This document shows, piece by piece, positions 1-64,000 of a stretch of 64,000 bases of DNA; within the stretch, counting starts at the first letter, position 1; each line of letters opens with the position of its first letter. The position numbers and the translations under genes are program-made. Origin of the DNA: Naegleria gruberi (lineage: Eukaryota); assembly GCA_000004985.1 (NCBI GenBank), contig GG738922.1. One strand, given 5' to 3'. The notes beneath the pieces are model-generated. The model ran no database searches, was not told the origin of the DNA, and was given only the letters and a program-made list of their open reading frames with translations.

Positions 1-423
1 CTACTTCCTTCCATAAATTCATGAATAATTCCGTCCAACAAGTTTGGTGTATGGTTATTCGTCTTGATCAATTGAGTCAAGATTTTGTTCATTACTTGTT
101 TCATTTCGTCACCATTCGAATAATTGATCGATTCAAATTTCAAACAATGAACCTGCAATGAAACTTTTAATTCGTGCATTTTCCTGGATAGTTTTCTCAA
201 CTTCATGATTTGATGGGCGATGGATTTTGTTTCTGGGATTTGAAACCGATTGACTGATCGTTTTAATTGTAAGGTACTTGATGCTTCTTCTCTTTCTAAT
301 TTTAGACATTGTCTTTCAACGAATCGAATAGTACGTTGGATATTTCGTTTGTTTGTTTTGTGCTGAACAATATCAGGATCGGGAGTATTTTGATTGAAAA
401 TGAGTTGAACAAGTGCAGACATT
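1..423 (-). CDS. hypothetical protein, N-terminal fragment (gene runs off window start)
   Basis: Minus-strand ATG at 421-423 with A/T-rich leader. 141 codons stay open to the window edge (MSALVQLIFNQNTPDPDIVQHKTNKRNIQRTIRFVERQCLKLEREEASSTLQLKRS...). Missing from the ORF track because no stop lies inside the window. Confidence 0.4.
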
Positions 424-471
424 TTTTTTGAACTTTTTTGTAATGGTTTTGTAAAAAATATTTAAAAAAAA

Positions 472-1428
472 ATGTCTGAACTGTTGCATCGAACCCTTTC
501 GCACGATGCCCTGATCGACATTCTCATTTTTTGCCACGACGATTTAAAATCAGTGATGAATTTGGCATCAACTTGTACAACACTTTATGCTGCAATTACA
601 GAATGCTCTGAACGGTTGTGGATTTACATTTTGAATAAGAAGTTCATGGGTAGTAGAAGGGAGAAGAAGGGATCCAACAAGAGGAAGAATAGAAAGCCAT
701 TGGTAAAAGAAAAGACACTTTCGATATTGGAAAATAGTACTGGACTTTCGGATAGAAGTAAACAAATAATTTCCATAATAAGAACACAAGTAAGATTTGA
801 AAGGAAACATCAAATTTTGAAAGGATATTATGAGGAAAGAGATTTTGCTAAATACAAATACTTTTCAAATTTGAATATTAAGGATGATTATATTTGGAAA
901 TTGCTTAAAAGGGAAATGGTAGAATCTAAGGCAATTTACTCACCAGAAAATATAATTAAGGAGAAATTTGGAAATTCACCAATTCAACTGATTTATTTAT
1001 ACTTTAACGGTAGCATGTACACTGTGAAAGAATTCATAGATGCCATATTTAGGAAAGAAAATGCTCATCTTGAATTAAATATTCATAACAGAACCATTTC
1101 TTCATATCTTTACGATTATTGGAAAGAAAACCGCAAGTCAAAACTGGATTTCAACCAGGAGCTATCCAACTTTATACGTTACACACGTATTTGTCAAGAC
1201 ACCAACGATTCTTTATTATTTATCAAATTAATCTATTTAGAATTTCCAAATGTAATGAATGGTTCAAATCAAGAAACAGCATACGAACAAGAGAAACACA
1301 CTAAAGGAAGTTTCAAAAACACATTACTCTACTTTAAAAATTATCTTGCCAATGTGCAAGAGGCAGTGAATATTTTCGCAAAGGAGCTCTATGGAAACAA
1401 TATTGATTTAAAAGTTTACAATCGATAA
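472..1428 (+). CDS. F-box-like domain protein, hypothetical
   Basis: ATG preceded by an A9 run. N-terminal LSHDALIDILIFCHDDLKSVMNLASTCTTLYAAI matches the F-box pattern (L-x-x-E/D-I-L-x-x-I-f... C-k-x-w). 318-aa uninterrupted ORF. Confidence 0.6.
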   Translation: MSELLHRTLSHDALIDILIFCHDDLKSVMNLASTCTTLYAAITECSERLWIYILNKKFMGSRREKKGSNKRKNRKPLVKEKTLSILENSTGLSDRSKQIISIIRTQVRFERKHQILKGYYEERDFAKYKYFSNLNIKDDYIWKLLKREMVESKAIYSPENIIKEKFGNSPIQLIYLYFNGSMYTVKEFIDAIFRKENAHLELNIHNRTISSYLYDYWKENRKSKLDFNQELSNFIRYTRICQDTNDSLLFIKLIYLEFPNVMNGSNQETAYEQEKHTKGSFKNTLLYFKNYLANVQEAVNIFAKELYGNNIDLKVYNR

Positions 1429-1495
1429 ATTTGTTCTAAATTAATTGGACAGAGTAACAGAGATATTGTTGTTTTATTCCTTTGAATAATACCAA

Positions 1496-2341
1496 TTAAT
1501 CAGCTTCTTCTTTTTCTCCATCCTCACCTCCTTCTTCTTCATCATCATCTCCTCCAAGTCTCAGCTCAATTGAGACACCAACAGCATGATACAAATAGGA
1601 AGCAATAAATCCAATCAAACAAGTGATGAGCATACTTCTCATAATTGTTGGATAATAATATCTAAAGAATGAAATCTTTCCATCCAAATTTCTTTCAAGA
1701 TCATCAATAAAATCCAATGTTACACTATCAATTTCACGCAACTTATCGTGAATATCCATAGCCAAATATTCCTTTGACTCTTTCAAATTTTGTAAATGAT
1801 AACCTTGAGCATCAAGTCTATATCTCAATGAATCAATAATTTCATTTGTTTTGGCATATCTGAATTCATTCTTGAGATGAGAGACCACCATTTCAACATG
1901 GAGAATATCACAACCCAAGTTTTCTAATTTAGCTTCCATGGAATCAACTTGATATTGCAAACGATTAGCCTTTTGATTAAATTGCATCTCCATGCGATCA
2001 AATTCCTTCAATTCAAACTCTAATTCATCAATTTCTTTCTTTAAATACAATTGAGAATGATCATATGAATACATGCTTTTAAGATTGTTCAATCGGGAGG
2101 TTAAGTCTTCTCTATATTGTTGATAAATCCAGAAATATCTGTGGAAGTGTAATCTATTAACATTGTTAGAATCTACAATGGATGATTTTGTTATTAATGA
2201 TACATGGAAATTTGATTGTTGTTGTTGTTGATGACGATTATTTAAAAATCTATTTTTTATGATGATATTATTGTTTGATGATGATCTAGAACTTGCCTTC
2301 ATGAGGGAAGACAAGATTTGCTTGGCGCCAAATCTTTTCAT
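1496..2341 (-). CDS. coiled-coil membrane protein with C-terminal TM helix and acidic tail, hypothetical (possibly organellar)
   Basis: 281-aa ORF from an ATG. Basic S-rich N-terminus, long heptad-like region, a hydrophobic helix (MLITCLIGFIASYLYHAVGV) about 30 aa from the C-terminus, then a D/E-rich tail. No confident family assignment. Confidence 0.5.
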   Translation of the reverse strand: MKRFGAKQILSSLMKASSRSSSNNNIIIKNRFLNNRHQQQQQSNFHVSLITKSSIVDSNNVNRLHFHRYFWIYQQYREDLTSRLNNLKSMYSYDHSQLYLKKEIDELEFELKEFDRMEMQFNQKANRLQYQVDSMEAKLENLGCDILHVEMVVSHLKNEFRYAKTNEIIDSLRYRLDAQGYHLQNLKESKEYLAMDIHDKLREIDSVTLDFIDDLERNLDGKISFFRYYYPTIMRSMLITCLIGFIASYLYHAVGVSIELRLGGDDDEEEGGEDGEKEEAD

Positions 2342-2457
2342 TTTTTGTATTTTTAATAACTTTTGATTTTTAACAACAGTTCATCATTATGAAGAGATTG
2401 ATACATTTCGAATAACAAGTTATCTCGATTAATAATTAAATAGGTTTTTATAATAAT

Positions 2458-4285
2458 TTATTTCTTTTCCTTAGGTTTTAATGAAGACAAAACATCATCA
2501 ATACGGAGAATTAAACAAGAAGATTCAATAGCAGTCTTCATAGTTTGGACCTTAACTTCATATGGTTCCCAAATCTTGAGTTCAGCAGTGTCAGCGATAA
2601 CACCCTTGACACCATCAACACCCAAGTTGAGGTTTTGGTCATTGGCATGCTTGGATCTCAATTCAGTAATAATACGAATAGTATTAGCACCACAGTTTTC
2701 AATCAAAGTTCTTGGTATCACTTCCAAAGCAGTAGCAACAGCTTGATATGGGAGTTGTTCAATACCCTTGATAGACTTTGACTTTTGCATCAAGTGTTGT
2801 GAGACACTCATTTCAACAGCACCACCACCTGGAACAACACGTGGATCAACAAAGATATTCTTAACAACGTGCAAAGCATCTTCCAAATTTCTTTCAATTT
2901 CATTCAAAATATCCTTACTACCACCTCTCAAAAGAATAGTACAGGCCTTTGGATCCTTACATTCTTCAATGAATGAGAAGTATTCATCACCAATCTTTCT
3001 AACTTCGAACAAACCAGCACCATTACCAATGTCGGATTCCTTAATTTCTGAAGTTCTAGAAACAATAGTAGCACCAGTAGCACGAGCAATACGATTGTTA
3101 TCAGTCTTTCTAACACGACGGAGACAACTGATGTTATTCTTGATAAGATAATATTGAGCCAAATCAGAACATCCCTTTTCGGTAACGACAAGGTCTGGCT
3201 TGAATTTGATGATATCGTCACAAACTCTCTTAATCCATTCGTCTTCCATTTTAAGCAAAGTTTCAAAGTCTTCTTCCTTTTCCAAAACAACATTAGTTTC
3301 ACTTTCACCCTTCTTATATTCAAGAGGGCAATCCAAAAGCAAAACTCTTGGATTTTCAATTCTTCTTCTCATCTTTGGATGGAGGATATCCTTGTTAATC
3401 ATGACACCATTCAAAACTCGTGATTCATTCAACAATCCACCTGGAATCTTTTCAATACGAGCATATCTCTTAACATCAATATCCTTCTTTCCATTTTCCA
3501 TATCAGTTGCTACAGTTTTAACAGCTTGAATAGCCAATTTACACATCAAATCACTGTAACGATGAGTGAATTTTGTTCCTATACTTGTATTTACGATTTC
3601 AGCAACTTCTTCATAGTTATTTACGTCGATCTTTCTTGACATCTTTTCTGAAATAAAGTCAACAGCGTCTTCAAGAGCCTTCAAGAAACCCTTGACAATA
3701 CGAGTTGGGTGAATCTTACGTTGCAACAATGGTTCGGCAACTGTAAGAATTTCACCAGCAAGAATAATTACTGAAGTAGTACCATCACCAACTTCTTCAT
3801 CTTGTGTTCTACTCAATTCAATCATACTCTTAGCAGCTGGGTGAGTAACATCACATTCTCTCAATATTGCGTTTCCGTCGCTAGTAAGTTGTACAGTACC
3901 CATTTGATCGAGAATCATTTTCAACATAGCCTTTGGTCCTAATGTAGTTCTTACAATAGAAGCAATAGCCTTGGCAGCTTGAATGTTAGCCAATTGGGCC
4001 TTTGTACCTTGTTCTCTCTTGGAGTTACCCTCTATATAACATTAAAAACATTAAATGTTGAAATGATGATGGAAAGGTTATTCATATTGTTATTATTGTT
4101 GTATTCAATATGTTGTTGTAGTGTAAAATCAGTGATACAAAAATGAACGGAAAATTCATGATGATGAAAATTATCAACATTTCAACAAGTGGTATATTAT
4201 GTATAGTTCGTATACAATCATTCCTACAATTGATAGTTTAATACATACTAAGAACGTAAATTTGTGGTTTGGCTTGGGCAAACAT
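2458..4285 (-). CDS. CCT3: T-complex protein 1 (CCT/TRiC chaperonin) gamma subunit; 2 exons (4249..4285, 2458..4031), intron 4032..4248
   Basis: Exon 2 carries group II chaperonin motifs: NAAKAIA..LGPKAMLKMIL..TSDGNAILRE..HPAAKSMIELSRTQDEEVGDGTTSVIILAGE and GGGAVEM. The ORF-track 'M' at 3993 is a TTG, and the frame stays open upstream to 4031 (..EGNSKREQGTKAQLANI). A 37-nt first exon ATGTTTGCCCAAGCCAAACCACAAATTTACGTTCTTA is followed by a GTATGT donor. Splicing to the tatatag|AG acceptor gives MFAQAKPQIYVLKGNSKREQGTKAQLANIQAAKAIA, matching the conserved CCT-gamma N-terminus (xxPVLVLxxNTKRExGxKxQxxNI). Confidence 0.88.
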
Positions 4286-4511
4286 TGTGTGTTGTATTTT
4301 TTTTAATTTTTATTACAAATCACTTCCGCTACCTTTCCGTCTGTTTGACAAGGGTAATCTTCTTGCTACAAAATTGCCTCAAACAACACCAAAGCCAACA
4401 ATACCTAAGAATAATTTCAAATAAGTTGAACAACACAAGTTAAATTATCATTGAAATGTATGGAGACCTATAAAATTGGTTACGGCCACAACTACAAGGC
4501 TTTCAATATTT

Positions 4512-5393
4512 TTACAAGACAAAATCTGGCAAGTAATTGAACATGTTACCAAAACTATTCTTTGTAAAATTGAGAAAGACAAGTTTACCATGAGGCATTA
4601 CATGATGAAGTTTTGAGAGCATTTCTTCAGGTTTGAAAAGAAACTAATGTTAAATAGTACAGTTTTGGTACAACATTTTGAGAAAATAACTTACTTCTCT
4701 TGGGTCAATTGGTGTATTAACATCTTTCTTACTGAATGCTGTATGATTAATCAAATGATTTATGATATATTCTGCATAAGACATGTTACATCTCATTGTA
4801 CAAACAAGTGAATAACAGAATGAACATTTTGGTGGTATTTTCCACATGATTGTATGTGATTCATTATTAATAGTTCTTTGCAAATATCCAGAATTTGAAC
4901 TGAATTCTTCTCCTAATGGTACAGTGAATGAATTTTGAGATTTCCAATCTTCTTGAACACTGCTAATAATTTGTGAAATTACTTGCTTATTGTGTGCTGA
5001 TGGAATTTCTGTATCAATTTCATCAACTTCCACTTTTTCATAAGATTGAGCAAACCAACATGTTCCCTTGTCAATTGAGTGAATTATAAAATATAAAACA
5101 TCTGTAACTCCACTTTGTAATTTTGAAATATTATCATTCATTAATTTAGCATCATGTTTCATAAATTGTAAATATTGTTGTACGTGAGGAGGTATGTGAG
5201 CCTCTGAATTATTGTTACCTCCTGAGGTATCATTTGACATTCTCCGATTATGTTTTGTATCTACAATATTAAATATATCATCATCACGTGTTTGATATAA
5301 ATCTGTTGGAGTTGTCGCCGAGGAAATACTCTTTGGTGAGAGGGGAGTTGTTGGATTTGATCGTGATGGAAATGGTGTGTGAGGTTGTTGCAT
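4512..5393 (-). CDS. S/T/P-rich hypothetical protein with C-terminal C2H2-like zinc-finger motif; tentative 2 exons (4695..5393, 4512..4643)
   Basis: ATG at 5393. Contains CTMRCNMSYAEYIINHLINH (C-x3-C-x10-H-x3-H). The track ORF tail after ...PIDPRE reads through GTAAGT. A 51-nt GTAAGT..attag intron joins in phase to a 43-codon open frame (FLFKPEEMLSKLHHVMPHGKLVFLNFTKNSFGNMFNYLPDFVL*). The second exon is inferred only from the open frame and splice signals. Confidence 0.45.
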
Positions 5394-5456
5394 TTTTTTG
5401 TAATAAACACTAAAACATTATTAAATATTGAAATATTTGAAAATAAAAAAGCAATT

Positions 5457-6975
5457 TTATTGTTTCGTAGGAGTTTGTTGAGGAGTTTTTGAAGAGTATC
5501 TTTGTAAAAGTTGATGGAAGAAATGTTCTGCATTCTCAACCTGATCTGATGTTGTTGAGCCTGGTGTGGAAGGTTTTAAAATGATATTTTCTGACGAATC
5601 ACTTCTAAAGAATTCTGGAGTGGCAGGTGTTAAGGCAGGAATTCCAGAAGATCTTGGACTCAGGTCATATTTTCCTCTAGGCGTTTGATTTCCTTTGCTT
5701 GTTCCTCGGTTGTAAGCTCTGAATGGAGAAGACATTGATGATGGTGAAAGTAATGGTGTGATATCAATGTCTGTTGGTCTTTGCATCATGTTTCTCACTT
5801 TCTGTTGCTTTTTGAGAAACACTTCAAAATCCTCGAATGGATCTGAAAATTCAATACTTTTTTCAGACGATGACGATAAATCGAAATCGCTAATTAAGGT
5901 GTCAAAATCTACTCCTTCAGGATCGTTCGTAACTGTTGAGCAATCTATTGACTTTACTTTAGCTACAGTGTCACATCCACTTGGAATAACAATACAAGAA
6001 TGCTCTCTTGATTCCATACATTCTGCAAATTCAAAAGGTGTATTGTAACAAATATTCATAATATATTTCTTCAATAGTAAGCAATTAATATTAGACGAGG
6101 AAGATGTATAAAATAGTGAAGCTCCATCTTGATGATTGAGAAGAATATTAATTTTGTGACAATCAAACAATCTACTTACATCTGTAACATAATTTTCTCA
6201 ATTTAAAAAGTATGAAATTAAGGAAGTGGTGTGGAATGATATTGATAATGGATTTTTTGGTACAGAATGAATCAGCAATTTTCTCTGCCATATCTGATTT
6301 TGTAATTGCAAGCACAATTGGTATTCCAAGATTAGTATCAATAACCGTAAATTCATTTGGATTTTCAGATGTGGATTGCTCTCCCTTCTTGAATGTTGAT
6401 TTTACTCTATCATAACATCTTTGCATTCCTTCTTCCTTCAATTCGGGAATGATTTTTTCATCGATATGATCCTGAAGTATCCTTATCCACTTTTTAGTTC
6501 TCGAAATTATATTCTTTGTGTTTGATATATCTACAGTAATAACTACAACAGTCTTTTCAAATGTGGTAGGATTAATTGCAAAATCCAGCAAGTATGAAAA
6601 GTACTGATTTTCCATTTGATAAATATTAAGATATTTGTCTCTATCATTTCTTGTAGAGTCTGAGAAATCATCATGTTTTGTAGAATCAATTGCTTTAAAG
6701 TATGTATACTCAATAGAAAGGGTATCATGATAAACATCTCCAGCAATTTCCTTTCCCTGAAATCTTCTAACAAGACTCCTTTGACCATTCTTTGCATCTC
6801 CCAAAAACACAATACTATAACTATCCTCAATCCCTTCCTGCAGTTTCGGATCTATTTTCTGTTGTTTCAATAAACTACCCCAGACATTATTTCGTTCCTT
6901 TTGATGATTAGTTGGAGTGCTTGGAGTTGTTTTTAAGGAATTATTGAAGGTTGTTGTTTGTTGAATACTCGTCAT
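5457..6975 (-). CDS. cytoplasmic dynein light intermediate chain (DLIC); 2 exons (6180..6975, 5457..6127), intron 6128..6179
   Basis: Track ORFs 6172..6975 and 5457..6170 are one gene. Exon 1 has the DLIC P-loop-like IVFLGDAKNGQRSLVRRFQG and LGIPIVLAITKSDMAEK (compare LGIPVLVVCTKCDA). A 52-nt GTAAGT..caag intron joins ..KLRKLCYR to YGASLFYTSSSSNINCLLLKKYIMN..VIPSGCD, matching DLIC CLQYGAALIYTS..LLYKYIVH..FIPAGWD. The C-terminus is an S/P-rich disordered tail. Confidence 0.8.
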
Positions 6976-7139
6976 TTTTTTGTAGAATGATTGAGCGCCA
7001 AACCTTCATATCTATTAACAATAATTATCAGCTTATTCAAATAATCTTTTCAAATAGATCAAGAATTGGAATCAAAATTCGATATTAATTTTGTTTTTTA
7101 ATTACAAATTTAGTTTTTTATGAGGATAACTCTCGGAAT

Positions 7140-7668
7140 TTATTCTTGAGAAGATGAAACAACCTTGGAGGCCTTCTTATAGTATTTATAAATCTTGCTT
7201 TCCTTTGGTGGTTCAGCAACCATGATAGCACAAGCTGGTCTCTTTGTCAATGTAGCCTAATATTGGTTATTGTTATTATTAATATTATTTTAAAATAAAT
7301 AATTAAAATTTGTGATGACGATGAATGATACTAACCTTGCCTAATTCAACTTTAGATTCAACAAAAACATATTCAACACCTTCGGTACTCTTGATGAGTT
7401 CTGGGAAGTGAGCAATAATATCCATAGGATAACTATCACCAGCCAAAACAACGAATCCCTTGGTTTGTTTTCTGATGGCTCTATTAACGTTCTTAATTCC
7501 TCTATGTAAAACATTCTTTTCCTTTGATTGAACAGCTTTAGAAATTACTTTGAAGATCTTGCTAACATCCTTTTCTGATGAGACCAATGGTGAAGCAAAT
7601 GGCAGCAGAGGAAGTCTAATTTGTTGTTCAGTTGATGTTGTTGTAGTTTCAGTTTCAGAGTCACTCAT
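7140..7668 (-). CDS. NHP2: H/ACA snoRNP protein Nhp2 (L7Ae/L30e family); 2 exons (7336..7668, 7140..7256), intron 7257..7335
   Basis: True ATG is at 7666-7668; the track start at 7695 is TTG. The L7Ae fold region KNVLHRGIKNVNRAIRKQTKGFVVLAGDSYPMDIIAHFPELIKSTEGVEYVFVESKVELGK has the Nhp2-type N-terminal extension. A 79-nt GTTAGT..attag intron leads to ATLTKRPACAIMVAEPPKESK..., matching the Nhp2 C-terminus (AAGATKRPTSVVFIV..). Confidence 0.8.
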
Positions 7669-8156
7669 TTTTTTTGTTGAACGAAAAAAATTCAAAAAAC
7701 AAGAGCAAAAAAGTTTTATGACCTTCAGATAGTCTGTTTAGTAGTACAAGCATTGTTATATTGTGTTATTGTGTGCAGTGATCACTGTGCATGAATATAG
7801 GAAGGATAGGAAGGTGAGCGAAAAGATTAACTAGAGGTGAAAAAATTGCAAGGAACGATAAAGAATTGCGAGCGTGTGAATTGGTTCATCAAATATTTTT
7901 AACATTTTTGAGCTTCAATGAAGTGAAAATTATCAGAAGTGTTTGAGTAAAAGCCAATTTTAGAGTAAGGATGAAACATTTGCTCTCATGGAATGAATTT
8001 ATCTTCACAAAGAATAATATGATGAGATAACAAATCGATTGAATTGATTAAAATTTGTAAAATTTTTGAAAGATATCTCTGCAACAATTAGTTCAATGAA
8101 ACTTGAGTTTATTGAAAAATGATTCAGGATTGGAATTGAAACTCTATTAGAAATAA

Positions 8157-8747
8157 TTATTCCTCTTCTTGATCAAATTCTTCTTCTTCATCGAAGGCTT
8201 CCATGATAACTTCATCAGCAAGATTATCAAAAATTTCACTGGATGAATCACTTGCAGAATAAAAAGATGGACAAAGGCTTTCAAAGTAAAGAATATTCTT
8301 GGACTAAACGCTATTAGAAATTAAACTATTTTGAAAAACAAACCTTGTGGGCAAGACAAATTTGTTGTCTCTTGACACAAACACTTCTGGACAATTGATT
8401 TACATGCTAATGATAACGGCATGTTTAATTTCGAATAATTCATAAAATAAACTTACTCTATTAGAATCAGAAACACATTTTGGAATCTTCTTGAGACAAG
8501 TATATTCAATATGAGCAGCCAAACATTCCTTTGAAACATTTTCAGGTGAGGCAGCAAAAGCAGCAATTTCCTTGCAGACACTTCCTTCTAAATCCTTGAT
8601 GTAATCAACATTGACTTTAAAATCAATATTTGGACAACAAGAGAATGAATGAGCAACACATGCATTAGTAGGGGTATAAATTGCTGTTACTTGAGTAACA
8701 ACAAATAACAAAACAACAAGGCAACCTGCCAAAAACAAATTCTTCAT
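8157..8747 (-). CDS. small secreted cysteine-rich protein with acidic C-terminal tail; 2 exons (8457..8747, 8157..8303)
   Basis: Signal peptide MKNLFLAGCLVVLLFVVTQVTA, then 8 Cys in about 75 aa. A GTAAGT donor follows ..SDSNR. A 153-nt intron to gcgtttag|TCC gives a 48-codon acidic tail (..EVIMEAFDEEEEFDQEEE*). The alternative 3-exon model was rejected. Confidence 0.5.
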
Positions 8748-8960
8748 ATTTTTTTGATGTTTGAAAGCGATACTTCCATTGTGTACAGTTTAAGTAGCTG
8801 ATATAGAATGTTTCATGGTTGGGTTTGTTCATTCGAGTTAGGTCATGATGTGTATGGGTAAATCGGGATTGTTCTTTGATTTTACAATGAAAAATAATAA
8901 TTTTCCTATTTTTCTTCAATTTACAAGAAATTTAAAGATTTTTTTAAATTTAAAGAAAAA

Positions 8961-10109
8961 ATGTCGATAAGTGGGGATGGGAAAAGAATACGGATGGATG
9001 AATTGGCTCCATCATTGAAGAAGATGAAAACAAATGCATCAAAAGCTATAGCTTCTCAATTGTGTCATGATGAAATATTAAATATTTTACAATTTTTAAA
9101 TGTTAAACAAATTGTGAAATGTTTATTAATCAATACGAATTGGAATATTATAGGATCATCAAATATTATATGGAAACCATTATATAATCACTTTTTCATG
9201 AATGAATTTTTCAAGTGGGATCAACAATTGCAAGATATTTCCAAACTCGAAAGTAATACTTTCCTTCCCGAACTTAAATTGCATTCTCACAGGAAGAAAG
9301 AAGATTCAGATATTAAGGATTTGAAAAAAGAAACCAATAATTTATTGGAAAAATTCAAGGATAAGAATGGAAATGTTAATTATTATCAATTATTTCAATT
9401 TGATTGTCATTATCCTCAAATTAATGAATCAAATGTTGATATTGTTGATCAGTTGAGGAATGTTGATTCCATTTCTAATATTGAAACTTTGAAACAATTA
9501 ATCAAGCATATTTGGAAAGATAAAGATAAGTCTGAATGGTACAGAATTATTGGAACATCTGAAATGATTCTTGACAAGTCGAACAAATTGTGGAAAAGAA
9601 AGCCAATTCTCACCTTTATAGCCATTACCTTATTAGTATTATTCAATAAGAAGAGAATTAATTATGTAGACGGAATTATTGTGCTGACCAATGTAAAAAA
9701 CAGTTATACACAAGAGCAAATTTGCGAAATGCCAATTTTGGCTTTTTGTAAAATGATTTCCTCAAACGAGGAAAATATTTCCAAATTATGCTCCAAACAC
9801 AATTATAAGAAAATGACTTTGGGTGCATTTCTAAAAGTTTCTGATAAACAAACAGGTAAGATTTCTTCCAGACATCCACCCAAGCCAGATATAAATCTAA
9901 CAAATCTCAAACTCTGTTTCAGATCAAAGAATGACGAAACATTTATTGCAGTACAATCAGTTTCTGATAACATGAATCCTGATGTGTTAGAGTTTGCTCC
10001 CTCGTTTTTTAATGCTGGAGGAAGTTTACAATGTGTTCAAGAGGTGAAAGCTGTTTTGGTTGAGAATGGAATCAGGTTTGAAATTAAGAATGGAGCTAAA
10101 TATTGTTAA
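8961..10109 (+). CDS. F-box-like domain protein, hypothetical
   Basis: ATG with A-rich leader. LCHDEILNILQFLNVKQIVKCLLINTNWNII is F-box-like. 382-aa continuous ORF. Confidence 0.6.
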   Translation: MSISGDGKRIRMDELAPSLKKMKTNASKAIASQLCHDEILNILQFLNVKQIVKCLLINTNWNIIGSSNIIWKPLYNHFFMNEFFKWDQQLQDISKLESNTFLPELKLHSHRKKEDSDIKDLKKETNNLLEKFKDKNGNVNYYQLFQFDCHYPQINESNVDIVDQLRNVDSISNIETLKQLIKHIWKDKDKSEWYRIIGTSEMILDKSNKLWKRKPILTFIAITLLVLFNKKRINYVDGIIVLTNVKNSYTQEQICEMPILAFCKMISSNEENISKLCSKHNYKKMTLGAFLKVSDKQTGKISSRHPPKPDINLTNLKLCFRSKNDETFIAVQSVSDNMNPDVLEFAPSFFNAGGSLQCVQEVKAVLVENGIRFEIKNGAKYC

Positions 10110-10286
10110 CTTTTCAAAAATTGTTGTAAAGTTTTCAATATAATTAATATCATGTATTGGTGAAATACGAATTGCTTTGAGTTGTTTCAATGCAACACTG
10201 AGTTTGTATCATAAAATTAATAGCCAATGAAAAGACCTGAATAGTGGAATAAAGAGAGATGGCTGTCACTCATCAAATTTTAAAAA

Positions 10287-13200
10287 ATGTCTAAAGAGAA
10301 CGATGACTTGGACTTTCTTGCCGATGACTATGATCAACCATCACAGTCCCCAAGAACAACATCAACCCGTCGATTATCTACAAGACCTCGTGTCGTCCTC
10401 AAGAAAACCTCCAATTCATCATCAAATTCGACAAGTGGCAGAAGAGACAGCATCAACTCTAATGATGAATTAACTTTAGATCAAATACAATCACCACCTT
10501 CTTCTTCATCATCAGCTACTACTTCACCACAATCAATTTCCTCTCCTCCAGAGCCAACATCAATCAACCCAACAAGAAGTGGCAGCAGTAAAATAATAAT
10601 TGGCTCCAAGATACAAAAACCAATCAATAACAATAATTCAACAACAACAAACAAACCAAGTCTCATTACTGAAAGCTCCAGTAAAGTTCAAACTAAAAAG
10701 TTTATGAGTAATTTATTGAAAAGTGTTCAGACCACACAAAATAATTCATCTCAACCTTCCTCTCCAACCAATGAATCTCAACAACAACAACAATTGAATG
10801 GATCTGGTGGAGTTGCTACTGCTACTACTGCCAATGCTAATAATTCCGAAGGTATTGTTATTGATGAAGCAGAAGAGAAGAGAAGAGATTTTGATGAATT
10901 GATGATGAAATCCTCAAAGAGACAACAACAACAATTATTCAGTGATAATGATAAGAAACAAATTACATTGGATAAACTTGAGAGTTTGATGCAAACATTG
11001 GATAGACATGATAGAGTGCCACTGTTGGATGAAAATATTAATATTGTTGATTTGTATAGTAGTGATCCATCTCAGATTGATGCAAAACAGGGAATTATCA
11101 AATCAAATCCTCCACTCTTTCAGAAACATGATCAACCATTAGATATTGACTTGTTTGAGGAGATTACAAGTTTCAGTACCATTCAGAGAAGATATCTTTC
11201 ACAAGATGAAATGGTTAAAGGTGATTTCAAGACAAGTCATGAATTCCAATTGAAACCAACTGTTGGAAATTTATCAAGTGCAGTTGATGAAGTGAGAGAA
11301 TTTGTAAAGAAAGAGAAGGAACGTCATCAAATCATGATGGGTGGTGAAGAAAAATCAACACAAAATGAATCTTCTTCATCTCTAACTGGTGGTGGTGTGC
11401 CTGGAGCCAGTTCTTCCTCATCTGATTTGAAATCAAATTTAGAAAAACAAGTTGAACATGAATCACATATGGAAAAAGCTAAGAAAATTTTCAGAAAGAT
11501 TGAATATCGACATGTTTTCAAAGATTTAGTTAATAGATTGGTTATGGAAAAGATTGGTATTCCTACAATTTTACGTGTCAATTCAAAATTTATTGCAGTT
11601 GGTACATCGAATGGTCTCATTGTTTTATATCACAGAAAGACTGAAAATCGTTTGGCAATTTTGGGTTCCATTCAAAATGAAGAAATTACAAATTTGAGTG
11701 GTGGAAAAGTTGTTAGACCTATTCAAGTTACTGCTCTCGATTTTGGTTCTAAAATGACATTACCTTATGAAGAGTTTAGTGCCAAATCAGAACAAGATTT
11801 ATTAATGTTATATTATAGAATTTCAACTGATCAAGATGATTATACTGTTAATGCTACAACTGGAGGTGATAAGCAACAAGATGAAGAAAATATTGAAGTA
11901 TTGAGTCAAACTTCACGTGTACTTGTCAGTGGTCATTCAGATGGTTCTATTAACATTTGGAATTTATCAACATTTAAACCTGTCAAACCACTTAAGGGAT
12001 ATTTCACAAAACCTGTTCAGAAAATTGTAAATTTACACAAAACTAGCAAGCAATATAATGCCATTGAATTTTTGGCAGTTGATACAAGTGGTAGAATGAA
12101 ACTTTTCAATGTGAGAAAGATTATGTTTGCTTACTATGTTGATGTTCAACCTATTTTATGGGCAAACATTCCAAAAGAAATGACTTCCTTCAAGTCAACC
12201 AATAATTTAGAAAGTGAAAATGGTGAATCCAATTCTTCTCAATTAATTGCTAGTAGTATGACTCCAGAACAACAATTAAAGATGAAAGAATTAGAAAAGA
12301 GACAACAACAAGAAAAGATTCTTTCCACCTTTTCAGAATTCCAAGTATTACCAAAATCAGAGGGTAGACATCCATTGGATAGATTTGTTTTGGCTGCTGT
12401 TGCTACTGAAAGTGAAGTTACCATTCACTCTGTTAAGCCATCAAGTAGACAAATTGCAACACTTTACAATAATAGTGTTTTAGATATGGCTAGTGGTGCT
12501 GCTTCATCTGCAGGTTCATTCATGAGAAAGAAGATTACTCCAAAGATTGCATGGAAAGCAAGTCAAATGGTTGATGGTGATCATAGAGGATTAACTGTTT
12601 CTCTCAATGATCAAACTAATCCTTATTTGGCAGTTGCTTGGGGCAACAGAATTGCATTCTATCATGTTGAAGTTCAACAACCTTCATCCTTCTTTAATTT
12701 CATGTTTGGAGGTAATTCTAACAGTGCTTCAACCAATGGTCAAGCTAACATCAATGGAACACAAAATGGTTCTTCTCAAAATGGTAATTCAAATGCCAAT
12801 ACACCAAATGGATCATCAAATATGAATGTTAATATGGGAGGAAGTGATTTGCCAAATATTTACTTTGCTTCTGAAATGTTTGTTCCATTCAATATTGAAC
12901 ATATTCACTGGTTGACTGACGATTTATTCATCGTATTGGACTCCAAACAAAGCAAGATGCTATTGATTGATAGAAAATTGGAAAGCTCAACCAATTGGAT
13001 AGAAGAAGTTAATTGTAAAGATTTAATGTTGGACTATATCTCTGATCCAATGATGAACATTCCAAATAATTTGAAAAAGAAATATGGTTTACAATATGGT
13101 GGTGGTTTTACAAGAGGTAGCTTTGATGTTTCTGCATTCCAATATATTGAAATCTTACGTCACTCTTCAATTACTCCACAAAGCTTGAAGCATTCCATGT

Positions 13201-16200
13201 ATAATTCTTCAGATAGTGATGATACTGTCAGTATTCCAAGTACAACTCACTCATTTGCATCCGAAATGTATAGAGCTAGCTATGGAGGTGGTGGCATTGT
13301 TACTGTCAAACATCGTAGTCCAACTATTTACATGTTGGGCGCTTCCGAGTTGAGAGCTATGCGTTGCTTGTCTTGGGATGAAAGAGTTGTTGCTCTTCAA
13401 ACTATTGGAGAGTATGAAGAAGCTTTGAATATGTCTGTTGAAATGTTCAACGATCCAACCTCTATTGGTGCTCTTGTTGGGCTTCCAAACAAGGAAGAAA
13501 TTCAAAGACATCAAGCTGTTAGTGCACTCATTTCTTCTATCCTTGTTGATTACAGAGATACAAAATTGCATCAACTTCAACTTGATAATGGTTTAACTCA
13601 TCAAAAAGTGGAAAGTTTAGTTCAAGTTGCCAGAAATTGTTTACAAAGAGCAATTGAAATTAACGATATTGAATTGATTGAAGGAACTTTCATGTCTTTT
13701 GAACATTATGGTTGCGAACACATTTTCTTCCAATTGTTGGTTGAAGAGCTTATTTTGAACGGTGCCCTATCAAGAATGATGACAATTGACTCTAAGAAAG
13801 CTTCATATGACTTTATTCAATCTCAATTCATGAAGATCAAGGATTTGTACACATCAGATGCTGATCCAGAGAAGGGTGAAAAGGGGTTGATTGATCTTTC
13901 AAGATATATCAAGTATCACAACAATATTGATAACGAAATAGCATACGATTCCAGTTCAATTCATCCACTTTCTCCAAAGGTCAGATTCGAAAGACTCGAA
14001 AGTATTATTCTCAATCTGGATATTTCCAAATTGCAAATTGAATATGAAATTTTCTTGGAATTGAATGAAAAGTGCAAGAGATACAACTTGTACAGAATGC
14101 ATATTTATTCAAACTGTGTATTGAACTCTGATTTCATCACACCAGTTAGAGATTATTTGGAAGACATTACAATCTCTGATTTGTCTACTGTTGAAACAAA
14201 GGAAAAGGCAGATGCAATTTTGGAATACTTTAAGAATATCGTCACAAAGGGAACAATCTTTACTGATGCTTATCACATTACCGATGTTGAAGTATTGAAG
14301 AAGGTTAAACGTTTGATTGTTGACTTTTTGTTTGAACAAACAAGAGTTGTCAGAATGTCGTCTAACTCACAAGAAAAACACAAGAATAATGGAATTGCTA
14401 TGTTGAATTTGGAAAAATTGATCAAGTACAATCCAAAGGAAACATTTGATGTATTGAAATTATACTTTGAAGAAATTGCTGTCGAAGGATCAACTGTTAC
14501 CTCACCATTTTATACCACATTCCCAAGACCAATCAAGAACCCACTTACAAAGGAAGAAAAGGGAAGTATTTTGGAAGAATTTATTGTTACATCCTTTGCT
14601 GATTGTGTCAATGAGGGAACTGGTTCCAACATGTCACTTCGTAAATGGGTTCCAAAGTTGAACCGTGAAGAATTGATTGAGGCAATGAAGAGTTACATTC
14701 TTGATCCTCCACAAGGTGAATTAGATATTGAAATTGATAGTCCAACCTTCACATTGAGAGAAAAGAAATACTTGTACGAATTTTTGGGAGAAATGATTGC
14801 CAGAAATATTTTGGCAGAAGACAAGGGTCAAATTAAGAGAATTTACACTCACTTGTGTCATGACAATGTATTTACCTCTGATGAAACCAAAGAGTTGCTG
14901 AAACAATTCAAGGAGCACGAAAAGGCATCCACTGAAACAAAGAAGGGTAAATCACTCCACTTGACAGAACAAGCAAGACAAGAAAGTGTTGAAAGAATTA
15001 TGAAGCAAACATCATATCTCAATGAGAGAAAGGAATATTTGATCAAAGAATATGATTTCAAACGTCACAGACAAAATATTTTGATGAAAATTCTTGAAAA
15101 ACTTGAAAGTTCCAATGAGCAAACCATCTCAACTATTCTTGTTCGTTTGATTGACTATGCCCAAGAAAATAACTGTTATCAAGCTGCTGTATATTTGAAT
15201 AGAAAGAAGAAAGATTACAAAGCTGTTATTAAGAATTATATTGATGATCTCAAATTGAAGAAAGCAATCGGTCATAGTCAACTTGACACACCTGTATTCA
15301 GTTATATTTCTGAATTGGCAAATGATTCTGAAGTTATTACTATTAGTATTCATGATGCTATTTTGGACCATTTCCTTGATTTGATGAAAGCTGACAGTGA
15401 AGAAATGACATTACTCATTGTGAAATACTTCCCAACTCTCCATCCTCAAGTTTTGAATACTCTCATCACTTCAAGCATCAAACACATTGAAGATGAAAGA
15501 CTCTTATTCAATTACTTGTCAAAGATTATTAATATTTATGAAGGAAATAATGATTTGATTGACGTTAAGGCCAACACTAGTTCTAGTACAATGTCTCAAT
15601 TCTTTACAAGCATGACAAGAACAAAGATTGATGTTGATATGGAATTACAATATCAATACATTAGATTATTATGTAAATTTGAACCACACAAAGTTTGTGA
15701 TTGGTTACAAACTCATCAATTCCCAGGTGAGAAGGCAGAAGAAATTTTAGAATATTGTAGAAATATTCCAGATGCTGTTAGTTTCCTCCTTGAAAGAAAT
15801 GGTGAAGTTATGGAAGCTCTTAACATTGTTTTGAAGAATATTTCAAGAGAAACAAGTATTTTGGAAGAAACTCTTTCGAATATTTCTAAAAAGTTTGATC
15901 CAGAAAATATTAGATTCTCCAAATATAGACATGTTAAAGATATCAAAGAGAGAACAAGACTTCAAAAGGGTGTTACTTATACAGATGCTGAAGAACAAGC
16001 AGAACAAAAGGGTATCAAATTCTTTAATGTAGAACGTATTCTTGGTTTGGTTGACTTGGAAGAAATTCCACTTGATGTCTATTTGGAAGCAAGAAGAAAA
16101 GTCTTAGATGGACGTGGATTACTTCCAAATACTTCTAATGTAGATAAGGATGATGCTAGTGTACACTCAGTAAATCCTCTCCATTATGGTTTGGATGAGG

Positions 16201-17624
16201 AATTCATTGGACGTGGATCAATCTTCCTCCAAGTTGAAGATTTGCCAGAATCTAAAAAGATTCGTAAGGAATTAGCTGTTGCTATTTCAATGTGTAAGAG
16301 AAATACTACAAGAAAGACAGTTGATGAAAAGCAAGTCAAGCAATTGTGGTTCAAATTATTGGATCAATTCAATCTTCCATTCAGTGAATATTTCAAATCT
16401 TACAAACTTGGTATTGAAGATTCATCAGTTTCAATGAAGAGAGATGATGAAGGTGGTGAAGGAGAAAGACTTCAAGCCAATGAAGAAACCGATGTTGAAC
16501 AATTGAAATCCAAGATTGAAAAAACCAGAGAAGCAAGAAAAACAAAGGAAAATGAATTGCTTGAAAAGGAAAAGGAGCTCTCTGAATGTGTCGATGAAGA
16601 AGAAAGAAAGGGACTTCAAAAGACGGTTGAAAATTCAAAGAAATATATTGCTCAGCAGATTAAGAAAGAAAAAACAATTCAAAAGCAAATTCAAGACATT
16701 CGTGATAAGAGCAAGATGGAAAAGGAGAAATCTAATCAAATGCACAATTTAGCCAAGTTGTGGCTCCAATTATTGGAATTCAAATTATTGAGAGTTGTTG
16801 TCTTGTCAGCTATTGGCAGTTTACCAATTCCTGAAATTTTGAAGAAATTAACCAAGGAAAATGCCAAATCAGATTTCTCAATGTACAGACAAATTTTACT
16901 TCATTTACTTGACAAGTACAAGTATGATTTGAAATTGTTACAAAATGCCAACAATGTGGTTGAGGAAGACACTTTCACATTGAGCAAGAAATTCACTGAC
17001 AGATTAATGAGAGGATTATGTCCAACCGTTCCAAAATGTATGCTCACTGATACATTACTTACACCTGAAGTAGATGACAATGAAGATGAAGAAAAGACCA
17101 ACTCAAAGAAGGGAAGAAGAGAAAAGAAGTTTGATGTTATCAGATTATTTGATACTGGATATGGTTATAGATTATCTGCTCTTGGTAATGTGACACGTTG
17201 TCCAACTACAACCACCTCTGTAAAGAAGAAGAAATTCGAAGTTGAAAAGACAAAATCAATTACAGAAGTTAAAAAGATCACTAACGAATTGTCAAGACTT
17301 TCACAAGTTGAATCTCAAGTCAAGAAGAAGCCAACTATGAAACTTTACAGAACTGCTCTCAAGGAATCTCAAATGGTTCGTTCTTCTACAAAGAAAGCTG
17401 GATCACTCGATTTGGTGTTCAGTGGACTTGACAGACCATTACTTCCTCCTATTGCCGAAGAGTTGACCAATATGGTTCCTAATTTGTTTACTACCACAAC
17501 ATCTAGAGATATTTCTGCTTCCAATGTTGAGACTAATGTTGAAAATTCAATCGTTTTTGAAGGAAGATATGTTTCACAAGAACAAATTATTGACTCTTTA
17601 CTTGACAATGCCATTCAATTCTAA
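10287..17624 (+). CDS. giant (2445 aa) WD40-repeat protein, Vps8-like (CORVET/HOPS class), with S/N/Q-rich and coiled-coil insertions
   Basis: Single 7.3-kb ORF from an ATG with A-rich leader. WD40-like segments (FIAVGTSNGLIVLYHRKTENRLAILG, LVSGHSDGSINIWNL) resemble the Vps8 N-terminal propeller. A long alpha-solenoid-like central region and a C-terminal K/E coiled coil follow. No RING finger seen. Family assignment is from remembered motifs, not a search. Confidence 0.5.
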   Translation: MSKENDDLDFLADDYDQPSQSPRTTSTRRLSTRPRVVLKKTSNSSSNSTSGRRDSINSNDELTLDQIQSPPSSSSSATTSPQSISSPPEPTSINPTRSGSSKIIIGSKIQKPINNNNSTTTNKPSLITESSSKVQTKKFMSNLLKSVQTTQNNSSQPSSPTNESQQQQQLNGSGGVATATTANANNSEGIVIDEAEEKRRDFDELMMKSSKRQQQQLFSDNDKKQITLDKLESLMQTLDRHDRVPLLDENINIVDLYSSDPSQIDAKQGIIKSNPPLFQKHDQPLDIDLFEEITSFSTIQRRYLSQDEMVKGDFKTSHEFQLKPTVGNLSSAVDEVREFVKKEKERHQIMMGGEEKSTQNESSSSLTGGGVPGASSSSSDLKSNLEKQVEHESHMEKAKKIFRKIEYRHVFKDLVNRLVMEKIGIPTILRVNSKFIAVGTSNGLIVLYHRKTENRLAILGSIQNEEITNLSGGKVVRPIQVTALDFGSKMTLPYEEFSAKSEQDLLMLYYRISTDQDDYTVNATTGGDKQQDEENIEVLSQTSRVLVSGHSDGSINIWNLSTFKPVKPLKGYFTKPVQKIVNLHKTSKQYNAIEFLAVDTSGRMKLFNVRKIMFAYYVDVQPILWANIPKEMTSFKSTNNLESENGESNSSQLIASSMTPEQQLKMKELEKRQQQEKILSTFSEFQVLPKSEGRHPLDRFVLAAVATESEVTIHSVKPSSRQIATLYNNSVLDMASGAASSAGSFMRKKITPKIAWKASQMVDGDHRGLTVSLNDQTNPYLAVAWGNRIAFYHVEVQQPSSFFNFMFGGNSNSASTNGQANINGTQNGSSQNGNSNANTPNGSSNMNVNMGGSDLPNIYFASEMFVPFNIEHIHWLTDDLFIVLDSKQSKMLLIDRKLESSTNWIEEVNCKDLMLDYISDPMMNIPNNLKKKYGLQYGGGFTRGSFDVSAFQYIEILRHSSITPQSLKHSMYNSSDSDDTVSIPSTTHSFASEMYRASYGGGGIVTVKHRSPTIYMLGASELRAMRCLSWDERVVALQTIGEYEEALNMSVEMFNDPTSIGALVGLPNKEEIQRHQAVSALISSILVDYRDTKLHQLQLDNGLTHQKVESLVQVARNCLQRAIEINDIELIEGTFMSFEHYGCEHIFFQLLVEELILNGALSRMMTIDSKKASYDFIQSQFMKIKDLYTSDADPEKGEKGLIDLSRYIKYHNNIDNEIAYDSSSIHPLSPKVRFERLESIILNLDISKLQIEYEIFLELNEKCKRYNLYRMHIYSNCVLNSDFITPVRDYLEDITISDLSTVETKEKADAILEYFKNIVTKGTIFTDAYHITDVEVLKKVKRLIVDFLFEQTRVVRMSSNSQEKHKNNGIAMLNLEKLIKYNPKETFDVLKLYFEEIAVEGSTVTSPFYTTFPRPIKNPLTKEEKGSILEEFIVTSFADCVNEGTGSNMSLRKWVPKLNREELIEAMKSYILDPPQGELDIEIDSPTFTLREKKYLYEFLGEMIARNILAEDKGQIKRIYTHLCHDNVFTSDETKELLKQFKEHEKASTETKKGKSLHLTEQARQESVERIMKQTSYLNERKEYLIKEYDFKRHRQNILMKILEKLESSNEQTISTILVRLIDYAQENNCYQAAVYLNRKKKDYKAVIKNYIDDLKLKKAIGHSQLDTPVFSYISELANDSEVITISIHDAILDHFLDLMKADSEEMTLLIVKYFPTLHPQVLNTLITSSIKHIEDERLLFNYLSKIINIYEGNNDLIDVKANTSSSTMSQFFTSMTRTKIDVDMELQYQYIRLLCKFEPHKVCDWLQTHQFPGEKAEEILEYCRNIPDAVSFLLERNGEVMEALNIVLKNISRETSILEETLSNISKKFDPENIRFSKYRHVKDIKERTRLQKGVTYTDAEEQAEQKGIKFFNVERILGLVDLEEIPLDVYLEARRKVLDGRGLLPNTSNVDKDDASVHSVNPLHYGLDEEFIGRGSIFLQVEDLPESKKIRKELAVAISMCKRNTTRKTVDEKQVKQLWFKLLDQFNLPFSEYFKSYKLGIEDSSVSMKRDDEGGEGERLQANEETDVEQLKSKIEKTREARKTKENELLEKEKELSECVDEEERKGLQKTVENSKKYIAQQIKKEKTIQKQIQDIRDKSKMEKEKSNQMHNLAKLWLQLLEFKLLRVVVLSAIGSLPIPEILKKLTKENAKSDFSMYRQILLHLLDKYKYDLKLLQNANNVVEEDTFTLSKKFTDRLMRGLCPTVPKCMLTDTLLTPEVDDNEDEEKTNSKKGRREKKFDVIRLFDTGYGYRLSALGNVTRCPTTTTSVKKKKFEVEKTKSITEVKKITNELSRLSQVESQVKKKPTMKLYRTALKESQMVRSSTKKAGSLDLVFSGLDRPLLPPIAEELTNMVPNLFTTTTSRDISASNVETNVENSIVFEGRYVSQEQIIDSLLDNAIQF

Positions 17625-17661
17625 AATAATATTCAAAAATTGTAAAACAAACATAAACATC

Positions 17662-20039
17662 TTAATTTTTAATAGAAGTAATGAGTTTTGTAAGAGTTTT
17701 GTTTGCAAATCTGAAAAGTGATAGAGCAAATGGATGTAAGAATTCATTCTCATTGTCGTTAACTGGAATTTTCAAAAGTCCACTCTCGGCATGGTAATAT
17801 TGTTTTGTTCTATCAGTAATTCTTTTCATTAATTCTTCTGCATCAACCCAAGAAAGATCAACCTTTTCAGTAAAAGGAACAGAGCTATCAATTATTGATC
17901 TTTCTTGAATTTCTTCGCTGGTAAGATACTCGAGCTCAGTAATAAATAAATTATACTTTCCATTTTCGAAATAATATCCCTCGGAGGTTGACAATTTGTC
18001 ATAAATGTTGCCAAAAGCAGCCTTCGTTTCTTCGTAAAATTCTCTTGCAGCTGTTTCTGCAGAGTTGGTATCAGCCTTTTCCCTCTTTCCACCGAATTCT
18101 GACCATGTAAACATTTGCTTGGCAATCTTGTATGGACTCAAACCTTTCTCAAAATTGATATTAGGATTTACATCGCCCTTTCCTCCTCTATTTTCTTTTC
18201 CAAGAAGGAAATAAACTTTTCCTTGGTGGATAGAATATGCAATAACACCTGCTGACTTATAATTTTGTTCAACTACAGGATCTCTTTCAATAATATCAGT
18301 ACTTTCTTGATTGGCTGCAATATCATAATGTGGTGAGTAGACTGGTTGAGTTGGATAGAATGAAGGATAATAACTGTAATAATTTGGCATTGGTGGATAA
18401 TATCCTGCAGCTGGAGCATAAACATTATGTTCTCCTGGTATAACTTCAACATAGTATGGGTAATAATAGACAGGTGGTTCTGGTTGATATGGATATCCAT
18501 AAACTGGTTGTGGAACATTCTCATGTTCAACATAGTTTTCTTCATTTTGATAGTTGGAACCTTGTTTAAACATTTTTGTCAAATTTCTTTGACGGGATTG
18601 TAAAATCTGCTTGATAAATTCATCTGAGGAATTAGCATTATCTATTCTCTCTTTATGATCGCAATCTCTACATTGAATAGTGAAAAATGTAAAATCATCT
18701 AAACGTTCAATTAATTGTTCTTCTTGATATTCTGTCAACTCATCAACATTATTATCATCTTTGAATTCTTGTAATATTCTTTGTTGTTGATCATGATCCA
18801 CAACTATTGGATTGGTTGTCTTGATCGACTTACAACTTGGACATACCATGTAATTTGAAATATATGATTGTAAAACTTGATCAATTAGTTTTGACATTTG
18901 ATTTTCTTCGTTCATAGAGATGGTTCCTCCATTCAATGTTTTAACTTTTACATCTTTTTCTTCATATTTTCCATTATTTTCTGTGAGTTCCTTTTTAACT
19001 TCAGAAATATGTTCATGAAGAATATATCCAATTTCATCATTTACATCAAAAAAGCATGTCTTTTCTGTTTTGAATCCGATATATTTCATAAGATCTTTGA
19101 AATTCAAATAAATATAAAATTATTATGAAACAACTTACATTGAGCTCTTCTATTCATTAAATTGGCAATTTCTGCCATATTAATAATTGATGTCTTTTTC
19201 ATTGTCAACTCTTGTTCAGCCTGACCCTCGGAATCTAAACACTTGTATTTTACAACTTGTGAAAAGTTTACAGTAGAAACTTTTGACCTAATCTTCTTTA
19301 ATAATTGTCTATGTGTTGGAGATTTAGACTCCTGATTATTAACATGAATTTCCTTGTTTGTAGATAATGTACCCTTCTTCTTTCTATCGACGAAATTTTG
19401 TTGTTGTTGACCAGCAGTACTTCCTCTCAATGATCCAGCCTTTGAATTGGTACCACCCACTATTGTAGTAGTAGAATTGTATTGATTATTCTTTGAGGTA
19501 GAAGATGATGATGATGAAACAGAGGAGGAACGTGATGTTGATTGTTGCTTATTTTTTTTGGAGGCTTGTTTTTGATTGTTATTGTTGTTGTTGTTGGTGT
19601 GATGATTGGAAGAAGAAGAGGCTGATGCTGATGAATGGTTATTTGATGATTTGTTATTGTTGTTGTTATTACCATTTGAAGGATGGTTAGATCCCTTTGA
19701 ATGATGAGCAGCATGATTAGTATTGTTGCCATTGTTATTACTTCTTGTGGATAATGGAAGTGAAGAGTTATTGATTGAATCATTGTGTGGTTGTTGTTGT
19801 TGATCGGCAGCAGTAACACTTCCATTATTGTGATGATTGTGCATCGCTATTGATGAACCATTGTTGTTGCTATTATTGTTAACACTGGAAGTAGCAGTCG
19901 TAGTGGTTGTGGTAGATAATGATGAAGAGGAGGACTTGTTTTTTCTCTTACGTCTATTCTTCTTTGAAGGACTTGTTGCTCCTCCATTGGTAGAAGAATT
20001 AGAATCAATACTTGTAGTAGATGTTGATGATTGTAACAT
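17662..20039 (-). CDS. eIF5/eIF2-beta-type zinc-ribbon (eIF2B_5) domain protein fused to a C-terminal Nudix-like domain, with a 300-aa S/N-rich N-terminal tract; 2 exons (19139..20039, 17662..19094), intron 19095..19138
   Basis: Track ORFs 19104..20039 and 17662..19107 join through a 44-nt GTAAGT..ttcaaag intron in phase 1. The spliced sequence KKTSIINMAEIANLMNRRAQYLMKYIGFKTEKTCFFDVNDE..YMVCPSCKSIKTTNPIVVD..FTIQCRDCDHKE parallels the eIF5 N-terminal domain ([61 protein letters not shown]). It is followed by a Y/P-rich linker (YGYPYQPEPPVYYYPYY..) and GVIAYSIHQGKVYFLLGKE..FGGKREKADTNSAETAAREFYEETKAAFG, resembling a Nudix fold with a degenerate Nudix box. Confidence 0.55.
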
Positions 20040-20354
20040 TCTTTGGTGTCAAATAGAATTTGATCATCAAATAGTCTGTTGTGATTGATCAATTCGTCAC
20101 GTAAATTGTGTACACACGACTGTAAACAAATGACAAGGGATGAAAGGATAAAACTAATTTGAAAATTTGTGAATTGTAACAAACAAGGAATGTGTGTAAA
20201 GTTGTTGAATATCAATCAATGCACAAACTCTTCACAGCAATGAAGAGAGATTGATGAGATCAATTTTTTTCTTTAAAAATAGGTGAAAAGTGCAAATTTG
20301 TTGATTTGAAAAAGTATGGCGCCACTTTACAAAAATTGAATTGTGAAAGATCTT

Positions 20355-30743: not shown

Positions 30744-32429
30744 ATGAAAAAACACAAGTCTGTTACTTCATCAAAGAAAAAAGATAAATCATCAAAGGCA
30801 TTGAATAAGGAGGACGATGGTGATCAGTGCCATGCCATTTCATGTGTTCGCTGTCGACGTCTACATAAAAAGTGTAACAAGAAATTGCCTTCTTGTTCAA
30901 AATGTATTTCCGATGGAGTGGAATGTAGTGTATGTTTGGATTAGAATACAAAATTATATAACTGATAATTGTGTTGTGGGACCGATTGTAGTATAGTGCT
31001 CCTTTAAAAAGAGGAAAGGCTTCGGAAACCTATTTGAAAAAAGTAATGAACAAGTCATCACCCTCAGCTGATACTAGTAATACAACAACTGATTTGGAAT
31101 CACCAAGTACAGAGGCAATAATTCCTCAAACTATTCCATTACCACCATCAAATCAAATAATTGAAATTTATTTTACGTTTTTATGTGGTGTTAATCCGCT
31201 GATTGAGAAGGAAAAGCTAAAATATTTCACTAATAATTATTTATTTCAAATTGATGAGGAAAAAATTGAATTGGAAGAAAATGAATGGATAAAATCTAAG
31301 GAGGAAATGAAAAGTGTTCATTGTTTCTACTTGGCCATATCAGCCTATGCTAAGCAAGCAACGGAAGGTTTGGATGAAACGATTTTGAAAAAAGCAGAAA
31401 AAGAATTTGCAATAATGTCAATGGACTATTCAACAGAATTTTATTGGGCCGCCAGTGCACTCATACTTTTAATTGTATATATCGGTGAAGGTAATCTCTA
31501 CAAATTGAATTATTATCTAGCAATTGTTAATTTTTACATTGAGAATAATAAGGATTGTAAGGAACACAAATTTTTCAAACCACTCGAAAGGTATCGCGAT
31601 CAAATTGCAAGCAGATTTAAAAATAATGTTCAGAGCTTGGGAAATACTTTAGAGAGTCTGAGCAAGATATTTTTCCACTCAACCTCAATGAAATTGGAAG
31701 ATTTTCTTTTACCTGGTGTATGGGAGCATATGAAAACTTCCCCAGTAACTCCACAAAATTTTATTCTTTTCAAACAGGTGCTTGATATTATATTTCAAAC
31801 AATGGTGAAATTTAAACAAACAGTGACTGAATCTCTTGTTGATTGTCATAACGAAATATTTTTTCAATCTCAGCGTTTGTACACAACCATTATAACAGAA
31901 GGATATATACTGTTATTCTTGAAACAAATCCAAGAGGTGTCATTCCCTGCAATGGAGGAAATTGCATTGAAAATTACACTACTAACTGAGAATGAATTAT
32001 TCTTGTAAGTATCCACCATTGATTGAATTACTTAACTCAATTTCAAGATATCCAATATTGGTAGTCATTTCACCTATTGTTGAGATAAGCCAATTTCACT
32101 TAGATGTTTGTAAAGAGATTGAACAGGGCAAAAAACCAAGAAAATCTACTATTAAAACATCTTCAGGACAGGTTTTAACCTTTGATTATTTTAACGTGCT
32201 TGAGAAGGATTTACGTGCTATGGAGATGTTAAACAAAAGGTACAAAAGAGTATCTATGTTTCATGGGGAAATGATTTCTGAAATGCGAGATATTATCAAT
32301 AGAAACAAAGATGTTATTTCATATCCAGAAATATTTATGGTACCAATCCCAAATTATCCTCAACATGATGAAATACTTGCCAAACAATTAGAAGAATTTG
32401 AAAATGATGATTTTGATTGGCTACAATAA
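30744..32429 (+). CDS. Zn(II)2Cys6 binuclear-cluster transcription factor with fungal-specific TF (middle homology) region; 3 exons (30744..30929, 31019..32004, 32048..32429)
   Basis: Perfect C-x2-C-x6-C-x6-C-x2-C-x6-C (CVRCRRLHKKCNKKLPSCSKCISDGVEC) after a K/S-rich leader. A GTATGT donor follows ..ECS. An 89-nt intron with phase-0 acceptor gives ..ASETYLKKVMNK..IIEIYFTFLCGVNPLIEKEKL (fungal_trans-like start). The track ORF ends in a GTAAGT donor. A 43-nt intron joins in phase 2 to track ORF 31992..32429. Confidence 0.7.
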
Positions 32430-32740
32430 TTTTTTCTTACTCATTATTTATTGCCTTTTTCTAATAATCTTGCTTTAATTTTAGAATTGTTAGTTTGCCA
32501 TGGTTATTCAACAACAATATCCACAACATTCATCTATTGACCAATTATTTGAATTATTTACGTTCTATTGGTTTTTTCATTCATCCAAGACATTTATTAT
32601 CTCTATTCCCTCCTGTTTTCCTAGTCCTAGCCCATTGTTCACACAGCAAAGGAATCAATAATTCAAGATGATTGCATGATAAAATGCAGCTTACAATTCA
32701 TTTTATTTGAAAAACTTTTTAGAAATTATGTACAAATTGC

Positions 32741-33639
32741 TTATTTCAAAAAGAGTTGGCTATTCTTTTTAACGTATTGCTCAAAAGTCAACAAATCAGG
32801 GAACAACTTTCTTGCTTCTTTTACAGCTTCTTGTTCGTTATCTTGATAGTAACCACATTCATTGAAATAGGTGAACATATTCTTGGCTTCTGAACCCATT
32901 CTTTGTCCAACAGTTTCAGCATCCATTGCAAAGTATTGAGTTGGGATATTTAAAACTTGAGTACAAATATCAGCCATTTCCTTAAGGGTGACATAATCAC
33001 CAGCTGTAAGAATCTTTCTTCCATTATAAGTGGTTGGATTTTTGAATACTTCTGAGACTACAATGCCCAAATCATCAACGGCAAATACTGGAATCTTTCT
33101 GTCAGTATTGATACCAGCAAAGATCATGGCACTAGCTCTGTCTTCATTCAATCTAAACATCATTCCTGGAAGATTATCAGCGAAAAATGGTGGATAAACA
33201 AAGGTCTTGAATGGAATATTAGTTTTTCTTGCTTCTTGCTCAACCTTATTCTTGTTAGTGAAATGAGGAACTGAAATTTTGCCACCAGATGCCTTTGTAA
33301 CATCATCCAAAGAGCTGAAAACAAAATGTTGGACATTATTCTTAACAGCTGCTTCAACTAAATTCAACCCTTCGTGCAATTCCTTTTCGTGATCGGTGGA
33401 TCCAAAACCTCCTGGAGTTGTTAAGCCAAAAACACCATAAGCACCTTTGAATGCTTCTTCGAGTCCATTCTTATCACTCATATTGCATGATACAATTTCA
33501 ACTCCTTGCTCTGAAAGCTCTTTGGCTCTGGCTGACTACAAATTCCTCTCAATTTCCAATCGCCTGCCTTTTGAAGATGTTTAATGACACTTCCTCCTTG
33601 TTTTCCAGTAGCTCCAACGACAACAATTAACTTGCTCAT
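32741..33639 (-). pseudogene. NmrA-like NAD(P)-binding Rossmann protein interrupted by a frameshift (pseudogene or sequence error)
   Basis: ATG at 33637-33639 encodes MSKLIVVVGATGKQGGSVIKHLQKAGDWKLRGI (the NmrA GxxGxxG motif). It runs into a stop at 33478-80. The rest of the family fold (SARAKELSEQGVEIVSCNMSDKNGLEEAFKGAYGVFGLT..., track ORF 32741..33481) is in another frame that opens at 33535. No GT..AG intron fits the about 5-nt junction at 33536-33540. Confidence 0.55.
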
Positions 33640-33780
33640 ATTGTTTTGTTTGTTTTGATTTGTTTTTTTGAATTGGACAATACCCCATTTTGAAGTTTGG
33701 CTTTTATTGAAAACTATTTCATCCGGTTAGTGTCTCTGGCCTACAAATGACCGTATTTCTTCCGTCAGGAATTGCAGAAT

Positions 33781-36708
33781 TTATTCACAATGCATTTCTT
33801 CCAATTCAATTTTAATATGAGGTGCATAGCCTATTATCTTTTGCTTTTCCATACTCATTCTTTGGTGATACAATTGCTGAGTATCATTTTGATCTCTTTG
33901 TTGGTGGAACAGGCAGCAACATTCCACAACAATTGTACGAATACTAGTTAGGGAAGATACTATTTCTTTCATATAATTGGCATTGAGTTCATAAGCAATC
34001 TTTAAGAATCTTAATTTTTTGAATACTTTCAAATGTTCCAATTGTTTTTCTGTTAATTGCTGTCTTTCTAACTTGAGAATTTCCAAACTGTTTGCTCTAA
34101 CCCTAATAGCTTTTGTAATTTCCTCTAAATAATTATTAACTGTTGATCTGCTTGTTGTCAAACATCTCGATCTACAATAAGCTCTCCTATCTATTGAACC
34201 AATGACTAAAACTCTGAGTTTTTCTAATGGGCGTAGTGCTTGCTCTAACAAGGAAGACAAATTCATGTATGTAAAATCTTGATAATAGATGAACAGTTTT
34301 GTCAAATTTTCTGATGGGAATTTGATCATTACATTGAACATTGAGAGGCTTAATGTTAAGCTTTTGAGGTTTGATAATTTTGGTAGAATGTACATTTGAT
34401 CTTCTCCTAACATTTGACTGTGAAGAGATAGTTGGGAAATTTTGCTTGGTTGTGCTGAAATTCCAGAAACAAATGGTATGACATTCTTCATTGTAGAAGT
34501 GAATCCTGAAATGGAAAGCTTCTCAAGGTGAGGGAAGAACAGGGCGCTTCCAAGGAATGATAAATCAATATCATTAGAAGGCGATCCAATATCAAGATTT
34601 GAAAGAAGTACTGTGAGATCAATATCAATTTCCTTGGACATGTGTAATTTTCTCAAGAACATTTCCATTTCATCAAAAGAACACGTATTCGCCTCCACAT
34701 TACGAATTGCCATATCTGATTGTTCTTTTGATACTCCATGAGGAAGGTCCTTGTTAGTAAATATATCACCGTTAATTATTGAGAATCTGTGCAATTCTAA
34801 TAGTGAATTTCCATTTAACCTTAAAACTTTTAAACGACTTGGCATATCGCACTTAATCCAATAATTCAAAGTTCTATTCGTTAAAATTGGATTAGTAAGA
34901 TCCAGATGGGTCAAATTTTTCAAATTTCCAATAATCTCCAATGCATGTATTTCATTCGACTCGTCATGATTAATAACTGTTGAACCATTAACCACATGAG
35001 TCTGGTGATGCGTCAACGAGCAAGCAATCTTTAAACTCTCCAAATTTGGACAACATGTCACTACAAGCTTCATGTTCTCTACAGAAACTGTTGAGACAAC
35101 AAATGCGAGATGTTTCAAATGCGATGGCATCCAGCATCCTTTGTAAAGTTCTTTCTTACTACACTCTTTAAGCAGTGGAATTAAATCGTCATCAAATTGA
35201 GCAAGGAATGTAAATTCCAAGCTCTCAAGATTTTTACAAGCTGCCAAATATTGAACCAATTCTCTTCTCGACTTTTCAACATTTGTACAGTTGGTAATGA
35301 GGTATCTGGTAATACTCTTAGCTTTTAGAGACTTTAAATGTGCGAGTGATTTTGTCTGTTTTAAAAGTTCAAAGAATGCTTGATCTAGATGACAATCTAT
35401 ATCAATCTTTTCCAGCTTGATATCATTCTCCAAAAGCTCCCTCAAGCAAACTTCCTTAATGTCCTCATAGGTAATCAATTCTGAGTTCAGTTTTGAGATT
35501 ATCAACTCGTTCAAATTTGGTAATTTGATTAAATTATGAATAGTTAATCTTTTAAGCTCTTCTCTATCCAAAAGATCATGTTTCACAACAAAAGATGTCT
35601 TGTATAATCTTTCATAGGCAAACGAATATGTACAAAATAAATTACAAGTTGGTCTAATATTCCACAGAACTTCATATTCCTCCAAAAAGGACAAGATGTT
35701 TGTCCACACTTTTAAATTATTCAAAAAACCATCTTTCAAACCTTGCTCCAACTCAAATACACTACTATCATACGTTTGATTAGAAACATGATGTGATTGT
35801 GAATGATTCTTCATAGCTTCCATATCATACGGAACAGAAATTGATTGTTTTACCATGAGTGTGAGCACTGATGTTGTTGGAGAGTTTCTACAATTAATAT
35901 TGGTTGGACAGGATTGAAACATCTTGTAGGGTTGTTTGTTTCTAGTAGTGAGGGGGAAGGCTTTTCGTTGCTTGGAATTGGACTTATCCATAAAATCAGG
36001 AGATGATTCTTCTTGGATCGTTTCTTCATCATTTAAATTACCAATACTTGTTGTAGTACACTTGTTGTTTTGCGGATGATTGGGTATTGCTTTGGTGAAT
36101 TTTAGATTTGTATTCTGTTGTGGTATTTGTTGTTGTTGATGCTTGTTTGTTTCTGATGATAGACAACTATTCTTGTAGGCTTTTGGAGGTTTTGTACAAA
36201 GTAAATCCTTTGAATCTTGTCTTTGGAGAGCAAATCTACCAAATCCCATCGTTCCATTCATTCTATTAGCAACACCTTCTCTCATTGGAGGAAGACAACC
36301 AGGGGAAGATGAATCCTCTTGACTATTTACACTACTAATTCCACTGTATGATGAATCCTCTGCATACTCTTCATTAATATGATGTTCGGAGGAAGAAGAG
36401 GAATGAGGTTCCAATGTTCTACGTAAAAAGGTAGTTGTTGTTTGCTGATTTTGGACATTAAATTTGTTATTATTCGTATCATTGTTGGCTTCACAATTAT
36501 TATTATCGGGTGAGGAAACATAACTACTATCATCATCTGTTGTTGATCCGTGATGATTCACCATAGAGTCGGTACTCTTGAAAGGTGGTTTAATGTTCTT
36601 TTGTTGTTGGTGCTGGGAAGTTATGTCATCATGTTGCTCTTGTTTTTTGTGGGTGAATGATGCTTCCGAAGGGAACTTTTTATTATTTGAAGTGGGCAAT
36701 TGGTTCAT
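33781..36708 (-). CDS. large (975 aa) F-box-like/leucine-rich-repeat protein with Q/N/S-rich N-terminal half
   Basis: ATG at 36708. Low-complexity N-terminal 300 aa. NILSFLEEYEVLWNIRPTCNLFCTYSFA is F-box-like. The C-terminal half has repeated L..L..L..C..L..L LRR segments (LKHLAFVVSTVSVENMKLVVTCCPNLESLKIACS..). Confidence 0.6.
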   Translation of the reverse strand: MNQLPTSNNKKFPSEASFTHKKQEQHDDITSQHQQQKNIKPPFKSTDSMVNHHGSTTDDDSSYVSSPDNNNCEANNDTNNNKFNVQNQQTTTTFLRRTLEPHSSSSSEHHINEEYAEDSSYSGISSVNSQEDSSSPGCLPPMREGVANRMNGTMGFGRFALQRQDSKDLLCTKPPKAYKNSCLSSETNKHQQQQIPQQNTNLKFTKAIPNHPQNNKCTTTSIGNLNDEETIQEESSPDFMDKSNSKQRKAFPLTTRNKQPYKMFQSCPTNINCRNSPTTSVLTLMVKQSISVPYDMEAMKNHSQSHHVSNQTYDSSVFELEQGLKDGFLNNLKVWTNILSFLEEYEVLWNIRPTCNLFCTYSFAYERLYKTSFVVKHDLLDREELKRLTIHNLIKLPNLNELIISKLNSELITYEDIKEVCLRELLENDIKLEKIDIDCHLDQAFFELLKQTKSLAHLKSLKAKSITRYLITNCTNVEKSRRELVQYLAACKNLESLEFTFLAQFDDDLIPLLKECSKKELYKGCWMPSHLKHLAFVVSTVSVENMKLVVTCCPNLESLKIACSLTHHQTHVVNGSTVINHDESNEIHALEIIGNLKNLTHLDLTNPILTNRTLNYWIKCDMPSRLKVLRLNGNSLLELHRFSIINGDIFTNKDLPHGVSKEQSDMAIRNVEANTCSFDEMEMFLRKLHMSKEIDIDLTVLLSNLDIGSPSNDIDLSFLGSALFFPHLEKLSISGFTSTMKNVIPFVSGISAQPSKISQLSLHSQMLGEDQMYILPKLSNLKSLTLSLSMFNVMIKFPSENLTKLFIYYQDFTYMNLSSLLEQALRPLEKLRVLVIGSIDRRAYCRSRCLTTSRSTVNNYLEEITKAIRVRANSLEILKLERQQLTEKQLEHLKVFKKLRFLKIAYELNANYMKEIVSSLTSIRTIVVECCCLFHQQRDQNDTQQLYHQRMSMEKQKIIGYAPHIKIELEEMHCE

Positions 36709-36863
36709 TTCTTGTCCAGCTTACTAATAGCCACACTAGTTGATGATGCTGTTTTATTTGGTAGTAAAAAGCTATGATCTTCAACGTGCACTAAAAAGAG
36801 AGTATATTGTTAGAGGTCTTAAAAAGTAGAAAGTACATAAATGCCAAAAATAATGGTTTGTTA

Positions 36864-36870
36864 AAAAAAG
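36864..36870 (-). terminator. Pol III T-run downstream of tRNA-Trp
   Basis: A7 on the plus strand gives T7 on the minus strand shortly after the tRNA 3' end. Confidence 0.5.
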
Positions 36871-36886
36871 AAGATTTAAAATTGTA

Positions 36887-36957
36887 GGGGGCGAGGGGGA
36901 ATCGAACCCCCGGCCACAGCTTTGGAGGCTGCGATGTTACCATTACACCACCGCCCC
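36887..36957 (-). tRNA. tRNA-Trp (anticodon CCA)
   Basis: The minus strand reads GGGGCGG TG GTGT AATGGTA ACAT C GCAGC CTCCAAA GCTGT GGCC GGGGG TTCGATT CCCCC TCGCCCC C. Cloverleaf with 7-bp acceptor, D and T arms, and anticodon loop CU-CCA-AA. A T7 run lies about 15 nt downstream. Confidence 0.85.
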
Positions 36958-38856
36958 TACACATTAAATTTCAATTAATTCAGTATTATGTATAAAGGAC
37001 TGTGATTTAAATCTATGGAGCAAGAAAACAATCTTTCAAATTTTTGGATGGAGTTTGCAATTGATTCGTAGCATGTTCATTGATAAACTTCCTTTTAACA
37101 GACAACAAACTGGGGGAAGATAATCAGTGGTACTTACATAATTCGCTTGGTTTGTGAAAAAGCATCTGTTGTTTGCATGAAAATCGAAGATACCATCTCT
37201 CGAGATCCAAATGGGAGATTTAACATAGAGATGACTGTCTCCATTTTCTCAATGAAAATGTATGCTACTTACTCATATTAATAGAGATAGCTATCTGTTG
37301 CTTTATTGTGTAACTTTCTTTAATTGTAACATTATGGATTCCACACAAATAAGACAACTGGCGAATTATCTAATTATCTTTTTGAATATTTTGCATCAAA
37401 TCCAATGCAACTTTACAGCCACAACAACCACAACAAAATTGGCTAATGCTACAGAAGAATACAACTCTATACAATGCTTGTCAATAGATGCCAAACTTGT
37501 AAATAAAGTTGCATCATTCAACATCTTGAATCTACAACTCTCTTTTTTGAAAATTATTCACTTGAAATATGTTGACGAGCTGTTAGTGAGGTTTTCAAAC
37601 CAATTTCGAAAGATCTCTCTAATTTGGACTGGGCCCTAAAACAGTATTTTTGAAACTAAACCAGAGATAGTTTACAAATTGTGTAATATTTGGGTGTTAA
37701 TACAAATAGATGTCATATTTACATCCGTCCCTGTCAATCAGCAATACAAAATATTGATACTATAACAGAAATATATTCTGCAAACCATTGTTGTTTGTTG
37801 TGTATTGTTGATAACGTCTCTAACAGCTTGGATGGATTGCATTTATTTGTCTTAAAGTTTCATCAACAGTTCGTCGAATTGTCCACATGCTTTACGAAAA
37901 CACCTTAATATGTTATTAAAAACCTTCAACAAACCTAAAATACTCTCTCGCCAAATTAGAGCTGCACTACAGAAACCTTAATTTAATTTTAATGCTCATA
38001 TTTTGCATCACCAATAACCAAGAGTAGATGCCATCCTTTTTGGACCGTTCTTTTTGCTTCTTCACACTCTCTTTATTTGTTGAATAATTGAGTAGGGACA
38101 AAAAGCATCAACAGACTTTTAAGGAAGGAAAGTTTAATTGTGCTCGGTAAGCATATTTTTTAACAAGTTCAAAGAGGTCAATTCAATGCCTTAACATGTG
38201 CAACGATTTCCCAAAGTTAATACAACATGCATATTTACCAGATTCCAACTAACACTAACCTACGGATCCAAGTGTAGGCATGGTTGAAAAACTGTGTCTT
38301 TTGTTTACAGGAGCCACAATGATCAAATTGTTAGTGTTTGCCTCTCTTGGCAACCAACACGATAGTTGTTTGACTGCCGATAAATAGGTGTTTTTGTTGT
38401 CTAGGTAATCACAAAGCATGAAATCTCCATCACTGATAGGAACAAACATGAAGTTATATTTACGTAAATCGATTCCAGTCGCCTTTTGCGTTTTCTATTC
38501 ATCATCAATCGCTTTACTTTTACGTCACAACTTGCCACCTTATCTCACAACCGTTACGAATAAGACCAAGTTATCAAAATTCTAGCATCATGTTGTTGTG
38601 CCTGTTCCATCTTGAAGGCTTTTAAACATCACAAAAAAAAACAACAACAGAATTAAATCCTCAGCAGAGTATACTTGCTATCTTGATATACTACCTATCT
38701 GCACATTCCTCCTCACCCTCTACAATATTCCACTCACAACAAGACACTCTAATTGCAAGTTGTTTTGCAGGTTTTTCCAACTCCACACTCTTATTTTGAA
38801 AGAATTCAACCTTTCTAATATTACTCACTATTCAATACAATACGATAATCAAGAAG

Positions 38857-40512
38857 ATGGAATCTTTTGCATTGAACACCCAACTTAATGGATATAACAA
38901 TGACAATAATTATGTAGTGTTACAAGAGTCTGATCTTTCAACATTTGATTCAATGCTTTTCAATACCACCACTCCTCCTCAACAAATTTCAGAAGATCAT
39001 TTTCTTACACCTTCTCCATTGCAATCACAACAACATCTCTTTACTCCAAACTCTGCAACTCCTGAAGGTCAACAAATTTTCAATCAATACATGTTTACCT
39101 TCCTTCACCAATTACAATCCCAACAACAAAACAATACATGTGTAAACTACCATATGCCAGTCTTTGATGCATGCCAACGATCTCAACAAGAATTGTTTGA
39201 CCCAGCCACATTTAATTTAAATGGTGATACCATGTTACGTTTAGACTCTGAAGAAATATTTCTTAATGAAGAAGATGTCACTGTCAACCAAAATATACAA
39301 CATAATTTCGATTTCAATGAAAATCACCTCAATTTAGATTCCAAACCAATTATGCCTCACCAACTCCAAAATAATCAACATAGCTTTCTTTCCCCACCAT
39401 TTAATCACCACTTTATCAATGAATCGAATGCTATTGGCACTCCTTCTGATTTGAAGGAAGAAGAATTCTTCTCTGGTTTTATTCCAGAGATGTATCATGC
39501 TGATGTTGATGTCATACCAAAGAATGAAACTTGCGGTTCTCCTTTGAGTTCCTCTTCAGCATCAAACTCGGCAGCCAATAGCATCAATAACAGTAGCACC
39601 AATAATGTAAATAACACATCCAACAATAATTCAAACAATTTGGGACCAATTATTCAAGTACCAGGTCTTACCTCTAATTTCTCACCTAAAGAAGCAACTC
39701 TTTCTTCATGGTTCAACAGTATTTCAAAACTGCCCGAAAGCAGTATTGTGTTAAAATGTGATCCATACGGATTTACTGAAAATAATGGTACATGTAGACC
39801 AAGAGGTTCTCAATACTCAGTATTTGTCAATGACAATATTCGTATTGACTTTTCCTTCAAGATTCCAAGCAATCTTGATTTATATTTCGAGCAAGATGGT
39901 GTCAACAAATCAATCTTTGATTTATTCATTGAAGAATGCAAGTTTGAATTATGTTCCTTCTTGGATGACGATGACACAAACACTGAGGTTGTTATTGAAA
40001 GCAGCGAGTCCATTTCAAATATCAAAAAGACTGATGATCTCATTCAAATATCATTGACTACAGTCATTAAGCGAGATACAAACAATAAGAGAGCCTCAAG
40101 ATCAAAGGCCAAGCCAACCACTGAAGAAAAGAAGGGAAGAAAGAAAAAGAAGAATGAATCTTGTGCATCAAAAAAGGTTTGCTTTTTGAGAATAGTTACT
40201 CCTGATTCAAGTTTTGTACTTGTCAGAAGTGATAATCTCTGGGTCAGATCCAAGACAAGACAAGAAATGGAAAGAAAGAAGGATAGAGCTATGGCTCAAA
40301 AGAGAAAGAAGGAAGAATCCAAACCAGTTGAAGATTATCAAGAGGAAAAGGAGTCTCCAAAAAAAAAGAAGAAGACTTCTTCAAAATCGAAATCCAAAAA
40401 GTCCAAATCCAAGTCCCAAACAGTCAATAGTTTTTCCTATGAACAAAGCCCATTGAAAGGAGGTGCCAACAGTGCAACCTATGGTGTTGTGTTTAATCTT
40501 GATTCAATGTAA
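38857..40512 (+). CDS. Q/N-rich and K/S-rich hypothetical protein (possible nuclear regulator)
   Basis: ATG in the aagaagATGg context. 551-aa continuous ORF with a Q-rich N-terminus, central globular region, and a K/R/S-rich basic C-terminus (KKGRKKKKNE.., SKSKSKKSKSKSQ). Confidence 0.5.
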   Translation: MESFALNTQLNGYNNDNNYVVLQESDLSTFDSMLFNTTTPPQQISEDHFLTPSPLQSQQHLFTPNSATPEGQQIFNQYMFTFLHQLQSQQQNNTCVNYHMPVFDACQRSQQELFDPATFNLNGDTMLRLDSEEIFLNEEDVTVNQNIQHNFDFNENHLNLDSKPIMPHQLQNNQHSFLSPPFNHHFINESNAIGTPSDLKEEEFFSGFIPEMYHADVDVIPKNETCGSPLSSSSASNSAANSINNSSTNNVNNTSNNNSNNLGPIIQVPGLTSNFSPKEATLSSWFNSISKLPESSIVLKCDPYGFTENNGTCRPRGSQYSVFVNDNIRIDFSFKIPSNLDLYFEQDGVNKSIFDLFIEECKFELCSFLDDDDTNTEVVIESSESISNIKKTDDLIQISLTTVIKRDTNNKRASRSKAKPTTEEKKGRKKKKNESCASKKVCFLRIVTPDSSFVLVRSDNLWVRSKTRQEMERKKDRAMAQKRKKEESKPVEDYQEEKESPKKKKKTSSKSKSKKSKSKSQTVNSFSYEQSPLKGGANSATYGVVFNLDSM

Positions 40513-40712
40513 TTTGAATATAAACTCAATAAATTGTCTCATTGGTTTCAATTAATTTATTTTCTGCAATGTTTCTATTATTCTTATTATCGTTCAGAAT
40601 TGAAACAATTATGACAGTACTTAGAGATTTGAACAACCTTTGAGACCTTACCGTTGCACTGTAAATTTTGGCGCCCAATGTTCTACTGATTAAATTTTCA
40701 AATTTAAAAAAA

Positions 40713-42975
40713 ATGCCGAACATTAATAACAATGCCACTTCTGCACTACCCCGTAGAAGGCATCAACAGAATGAAAAATTGATGGAAAAGAAGAGTGAGG
40801 AAAAGTATAAGGATGCTAAAACAAAGTTAACAAAAAAGTTGTTTAAGGAAGCCGCCGAGGATTTGACGGAAGCCATTAATTTTAGACCTCTTCCAAAGTT
40901 TCATTTTCTCAGAGGAAATTGTTATAGACACACTCAGGATTATGACAGAGCAATATTGGATTACACTATTGCTATTGATACACAAGAGGAAGCAGCCTTT
41001 TATTTGGCAAGAGGAAAATGTTTTAGAACAATTGGAAAAATCAACAAATCAATAGCTGACTTTGATAGAGGTATTGATATTCTTTCTAGACCTTCAGCTC
41101 TTCAACCAACAGTCAATGTATCATCACTAAACAACTCGAGAGTGGTGGTGGACACTGCATCATCAACAAATCTCGGATCTGAAAATCAATCAATCCTGTT
41201 TCAACTCTATGTAGATAGAGGTTTAAGTTATTATGAAAAAGGAGAAAAGAAATTAGCTATTGAAAATTATGGAAAAGCTATCCTAATGAATGTTACAAAA
41301 CAGCAAAGTTTGTTTAAGGCATACTTCCACAGAGGTAATACTCTCAGAGAATGTGGAGAGCTCGATGCCTCCATCGAAGATCTCACTAAGGCCGCAGACT
41401 TAGATCCTAAAAATGCAGCAGTTCACAACAATTTAGGTTTAAGTTTCTTTGAAAAGAGAAACTTTCCAGGAGCAGAAAAGCGTTTTACTCTTTCTATTGA
41501 AAACGATCCAACAAAGGGAATGTAAGTGTTTTATTTTTGGGTTCAAAAGTACTAATTCAATGAATAGATATCACAACAATCGAGGTCTTGCATACTACAA
41601 GCTGAAAGCATTTGAAAAGGCAATAGAAGACTTTTCTTGTGCTCTCAATCTCGATCCAGATGATGGTAATATTTACTTCAACAGAGGTAACACATTGTTG
41701 GCAATGAAGAGGTATGAAGAAGCCTTACAAGATTTTAACCTTGCTATCAATAAGGTTGATACCGATGAAAACTATTTCCATTGTAAAGGTATTGCTTATC
41801 AGGAAATGAATGATATTCCTCAAGCCATTCAAATGTTCAAAAAAGCTCTTGAAATTAATGAAAAGAGTGTTCAAAGCTTGTACCATCTTGGTTTAATGTA
41901 CCATATTAATAATCAACTGTTTGAAGCCAAAAAACAATTTACCAAGGCGCTAGAACTAGTTCATGACCATAGAATTTACGAGAGCAGAGGTTTAGTTTAC
42001 ATGGATCTGCTGTATTACGAGTTGGCAATTCAAGATTTTTCAGCCGCAATAAGAATTGTTCCCGATTCTCCAAATAATTTCTTCCACAGAGGTAAATGCT
42101 TCCTGTGGTTGGAAAGATATACTGAAGCTGTTGAGGATTTTAATACAGCATTCAAACAACACTGTGACGACCCACAAGTGTTTAATGCAAGAGCTATGGC
42201 TTATAAGCATTTGAAAAAGCATGATGAAGCTATTTCTGATTTATCCTCTGCAATTAAGTCTGATGAGAACAATGTTGAATATTACTTTAACAGATCTCAA
42301 TGTTTTTTCGATTTGAAGAATTATAGACAAGCTTTGAAAGACTTGGATACAAGTTTAGAAATTGAAAAATCAGAACCAAAGCTATACTATCTCAGAGGGT
42401 TGACTTATTATGAAATGAAGAATTATAAGATGGCTATCAAGGATTTCAAAGGTGCTCTAAGGTTGAAGAATCCTCAAACTGGCGCGCTGATTTCTTCATT
42501 TGTTCAAGGTGAGCCAACCTTTGGTCATGATTGTTTCTATCACATGGGATTGTGTTATTGTTTCCTTGAGAAGTATGAATACGCTGTAGAATCATTTTCA
42601 AAAGCTGTCGACCTCATATCAGATAAGGAGAATGTTCATACCAAAGAGTCGTCTGCTGCTTTAATAATCGATGATAACATGTTACATGCAGTTTATCACC
42701 ACGAAAGAGCCAAAGCATACCAAATAATAGGAATGAACGAAAGAGCATTGGAGGATTTCACAACAGTTATCAAATATCAACCAGACAATGCACATGCATA
42801 CTTTAGGCGAGCTTTTGCATGGAAAGCTCTTGAGAGATTTGAGGAGGCTGCTGAAGATTTTGAGAAGGCAAAATCTCTGCAACCCAATAACCCTAATTTA
42901 GTAGTCAACTACAAGAAGATATACGATATTGCATTTGTAGAGCTATGTAAACCAGGTTCAGAGCACCTTTATTAA
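40713..42975 (+). CDS. tetratricopeptide-repeat (TPR) protein; 2 exons (40713..41521, 41568..42975), intron 41522..41567
   Basis: True ATG is at 40713 (A8 leader); the track start at 40668 is TTG. At least 12 34-aa TPR units (e.g. AYFHRGNTLRECGELDASIEDLTKAADLDPKNA, AHAYFRRAFAWKALERFEEAAEDFEKAKSLQPNN). Exon 1 ends ..DPTKG-AT|GTAAGT. A 46-nt intron (branch-like TACTAAT) with tgaatag acceptor continues the frame of track ORF 41449..42975. Confidence 0.75.
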
Positions 42976-43162
42976 TATTTTTTAAGGTGTCGATATCAGA
43001 TCTTATCATCTTGCTTGAGTAGAAACTTATTTGATTGTAGAATAGTACTTCACCATTTCTATTAACGAAAATGAATGTTGTACTACCAGAAACATTCAAA
43101 TAACCAATATTGGAAAACAGAATTTAGTAAACTAAAAAGTAGAGTTGTGGAAACTTTACTAC

Positions 43163-44350
43163 TTAATTATATAAACTCAACTGGTTTTGTCTCGAAACAC
43201 ATAGCGATTCTAATTTGTCTGCCAAAAGTACATTACTAGTAGAGCTAAATCTGAATCTAATAAGTTTGGAGCTGTTCTCTATCAATGAAGAAACATCGTA
43301 CATGCTTTCTATACATAAAACAGTCAGTTCTTCCAAGTAAGGTGAGCTCAAACCAGTGAAATCAATAACACAGTTTGGATCTTTGATAAACTCTCCCTTT
43401 CTTGTTGGTGGTGTATAAACAGCATTGGTGAACTGACATGTGGATATGTATAATGATTTCAGATTAGGGAAATGACCCAAAAATCTGTTCATAGTCTCGT
43501 TATCAATATTTTTAACACAGCTTAATTGAAGTGTGTGAACATTTCTATAACTATCAATAAATCTTGGATTTGCAGAAAAGGCATCCTTATCATCATTCGT
43601 TACAATAATCTTACCATATTGTGGAAATCTTTCCAAAAATTTATGCTCCAAACATCTATTATTAATTAATTTCAAGCTCGTTAGTGGAGACAGGTCACCT
43701 CTCACATCAAAATGTTGATTTAAAATATACAGTTGAGGAATTTGAACTATAGTAAGTTTTGGAAATGTGGCAAGAATAGGTTCCCAATACCATGAAAAAG
43801 CATGTTTTGGTGGAAAGATTATTTTTGGCTTTTCTTGAGTTTGTTGTTTTGGTTTTTTGTGGTCTTCTGGGAAGTAACTATCATCTAATTCGCCATCACC
43901 ATCCTCATCAATCACCATTGGAACAAAGAAAAAGTGAGTTAAATTATCTTGTAAATCCTTATATATCTTTCTATTAGTTCCTCGCATTAAATATATTACA
44001 CTTCTAATATCCAAAAATTGACAAATAGATGAAGCAATTAATTCTGTTGGTAGAGTAAATAATTGATCAGTTTTAGTATTTGATCTATTGTTCTTTGATA
44101 CTTTATAGGCAGAATCTACCAGTTTATCCCTCCATAAATTTTCATTTGGCCATTTGATTCTTTCATTGATGGCTTGTATTGGTTTTTGCTCGTCTGATGA
44201 CATTTTAGTTTGAGTTGTTAACTCCTTTCTGCCACCACTATTCTTTGTGCTACCTCTATGTTTCTTACTTGTTGTTTGTGGTTCATAGTCATCGTCTAAC
44301 ATTCCCAAATGATGTTCATCATTCTCACAAGTTGTTGATGATTGTCCCAT
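43163..44350 (-). CDS. F-box-like domain protein, hypothetical
   Basis: ATG at 44350. LFTLPTELIASSICQFLDIRSVIYLMRGTNRKIY is F-box-like. 395-aa continuous ORF. Confidence 0.55.
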   Translation of the reverse strand: MGQSSTTCENDEHHLGMLDDDYEPQTTSKKHRGSTKNSGGRKELTTQTKMSSDEQKPIQAINERIKWPNENLWRDKLVDSAYKVSKNNRSNTKTDQLFTLPTELIASSICQFLDIRSVIYLMRGTNRKIYKDLQDNLTHFFFVPMVIDEDGDGELDDSYFPEDHKKPKQQTQEKPKIIFPPKHAFSWYWEPILATFPKLTIVQIPQLYILNQHFDVRGDLSPLTSLKLINNRCLEHKFLERFPQYGKIIVTNDDKDAFSANPRFIDSYRNVHTLQLSCVKNIDNETMNRFLGHFPNLKSLYISTCQFTNAVYTPPTRKGEFIKDPNCVIDFTGLSSPYLEELTVLCIESMYDVSSLIENSSKLIRFRFSSTSNVLLADKLESLCVSRQNQLSLYN

Positions 44351-44928
44351 ATTGATGATGATCTAATTATTATTATTATTCAATGATCCGAATATTTAAA
44401 TAATATATAATACAAATAATATATTTATAATAATCACAACAGTAAAATATTTGCAAATAATATTATTGATGATAAAAACGAATATGTACACTCTTTAACA
44501 CTCTCCAAAAAATCCTCTTGTGATTAAAAAGAACTCTCTGTTGATAACTGCTCTTGCAATCGTCGAAATGGGGAGAGGAGAATTTTTTTGCGTTTATTTT
44601 TTATTGAGCGCCAACTTTCCAACTCATGGAGTTTGCTTTACAATTAGTGGTTTGATAGAACTTTGCTTTCCTACTCTGTGAATTGTTGATAATTTGGATA
44701 ATTTGAAGGATGAATGGAGGGTCATTCGAAAGGCTTTCAATGGTTGGCAGTAAATTGGAAACAAGTTCCTTCCTTTCCTTCAATCTAGCTCACCAAAAGA
44801 TTGTGAACCAACAAGTTCACACGTCCCAACAAGACAAAAGAAACAGCATTCTTTTCTAGGATGGTTTATTTACAGTGCTCATTAGAGCTTAATGATGAAT
44901 TTAAGACAGAGTTCAAGTTCAACATAAA

Positions 44929-45801
44929 ATGTCTACAGAGCAAATCTATGTGAATGCGTACAATCATCAAACTCCTCAACAACATGCAATGATGATGAAT
45001 AATGCAAATGGTTATCCTCAACAAGTCAAGAGTCCATCACATCAAATGGAGCAGCCAGGAATTTACAATCCTCCTCAAATGATGATGAATACTTCATTAG
45101 CAAATAATTCACAACACTCGGTGAGCCTTATTGATCAGATATTCGGACCCAATTCCAAAGCAAAGGTGAAGCAAAGAATAGAACCATTTGAATTATTAAC
45201 TGGATTCGAGACTGAGAATAAGTATGATATAAATTTTGACAATGGATATATGGCTGTCGCTTTGGAAGAATCAGATTGTTGTGCTAGACAATATTGTGGG
45301 CCAAAGAGACCTTTCAAGATGCATATTGCTTTGAAAGTAAGTTGCTTTATGATTCTTATTCCGATTATTAATATCCAAAATTAGCAAAACAAGCAAGAAT
45401 TTCTAACACTTGATAGACCCTATTGTCACTTCTTTCATGAAGTTAATGTGTATGATACAGCCACGAATCAGGTTCTGGGACAAGTTGAATTAAGGTTTAC
45501 GTTATTTTCAAGGGAGCTTAATGTTTTTGATCCGGAAGGAGTGAAAATGTTTGAAATTGTTTCATCTTGTTGTGAATGTTGGACCTTTCACATTGAAAAA
45601 GATGGTGAACGAGTGGGTAAGATTAGCAAGAAGTGGAGTGGTTTTGTGAAGGAAGCATTTACAGATGCCGATAACTTTGGAATTGAATTCCCAGACAGGG
45701 CAACTCCAAAGCAAAAAGCAGTCTTGTTGGGAGCTCTCTTCCTCATTGACTTTCTATACTTTGAATCAAATGAGGACAACAATAAAAATGATCACTACTA
45801 A
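44929..45801 (+). CDS. phospholipid scramblase (PLSCR family); 2 exons (44929..45336, 45385..45801), intron 45337..45384
   Basis: Exon 1 has LLTGFETENKYDINFDNGYMAVALEESDCCARQYCGPKRPFKMHIALK (compare scramblase LTGFETNNKYEI..AEDTDCCTRNCCGPSRPF). A 48-nt GTAAGT..aaaattag intron leads to exon 2 [68 protein letters not shown] (compare [43 protein letters not shown]). Q/M-rich N-terminus. Confidence 0.8.
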
Positions 45802-45831
45802 CTCGAGATTCAAAAAGACACAAACGTTTAT

Positions 45832-47241
45832 TTACATCAAATATTCAAAGGAAAATGGCTCAGTTGTTGGATTAGAGGCATCATCGTTGAATTCCCCAAC
45901 ATGAGACGACACTTGAGAGTTTAATTTTTCAAGTTGTTCGATTGGGTTGAGCTTTTTCTTTTGAGGAGAAGGATTGCTGTTTGAAGAGCTAGCACCTGCT
46001 GCGTTATTGGAATTACTGGAAGGTGTAGGTGTGGAAGAGGATGAAGAACTGCCGGAGGAAGCATTGGTTGAGTTACTAGAAGCTTGACTTGCACTAGAAG
46101 CTTGTGCTGGTTGTTGGCTGCTCACATCTGCTCCCTTAGCTACAGCAACTTGTTGAACTGGTTGTCTGTATTGAGCAGGATAATAAGAGGAAGGATAACC
46201 ACCATATCCATAGGTTGTAGCTGCAGGATAACCACCATATGCTCCATAGCCAGTTGCAGCAGGAGCAGCAGGATAACCGCCATATGCTCCATAGCCATTG
46301 TAATAATTTGCTGGAGCTGCTCCATATCCATAACCACCGTAATTGGATGGATAATTGGCTGGATAATAAGATGGATTGACTGGAGCAACAGCTGTAGCAG
46401 TAACAGCACCAGCAGGAGGAGCACCATTGGAATAGTAAGCTGTTGGAGTTCCACCAGCTCCATAGTAAGTAGCAACGGGAGTTGTTTGGACATAGTTTGT
46501 GCCAGCATAACCAGTTTGTTCCAAAACATCAATCTTTCTATAGTATTCAATTGTGATACTCAAATAGTACATGTAACCATTCCAGTTTTGAACCTTGGCA
46601 ACTTCAACCACTCTCTTTGAGTATTCATAGACTTGTAAAATGTACTTTCTATAGGTGGATGGAGCAAATGTTCTGTACTTGTAGAGGTACTTGGCATGGT
46701 TGGCTAAATTGTTAGCATACTTTTTGGCAATTTGAGGGTATTGAGAATCCTCCCCATGAGTATTCACCTTATCACCATAGAATTTAACATAATTCAAATC
46801 ATTGTCTAATAAGCTCTTATAGTATGAATAGGGATTGAATGATAATTGTTGTGATGGTTGTTCTTGTTGTGCTTGTTGTGTTGAAGAGTCAGGTTGTTTT
46901 GAATCAGGAGGAGGAACAGGAGTTGGAGCAGCATGACTACTACCACTACTTTTATCACCTCTATGAGGAGTGTAGGTTTCTTTATGACCACCTTGATATT
47001 CAATGCAATTCTCATATTCTACATCCTGGTCGTCATCCTTAAATTCATTCTCGTCGACTGGAATGTCATCAACGAATTCATCATCTTCTGCTCTTATGAT
47101 ATCATCATAGATTTCTGATTCTTCAAATCTTCTCACTTTCTTGATTCGATTCTTGTTCTGAGCAAAGCAAAAGCAGCATAGCAAAACTAGTATAAAGAGT
47201 GCGAATAATAGAATTCGAATGAGTGAGTGATTGGATTTCAT
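45832..47241 (-). CDS. secreted protein with acidic region, Tyr-rich globular segment and G/Y/A/P-rich repetitive region (structural or wall-like), hypothetical
   Basis: ATG at 47241. Signal/anchor helix LIRILLFALFILVLLCCFCFA, then a D/E-rich stretch, then repeats such as GYGAYGGYPAAPAATGYGAYGGYPAATTYGYGGYP, then an S-rich tail. 469-aa continuous ORF. Confidence 0.5.
   Translation of the reverse strand: MKSNHSLIRILLFALFILVLLCCFCFAQNKNRIKKVRRFEESEIYDDIIRAEDDEFVDDIPVDENEFKDDDQDVEYENCIEYQGGHKETYTPHRGDKSSGSSHAAPTPVPPPDSKQPDSSTQQAQQEQPSQQLSFNPYSYYKSLLDNDLNYVKFYGDKVNTHGEDSQYPQIAKKYANNLANHAKYLYKYRTFAPSTYRKYILQVYEYSKRVVEVAKVQNWNGYMYYLSITIEYYRKIDVLEQTGYAGTNYVQTTPVATYYGAGGTPTAYYSNGAPPAGAVTATAVAPVNPSYYPANYPSNYGGYGYGAAPANYYNGYGAYGGYPAAPAATGYGAYGGYPAATTYGYGGYPSSYYPAQYRQPVQQVAVAKGADVSSQQPAQASSASQASSNSTNASSGSSSSSSTPTPSSNSNNAAGASSSNSNPSPQKKKLNPIEQLEKLNSQVSSHVGEFNDDASNPTTEPFSFEYLM
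46150..46480 (-). repeat. in-frame G/Y/A/P-rich degenerate tandem repeat (low complexity)
   Basis: Recurrent GGATAACCACCATATGC / CCATAGCC-type units on the plus strand encode YGGYP/AYGGYPAA repeats. Confidence 0.5.
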
Positions 47242-47503
47242 TTTTCAATGAAGTTATCTAATCACTGTTTTGTTTTAAGAATGTATTTGTTGGGTATATA
47301 TTAATTTGATAAAATGTATGGTGATTAGCCAAAATGGATAATTAGAGTATTAAGAAACTTCCTATAAACTTGAAAACTTTCCATTTTCTAATAAAGGAAT
47401 GCTACATTTAAAGAAATTTACAATTTTCACAAAACGCTGTTTACTAATTTACAAAAGACTTGTTACCCCAGTTCCTCTTTGATATATGACTTGAAAAGAT
47501 TAA

Positions 47504-47986
47504 TTACAATATTTGTAAAAATAACTTACGATAGCCCCAGAAAATTGACCAAATCCAACCTATTTGTTCATAATTAACAATAACATTATTTTGACACATT
47601 ATATTCCTCATTGTGATCTACTTACCAACAATAATAAAAGCAGTAATGAATTGCAATAAGGCAGATACACCATTAAATGTTAATACATCATCATCCTCAC
47701 AATAGAAAGCAGCAACCTAATAAATTGTATTAATAATAAATAATAAACAAATTATTGATCTAATAATCAACGTACCAAAGTACCAATACCTGGCAAGAAA
47801 ATATTCAAAATTAAAACAATGAGTGGTAAATTGCCCTTCAATTTTGGTACATTTTTCATGAAGAAGGCCATTCCTCCAGCTGTTCCCTAATCACTCCGAT
47901 CACAAAATTATTTAATTTTCAATAACTATTGAACAATATTTAATTAAACCTACAGAGGCTCCAAACATTCCGATAAGTGCAGACAT
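47504..47986 (-). CDS. small (96 aa) multi-pass membrane protein, possibly Stum/SPEC3-like; 4 exons (47954..47986, 47776..47886, 47626..47716, 47504..47559)
   Basis: Not in the ORF track. Three GT..AG introns (GTAGGT 67 nt, GTACGT 59 nt, GTAAGT 66 nt) give MSALIGMFGASGTAGGMAFFMKNVPKLKGNLPLIVLILNIFLPGIGTLVAAFYCEDDDVLTFNGVSALLQFITAFIIVGWIWSIFWGYRKLFLQIL*. The hydrophobic helices and the LPGIGT..GWIWSIxWG pattern recall the Stum/SPEC3 C-terminal domain. The family call is from memory. Confidence 0.45.
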
Positions 47987-48094
47987 TGTTGATGAGATTG
48001 TTTATTCGTTGTTGAATATTTTTTCTGTTGATGGGTTTTATGAAAAGGACTTTTTCAAATTAGATTCGTTTTGGAATAATTTCGTAAAGCAGCT

Positions 48095-51004
48095 TCAAAC
48101 AGTTGGTTGCACTTTTACATGTAATGAGGTAGTTTTTCTAAGGACACAACAACATATGCAAGCGCCTAAACACAGAACAGACAACAAGCAAAATGCAACA
48201 AATCCAATAGTGAGGAGTACTCCAATAGTTACGATGGAAATACTGCTGTTTGTCTTGTCTAAGAGCATACAAACTGAGGAATCCTCAAGTTTCATACTCT
48301 TTGATCTGGTGAGAACAAGACCATACTTTTGAGTCTGTGTTGTTGCTTCAGCAGTTACTTTTACCATTATAATGGAAGAAGAGTCGAATCCTGTAATTGT
48401 AACTCTCTCAACATTATTTTGGCTGTCTTTTTCTGTTAAACCATTTGCAAACACTCTCTTACTCATTTTCCCATCTTCAAATACAGTTACAATCATATCC
48501 AAATCTGAGTATAGAGTAGGAACACTATTTGCTTGATTTGGAGCATCGTACCATGCAATAGTTGCTTTCAGGAATGAGTTTGCATCCCTTGAGTTTGTGG
48601 AATAGCAATGCACATTTACACCTCCTCCTGTAATCTCTTGACGATCAAAAAGATCCAATATGAATGTTGAATCGTCGAACTCTAGAATATTTGACAACCC
48701 TATTGCCCCAAAACCTTCGTACTTATTGGGGGTGTCTTTGTTTCCAAGAGCAACAACAAAACTATCACTTCCATCCAAACTTACAGCTCCATTCAAAGAT
48801 GTGCAGCTATTTATAAGAGCTGCTTTAATTAATGGACCAGAAGGATTTGCAAGACCTTTCAACTTTCGCATGTATTCTCTAATTAAGGCTATTGACCCAG
48901 AAACCTAATTGAACGTAAAGTTAGAATTGAATCAATAGAAGACTTACTATTGGTGTTGACATGGATGTTCCAGTAGATACCTTTAGAGCAGCATCATTTG
49001 TGGCATTGGGATATATGTTTCCACACTGATTTGTTGACAAGCTACCGTCGGATCTAGTCGAAACAACTCGATCTCCAACAGCAACACCTTTTTGGGTTAA
49101 TTGATAAATTTCAATAAACTTACAATCTGGTTTCATTCTATTACCAGTTGCCGGGCCTCTAGCAGAAAAGAAAGCAACATTATTCTGATTATAGGAGGTT
49201 TTCAACACTTTCAATTGAGATTCCATTCTCGAAGGACAACAAGAGAAAGAGCAAGAATAATCGGAACAACAAGTATCTGATGTGACACCACAAATCTCTG
49301 ACTCTTCATCGAGGTTAAGGTACTGAATAGAATCTACAAATCCTTGATTGCTTGTCATTGAAGCTCCCACAACAATAGCATTCTTTGAAGTAGTGGCAAT
49401 CGTTCCATCAACAGCAATATTACCCTCGTTTCCAGCAGCAAATACTACCACTGCATCTTGATTCTCATATAAAAAATCATCAATTTGCATGTCTCTCTTT
49501 CCATAGCTATTGCACAATCTGCAACAATCCAATCCGTAGGCAGATTTACATTTTTCATTAGCAACTAATGAGAATTTCTTTCCCAATGAATCATCATCTA
49601 TGAGCAGATAGCACTGACAATCATAAGAGCACGAGAATAATGAAGCATAGGAGCAGGTGTAACTATTGGAGAATATCCGTGAATTAAGATTGTATCCTTG
49701 TAAGAACATTGTTCTAATATCGGATGGTACCAAAAGATCAGATTCGTTTTCATTCTCAATATCTAACATGATAATCTTCGATTTGTAAGCTATACCATTA
49801 TATTCACTCATTGTATTGTTATCTTCCGATTCAAGATTTCCTGCCACAGATCCACACACATGACTAGAATATTAAGAATAAAGCACCAGAAAAAAACTTA
49901 CGTCCCATGTCCATCCAAAGAATCCTTTCCATCCGCTTGTTTACCATTATTACTCATGTTTATGTAGGCTAAAACTTTTCTATGGTCCTTATTAACTTGA
50001 CCTGTTGTAACTGGAAGAGAAGGATCCGAAAAAAAGCAACTATCCCAATCTAGGCCGGTATCTGCCACCGTTATGACTTCTCCCTCTCCTGTGATATTTC
50101 TTTCCCATATTGGATTGGAATTGGTATTTAGCTCACCATCTGTACGAAGACCTTGTGCATGTTTTGTTGCTACTTTGTTAGATGTTCTCATTGGTTCTCT
50201 TCTCTGTATCCACTTTACACTTGGGTTGTCCAAAAGAAATTCGGCTATTCTATCCAAAAACTTAAAAGGGACTTGAATATCTATCATACCATCACCAACA
50301 ATTTCAATTTGATAATTATCTGAATGATATTTCATAAAGGCATTAAAATTAGTTTGAAATCTCTCTGTAACTTTCAGAAGTGAATTGATATCCGTAAGGG
50401 AAGGAATCAGAAGAAGTTCAAGTGCTATTCTACTATCCCTTGTACTGTTTTTAGCTTGTTCATAAATATAAAACATATCAATACTAGTTTTCAGCTCGTT
50501 TTCGAATGATCGTATCCACACAATTTCATTCTCCATCTCTTTGAGCATGTATTGATCTGCTCTAATAAGGTAAATGTTTCCGCTCTTCAATAAATAGGTT
50601 TTTTCAAAATTGTAATGGGTTGTCAGGGTCGAATTTCTGTTCATTCTCTCAACTAATTTGACAATAAATAATTGATCCGTCGTTATTGATCGTTTCATGT
50701 TCAAAATTTCACTTTTCATGTTGTCTTTGTGTGATATTACAACTGTTTTCCTTTTAAATTCAATCAAGTCCACTTGATTGAATGAATCATCTCTAAATAT
50801 TCGATAAGCCTTCTCCATCATCACATCATTCAACACAAATCCATGTTCAAACTTTATCAAGAACACAATCTCAATCATCAATCCGATGATTATCAAACCC
50901 AACACTGCAACAAATAATCTGCTCCACCACGATGAAAATAGCGAGTATATTTTCTTCATATGAGTTGTTCTTTCAATGTTATTATTATTATTATTATTAA
51001 TCAT
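48095..51004 (-). CDS. membrane-anchored subtilisin-like serine protease (peptidase S8); 3 exons (49902..51004, 48948..49863, 48095..48904)
   Basis: ATG at 51004, then an N7 run and N-terminal hydrophobic anchor. Asp-site VITVADTGLDWDSCFF. Exon 1 ends ..DGHG-AC|GTAAGT. A 38-nt intron gives T-HVCGSVAG (His site HGTHVxG). Exon 2 ends at the Ser site GTSMSTPI|GTAAGT. A 43-nt intron gives VSGSIALIREYMRK... The C-terminal TM is IVTIGVLLTIGFVAFCLLSVLCLGACICCCV. Track ORFs 49898..51004, 48921..49859 and 48095..48871 are the three exons. Confidence 0.8.
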
Positions 51005-51700
51005 TCTGTCTTTTGCGCTGCGACCTCATTAAGGCTATTTTTTTTGACACTTTCTAAATTTCGTTAGGGCAGTTTAATGCTTCCCGCCAAAAAAATCCTT
51101 AATAAGTAGCTGTGAAGTGAAGACTTTTTCAAACTCAATGTCCTCTGAGAATATACATTATTCAGCACGAGGTTTTTTGTGAAACCTGGCCAAACAATTC
51201 AAATAGCCAAAAAAATAATTGTTTTGGGTTAATATCGAGTTTCCTGATTGGAAACATACCTCGACTTTCAACGTCTTTTTTAATCTTCATGATCGACCCA
51301 TTGTTGCATTGTGAGAGGTGTGAATGAATACGATTCATACTGGTTTGATCTGTTATCATTCGAACAAATGATTTAAAAGTACATTGAGAAAATATCTTAA
51401 TTGCAATCAGCTAGGGGGTGATATAAATGAAAGGAAAGTTTCAAGGAATGTCGCCTCAAAGGACAATCTGTTATAAAATGTTAACTACTCTTTGGGTAGC
51501 ATAAAATTATGGTAATTACCCAAATTTGTAGTTGTGTGATAGCCAGATTGTGAGTTTTTGGGAATTGAGTGTGTGTTCATGTTTAAATTGAATCGATTGC
51601 ACAATTGATTCATCAAAACAAAGACAAAATATGAAGTAGAATGCTAGATAATGCTTCGATTTGGTTCTTGTCATGCATACTTTGATCGAAAAAAAACAAA

Positions 51701-53218
51701 ATGACTACTTCCCCAAATCATACGAAACTCAAGTTTATCGATTTAACCAAAGAGATTGAAGATTGTAGCAAGGATCAAAATCTATCCGTGTACCACTATC
51801 AAGCTGCAAACAGTGGTGGTCAATCAATGCATTCTGGTTCTCAGAGAAAGAAAATTAATAAGAGATTTAGAAATAATCCTGGCTTTGCATCCAATTTCTT
51901 CTTCTTTCCTTCAAGTGTTGCAGTGAATGGGAATACCTCAGCTAATATGGCCATCAACAAGGATGGATCTTGTGCTTCATCATCATCATCATCATCATGT
52001 TGTGATAACACTTCAACTGTTTCAACACCAACCCCAAGAAGGTGGAGTTTGCAAACTAAACAAAACGAAAAGATGGCAGCTGCCAATCCATGTGAAGGAG
52101 CTCCAGTAGTTGCATCACAACAAGATGAGAAGGGAAATGAAATGATAATGAATGAGGATACATGCCACCCTTCATCCATCCCTCCACAAAAGAAGAGTCC
52201 TCAATCTGCAACATCAAGAGGAAAGAGGCCACCTAAAGGTCGATTACAACGTAGATTTTCATGTAGTGATTATTTACCAACTAAAGGAAGCATGATGACA
52301 GAGCAAGATCTTGCCAGTATCGAAAGTATTTATTCACCAATGAGTTCCTATTGTATTACTCCAAACAGTCAATTTGTAAACTTTACATTCAGCTCTCCAG
52401 ATGCTCCATCCCAACCTTCTCCTCCAACTACTACAAATACAACAACAACATGTACAACAGTAATTAATGGCAGGTATGAGGGTACCTCCTCTGATGCTAT
52501 TGGAAACAATGATTTGGAGAAGGTGATAGAGTTTGAAGAAGAATGGGACTTTCTCGATCCAAACTCAAAGAAGAGAAGACCAAGCTTTGATATAAATCAA
52601 GATGAGATGGATAAACTATTCCACGCCTTCTCATTTGAACCTATTCAAGAGAATGATCATACTCCTCAATCTTCGTCAGGTGGTGCTGAATTCGATGGAA
52701 GTGAAATTCCAGCAACAGTTGATGAGATTAATCGTAATTGTATTGTAAAGAATTCTGAAGATCAACTCATGACAGATCAAGCACTAGTGCAAGATGGCTA
52801 TGTCAATTTATTGCAAGACATGTCAACTGGTAATGATCAAATAACAAGTGAAACTGAGCTCCTTTTCAATTCTCTGCCAGAAGAAATGAAACAACAATTA
52901 GTTTCCTTCTTTTTACTTCAAAGTAACAATGGTGAACAACCTTCTGCTGTTGTTTCCAATACAACTGAAGTTTCTTCTGATGAGCCAACTCAAGATTCTA
53001 CTGCAGAAACCAAAGAGAATGAAAAGAGATCCACCAGTACCACTCAAGAAATTGACAATATGCTGGAAAATGTTTCAGATCAACCACTATTTGAACCAAT
53101 CACTGAAATTGGATTATCAGAATTGAAAGAATTTGGTTTATTTGAAGATTTGGAAGAAGCTACTCTAAGAGCATCCAACTCTAACGACGATTTTGAGAAT
53201 TTCTTAAATAACTTGTAA
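51701..53218 (+). CDS. S/T/P-rich hypothetical protein with acidic C-terminal region
   Basis: ATG with A8 leader. 505-aa continuous ORF with an H6 run, poly-S and T-rich tracts, and an acidic C-terminus. No recognisable domain. Confidence 0.5.
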   Translation: MTTSPNHTKLKFIDLTKEIEDCSKDQNLSVYHYQAANSGGQSMHSGSQRKKINKRFRNNPGFASNFFFFPSSVAVNGNTSANMAINKDGSCASSSSSSSCCDNTSTVSTPTPRRWSLQTKQNEKMAAANPCEGAPVVASQQDEKGNEMIMNEDTCHPSSIPPQKKSPQSATSRGKRPPKGRLQRRFSCSDYLPTKGSMMTEQDLASIESIYSPMSSYCITPNSQFVNFTFSSPDAPSQPSPPTTTNTTTTCTTVINGRYEGTSSDAIGNNDLEKVIEFEEEWDFLDPNSKKRRPSFDINQDEMDKLFHAFSFEPIQENDHTPQSSSGGAEFDGSEIPATVDEINRNCIVKNSEDQLMTDQALVQDGYVNLLQDMSTGNDQITSETELLFNSLPEEMKQQLVSFFLLQSNNGEQPSAVVSNTTEVSSDEPTQDSTAETKENEKRSTSTTQEIDNMLENVSDQPLFEPITEIGLSELKEFGLFEDLEEATLRASNSNDDFENFLNNL

Positions 53219-53500
53219 ATAATAAACCTTGTAAAATAATAATCACCATCATACCACACCAATCAAATACTAATATCTGAATTTATTTCTAATAAAACTT
53301 TGTTCCTTCTTTTCCTCAATAGAACGTTGTTCCACTTCAATTACTTCTTCCATTAGCCTTCTAAAATAAAGCCACTTATCAACCATCGCACAGTAATCAT
53401 TAAAAAAAACTCACGACGCAATTTTTCTCAAGTCAAGTTGCTTGATGAAGTAAAAACAAGAAGAAAAGATAGAGATCATCATACAACAATAACAATCATT

Positions 53501-54521
53501 ATGGAACAACAATCAACCTCTGCTACACCTGGCAAACGTCAAGATTATGTACAATATACTCCTCAAATTGTAACTAATTATAATCAACAATATGGCCAAC
53601 AGCAAGAACAAGGTTTGGCATCACCATCACAAGAACACTATGAAGACTCGATGCTTGAATTGAAAGATGTCGATACACTTCCATCAAATTATGCCTTTGT
53701 CTCTCATCAAATTCCTCCTAATACTATGTACAACAATCAACAACCACCACAGCAAGTACCACAACAAGTCATCTATTTGCCTGCTGAAACTCAACAACGA
53801 GTCTATGAAACACCTTCTAACAATAATTATATTCACTCTGGAATGATTATGAATCCTAACGTTGTTCCTAACCATCATTTATCTCCATCATCATCAGCAG
53901 AACCTTCTTCCTTTATTATCAGCAAGTATACATCTTGGACAAGAGTTGTTATGGTATTTGCTATCCTCTTGGGTATCTATGGGTGTTTTGGTTTGGTATC
54001 ACAGTTGATATTGGTTTTCTCTTATTCAACCTTCTCTAGTGTTGAAGGTATTTCTGTGAACACATCTGTTATATCAATTATTGCTTCCTGTGTTAATTCA
54101 TTGATTGAAATTGGTGCTGGATCTGTTGGTGTTTGGTCAACTATTACAAAGAATCCAAAGCATAGAAAGAATACCACTATTGCTCATTTGGTTCTTCTTT
54201 CGTAAGTATTTGAATGATATTGATTTGTTAACCTTTGAAAGAATCGTTGTTCTTTACAATATCATCTATGGTATTATTGGTACTCTTGAAATGTTTTTCG
54301 GTGAGCAAACACAGGAAATTGCCAGTGCTGGACTTAACCCACAAAATTTAATAATTTTCTTAGTTTTTTCACTTTTATTATTTGTTTTAATGATTTTTGC
54401 TTGTTGTGGAAGTTGTATTGGATGTCAAGCTTATCGTTTCAGAATTATGTCAAAATTACAAGATGCTCAACCAGAAATAGCTCAAGGAGAAGGATTTATG
54501 GTCATGCGTGATGAAGTTTAA
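53501..54521 (+). CDS. four-TM integral membrane protein with Q/P-rich N-terminal region; 2 exons (53501..54201, 54242..54521)
   Basis: True ATG is at 53501 (MEQQSTS..); the track start at 53438 is non-ATG. TM helices VVMVFAILLGIYGCFGLV, ISVNTSVISIIASCVNSLIEIGAG, IVVLYNIIYGIIGTL and LIIFLVFSLLLFVLMIFACCGSCIGC. Exon 1 ends ..LLLS at TC|GTAAGT. A 40-nt intron to tttgaaag|A continues the frame of track ORF 54105..54521. Confidence 0.6.
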
Positions 54522-54526
54522 ATAAA

Positions 54527-56272
54527 TTACTGAATTAGTGAGGATAATCTTAATTTCATTTTGAGAGCCTCTTCCTTTGATTTTTGAGTCATTGGATTGG
54601 TCTGTAAATTTAAATGTTTAAGACTTGGAAAATTGGAACTAAGCGTTTCAATTAAAACACTAACCCTGGTAATGGCATTCATACCACAATTCAAGGTGGA
54701 AAGGAGAGGAAATTTTTGTTGTGAAAAACAAGCAAATTCTTCTGTTCCAATATCATTGTTTGACAAATCTAACAATCCCAATTTTGGTAATGCATTAAAC
54801 GAAACTCCTTTCAAATATTTTCCTATTTGATTGGATCTCAATAGGAGAAATGTTAAACCTTTGAGTGTTGTATTATTAAGGTAAGTGATTCCTTCTCCAA
54901 TTTGATTAAAGTTCATTATTAAAATGTGCAATTTTGTAGTATTTCCTAAGAATAAAGCCTTTGCTCCTTCTGCTCCAACGTTGTTACTACTAATATTAAG
55001 TGTTTTCAATTTAAGAAGAGATCCACTAGAAATATATTCCATTGATTGGTATGTTAATTCGTTACCAGCAACACTAAGGTTAGTTAAATTGGAAAGTTTG
55101 GTAGTTATGGTTTTTACATTTGTATCACACAACTTATTATTAGCCACATCTAGAGAGGTTAATTGAGTTCTTGTGGAAATTAGCTCAATACTCTCTGTTG
55201 TAAGATTTGAGAGAGCTACGTGCAACGTTTTGAGATTATTATTCAACACCAGAGAAATGAGGTCATTAGTCAAGATATTTCTTGCAGAGAAATGAGTCAC
55301 CTTGCTAATCGGTAGAGTTGAAGAAAGTATTGTATGACCATGGTTCGAGTTTTTTTCAATGTTAATAGATTCAATATTGTCCATAAATAGTAGGGACAAA
55401 ATTCCAAGAGTTTCAAGAGAATTGTGTGCTATATTCAATACTTTCAAATGGGCATTCATAGACTTGGCAATCATATCGGCACCTTCATTTGTAACTTGAT
55501 TTATGCGAATATCAAGTGAAGAGAGTTTGAAATTGGCTAATTTACACAAACATTCAATGGCTCCATCATTCAGGTTTGAATTATCTACTCTTAGTTTTGT
55601 CAAATTTTCCAACTTTCCCTTGCATATATTCTCCATAGCAGCAACTGACACATCAATATCAGATAGATTAAGACTGGTTAGAGAGCTCAATAGTGCAACA
55701 TTTTTACAACCCTCCACAGAAATATTATTTCCACCCAAATTCAAATGAGCTAATTTTCCACAAGTCGTAGCAGCAAAGCACATTGTTCCTTCATCATTAA
55801 TCTTTACATTGGTACACTCCAATCTTTCCAATTCCACCAAATTCCCACTCATCAAATATTCCAATCCTTCATTCCCAATCGAATTGTGACTCACATTAAG
55901 AATCCTCAAAAACCTCAATTCCTTCGCCAAGTAATAACAAGCTCCCGAATCAATTCTATTACTACTAATATTCAATTCTTTCAAATTGACTAATCCTGCA
56001 GACAATAACTCTATACTCTTCCTACCAATTTTATTTCCTTCCAAATCCAAACGATGAATATTAGAAGCATACTCTGTACAAGCCTTCATAATCTTTGTGC
56101 CCATGTAATCATCAAGATCCATCCGAGGACTCACCAAGTCAATATCTAATTCTGTTTGATTAATGATGGATTGCCAATATTTGCAAACTAGTAGACAATT
56201 TGACAATACTTGGATGGACGGAAGGTATTGGAAAATGTGGTGCTTGAATATTTCATCGGGTAATTGTTGCAT
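54527..56272 (-). CDS. F-box/LRR protein with ribonuclease-inhibitor-like leucine-rich repeats
   Basis: ATG at 56272 (A9 leader). LPDEIFKHHIFQYLPSIQVLSNCLLVCKYWQSIIN is a clear F-box. About 18 LRRs of the 24-28-aa L..L.L..N.I...G RI-like type follow (LNLGGNNISVEGCKNVA, LDVANNKLCDTNVKTI, LSVAGNELTYQSMEYI). Confidence 0.7.
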   Translation of the reverse strand: MQQLPDEIFKHHIFQYLPSIQVLSNCLLVCKYWQSIINQTELDIDLVSPRMDLDDYMGTKIMKACTEYASNIHRLDLEGNKIGRKSIELLSAGLVNLKELNISSNRIDSGACYYLAKELRFLRILNVSHNSIGNEGLEYLMSGNLVELERLECTNVKINDEGTMCFAATTCGKLAHLNLGGNNISVEGCKNVALLSSLTSLNLSDIDVSVAAMENICKGKLENLTKLRVDNSNLNDGAIECLCKLANFKLSSLDIRINQVTNEGADMIAKSMNAHLKVLNIAHNSLETLGILSLLFMDNIESINIEKNSNHGHTILSSTLPISKVTHFSARNILTNDLISLVLNNNLKTLHVALSNLTTESIELISTRTQLTSLDVANNKLCDTNVKTITTKLSNLTNLSVAGNELTYQSMEYISSGSLLKLKTLNISSNNVGAEGAKALFLGNTTKLHILIMNFNQIGEGITYLNNTTLKGLTFLLLRSNQIGKYLKGVSFNALPKLGLLDLSNNDIGTEEFACFSQQKFPLLSTLNCGMNAITRVSVLIETLSSNFPSLKHLNLQTNPMTQKSKEEALKMKLRLSSLIQ

Positions 56273-56322
56273 TTTTTTTTAAATATTAAATTTAAATATT
56301 TAAATAATTGTAAATTTTTGAA

Positions 56323-57279
56323 TTATTCAAGTTTGATGAATTGAATTCTCTTATTTTCCCAATCAGCAATAAGAATTTCACTTCTTTCCGAATTGAAACA
56401 AATTCCTTCTGGTAAAGCAAATCGTTCATTACAATTTCCCTTCTCTAAACTTCCAATTGATTGCAGTAATTGACCATTTTCAGAGTTAAATAATTGAATT
56501 CGATGATTATCTGTCACGAGACACATATTTTCAATGGCACATATTCCTCTAGGACAGTTCAATTCACTTTTTGAAGAGAATTGTCTTTTGAATTGACCAT
56601 CCAAAGTGAGAACTTGAACTAGACCGTTATTGTGATCTGCAATGAATAGTTCATTGGAGAATTTGGAAATTCCAACAGGTCTATCAAATTTTCCATCACC
56701 TTTTTCAGAGCCAAAACTCTTTGTAAATTGCCCATTTTCTGGATTTAAACAGTCAATTCTGTTATTTCCTGAATTACAGACAAGTAATTGCTTTCCTAAA
56801 TTTGAATTTTCATCCGAATCGATTAATATCAAACCACGAGGAAAGTAAAATTTATCAGTTCCGTATTTTTCCTTTGGTGATCCAGCTGTCCAAACCAATT
56901 TCATTCCATCATATTTGTTTTTTGAATTTTCCACAATTTTCACTTGATTTTCAATTGCTAATGATGATTGAATTAAATCATCGAGAGAAATTACAAATTT
57001 ATGAACGGTATTACTTCTACATGTTACATAAATTTCACATGATTCCAAAGTTGTTTCTACTGACGATGATAATTGATTAATTTCCACATAGTAGGGAATG
57101 CTCGGAGTCTTACATGATGAAAGTAAAATCCTTGAATTTAAATCATAAATACGAATGCAAGATTTATCATAATCAGTGATGAATAGGAATGATTTTTGCT
57201 GATGAGGAGGACGGCAGTGCATTATTTTCACATCTGTTGGTCGGAATGTGAGAGAAAACGTATCAATGTGTGAAATCAT
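56323..57279 (-). CDS. NHL-repeat beta-propeller protein
   Basis: ATG at 57279. Repeats with NHL signature: LFIADHNNGLVQVLTLDGQFKRQF, LVTDNHRIQLFNSENGQLLQSIG, ILIADWENKRIQFIKL, GKFDRPVGIS. 318 aa. Confidence 0.6.
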   Translation of the reverse strand: MISHIDTFSLTFRPTDVKIMHCRPPHQQKSFLFITDYDKSCIRIYDLNSRILLSSCKTPSIPYYVEINQLSSSVETTLESCEIYVTCRSNTVHKFVISLDDLIQSSLAIENQVKIVENSKNKYDGMKLVWTAGSPKEKYGTDKFYFPRGLILIDSDENSNLGKQLLVCNSGNNRIDCLNPENGQFTKSFGSEKGDGKFDRPVGISKFSNELFIADHNNGLVQVLTLDGQFKRQFSSKSELNCPRGICAIENMCLVTDNHRIQLFNSENGQLLQSIGSLEKGNCNERFALPEGICFNSERSEILIADWENKRIQFIKLE

Positions 57280-57352
57280 TTTTTTCTATTCGATTTTTTC
57301 AATTTTTCTTAAATTTCCAATTCTTCTTGAATTTCAAGCGAGTTGTTCTCCC

Positions 57353-58441
57353 TTATTTTCGCTGAATGGTTTGTAGGAGCTGTTCAAGGACCCTTCTCTT
57401 CACAAGAAAAGCATCTCCTGCTTTTGCCATATATTTCAATATATTCTGCTGATGTTCTTGTTCATTGTTGAGAATGTATGCTTCGGGATGCCACTGAATT
57501 CCAATGATGGGAACTCCAAATTTTGTTTCAAATGCCTCTATGGAATAATCTGGAATGGAAAGTGCTGAAATATCGACTATATTCTCAAGTGGGCTGTTTT
57601 TTGGCAGTTGAGGAGCCATCCAATGGATTGAATTTACAGAAATTGCATGACTTTCATCGACTATTTTTTCATTCGCTGATTTTCCATACATTGAGGATTT
57701 CAATATGGTACACTCAGGTATTCTAATATCTAAATCAATATCATTAGCTTCATGTTGCAAAATAATGCCATGACCAACTTGCTGATGTTTTATCGTTCCA
57801 TTAGAATCCAAATTAATCATTCCACTGGCATGTTGAACATCCGAATTGATGTTTGAAACTGAACCACCCAAGAATTCCCACAATCTCCAACTCCCAGAAC
57901 AAATACATAACACTGGTTGACCAATCAACATGGCCTTTCTAATAACATTTCTCTCAAATTCAAATCTAAATATCATTGAAGGATCATTTTCCATAATCTT
58001 CAAATGTCCTACAACAACCAACAACCCAATTTCATGATCTATTTCCTTCAACCTTAATGAAAAATCACGAATCATTGGCAATCCATGTCTCCTCTTATTT
58101 TCCGAATGATATTTCAATGTCAAATTTTCATTCTTCTCCAAATAGTCCATCATGATTTTTCTAATTCCCTCCGAATAATTAACTACCTTACCATTCATTG
58201 GTTTTATCATAGTGGCTACATATTTTACATTTCTATTATTATTATTATTCATATTATTATTATTATTATTAATATTTTGATTCGGATTAGAAAAATTTTG
58301 TAATAATTCGTAAATTAATTTCGCGTCGTGTGATGAAGGTTTAAGGGAACAAGTGGCTCGTTTTGTAGCATGTTGTATGGTGTAGTGATCGTAGAACATG
58401 CCCTTTCCGTGCCCATCATCACGATAGCAAATACCAATCAT
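57353..58441 (-). CDS. class I glutamine amidotransferase-like / peptidase C26 family protein
   Basis: ATG at 58441 (A-run leader). Nucleophile-elbow QPVLCICSGSWRLWE (G-x-C-x-G) and C-terminal GIQWHPE (His-Pro-Glu of the GATase1 triad). N-run insertion (NNNNNNMNNNNN). Confidence 0.6.
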   Translation of the reverse strand: MIGICYRDDGHGKGMFYDHYTIQHATKRATCSLKPSSHDAKLIYELLQNFSNPNQNINNNNNNMNNNNNRNVKYVATMIKPMNGKVVNYSEGIRKIMMDYLEKNENLTLKYHSENKRRHGLPMIRDFSLRLKEIDHEIGLLVVVGHLKIMENDPSMIFRFEFERNVIRKAMLIGQPVLCICSGSWRLWEFLGGSVSNINSDVQHASGMINLDSNGTIKHQQVGHGIILQHEANDIDLDIRIPECTILKSSMYGKSANEKIVDESHAISVNSIHWMAPQLPKNSPLENIVDISALSIPDYSIEAFETKFGVPIIGIQWHPEAYILNNEQEHQQNILKYMAKAGDAFLVKRRVLEQLLQTIQRK

Positions 58442-58576
58442 TTTTTTTTAAAATTTCAAATTTGAAATTGAAAATGTTTACAAAAATTGAAACCCATTCC
58501 AAGAAGAATTGAGAATAAATTGAGAATTTTATTCTCTCAATGACACTGTACAAATAATAATTATTGGTGTTGTAAC

Positions 58577-59820
58577 TTAATTACGAATGGCATCCAAATC
58601 ATAATCAGTAGCAGCCAATGGAATGGTCTTTTCTTCAGTCAAAAAGTGTTGAACTTCTCTGAATAAAGCCATTCTATTCTTTTCCAATAAAACTTGATGG
58701 GTTCCTTCTGGAATTTGGACGAATTTCTTATATGGAACTTGAGTAAGATTCTTGAAATATCCAAGAGACATGTCAATGTTCAAATCAGCATCCCATTCAG
58801 CACGGATAACCAAAACTGGCATATTGAGCTTGGTTGAGTTGTAAATATTAATACTGTTGAACCAATATTCATTGTTATCATAAACTAACAAGTTTCTAAC
58901 AAACTTTCTAATAAAAATCAAACTTACCAATACCAGTTGGAGTAGAGAGATATTTCACACCCTTTTCATTAACCAAAGCTTTAGCAAAAGTGACACTTTC
59001 CCAAATTTCATACCAACCAGCTGGGATGATTGAATTTTGCTTATCAGCAGCGACACCAGTCAACCAAGAGGCACGTCTTCCTTCAATGGTTGTGTTACGA
59101 TAACTTCCAGAAACTTTAGTTTGGAAATTTCTGTACCATTGAGGAGCATAGATAACCAAACGATTGGTCAATTCTGGATAGTTGGTGGCAAAGGTGGTGG
59201 CAATGGAAGTTCCCCAGGACCAACCCATAATGTTCATCTTGGAAATATCTGAATAACGGATTAGAAAATCTGTTTCTGTCAGAATTCAACTTACTTCTAC
59301 GTCTCAAAATATATTTGACAGCTGTGGCATAATCATCAGCAGCAGTTGTGGTTCTGACAATTGGCTCACCAGTATTAGCTGGTCTGGTAGAATCACCATA
59401 ACCTCTAACATTAATAAAGTAAGTATCATAACCTTGCATAGCCATGAAATCCATCTTTTCAAATTGGTAAATAATATGAAATAAAGGATTTTAACATACC
59501 CAGCTCATACCACCAAGAACCAAATCATAACTAGTTTCAGATGGATAAGTAGCACCATGAACAAACAAGACAACGTTATCTGGTGAATACTTTTTAGTAC
59601 TTGGCTTTCTCTTATTTCTCATTTGCAAGAGAATATTCGAATCATCTTGAGCACGAATAAAGAAATCAGCTTGAATGACCTTTTCGTTATTGAAAGCAGC
59701 AACAGGAACCCTCTTTTCAACATAGTTGACTTCTTCTCTTGGTTTGCTTGAAGTAGCAAGAACCAAAGATGCCAAAACCAACACAACTGTCAAGGCAACA
59801 AATTGTGGACGAGAAAACAT
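58577..59820 (-). CDS. secreted alpha/beta-hydrolase fold serine hydrolase (esterase/peptidase-like); 4 exons (59500..59820, 59295..59454, 58928..59248, 58577..58884)
   Basis: ATG at 59820 (A8 leader) with a signal peptide. Oxyanion VVLFVHGATY, nucleophile elbow IMGWSWGTS (G-x-S-x-G) and a His region PEGTHQVLLE. Introns of 45, 46 and 43 nt have GTATGT/GTAAGT donors and AG acceptors in consistent phase. Track ORFs 59491..59820, 59116..59454, 58908..59237 and 58577..58930 are the exons. Confidence 0.7.
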
Positions 59821-60715
59821 TTTTTTTTATGAATGATGACTGGAAGGTGAAATGTTGCACATGTTAAAAAGTGGATCTTTGGTGATGGGTATGAGCAAGA
59901 GATCTGACCATTTATTGTCCTTCCCTACTAAATTATGAAGAGTTCTCCAAATATGGTTGTATTGTAAAAATGTGAAATGGAAAAAATGTACGAAATTGAA
60001 TTTGAGTGCAACCAATCAATACTAGCGCAAATATTGAAGAATTATTGTTTTGGAAGTTGGTAAACATTATGAGTAGCAACTGCTCGAATAGTTTGAAAAA
60101 TAAATTCAGAAAAAGAAAGAGATGGAAATTGTAAAGTTTTAAAGATCATTTGCTATTGAATTGGCAACTGTAGACAGTGCTAATGATTGTTAGTGTTGGT
60201 TTGGCACGTTTACAATTAAGTTTTATTATTGGAAACAACAGAACACAATATTGAATTTGGTGGTGACTTCTTTAATGAGAAGGAGCACCAGTATGAGAAA
60301 AAGTGGCTAAATGCATGGAATGCACACTCAAAAGTATGAAGAACTTACATCTCTTAAATAGATTTCATAGTAAAAGAATCTTTAGAAAATTATTTGATAG
60401 AGTTTACAATTAGAAGAAAAAAGATGTTAAAATTTTTTTATTGGTCAGACGATATTATTTGCTATGTTGTCTTGCATTGAATCTTCGCTTTTTCCAACTC
60501 AGATGCTTCCTAGTTCAAATGATGAATCAATAGCGACTGTTTATCCAACTACACCAATCTTGTAAACCATCAATGAATTACCATTTTGCTTACTAGAAAA
60601 GTATCGTTCCATAATTGCCAAAAAGGTATTCCAGTCCGAGTGTTCAATGTTAATTGAAACAAGGCCAACTTTAAGGAAATAAAACCTATTAAGGTTCGTT
60701 TTTAATGATTGTGTA

Positions 60716-60788
60716 GCCCGTCTAGCTCAGTCGGTAGAGCGCAAGGCTCTTAACCTTGTGGTCGTGGGTTCGACCCCCACGGTGGGCG
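60716..60788 (+). tRNA. tRNA-Lys (anticodon CUU)
   Basis: GCCCGTCTAGCTCAGTCGGTAGAGCGCAAGGCTCTTAACCTTGTGGTCGTGGGTTCGACCCCCACGGTGGGCG is near-identical in architecture to eukaryotic tRNA-Lys-CTT. 7-bp acceptor, anticodon loop CU-CUU-AA, TTCGA T-loop. Confidence 0.9.
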
Positions 60789-60824
60789 AATTACATTTTA
60801 GTTTTACAAAATCTACGTTTAATC

Positions 60825-62168
60825 TTAAATTATTTTAATATCTGAAAATGAAAAGAACTCTCGATTTCCATTATTTTTCTTCAAATTTTCATAGAAATAT
60901 TTGAGACACTTGCTTTCCAAAATCTTTTTCTTGTAAAGAACAAAGTGCCATCCTCCACATTCAATACTATTGGTTTCCAATGTTGGTAGTAGCTCCTCTG
61001 GTCCAAACTTATGATAAATGCAATAGATTGTGTTTGGTTTAGAACTATCTGTAAATGGAGTCTTGACAGCAAAGGAAGAGACAGGATCACCAACTATTAC
61101 AAAAGCATCCTTATTAATGAATACAGTGGCAATGGATGAGCATGTAATTCTTGTGGGCTGAAAGATTTTACTATTCTGGGAGTCATATGGAAGTAATGGA
61201 AAGTCAATCTTGATGAAATACTGATCTGAACCGACAACTCCACATTGGAAATAACCATTATAACCTGAAAATATATTCCATATTACAAATTAATTAATAA
61301 ACTAATACCTACCACACATGTAAACCTCTCCACTCTCCAATAAAACACTCGTATGGAAATATCCACATTTAATTTGATCAATTCTTTTGCCTTGAAATGG
61401 AGTTTTAAGTTGACTGAAAACTTCACTTGGTTGTCCACTTTGAGATAAAAATTGATCATCACCATGACATAGAATTTGGTGAGATCCATCTTGTTCTTCA
61501 TAAACAACAAATGAAGATCTTCCACTTAGTGCAGAGGTCACATATTTCTTATCTTTGAAATCTAAATTCAATTTCAATTCTTCCGAATAAATGGTTGAAT
61601 CTGTTGAGAAATAATAAATCACATCATCTGTTCCACGAATAAGGAAATGAAAAGATAGAGGTCCACATATAATTTCTCTAATTCCAATTTGATTTTCCAC
61701 AAACTTTTTGAGATGGAAAACCCTTTCTGATGAAGTATCAAATCTAATGACCAAATTATTCTTCATTTGCAATAGTACACCTACTTGATTGCAATATACA
61801 TCTTCCACCTGATAACAATTTCCCAATTTCAATTCATCAATTGTCGACTTGTAATCCAACCAAAATGTGGAATGGCACTCGCTTTCTGTTGAACTGTTTT
61901 TGATGGGTTTGAAATAATTGCATTGATTTGACTTGGCTGTTGCAAACTTGATGTACAATTTCTCTACGTGTGATTCATGAAAATTGAGTTTTGGCCACAA
62001 TCTCACCACAAAAAAATTTCCACCACAACTAATTTTCCTCACCTCTGTTGAATAATTGCTATTCGGAATAGGATGAAGAAAATAGGGTTCCCATTTAGGC
62101 ATAGGTACATGAATACCACTGGTTGGTTGGATGCCCAAAGTTAGCAAAGGAATAGTATTGTTCATCAT
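60825..62168 (-). CDS. RCC1-like repeat protein; 2 exons (61313..62168, 60825..61264), intron 61265..61312
   Basis: ATG ATG at 62168. Exon 1 ends ..CGYFHTSVLLESGEVYMC-G|GTAGGT. A 48-nt intron to ttttcag|GT gives ..MCGYNGYFQCGV.. (RCC1 blade motif C-G-x-N-x-x-G-Q-x-G) and ..IECGGWHFVLYKK.. Stop TAA at 60825-27. Track ORFs 61302..62168 and 60881..61093 are parts of it. Confidence 0.6.
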
Positions 62169-63181
62169 CTTTAATCATGATAAATAAATGGATGATAAAA
62201 TTGTGATTTTTTTTTTGCTGTTCGAAACGGACGAAAGCTGAGTAACAGTTCTATTGGTTGTAATAATTACAGGAATAAAGTTTTAACAACATTGTTGCTT
62301 TTCATTGTCAAATTCCACTGGAATGAACATGATCAGGAAATGATAGTAGAGGAACAATGTATAAATTCCTTGTGGAAGCTATCTAGCGATACCATTGTAA
62401 TTCACACATCGTCTTTAATCCAATTTTGCGCATTCAAACCATTTACCTTAGTAGCTATTTACCCCAAGTTCATTCAATTCATTTATTCTACGATTCATAA
62501 TACCTAATAAAATACGCGTAATAAGATAAGACTCAACAAATGATTAGTGATCGCTCTTTCAAATTTCAAGAAACATGAAGTTCTCAACTGTAGTCCTTAA
62601 TTATAATAATAACAAGAAAAAAAAGGATTCGCCAATGCAGTCCATACTTCTTTCTAATTTCGTAATCGAAAGGCCTTGTTACTAATCTTCTGGATTAGAG
62701 CAATGAAATATTTGAATAGCATTTGGTTAAAATGAGCAAACAGATGAAATATTGCTTTCATGAAGAGTACATGTCTTTCTTTTCAATATTTTGTTTCGTA
62801 TTTCACCAGACTATTCTTGAGTTTTAACACAATCTCAAAGAACCAGGTCTACGTACAATGCAGTCCGTGATCCTCAATTCACCGATTGCATTGACCAGAT
62901 AAGGCCTGTCAGTGTCTTCGAAAATGTGTCAAGTCACGACAAGCGAAAAAATCCTCACCTTTTTTGCATGAGGTTGTTCCTTATCTTGAAGAAGAATGAA
63001 TAGTGGAAAGTGATTAATTCATTAAAGGGGCATGGGTTGAAAGTAATGATGCAGTCAGTACTCAGTAGTAGGTAGTATTATCTACGCATCGATGCCATCC
63101 ATCATTCTACCTTTTAAAAAAAACGACAACAAATCCCATCAACAAACATAAACCTCGTTACGAGTAGTATTCAAGGAAAAT

Positions 63182-64000: not shown

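What the first reader, a model, noticed from the sequence alone, without database searches (positions are those of the whole stretch)
472..56272. Unusual density of F-box-like genes: seven in 64 kb, several with LRR/RNI-like repeats
F-box-like N-termini are seen in genes at 472, 8961, 24488, 29221, 33781, 43163 and 54527, on both strands and interspersed with housekeeping genes. Most have divergent, low-complexity or LRR C-terminal regions. This looks like a lineage-specific expansion of SCF substrate adaptors scattered through the genome, of the kind seen in plants, nematodes and some amoebae. It is unusual for typical fungi, despite the fungal-looking Zn2Cys6 factor here.
Basis: seen in the sequence. 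Interest (0 to 1): 0.5.

Follow-up and report, generated by a model that had tools for sequence, protein, structure and literature searches.

The report
Scattered F-box genes in Naegleria gruberi
This stretch of the amoeba Naegleria gruberi's genome carries four genuine and up to three doubtful genes for F-box proteins (adaptors that pick targets for protein degradation); they are unrelated to each other, and a large F-box family is already known for this organism, so the finding is ordinary.

Summary
The window is Naegleria gruberi NEG-M nuclear DNA, not fungal. All seven ORFs exist at the stated coordinates. Support for an F-box is graded:

- **Confirmed:** 54527 (F-box plus RNI/GALA-type LRR) and 8961 pass Pfam's curated thresholds.
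- **Family level:** 472 is an F-box through its family; a paralogue passes Pfam, and hhalign gives P=2e-4.
- **Already published:** 24488 is the VLRF-1/Vms1-like hydrolase. Its N-terminal F-box in Naegleria is already described (PMC6514570).
- **Probable:** 29221 matches only the first helix.
- **Unproven:** 43163 and 33781 are conserved LRR proteins with no significant F-box signal.

The seven share no detectable similarity, so they are not recent duplicates. Three have orthologues in other Naegleria species or in Willaertia. One has paralogues on other scaffolds. F-box diversification in N. gruberi was reported in 2015 (PMC4327156). I could not test whether this window is denser than the genome average, because no N. 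gruberi census was possible with these tools. Verdict: a real but ordinary sample of a known, diverse SCF-adaptor repertoire. Low interest.

The parts
54527..56272 (-). c7: F-box/LRR protein, 581 aa. The F-box is aa 4-42 (window 56147-56263), followed by about 20 RNI/GALA-type 24-residue LRRs.
   Evidence: Pfam F-box-like 33.3 bits (GA 24.3), F-box 22.6 bits, LRR_6 7.7e-28. Top hit of the independent F-box HMM, 23.3 bits. Best solved-structure sequence match is a GALA protein, E 9.9e-18.
8961..10109 (+). c2: F-box protein, 382 aa. The F-box is aa 34-75 (window 9060-9185). The C-terminal region is uncharacterised.
   Evidence: Pfam F-box 20.8 bits against GA 20.5, E 3.4e-4. Independent HMM gives 19.9-21.9 bits, with 0/1178 decoys reaching that score.
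472..1428 (+). c1 (NAEGRDRAFT_75192): divergent F-box at aa 9-54 (window 496-633), plus a roughly 250-aa Naegleria-specific C-terminal domain.
   Evidence: The N-terminal segment hits F-box-like (E 0.044) and F-box (E 0.072) as the top two Pfam families. Paralogues P0064, P0065 and P0066 begin with a canonical LPDEII/LPSETI motif, and P0066 passes the Pfam F-box GA (21.9 bits). hhalign of the family against 10 verified F-boxes gives P=2.3e-4 over model positions 1-43. Identity of the gene.
24488..25999 (-). c3: VLRF-1 (Vms1-like peptidyl-tRNA hydrolase) protein. Its N-terminal F-box (aa 61-127 from the ATG at 25954; window 25574-25774) is split by a poly-lysine insert.
   Evidence: Pfam bVLRF1 2.7e-27 and F-box-like E 0.21. 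Orthologues occur in N. lovaniensis, N. fowleri, Willaertia and Acrasis. The motif is conserved, and is contiguous in Willaertia. Leave-one-out HMM gives 11.9 bits, 0/1178 decoys. hhalign P=4e-4 to 2e-3. An F-box on Naegleria VLRF-1 is stated in PMC6514570.
29221..30645 (+). c4: probable F-box/LRR protein, 474 aa. The F-box-like motif is aa 24-58 (window 29290-29394). Only the first helix (FPTEIILYILSF) matches, and the LRRs are irregular.
   Evidence: HMM scores of 6.7-9.6 bits cover model positions 3-18 only, with 0/1178 decoys. However, a real non-F-box protein reached 7.0 bits. No Pfam F-box hit. Weak LRR hits at E 2e-4 to 0.09. No homologues retrieved.
43163..44350 (-). c6 (NAEGRDRAFT_75211): conserved LRR protein with an MGQSSTTC N-terminus. 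A possible degenerate F-box lies at aa 100-140 (window 43931-44053).
33781..36708 (-). c5 (NAEGRDRAFT_53963): 975-aa protein with a low-complexity N-terminus, a conserved helical motif at aa 329-369 (window 35602-35724) and an irregular LRR-like C-terminal part. F-box status is unproven.
   Evidence: Orthologue in N. lovaniensis at 49-55% identity, with the motif conserved. HMM score -1.6 bits, with 148/1178 decoys at or above it. hhalign P=0.78 (aligned elsewhere) and P=0.047 (in register). No Pfam F-box hit. Weak hit to PF24758, the LRR of an F-box protein, E 0.008.

Best explanation
The window is ordinary gene-dense nuclear DNA of Naegleria gruberi. Among roughly 37 genes it contains four genuine F-box proteins with unrelated C-terminal parts:
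- c7: RNI/GALA-type LRR.
- c2: uncharacterised C-terminus.
- c1: a Naegleria-specific domain family.
- c3: the VLRF-1/Vms1-like peptidyl-tRNA hydrolase.

It also contains one probable F-box/LRR protein (c4) and two conserved LRR proteins (c6, c5) whose F-box-like motif is too degenerate to call.

These genes are independent, dispersed members of the ancient F-box superfamily. They are not products of local or recent duplication.

By inference from the family, the F-box docks on Skp1 and so on Cul1-Rbx1. The C-terminal domain (LRR, the novel domain, or VLRF-1) selects the substrate or brings a second activity. This makes each protein a substrate receptor of an SCF ubiquitin ligase.

Shown here: domain identity, orthology and paralogy, and lack of mutual similarity. 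Inferred only: Skp1 binding and ligase function.
For: Organism: a 99% ENA hit and 46-59% hits to N. lovaniensis, N. fowleri and Willaertia. Three window proteins are 99-100% identical to N. gruberi NEG-M accessions on one 209,908-bp scaffold.

F-box calls:
- Pfam thresholds passed by c2 and c7.
- In the independent HMM scan, the four top-ranked of 227 ORFs are c7, c2, c3 and c4.
- Leave-one-out scores against 1,178 decoys.
- c1 family evidence.
- c3 orthologue conservation, plus the published statement that Naegleria VLRF-1 carries an F-box.

Not duplicates: all-vs-all BLASTP and BLASTN find nothing significant.

Old genes: orthologues of c3, c5 and c6 exist in other heteroloboseans. Synteny with N. 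lovaniensis is partial.

Known background: F-box and BTB diversification in N. gruberi (PMC4327156 supplement).
Against: - c4, c5 and c6 fail every curated test, and c1 and c3 fail Pfam thresholds as single sequences.
- My reference HMM is small (10-17 sequences). A true non-F-box protein (DLIC) reached 7.0 bits, so scores below about 8 bits carry little weight.
- The AF2 model of c6 is low-confidence in the motif region.
- No interaction with Skp1 was or could be tested.
- The genome-wide F-box density in N. gruberi is unknown to me, so real local enrichment cannot be excluded.
Confidence: 0.7

Rival explanations
1. Over-reading by eye. Only the two Pfam-passing genes (c2, c7) are F-box proteins. 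The other five merely have amphipathic leucine-rich helices that resemble the degenerate F-box consensus.
For: Pfam finds no F-box in c4, c5 or c6, even at E<=10. c5 scores below 148 of 1,178 decoys. A non-F-box protein scored 7.0 bits. hhalign gives P=0.25 and 0.78 for the c6 and c5 families against the canonical reference.
Against: The c1 family has members with canonical LPDEII F-boxes, and one passes the Pfam GA. hhalign gives P=2.3e-4 for c1 and 4e-4 for c3. The F-box of Naegleria VLRF-1 was independently reported. In c4, c5 and c6 the best-scoring position always coincides with the motif that precedes an LRR region.
Confidence: 0.15
2. A genuine local hotspot. This scaffold region is enriched in fast-evolving, lineage-specific F-box genes, a gene-birth or turnover zone as in plant and nematode F-box clusters.
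For: There are 3-5 supported F-box genes in 64 kb. About 75 kb of flanking sequence sampled from N. lovaniensis, N. fowleri and Willaertia contains the VLRF-1 orthologue plus 1 clear extra F-box gene. c1 and c2 have no tblastn match in the syntenic N. lovaniensis block, and gene order there is rearranged. Under assumed genome totals of 100-200 F-box genes, three or more per window would be rare (illustrative only).
Against: The genes are not similar to each other, unlike tandem F-box clusters of plants and nematodes. c3, c5 and c6 are conserved across genera. The comparison sample is tiny. The window was picked post hoc. The genome total is not known, and divergent members escape Pfam, so the true rate is probably higher than any Pfam count.
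Confidence: 0.1
3. Some of these F-box/LRR genes were acquired horizontally from giant viruses or amoeba-associated bacteria, which carry many F-box and LRR genes.
For: c7's nearest named relatives are bacterial: a hypothetical protein of Francisella sp. W12-1067 (29% identity) and GALA/LegL-type LRR effectors in the PDB. A Willaertia paper reports F-box and LRR genes whose best matches are Mimiviridae genes (PMC6892926).
Against: Identities are only 24-29% and confined to the repeats. Scans of IMG/VR with c7 and c2 found no relative. The direction of such transfers is usually host to bacterium. GC content is uniform across the window.
Confidence: 0.05

Closest known systems
FBXL-type F-box/LRR substrate receptors (Skp2, FBXL2, FBXL17, yeast Grr1, plant COI1 and D3/MAX2) and their bacterial mimics, the GALA effectors
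   Same: c7 has an N-terminal F-box directly followed by a long array of 24-residue RNI/CC-type LRRs. Its best solved-structure sequence matches are GALA proteins. The modelled LRR of c6 superposes on COI1, FBXL2 and FBXL17 among many LRR proteins.
   Different: No orthology to any named FBXL; identity is at most 29% and repeat-driven. c4, c5 and c6 have irregular LRRs and no statistically supported F-box. The c6 family carries a conserved MGQSS N-terminus, which suggests lipid anchoring.
Eukaryotic VLRF-1 / Vms1 / ANKZF1 peptidyl-tRNA hydrolases of ribosome quality control
   Same: c3 has the VLRF1 catalytic domain (Pfam 2.7e-27), with the core nearly invariant across Naegleria and Willaertia.
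   Different: It has an N-terminal F-box where the animal, fungal and plant proteins have a Rei1-type zinc finger. No ankyrin hit appears in the Pfam scan. This architecture was already described for Naegleria and some ciliates (PMC6514570). In Naegleria species the F-box is interrupted by a poly-Lys insert that is absent in Willaertia.
Lineage-specific F-box expansions of plants and nematodes (FBA/FBD/Kelch families, C. elegans FBXA/FBXB)
   Same: Many F-box genes with divergent, fast-evolving C-termini. The c1 family has at least 3 paralogues in N. gruberi.
   Different: Plant and nematode expansions are largely tandem arrays of recognisably similar paralogues. The seven genes here share no detectable similarity and are separated by housekeeping genes.

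Membership tests
F-box superfamily (Pfam PF00646 / PF12937) | A motif of about 40-50 residues scoring above the curated HMM threshold | tested here: inconclusive
   Met by c2 (20.8 vs 20.5 bits) and c7 (33.3 vs 24.3 bits). Sub-threshold for c1 (14.0 and 13.5 bits) and c3 (11.8 bits). No hit for c4, c5 or c6, or for their orthologues.
F-box superfamily (Pfam PF00646 / PF12937) | Homology to bona fide F-boxes at family (profile) level | tested here: inconclusive
   c1 family: paralogue P0066 passes the GA and hhalign gives P=2.3e-4 over the whole motif. c3 family: P=4e-4 to 2e-3 over the C-terminal half, plus literature. c6 family: P=0.015-0.25. c5 family: P=0.047-0.78. Reversed-sequence controls: 0.2-0.7. 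So met for c1 and c3, and not met for c5 and c6.
F-box superfamily (Pfam PF00646 / PF12937) | Leu-Pro start and conserved hydrophobic core, including the V-C-K-x-W helix-3 signature | tested here: inconclusive
   Read from the sequences and an hmmalign. The (L/F)P start is present in c4, c6 and c7. It is replaced by LS, LC, LS and LN in c1, c2, c3 and c5. The Trp of helix 3 is present in c2, c3 and c7, and is replaced by L, F, F and I in c1, c4, c5 and c6.
F-box superfamily (Pfam PF00646 / PF12937) | Direct binding to Skp1 and assembly into an SCF (Cul1-Rbx1) ligase | not testable with these tools
   No complex prediction or experiment is available here. The only models (c6) have pLDDT below 50 in the motif region.
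FBXL (F-box + leucine-rich repeat) subfamily | An F-box immediately followed by an LRR solenoid | tested here: met
Eukaryotic VLRF-1 (Vms1-like) family, for c3 | VLRF1 release-factor-like catalytic domain | tested here: met
   PF18826 at 95.9 bits, E 2.7e-27. Also found in all orthologues.
Recent lineage-specific expansion (tandem or dispersed duplicates) | Detectable paralogy among the clustered genes | tested here: not met
   All-vs-all BLASTP gives a best E of 0.012 (LRR against LRR). BLASTN finds only short chance-level matches, the best being 38 nt at E 7e-5. Only c1 has paralogues, and they lie on other scaffolds.
Recent lineage-specific expansion (tandem or dispersed duplicates) | Local density above the genome-wide rate | not testable with these tools
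   N. gruberi contigs are not retrievable here, and no published count was found. Only an illustrative Poisson table under assumed totals could be made.

The most novel reading that the evidence does not exclude
Heteroloboseans may possess a sizeable class of F-box/LRR receptors whose F-box is so degenerate that Pfam misses it. Examples would be the c4, c5 and c6 types, including a putatively N-myristoylated, membrane-anchored family conserved from Naegleria to Willaertia. If so, the SCF adaptor repertoire of N. gruberi is substantially larger than domain censuses show.
Probability: 0.25. Interest if true: 0.35.

Novelty: already known. Interest (0 to 1): 0.15.

Why it matters
It matters little beyond annotation.

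- Several N. gruberi 'predicted proteins' can now be labelled: the c1 family as F-box proteins, c7 as an FBXL-like receptor, and c3 as the F-box-VLRF-1 protein.
- It shows that Pfam thresholds under-call F-boxes in this lineage.
- If the degenerate motifs of c4-c6 do bind Skp1, censuses of cullin-RING adaptors in early-branching eukaryotes would need lineage-tuned models.
- The F-box on the ribosome-quality-control hydrolase is biologically the most suggestive item, as a possible link between peptidyl-tRNA release and SCF ubiquitylation. It is already published.

Tried and rejected
- **Word-indexed protein search, concatenated query.** I joined c1, c2, c4, c5 and c6 into one query and got no hits. 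This was a false negative: a full HMMER scan later found orthologues or paralogues of c1, c5 and c6. I therefore do not claim that c2, c4 and c7 lack homologues.
- **Profile searches against PDB sequences.** The c6 and c5 families gave nothing relevant.
- **Horizontal transfer.** IMG/VR scans with c7 and c2 and a metagenome scan with c4 found no relatives.
- **Published F-box count for N. gruberi.** Five literature searches found none. The only statement found is qualitative.
- **Retrieving N. gruberi contigs.** Exact protein look-up failed.
- **afdb50 fold library.** Not available.
- **Fungal origin.** Considered and rejected.
Full report
**Origin of the window.** GC content is a uniform 30-36%. 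The window is packed with long ORFs separated by short gaps.

- The ORF at 24488-25999(-) has a 99% identical ENA protein. Its relatives are N. lovaniensis (57%), N. fowleri (55%), Willaertia magna (46%) and Acrasis kona.
- A full HMMER scan returned proteins 99-100% identical to three window ORFs. These are N. gruberi accessions XP_002669829, XP_002669830 and XP_002669780, all 'predicted protein', on one 209,908-bp scaffold.
- The window is therefore N. gruberi NEG-M nuclear DNA, a heterolobosean amoeboflagellate and not a fungus.
- The Zn2Cys6 motif that suggested a fungus is real: ORF 30738-30941(+), Pfam Zn_clus 32.4 bits.
- Neighbouring genes are ordinary: CCT-gamma, AP-5 sigma-like, dynein light intermediate chain, an L7Ae-family protein, Vps8, NUDIX, NARG2, NmrA, a TPR protein, scramblase, subtilase, NHL, a class-I amidotransferase and RCC1.

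**Testing the seven motifs: curated models.** Against Pfam, only 8961 (F-box 20.8 bits, threshold 20.5) and 54527 (F-box-like 33.3 bits, threshold 24.3, plus LRR_6 at 7.7e-28) pass. 24488 has a weak F-box-like hit (E 0.21) next to a strong VLRF1 domain (2.7e-27). Submitted as isolated segments, 472 gives F-box-like (E 0.044) and F-box (E 0.072) as its two best families. 29221, 33781 and 43163 give nothing at E<=10.

**Testing the seven motifs: independent HMM.** To see below the thresholds with controls, I wrote out ten classical F-boxes: Skp2, beta-TrCP, Fbw7, Cdc4, TIR1, cyclin F, FBXL3, Met30, Grr1 and FBXO2. All ten pass Pfam. I built an HMM from them and scanned all 227 six-frame ORFs of the window with filters off.

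- The top four were 54527 (23.3 bits), 8961 (19.9), 24488 (9.6) and 29221 (6.7). The best other ORF scored 5.3.
- No eighth candidate appeared.
- Leave-one-out models were scored against 1,178 shuffled or reversed decoys:

| Gene | Score (bits) | Decoys at or above |
|---|---|---|
| 54527 (c7) | 23.3 | 0 |
| 8961 (c2) | 21.9 | 0 |
| 24488 (c3) | 11.9 | 0 |
| 29221 (c4) | 8.8 | 0 |
| 472 (c1) | 4.0 | 1 |
| 43163 (c6) | 3.1 | 7 |
| 33781 (c5) | -1.6 | 148 |

- A caution: in an N. lovaniensis locus the same kind of model gave 7.0 bits to dynein light intermediate chain. Scores under about 8 bits are therefore not trustworthy.

**Family-level evidence for 472.** The full HMMER scan and cluster look-up supplied relatives. 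472 belongs to a Naegleria family with at least two further N. gruberi paralogues on other scaffolds (NAEGRDRAFT_62396 and _68389), plus environmental members.

- Three relatives begin with canonical LPDEII or LPSETI motifs.
- One relative passes the Pfam F-box threshold (21.9 bits), and two have F-box-like as their best hit.
- hhalign of the family against the ten verified F-boxes aligns residues 6-50 to model positions 1-43, with P=2.3e-4. Reversed controls give 0.2-0.7.
- I accept 472 as an F-box protein with a novel C-terminal domain of about 250 residues.

**Family-level evidence for 24488.** The motif is conserved in all orthologues. In Naegleria species it is split by a poly-lysine insert. 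In Willaertia it is contiguous. hhalign gives P=2e-3 to 4e-4. [quoted passage not shown] I accept it.

**29221.** Only the first helix (FPTEIILYILSF) matches. No homologues were retrieved. I rate it probable.

**43163.** It has orthologues in N. fowleri and Willaertia, with a strongly conserved block IC.FLDIRS..Y...TN..IY.

- No orthologue hits Pfam F-box.
- hhalign is non-significant against the canonical reference (P=0.25) and marginal (P=0.015, in register) against a reference extended with Naegleria F-boxes.
- The Willaertia orthologue scores 10-10.9 bits.
- Its AF2 model is confident only in the C-terminal LRR. That region matches LRR proteins in general, including COI1, FBXL2 and FBXL17.
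- Foldseek's top hit was the F-box/LRR protein D3, but with TM 0.23.
- I rate it possible.

**33781.** It has a 49-55% orthologue in N. lovaniensis with the motif conserved. Every statistical test is negative or marginal. It is unproven.

**Relationship among the seven.** All-vs-all BLASTP gives nothing better than E=0.012, an LRR-to-LRR match. BLASTN finds only short chance-level matches, the best being 38 nt at E 7e-5. They are not recent duplicates.

- Synteny with N. lovaniensis is partial. Vps8, L7Ae, DLIC, AP-5 sigma, CCT, VLRF-1 and NARG2 are conserved but rearranged.
- 472 and 8961 have no match in that 21.5-kb block.
- The 33781 orthologue lies nine gene numbers from VLRF-1 on the same N. 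lovaniensis contig.

**Density.** I could not obtain a genome-wide count for N. gruberi.

- About 75 kb sampled around orthologues in three other heteroloboseans contains the VLRF-1 orthologue and one clear extra F-box gene. That gene is a 344-aa Willaertia protein next to CCT, scoring 29.3 bits. The sample is too small to judge.
- Under assumed totals of 100-400 F-box genes in 41 Mb, two or more per 64-kb window would occur in 7-83 of about 640 windows. This is illustrative only.
- Grau-Bove et al. (2015) already list N. gruberi among the taxa with diversified F-box and BTB families (PMC4327156 supplement).

**Mechanism.** By inference from the family, the F-box docks on Skp1-Cul1-Rbx1 and the C-terminal module recruits substrates. 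None of this is shown here.

**Conclusion.** It is wrong about a fungal context, and recent expansion and unusual density are unsupported. The finding is ordinary and largely already known.

Noticed in passing
window 24488-25999 (-), motif 25574-25774: The F-box of the Naegleria VLRF-1/Vms1-like hydrolase is interrupted between helices 2 and 3 by a poly-lysine insert (KKKKKKKK). The insert is present in all Naegleria orthologues and absent in Willaertia. An F-box on a ribosome-quality-control peptidyl-tRNA hydrolase hints at coupling to SCF ubiquitylation. The architecture itself is already published.
   Followed up: partly
window 43163-44350 (-), first codons at 44327-44350: All five members of the c6 family, from Naegleria to Willaertia, start with MGQ..SS..C (MGQSSTTC in N. 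gruberi). This is a classical N-myristoylation motif followed by a Cys that could be palmitoylated, which suggests a membrane-anchored LRR protein.
   Followed up: no
window 30738-30941 (+), with ORFs 31034-32008 and 31992-32429: A Zn2Cys6 binuclear cluster (Pfam Zn_clus 32.4 bits; CVRCRRLHKKCNKKLPSCSKCISDGVECSVC) occurs in a heterolobosean, probably as the first exon of a gene continued by the two downstream ORFs. This 'fungal' domain is not fungus-specific.
   Followed up: partly
window 472-1428 (+); P0062, P0065 (other N. gruberi scaffolds): The c1 family combines an F-box with a novel C-terminal domain of about 250 aa. That domain has conserved YSPEN and NAH motifs and an E.P motif, and matches no Pfam family. 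There are at least three paralogues in N. gruberi.
   Followed up: partly
L004 1615-2649 (-) (Willaertia magna JBEGDK010000155.1): A 344-aa protein with a clear F-box (LRLCNDEMLLIFKFLSPFDLLKIKFVCRDWYKLI, 29.3 bits) and a hydrophobic, probably multi-pass C-terminus lies next to the CCT gene. Its F-box most resembles that of window gene 8961 (LCHDEILNILQFL). 8961 lies 5 kb from CCT-gamma, so the two may be positional orthologues.
   Followed up: partly
window 54527-56272 (-): The nearest named relatives of this F-box/LRR protein are bacterial: a hypothetical protein of Francisella sp. W12-1067 (29% identity) and GALA/LegL-type LRR effectors in the PDB (E 9.9e-18). This fits exchange or mimicry of eukaryotic F-box/LRR modules by intracellular bacteria.
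   Followed up: partly
window 5457-6975 (-), 40668-42975 (+), 48095-51004 (-): Three genes (dynein light intermediate chain, a TPR protein and a subtilase) are each split into two or three abutting ORFs in different frames. This fits very short introns or frame changes. The N. lovaniensis DLIC is annotated as one 530-aa product.
   Followed up: no
window 8400-10109, compared with L001 3295-4266: The interval between L7Ae and Vps8 holds different genes in the two species. N. gruberi has a small Cys-rich secreted-looking ORF (8400-8747) and the F-box gene 8961. N. lovaniensis has an unrelated 323-aa gene. This indicates local gene turnover inside an otherwise syntenic block.
   Followed up: partly
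tool behaviour: The word-indexed protein search returned nothing for a concatenated query. Its parts nevertheless have 46-55% identical relatives that the exhaustive HMMER scan found. Negative results from the indexed search should not be read as absence of homologues.
   Followed up: yes

What the first reader, a model, noticed from the sequence alone, without database searches (positions are those of the whole stretch)
17662..20039. Single-ORF fusion of an eIF5/eIF2-beta-type zinc-ribbon domain with a Nudix-like domain
The eIF2B_5 domain (N-terminal domain of eIF5/eIF2-beta, with C4 zinc ribbon) is normally followed by a W2/HEAT domain (eIF5) or nothing (eIF2-beta). Here, after a 44-nt spliceosomal intron that joins two track ORFs, it is followed in the same frame by a Tyr/Pro-rich linker and a domain with Nudix-fold hallmarks (beta-strand GVIAYSIHQGKVYFLLGKE, then GGKRE...REFYEETKA). 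It is preceded by a 300-aa Ser/Asn-rich tract. A Nudix hydrolase (decapping or nucleotide-sanitising chemistry) tethered to a start-codon-recognition/eIF2-binding module would be a new architecture. It could act as a translation-coupled decapping or NAD-cap surveillance factor. The degenerate Nudix box could mean a non-catalytic binder.
Basis: partly seen in the sequence, partly recalled or inferred. Interest (0 to 1): 0.7.

Follow-up and report, generated by a model that had tools for sequence, protein, structure and literature searches.

The report
eIF5-like domain fused to Nudix hydrolase
This Naegleria gruberi gene really does encode one protein that joins a divergent copy of the start-codon factor eIF5's N-terminal zinc-ribbon domain to a Nudix hydrolase whose closest relatives are giant-virus enzymes; the fusion is conserved across heterolobosean amoebae, has not been studied, and may be an mRNA-cap-cleaving enzyme.

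Summary
On the minus strand, 20039..17662, two ORFs are joined by a 44-nt GTAAGT..AG intron (19138..19095) into a 777-aa protein. The layout is a Ser/Asn-rich tail, an eIF5-NTD-like domain with a C4 zinc ribbon, a Tyr/Pro-rich linker and a Nudix domain. Both domains pass Pfam thresholds, and both are confirmed by confident AlphaFold models and fold searches.

The fusion does not depend on the intron. The zinc ribbon, linker and Nudix domain lie in one uninterrupted 481-codon ORF. Orthologues in Willaertia magna and in a metagenomic heterolobosean carry the whole protein in a single exon. The intron position and phase recur in at least five other taxa.

The architecture occurs in N. fowleri, N. 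lovaniensis, Willaertia and Acrasis, and in nothing else among 1.84 billion representative proteins.

The Nudix domain keeps the metal-binding REFxEE. It belongs specifically with the uncharacterised mimivirus L534-like Nudix family (hhalign 99.8%). In giant viruses that family sits near XRN exonuclease and eIF4E genes.

Function is inferred, not shown. The most likely role is an RNA-cap or cap-like pyrophosphohydrolase targeted by the eIF5-like module. The eIF5 loop that contacts initiator tRNA is not conserved, so strict mimicry of eIF5 at the ribosomal P site is doubtful. I found no literature on this protein.

The parts
17662..20039 (-). Whole coding region of the eIF5N-Nudix gene (777 aa; start ATG at 20039..20037, stop codon at 17664..17662)
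19139..20039 (-). Exon 1 (901 nt; aa 1-300 plus the first base of Tyr301)
   Evidence: The ATG at 20039 is the first start after an in-frame stop.
19095..19138 (-). Spliceosomal intron, 44 nt, GTAAGT...AG, phase 1
   Evidence: The same position and phase occur in L002 (37-nt intron). The same 'Q-C-K' read-through signature appears in P0127, P0128 and P0133. The intron is absent in Willaertia and P0131.
17662..19094 (-). Exon 2 (aa 301-777 plus stop). It holds the rest of the eIF5-like domain, the zinc ribbon, the linker and the Nudix domain in one uninterrupted frame.
19290..20039 (-). Ser/Asn/Thr-rich, poorly conserved N-terminal tract (aa 1-250) with three Lys/Arg clusters
18562..19310 (-). 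eIF5-NTD-like domain (aa 244-478; the nucleotide range includes the intron). It is an alpha/beta subdomain plus a C4 zinc ribbon plus a C-terminal helix.
   Evidence: Pfam PF01873. PDB phmmer hits to eIF5. AF2 model of the N. lovaniensis orthologue, pLDDT 85.6. Foldseek top hits are eIF5-NTD chains. Alignment A8.
18832..18843 (-). Zinc knuckle 1, CPSC (aa 385-388)
   Evidence: Invariant Cys columns
18661..18672 (-). Zinc knuckle 2, CRDC (aa 442-445), separated from knuckle 1 by a helical insert of about 53 aa specific to Naegleria and Willaertia
18322..18519 (-). Tyr/Pro-rich low-complexity linker (aa 493-558; 27% Tyr, 24% Pro)
   Evidence: The composition is conserved in all orthologues.
17665..18261 (-). 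Nudix domain (aa 579-777), L534-like subfamily
18013..18093 (-). Nudix box region GGKREKADTNSAETAAREFYEETKAAF (aa 635-661); REFYEE = aa 651-656 (18028..18045)

Best explanation
SHOWN. A single, ancient, cellular gene of Heterolobosea (here Naegleria gruberi) encodes a modular protein. Its parts are a disordered Ser/Asn-rich N-terminus, a divergent eIF5-N-terminal-domain fold with an intact C4 zinc ribbon, a Tyr/Pro-rich disordered linker, and a C-terminal Nudix-fold domain with the metal-binding REFxEE motif preserved. The Nudix domain belongs to the same subfamily as the uncharacterised 'L534-like' Nudix proteins of Mimiviridae.

INFERRED. The Nudix domain is an active Mg/Mn-dependent pyrophosphohydrolase. 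Its most likely substrate is the 5' cap, or a cap-like dinucleotide end, of RNA. The eIF5-like module serves as the targeting adaptor and takes the place of the regulatory or RNA-binding N-terminal domains of Dcp2 and g5R. It would bring the enzyme to eIF2 or initiation-complex components, or to RNA itself. The Tyr/Pro linker may add RNP-granule partitioning.

Rough probabilities: single-gene fusion about 0.97; catalytically active hydrolase about 0.65; RNA cap as physiological substrate about 0.35; binding to eIF2 or the 40S in an eIF5-like way about 0.2-0.25.
For: Architecture:
- Both Pfam domains score above threshold.
- The eIF5 alignment crosses the splice junction.
- The ribbon, linker and Nudix domain share one 481-codon ORF.
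- Single-exon full-length orthologues exist in Willaertia (L001 6001-8355) and in metagenomic P0131.
- The intron is conserved in position and phase.
- Synteny with Vps8 holds in both Naegleria and Willaertia.
- About 10 orthologues share the same domain order.

Folds:
- Nudix model pLDDT 92.5, with Nudix hits only.
- eIF5-like model pLDDT 85.6, with eIF5-NTD chains from 48S complexes as top hits, then eIF2beta/aIF2beta.

Catalytic competence:
- R81, E82 and E86 are invariant and E85 is present in 9 of 10 sequences.
- In the related L375, mutating the first Glu of EX2EE abolishes decapping (PMC8478210).

Cap-related substrate:
- A mixed heterolobosean plus viral profile has ASFV g5R as its best PDB hit (E = 0.004).
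- The sister viral family lies within about 7 kb of an XRN 5'-3' exonuclease, a helicase and often an eIF4E-like gene in four mimivirid genomes.

Context: Discoba lack Dcp1, Pat1 and Edc1-4, and further divergent decapping components are expected in Heterolobosea (PMC10415143).

eIF5-like conservation: NRxxxYxxK[YF]xG, the K33 and K55 equivalents, a basic residue at the R15 position, and four Cys.
Against: - No biochemical or expression data were available.
- With heterolobosean sequences alone, or viral sequences alone, no decapping enzyme reaches significance in PDB sequence searches.
- The structural neighbours also include CoA, ADP-ribose and Ap4A hydrolases at equal scores, so the substrate cannot be read from the fold.
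- The Nudix-box Glu (E of GX5E) is replaced (Thr here; Asp one position upstream is invariant), and the final Gly is Lys here.
- One orthologue has REFTHE.
- The eIF5 beta-hairpin-1 G-x-G-N-G loop packs against the initiator tRNA anticodon stem-loop and tolerates no larger residues (PMC6298780). In this family it is replaced by a longer, variable, acidic or Asn-rich loop.
- The arginine finger R15 is Lys in Naegleria and Willaertia.
- No W2/HEAT domain is present.
- Naegleria already has a bona fide Dcp2.
- Viral synteny in mimivirids is broadly conserved, so the neighbourhood is only weak evidence of function.
Confidence: 0.45

Rival explanations
1. The Nudix domain is an active hydrolase for a small-molecule nucleotide (for example ADP-ribose, CoA, Ap4A or m7GDP/m7GTP clean-up) rather than for RNA ends. 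The eIF5-like zinc-ribbon module is just a protein- or nucleic-acid-binding appendage with no link to translation initiation.
For: CoA pyrophosphatases (AtNUDT11, DR CoA PPase, NUDT7), the NrtR ADP-ribose-binding domain and Ap4A hydrolase score as well as Dcp2, g5R and X29. The only PDB sequence hit of the heterolobosean-only profile is AtNUDT11, at E = 1. The tRNA-contacting loop of eIF5 is not conserved.
Against: The CoA-type UPF0035 motif was not seen in Pfam or profile hits. The fusion to a translation-factor fold, the Tyr-rich linker, and the viral sisters' proximity to XRN and eIF4E fit RNA better.
Confidence: 0.25
2. The Nudix domain is a non-catalytic binder (a pseudo-enzyme like NUDT16L1/Syndesmos or NrtR). 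It recognises a nucleotide or cap and passes that signal to the eIF5-like module.
For: The Nudix box is off consensus: one-residue insertion, E to T/P/K/V at the GX5E Glu, and G to K/G/E/A at the final GU. The Pfam score is barely above cut-off here and below it in orthologues. NrtR is the top Foldseek hit. One orthologue has REFTHE.
Against: R-E-x-x-E-E is invariant or nearly so across about 10 divergent orthologues and 43 viral relatives. Pseudo-Nudix proteins usually lose it. A conserved Asp sits one residue before the missing Glu.
Confidence: 0.15
3. The protein is the lineage's functional eIF5 (the GAP for eIF2), or a dominant eIF5/eIF1 competitor at the 40S P site, with the Nudix domain replacing the W2/HEAT domain.
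For: The best structural and sequence matches are eIF5-NTD, ahead of eIF2beta. The K33 and K55 equivalents and a basic residue at the R15 position are conserved; that residue is Arg in P0130 and P0131.
Against: It scores only about 28-30 bits against human and yeast eIF5. R15 is Lys in Naegleria and Willaertia. The hairpin-1 Gly-rich loop needed to fit against the tRNAi ASL is replaced by a long variable loop. No W2 domain is present. Whether N. gruberi has a canonical eIF5 elsewhere was not testable here.
Confidence: 0.05
4. The 'fusion' is an artefact: two adjacent genes, a mis-assembly, or a recent giant-virus insertion rather than a host gene.
For: The closest relatives of the Nudix domain are mimivirid proteins. 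The spliced product is not in the protein collection for N. gruberi.
Against: The open frame runs continuously through the ribbon, linker and Nudix domain. Single-exon full-length orthologues exist. A spliceosomal intron is conserved. Synteny with Vps8 is conserved between genera. GC content matches the flanks. The gene is present in Naegleria, Willaertia and Acrasis.
Confidence: 0.02

Closest known systems
eIF5 N-terminal (GAP) domain, Pfam PF01873 eIF-5_eIF-2B (for example yeast eIF5 in 6fyx/8s8j, human eIF5 2e9h/8oz0)
   Same: Same alpha/beta plus C4 zinc-ribbon fold (Foldseek E = 1e-5, TM about 0.6 on the target). Shared features are the NRxxxYxxKYxGF core motif, the K33 and K55 equivalents, a basic residue at the Arg15 position, and four Cys.
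   Different: No W2/HEAT C-terminal domain. Arg15 is Lys in Naegleria and Willaertia. The Gly-rich beta-hairpin 1 that contacts tRNAi is replaced by a long variable loop. There is an insert of about 40 aa after the sheet and an insert of about 30 aa (relative to eIF5) inside the ribbon, which makes a spacer of about 53 aa between the two Cys pairs. Profile scores are only 28-30 bits, and no canonical eIF5 reaches E <= 0.001 in the 1.84-billion-protein search.
Mimivirus L534-like Nudix proteins (Tupanvirus, Moumouvirus, Megavirus, Mimivirus qu_564 and Cotonvirus 'hydrolase/nudix hydrolase', about 280-320 aa)
   Same: These are the only non-heterolobosean hits of the single-sequence search. hhalign gives 99.8%, E = 2e-29, over 142 columns. 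Shared motifs are [CY]KSAG[IV][IL]PY, FLL, W(S/N)(E/D)FGGK, TAAREFxEET..F, and KxY at the strand after the helix.
   Different: The viral proteins stand alone, with an unrelated low-complexity N-terminus (KTLSIPI and SKSW motifs). They have an extra insert of about 60 aa after the Nudix helix and a different C-terminus (FHKRLQIT), and they keep the Nudix-box Glu. Their function is unknown: the L375 paper states that L534 resembles no known decapping enzyme (PMC8478210). That P0073 corresponds to L534 is inferred from its genome position, its length and its lack of the L375 N-terminus. It was not checked by accession.
Nudix mRNA/snoRNA decapping enzymes: Dcp2, ASFV g5R, Xenopus X29/NUDT16, Mimivirus L375
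   Different: There is no Box A/NRD (no PF05026 hit) and no g5R helical domain. No significant sequence link appears when heterolobosean or viral sequences are used alone. Naegleria has its own Dcp2.
Giant-virus standalone eIF5/eIF2beta-like proteins (P0134 at 135 aa, on a contig with an NCLDV capsid gene; P0135 at 132 aa, whose 4.5-kb contig shows no viral marker)
   Same: These are the best-scoring non-family matches to the eIF5-like profile: 38.7 and 36.0 bits, against 29.9 and 27.8 for human and yeast eIF5.
   Different: They are short and unfused, have no inserts, and sit next to no Nudix gene. The margin over canonical eIF5 is small.

Membership tests
Pfam eIF-5_eIF-2B domain (PF01873) | HMM score above the gathering threshold (27 bits) | tested here: met
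   39.3 bits, E = 6.7e-10, two stretches. Orthologues score 39.1 and 48.7 bits.
Pfam eIF-5_eIF-2B domain (PF01873) | Alpha/beta subdomain followed by a C4 zinc ribbon | tested here: met
   The AF2 model of the N. lovaniensis orthologue (61-66% identical) matches eIF5-NTD, eIF2beta and aIF2beta chains. The four Cys are invariant.
eIF5 proper (GTPase-activating protein of eIF2) | C-terminal W2/HEAT domain (PF02020) | tested here: not met
   No W2 hit at E <= 10. The C-terminus is a Nudix domain.
eIF5 proper (GTPase-activating protein of eIF2) | Arginine finger Arg15 in the F-Y-R-Y-K motif | tested here: not met
   The window has V-K-Y-K, with Lys at that column. It is Arg only in P0130 and P0131. 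The role of Arg15 is taken from PMC6298780.
eIF5 proper (GTPase-activating protein of eIF2) | Short Gly-rich beta-hairpin 1 (G27, G29, N30, G31) that packs on the tRNAi anticodon stem-loop | tested here: not met
   It is replaced by a longer, length-variable, acidic or Asn-rich loop (A8 columns about 30-66; the requirement is).
eIF2-beta | N-terminal Lys-boxes plus an eIF2gamma-binding helix before the core domain | tested here: inconclusive
   Three Lys/Arg clusters lie in the low-complexity N-terminus. They are not alignable, and eIF2beta scores lower than eIF5. The gamma-binding helix was not identified.
Nudix superfamily (PF00293) | Nudix alpha/beta/alpha fold | tested here: met
Nudix superfamily (PF00293) | HMM score above the gathering threshold (21.1 bits) | tested here: met
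   21.6 bits in the window protein, which is marginal. Orthologues score 18.8 and 12.6 bits, below the threshold.
Nudix superfamily (PF00293) | Full Nudix box GX5EX7REUXEEXGU | tested here: inconclusive
   REFYEE is present and conserved. G-to-E spacing is one residue longer, the Glu is replaced by Thr (with an invariant Asp one position upstream), and the final Gly is Lys.
Dcp2 family | N-terminal regulatory domain / Box A (PF05026) preceding the Nudix domain | tested here: not met
   No PF05026 hit. N. fowleri has a separate Dcp2 with Box A.
Dcp2 family | m7GpppN-RNA decapping activity releasing m7GDP | not testable with these tools
   This needs a biochemical assay.
Mimivirus L534-like Nudix subfamily | Specific profile-profile homology and shared motifs beyond the generic Nudix box | tested here: met
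   hhalign gives 99.8%, E = 2e-29. Single-sequence hits are E = 6e-5 and 1.9e-4 in a database of 5.8 billion sequences. Shared motifs are seen.

The most novel reading that the evidence does not exclude
Heterolobosea lack Dcp1, Pat1 and Edc activators. They may use this protein as a lineage-specific decapping or cap-surveillance enzyme coupled to translation initiation. The eIF5-derived module would dock on eIF2 or the 43S/48S complex, so that the Nudix domain removes the cap of mRNAs engaged in, or failing, start-codon selection. Both modules have been exchanged with giant viruses. That would also assign a cap-directed function to the uncharacterised mimivirus L534 family, which sits beside the viral XRN and eIF4E genes.
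Probability: 0.12. Interest if true: 0.85.

Novelty: new variant of a known kind. Interest (0 to 1): 0.62.

Why it matters
The two activities involved, recognition of the initiation complex and Nudix pyrophosphohydrolysis, are normally carried by separate proteins. A conserved covalent link between them suggests a direct connection between translation initiation and cleavage of the 5' end of mRNA.

This occurs in a eukaryotic lineage whose decapping machinery is acknowledged to be incomplete (PMC10415143). Naegleria fowleri is a lethal human pathogen and carries the orthologue XP_044568536, so a lineage-specific enzyme with no human counterpart also has practical interest.

The specific kinship with the giant-virus L534 family gives a first functional handle on that family. 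It also provides a case of host-virus gene exchange involving a translation-related protein.

Tried and rejected
1. Sequence link to a characterised decapping enzyme. The g5R hit (E = 0.004) appears only with a mixed heterolobosean plus viral profile. It disappears with heterolobosean-only and viral-only profiles, so I do not count it as membership.

3. 'Rosetta-stone' adjacency in viruses. No Nudix ORF lies next to the eIF5-like genes on the NCLDV contig L004/L005 or the unassigned contig L007, and no eIF5-like ORF lies next to the viral Nudix genes.

4. A fused version in IMG/VR viral contigs. None was found with the family's own motifs. The eIF5-like alignment was too variable to scan with.

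5. More distant eIF5-like relatives through the word-indexed search. This returned only exon-1 fragments of the same family.

6. The N. gruberi gene model. The exact spliced product and the exon-2 ORF are not in the collection, and the contig is not on record. I cannot say whether the gene is annotated.

7. The organism behind GCA_016850925.1. It is not named in any searchable paper.

The N. lovaniensis orthologue was modelled instead.
Full report
**What is there.** The window is AT-rich eukaryotic DNA (about 33% GC). It comes from Naegleria gruberi: the neighbouring 2445-aa ORF is identical to XP_002669782.1 (NAEGRDRAFT_82025), a Vps8-like protein. The stretch 19138..19095 reads GTAAGTTGTTTCATAATAATTTTATATTTATTTGAATTTCAAAG, a 44-nt intron with canonical ends in phase 1. 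Removing it yields a 2334-nt CDS and a 777-aa protein in which '...NLMNRRAQ' is joined to 'YLMKYIGF...'.

**Are the domains real?** Pfam gives eIF-5_eIF-2B at 39.3 bits (cut-off 27) and NUDIX at 21.6 bits (cut-off 21.1). A phmmer search of the PDB finds only eIF5 and eIF2beta chains, and the alignment to yeast eIF5 runs uninterrupted across the splice junction (NRRAQYLMKYIGF against NRPAPYIVKYFGF). That is independent support for the intron.
- The spliced window sequence could not be submitted, so the eIF5-like domain was modelled on the N. lovaniensis orthologue, which is 61-66% identical. The model has pLDDT 85.6. Its best matches are eIF5-NTD chains from human and yeast 48S complexes, followed by eIF2beta and aIF2beta.

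**Is it one gene?**
- The fusion does not rest on the intron. The zinc ribbon, the Tyr/Pro linker and the whole Nudix domain lie in one uninterrupted 481-codon frame. Given the window's stop-codon frequency, this has P of about 1e-13.
- Orthologues with the same order of parts exist in N. lovaniensis (788 aa), N. fowleri (794 aa, XP_044568536), Willaertia magna (784 aa) and Acrasis kona (557 and 472 aa). They also occur in an unnamed assembly (GCA_016850925.1) and in several metagenomic heterolobosean-like contigs.
- In Willaertia the entire 784-aa protein is a single exon (L001 6001-8355) lying tail-to-tail with a Vps8 gene, exactly as in the window. The metagenomic P0131 (611 aa) is also a single ORF.
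- The intron sits at the same codon and phase in L002, where it is 37 nt. It leaves the same 'Q-C-K' read-through signature in three further fragments (P0127, P0128, P0133).
- This is therefore an old cellular gene. It is not two genes, a mis-assembly or a recent viral insertion.

**How widespread is it?** An exhaustive HMMER search of 1.84 billion representative proteins with the eIF5-like profile found only 11 proteins at E <= 0.001. Nine belong to this family: six hold both domains (two of those lack the N-terminal exon as called) and three are exon-1 fragments. The other two are standalone eIF5/eIF2beta-like proteins of about 135 aa. One of those two lies on a contig with an NCLDV major capsid gene. 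Every family member that carries an organism name is a heterolobosean; the rest come from unnamed assemblies and metagenomes. Canonical eIF5 scores only 28-30 bits against the family profile, compared with 36-39 bits for the two standalone proteins.

**The Nudix domain.**
- In the single-sequence search of 5.8 billion proteins, the only hits outside the family were two standalone Nudix proteins of about 300 aa.
- A profile search expanded these to 262 proteins. Nearly all the named ones are from Mimiviridae: Tupanvirus, Moumouvirus, Megavirus, Mimivirus and Cotonvirus. Two further named hits are labelled archaeal MAGs, which I did not check.
- The heterolobosean-only and viral-only profiles match each other at 99.8% probability, E = 2e-29. 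They share motifs well beyond the generic Nudix box.
- The Mimivirus member (P0073, 308 aa, at about 0.71 Mb) is not the characterised decapping enzyme L375. By position, length and N-terminus it corresponds to L534. The L375 paper describes L534 as uncharacterised and unlike known decapping enzymes (PMC8478210).
- In four mimivirid genomes the gene lies in a conserved block with a UvrD/AAA_30-type helicase, an XRN 5'-3' exoribonuclease and, in two of them, an eIF4E-like gene. This is suggestive context for mRNA 5'-end metabolism, but it is weak evidence.

**Catalytic potential.** Across ten heterolobosean orthologues, the R, the first E and the last E of REUxEE are invariant, and the middle E is present in nine (one orthologue has REFTHE). 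The same residues are invariant in 43 viral relatives. The upstream half of the box is off consensus. There is one extra residue between Gly and the Glu position. That Glu is replaced (Thr in N. gruberi), with an invariant Asp one position earlier. The terminal Gly is variable (Lys here). I read this as 'probably active, atypical loop', not as a dead enzyme.

**Substrate.** The substrate cannot be decided here.
- ASFV g5R is the best PDB sequence hit only for a mixed profile (E = 0.004). It is not a hit for either family alone.

**The eIF5-like domain.** It keeps the core NRxxxYxxK[YF]xG motif, the equivalents of eIF5 K33 and K55, a basic residue at the Arg15 position and the four zinc ligands. 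That basic residue is Lys in Naegleria and Willaertia and Arg in two metagenomic members. Three features argue against a faithful eIF5-like role:
- There is no W2 domain.
- The arginine finger is not Arg in Naegleria.
- The short Gly-rich beta-hairpin 1 is replaced by a longer, variable, acidic or Asn-rich loop. In eIF5 this hairpin packs against the initiator-tRNA anticodon stem and cannot accept larger residues (PMC6298780).

The family also has an insert of about 40 residues after the sheet and, in Naegleria and Willaertia, a helical insert between the zinc knuckles. I therefore treat the domain as an eIF5-derived adaptor with an unknown partner (eIF2 subunits, the 40S or RNA), not as a P-site mimic.

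**Most likely mechanism (inferred).** The protein is probably a Nudix pyrophosphohydrolase directed to its substrate by the eIF5-like module. This parallels the way Dcp2 and g5R use separate N-terminal domains. The RNA 5' cap or a cap-like end is the most probable substrate, at about 0.35. The Tyr/Pro-rich linker (27% Tyr, 24% Pro), whose composition is conserved in all orthologues, could promote partitioning into RNP condensates. That last point rests on general knowledge of Tyr-rich low-complexity regions and was not tested.

Background makes this attractive. Discoba lack Dcp1, Pat1 and Edc1-4, and further divergent decapping components are expected in Heterolobosea (PMC10415143). However, N. 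fowleri does have its own Dcp2 with Box A, so this protein would be an additional enzyme, not the only one.

**Novelty.** Full-text searches found no paper on this architecture. Orthologues are in public databases only as hypothetical or 'Nudix hydrolase domain-containing' proteins. The N. gruberi product itself is not in the protein collection, although its neighbour is, so it may be unannotated there; this could not be settled. I class the finding as a new variant of a known kind: a Nudix hydrolase with a previously undescribed targeting domain, restricted to one eukaryotic lineage, with giant-virus relatives for the catalytic domain.

**Verdict.** The function remains plausible but unproven. 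Interest is 0.62.

Noticed in passing
window 17662..20039 (and 10287..17624): The neighbouring Vps8-like ORF is exactly N. gruberi XP_002669782.1. However, neither the spliced 777-aa product nor its exon-2 ORF is in the 15-billion-protein collection, and no N. gruberi hit came back in the homology search. The gene may therefore be missing or mis-modelled in the N. gruberi annotation.
   Followed up: partly
L006 8001-8891, L009 10001-10891, L010 10001-10927, L011 10001-10927: In four mimivirid genomes the L534-like Nudix gene sits in a conserved block. The block holds a gene of about 506 aa with unknown function, an AAA_30/UvrD_C helicase and an XRN 5'-3' exoribonuclease. In two of the four genomes it also holds an eIF4E-like gene. 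This hints that the uncharacterised L534 family acts on mRNA 5' ends.
   Followed up: partly
L004 395-802 (P0134): A standalone 135-aa eIF5-NTD-like protein is encoded on a contig carrying an NCLDV major capsid gene. It scores higher against the heterolobosean eIF5-like profile (38.7 bits) than human or yeast eIF5 does (29.9 and 27.8 bits). Both modules of the Naegleria protein may therefore have giant-virus relatives. No Nudix gene is adjacent.
   Followed up: partly
window 19290..20039 (aa 1-250): The Ser/Asn-rich N-terminus contains three Lys/Arg clusters: KKNRRKRKNK at aa 26-35, KKNK near aa 164 and DRKKKG near aa 222. Similar clusters occur in the N. lovaniensis and Willaertia tails. They could be nuclear localisation signals or could be analogous to the eIF2beta K-boxes.
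   Followed up: no
window 17625..17661: Only 37 nt separate the stop codons of the convergent Vps8-like gene (stop ends at 17624) and the eIF5N-Nudix gene (stop at 17662-17664), so their 3' UTRs must overlap. The same tail-to-tail arrangement occurs in Willaertia, with 51 nt between the genes.
   Followed up: partly
window 24165..24283 (-): A full-length 5S rRNA gene (Rfam RF00001, 105 bits) lies between protein-coding genes.
   Followed up: no
window 36887..36957 (-) and 60716..60788 (+): tRNA-Trp(CCA) and tRNA-Lys(CTT) genes.
   Followed up: no
window 20355..23525 (-): The upstream neighbour is a 1056-aa protein with a NARG2_C (ICE2-like) domain (Pfam 50.2 bits).
   Followed up: no
L002 5583-7332; L008 6001-7836: The more distant orthologues share a different conserved neighbourhood (Plant_NMP1 and Ctr copper-transporter genes) and lack the long Ser/Asn N-terminal tract. 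The tract is therefore a Naegleria/Willaertia elaboration.
   Followed up: partly
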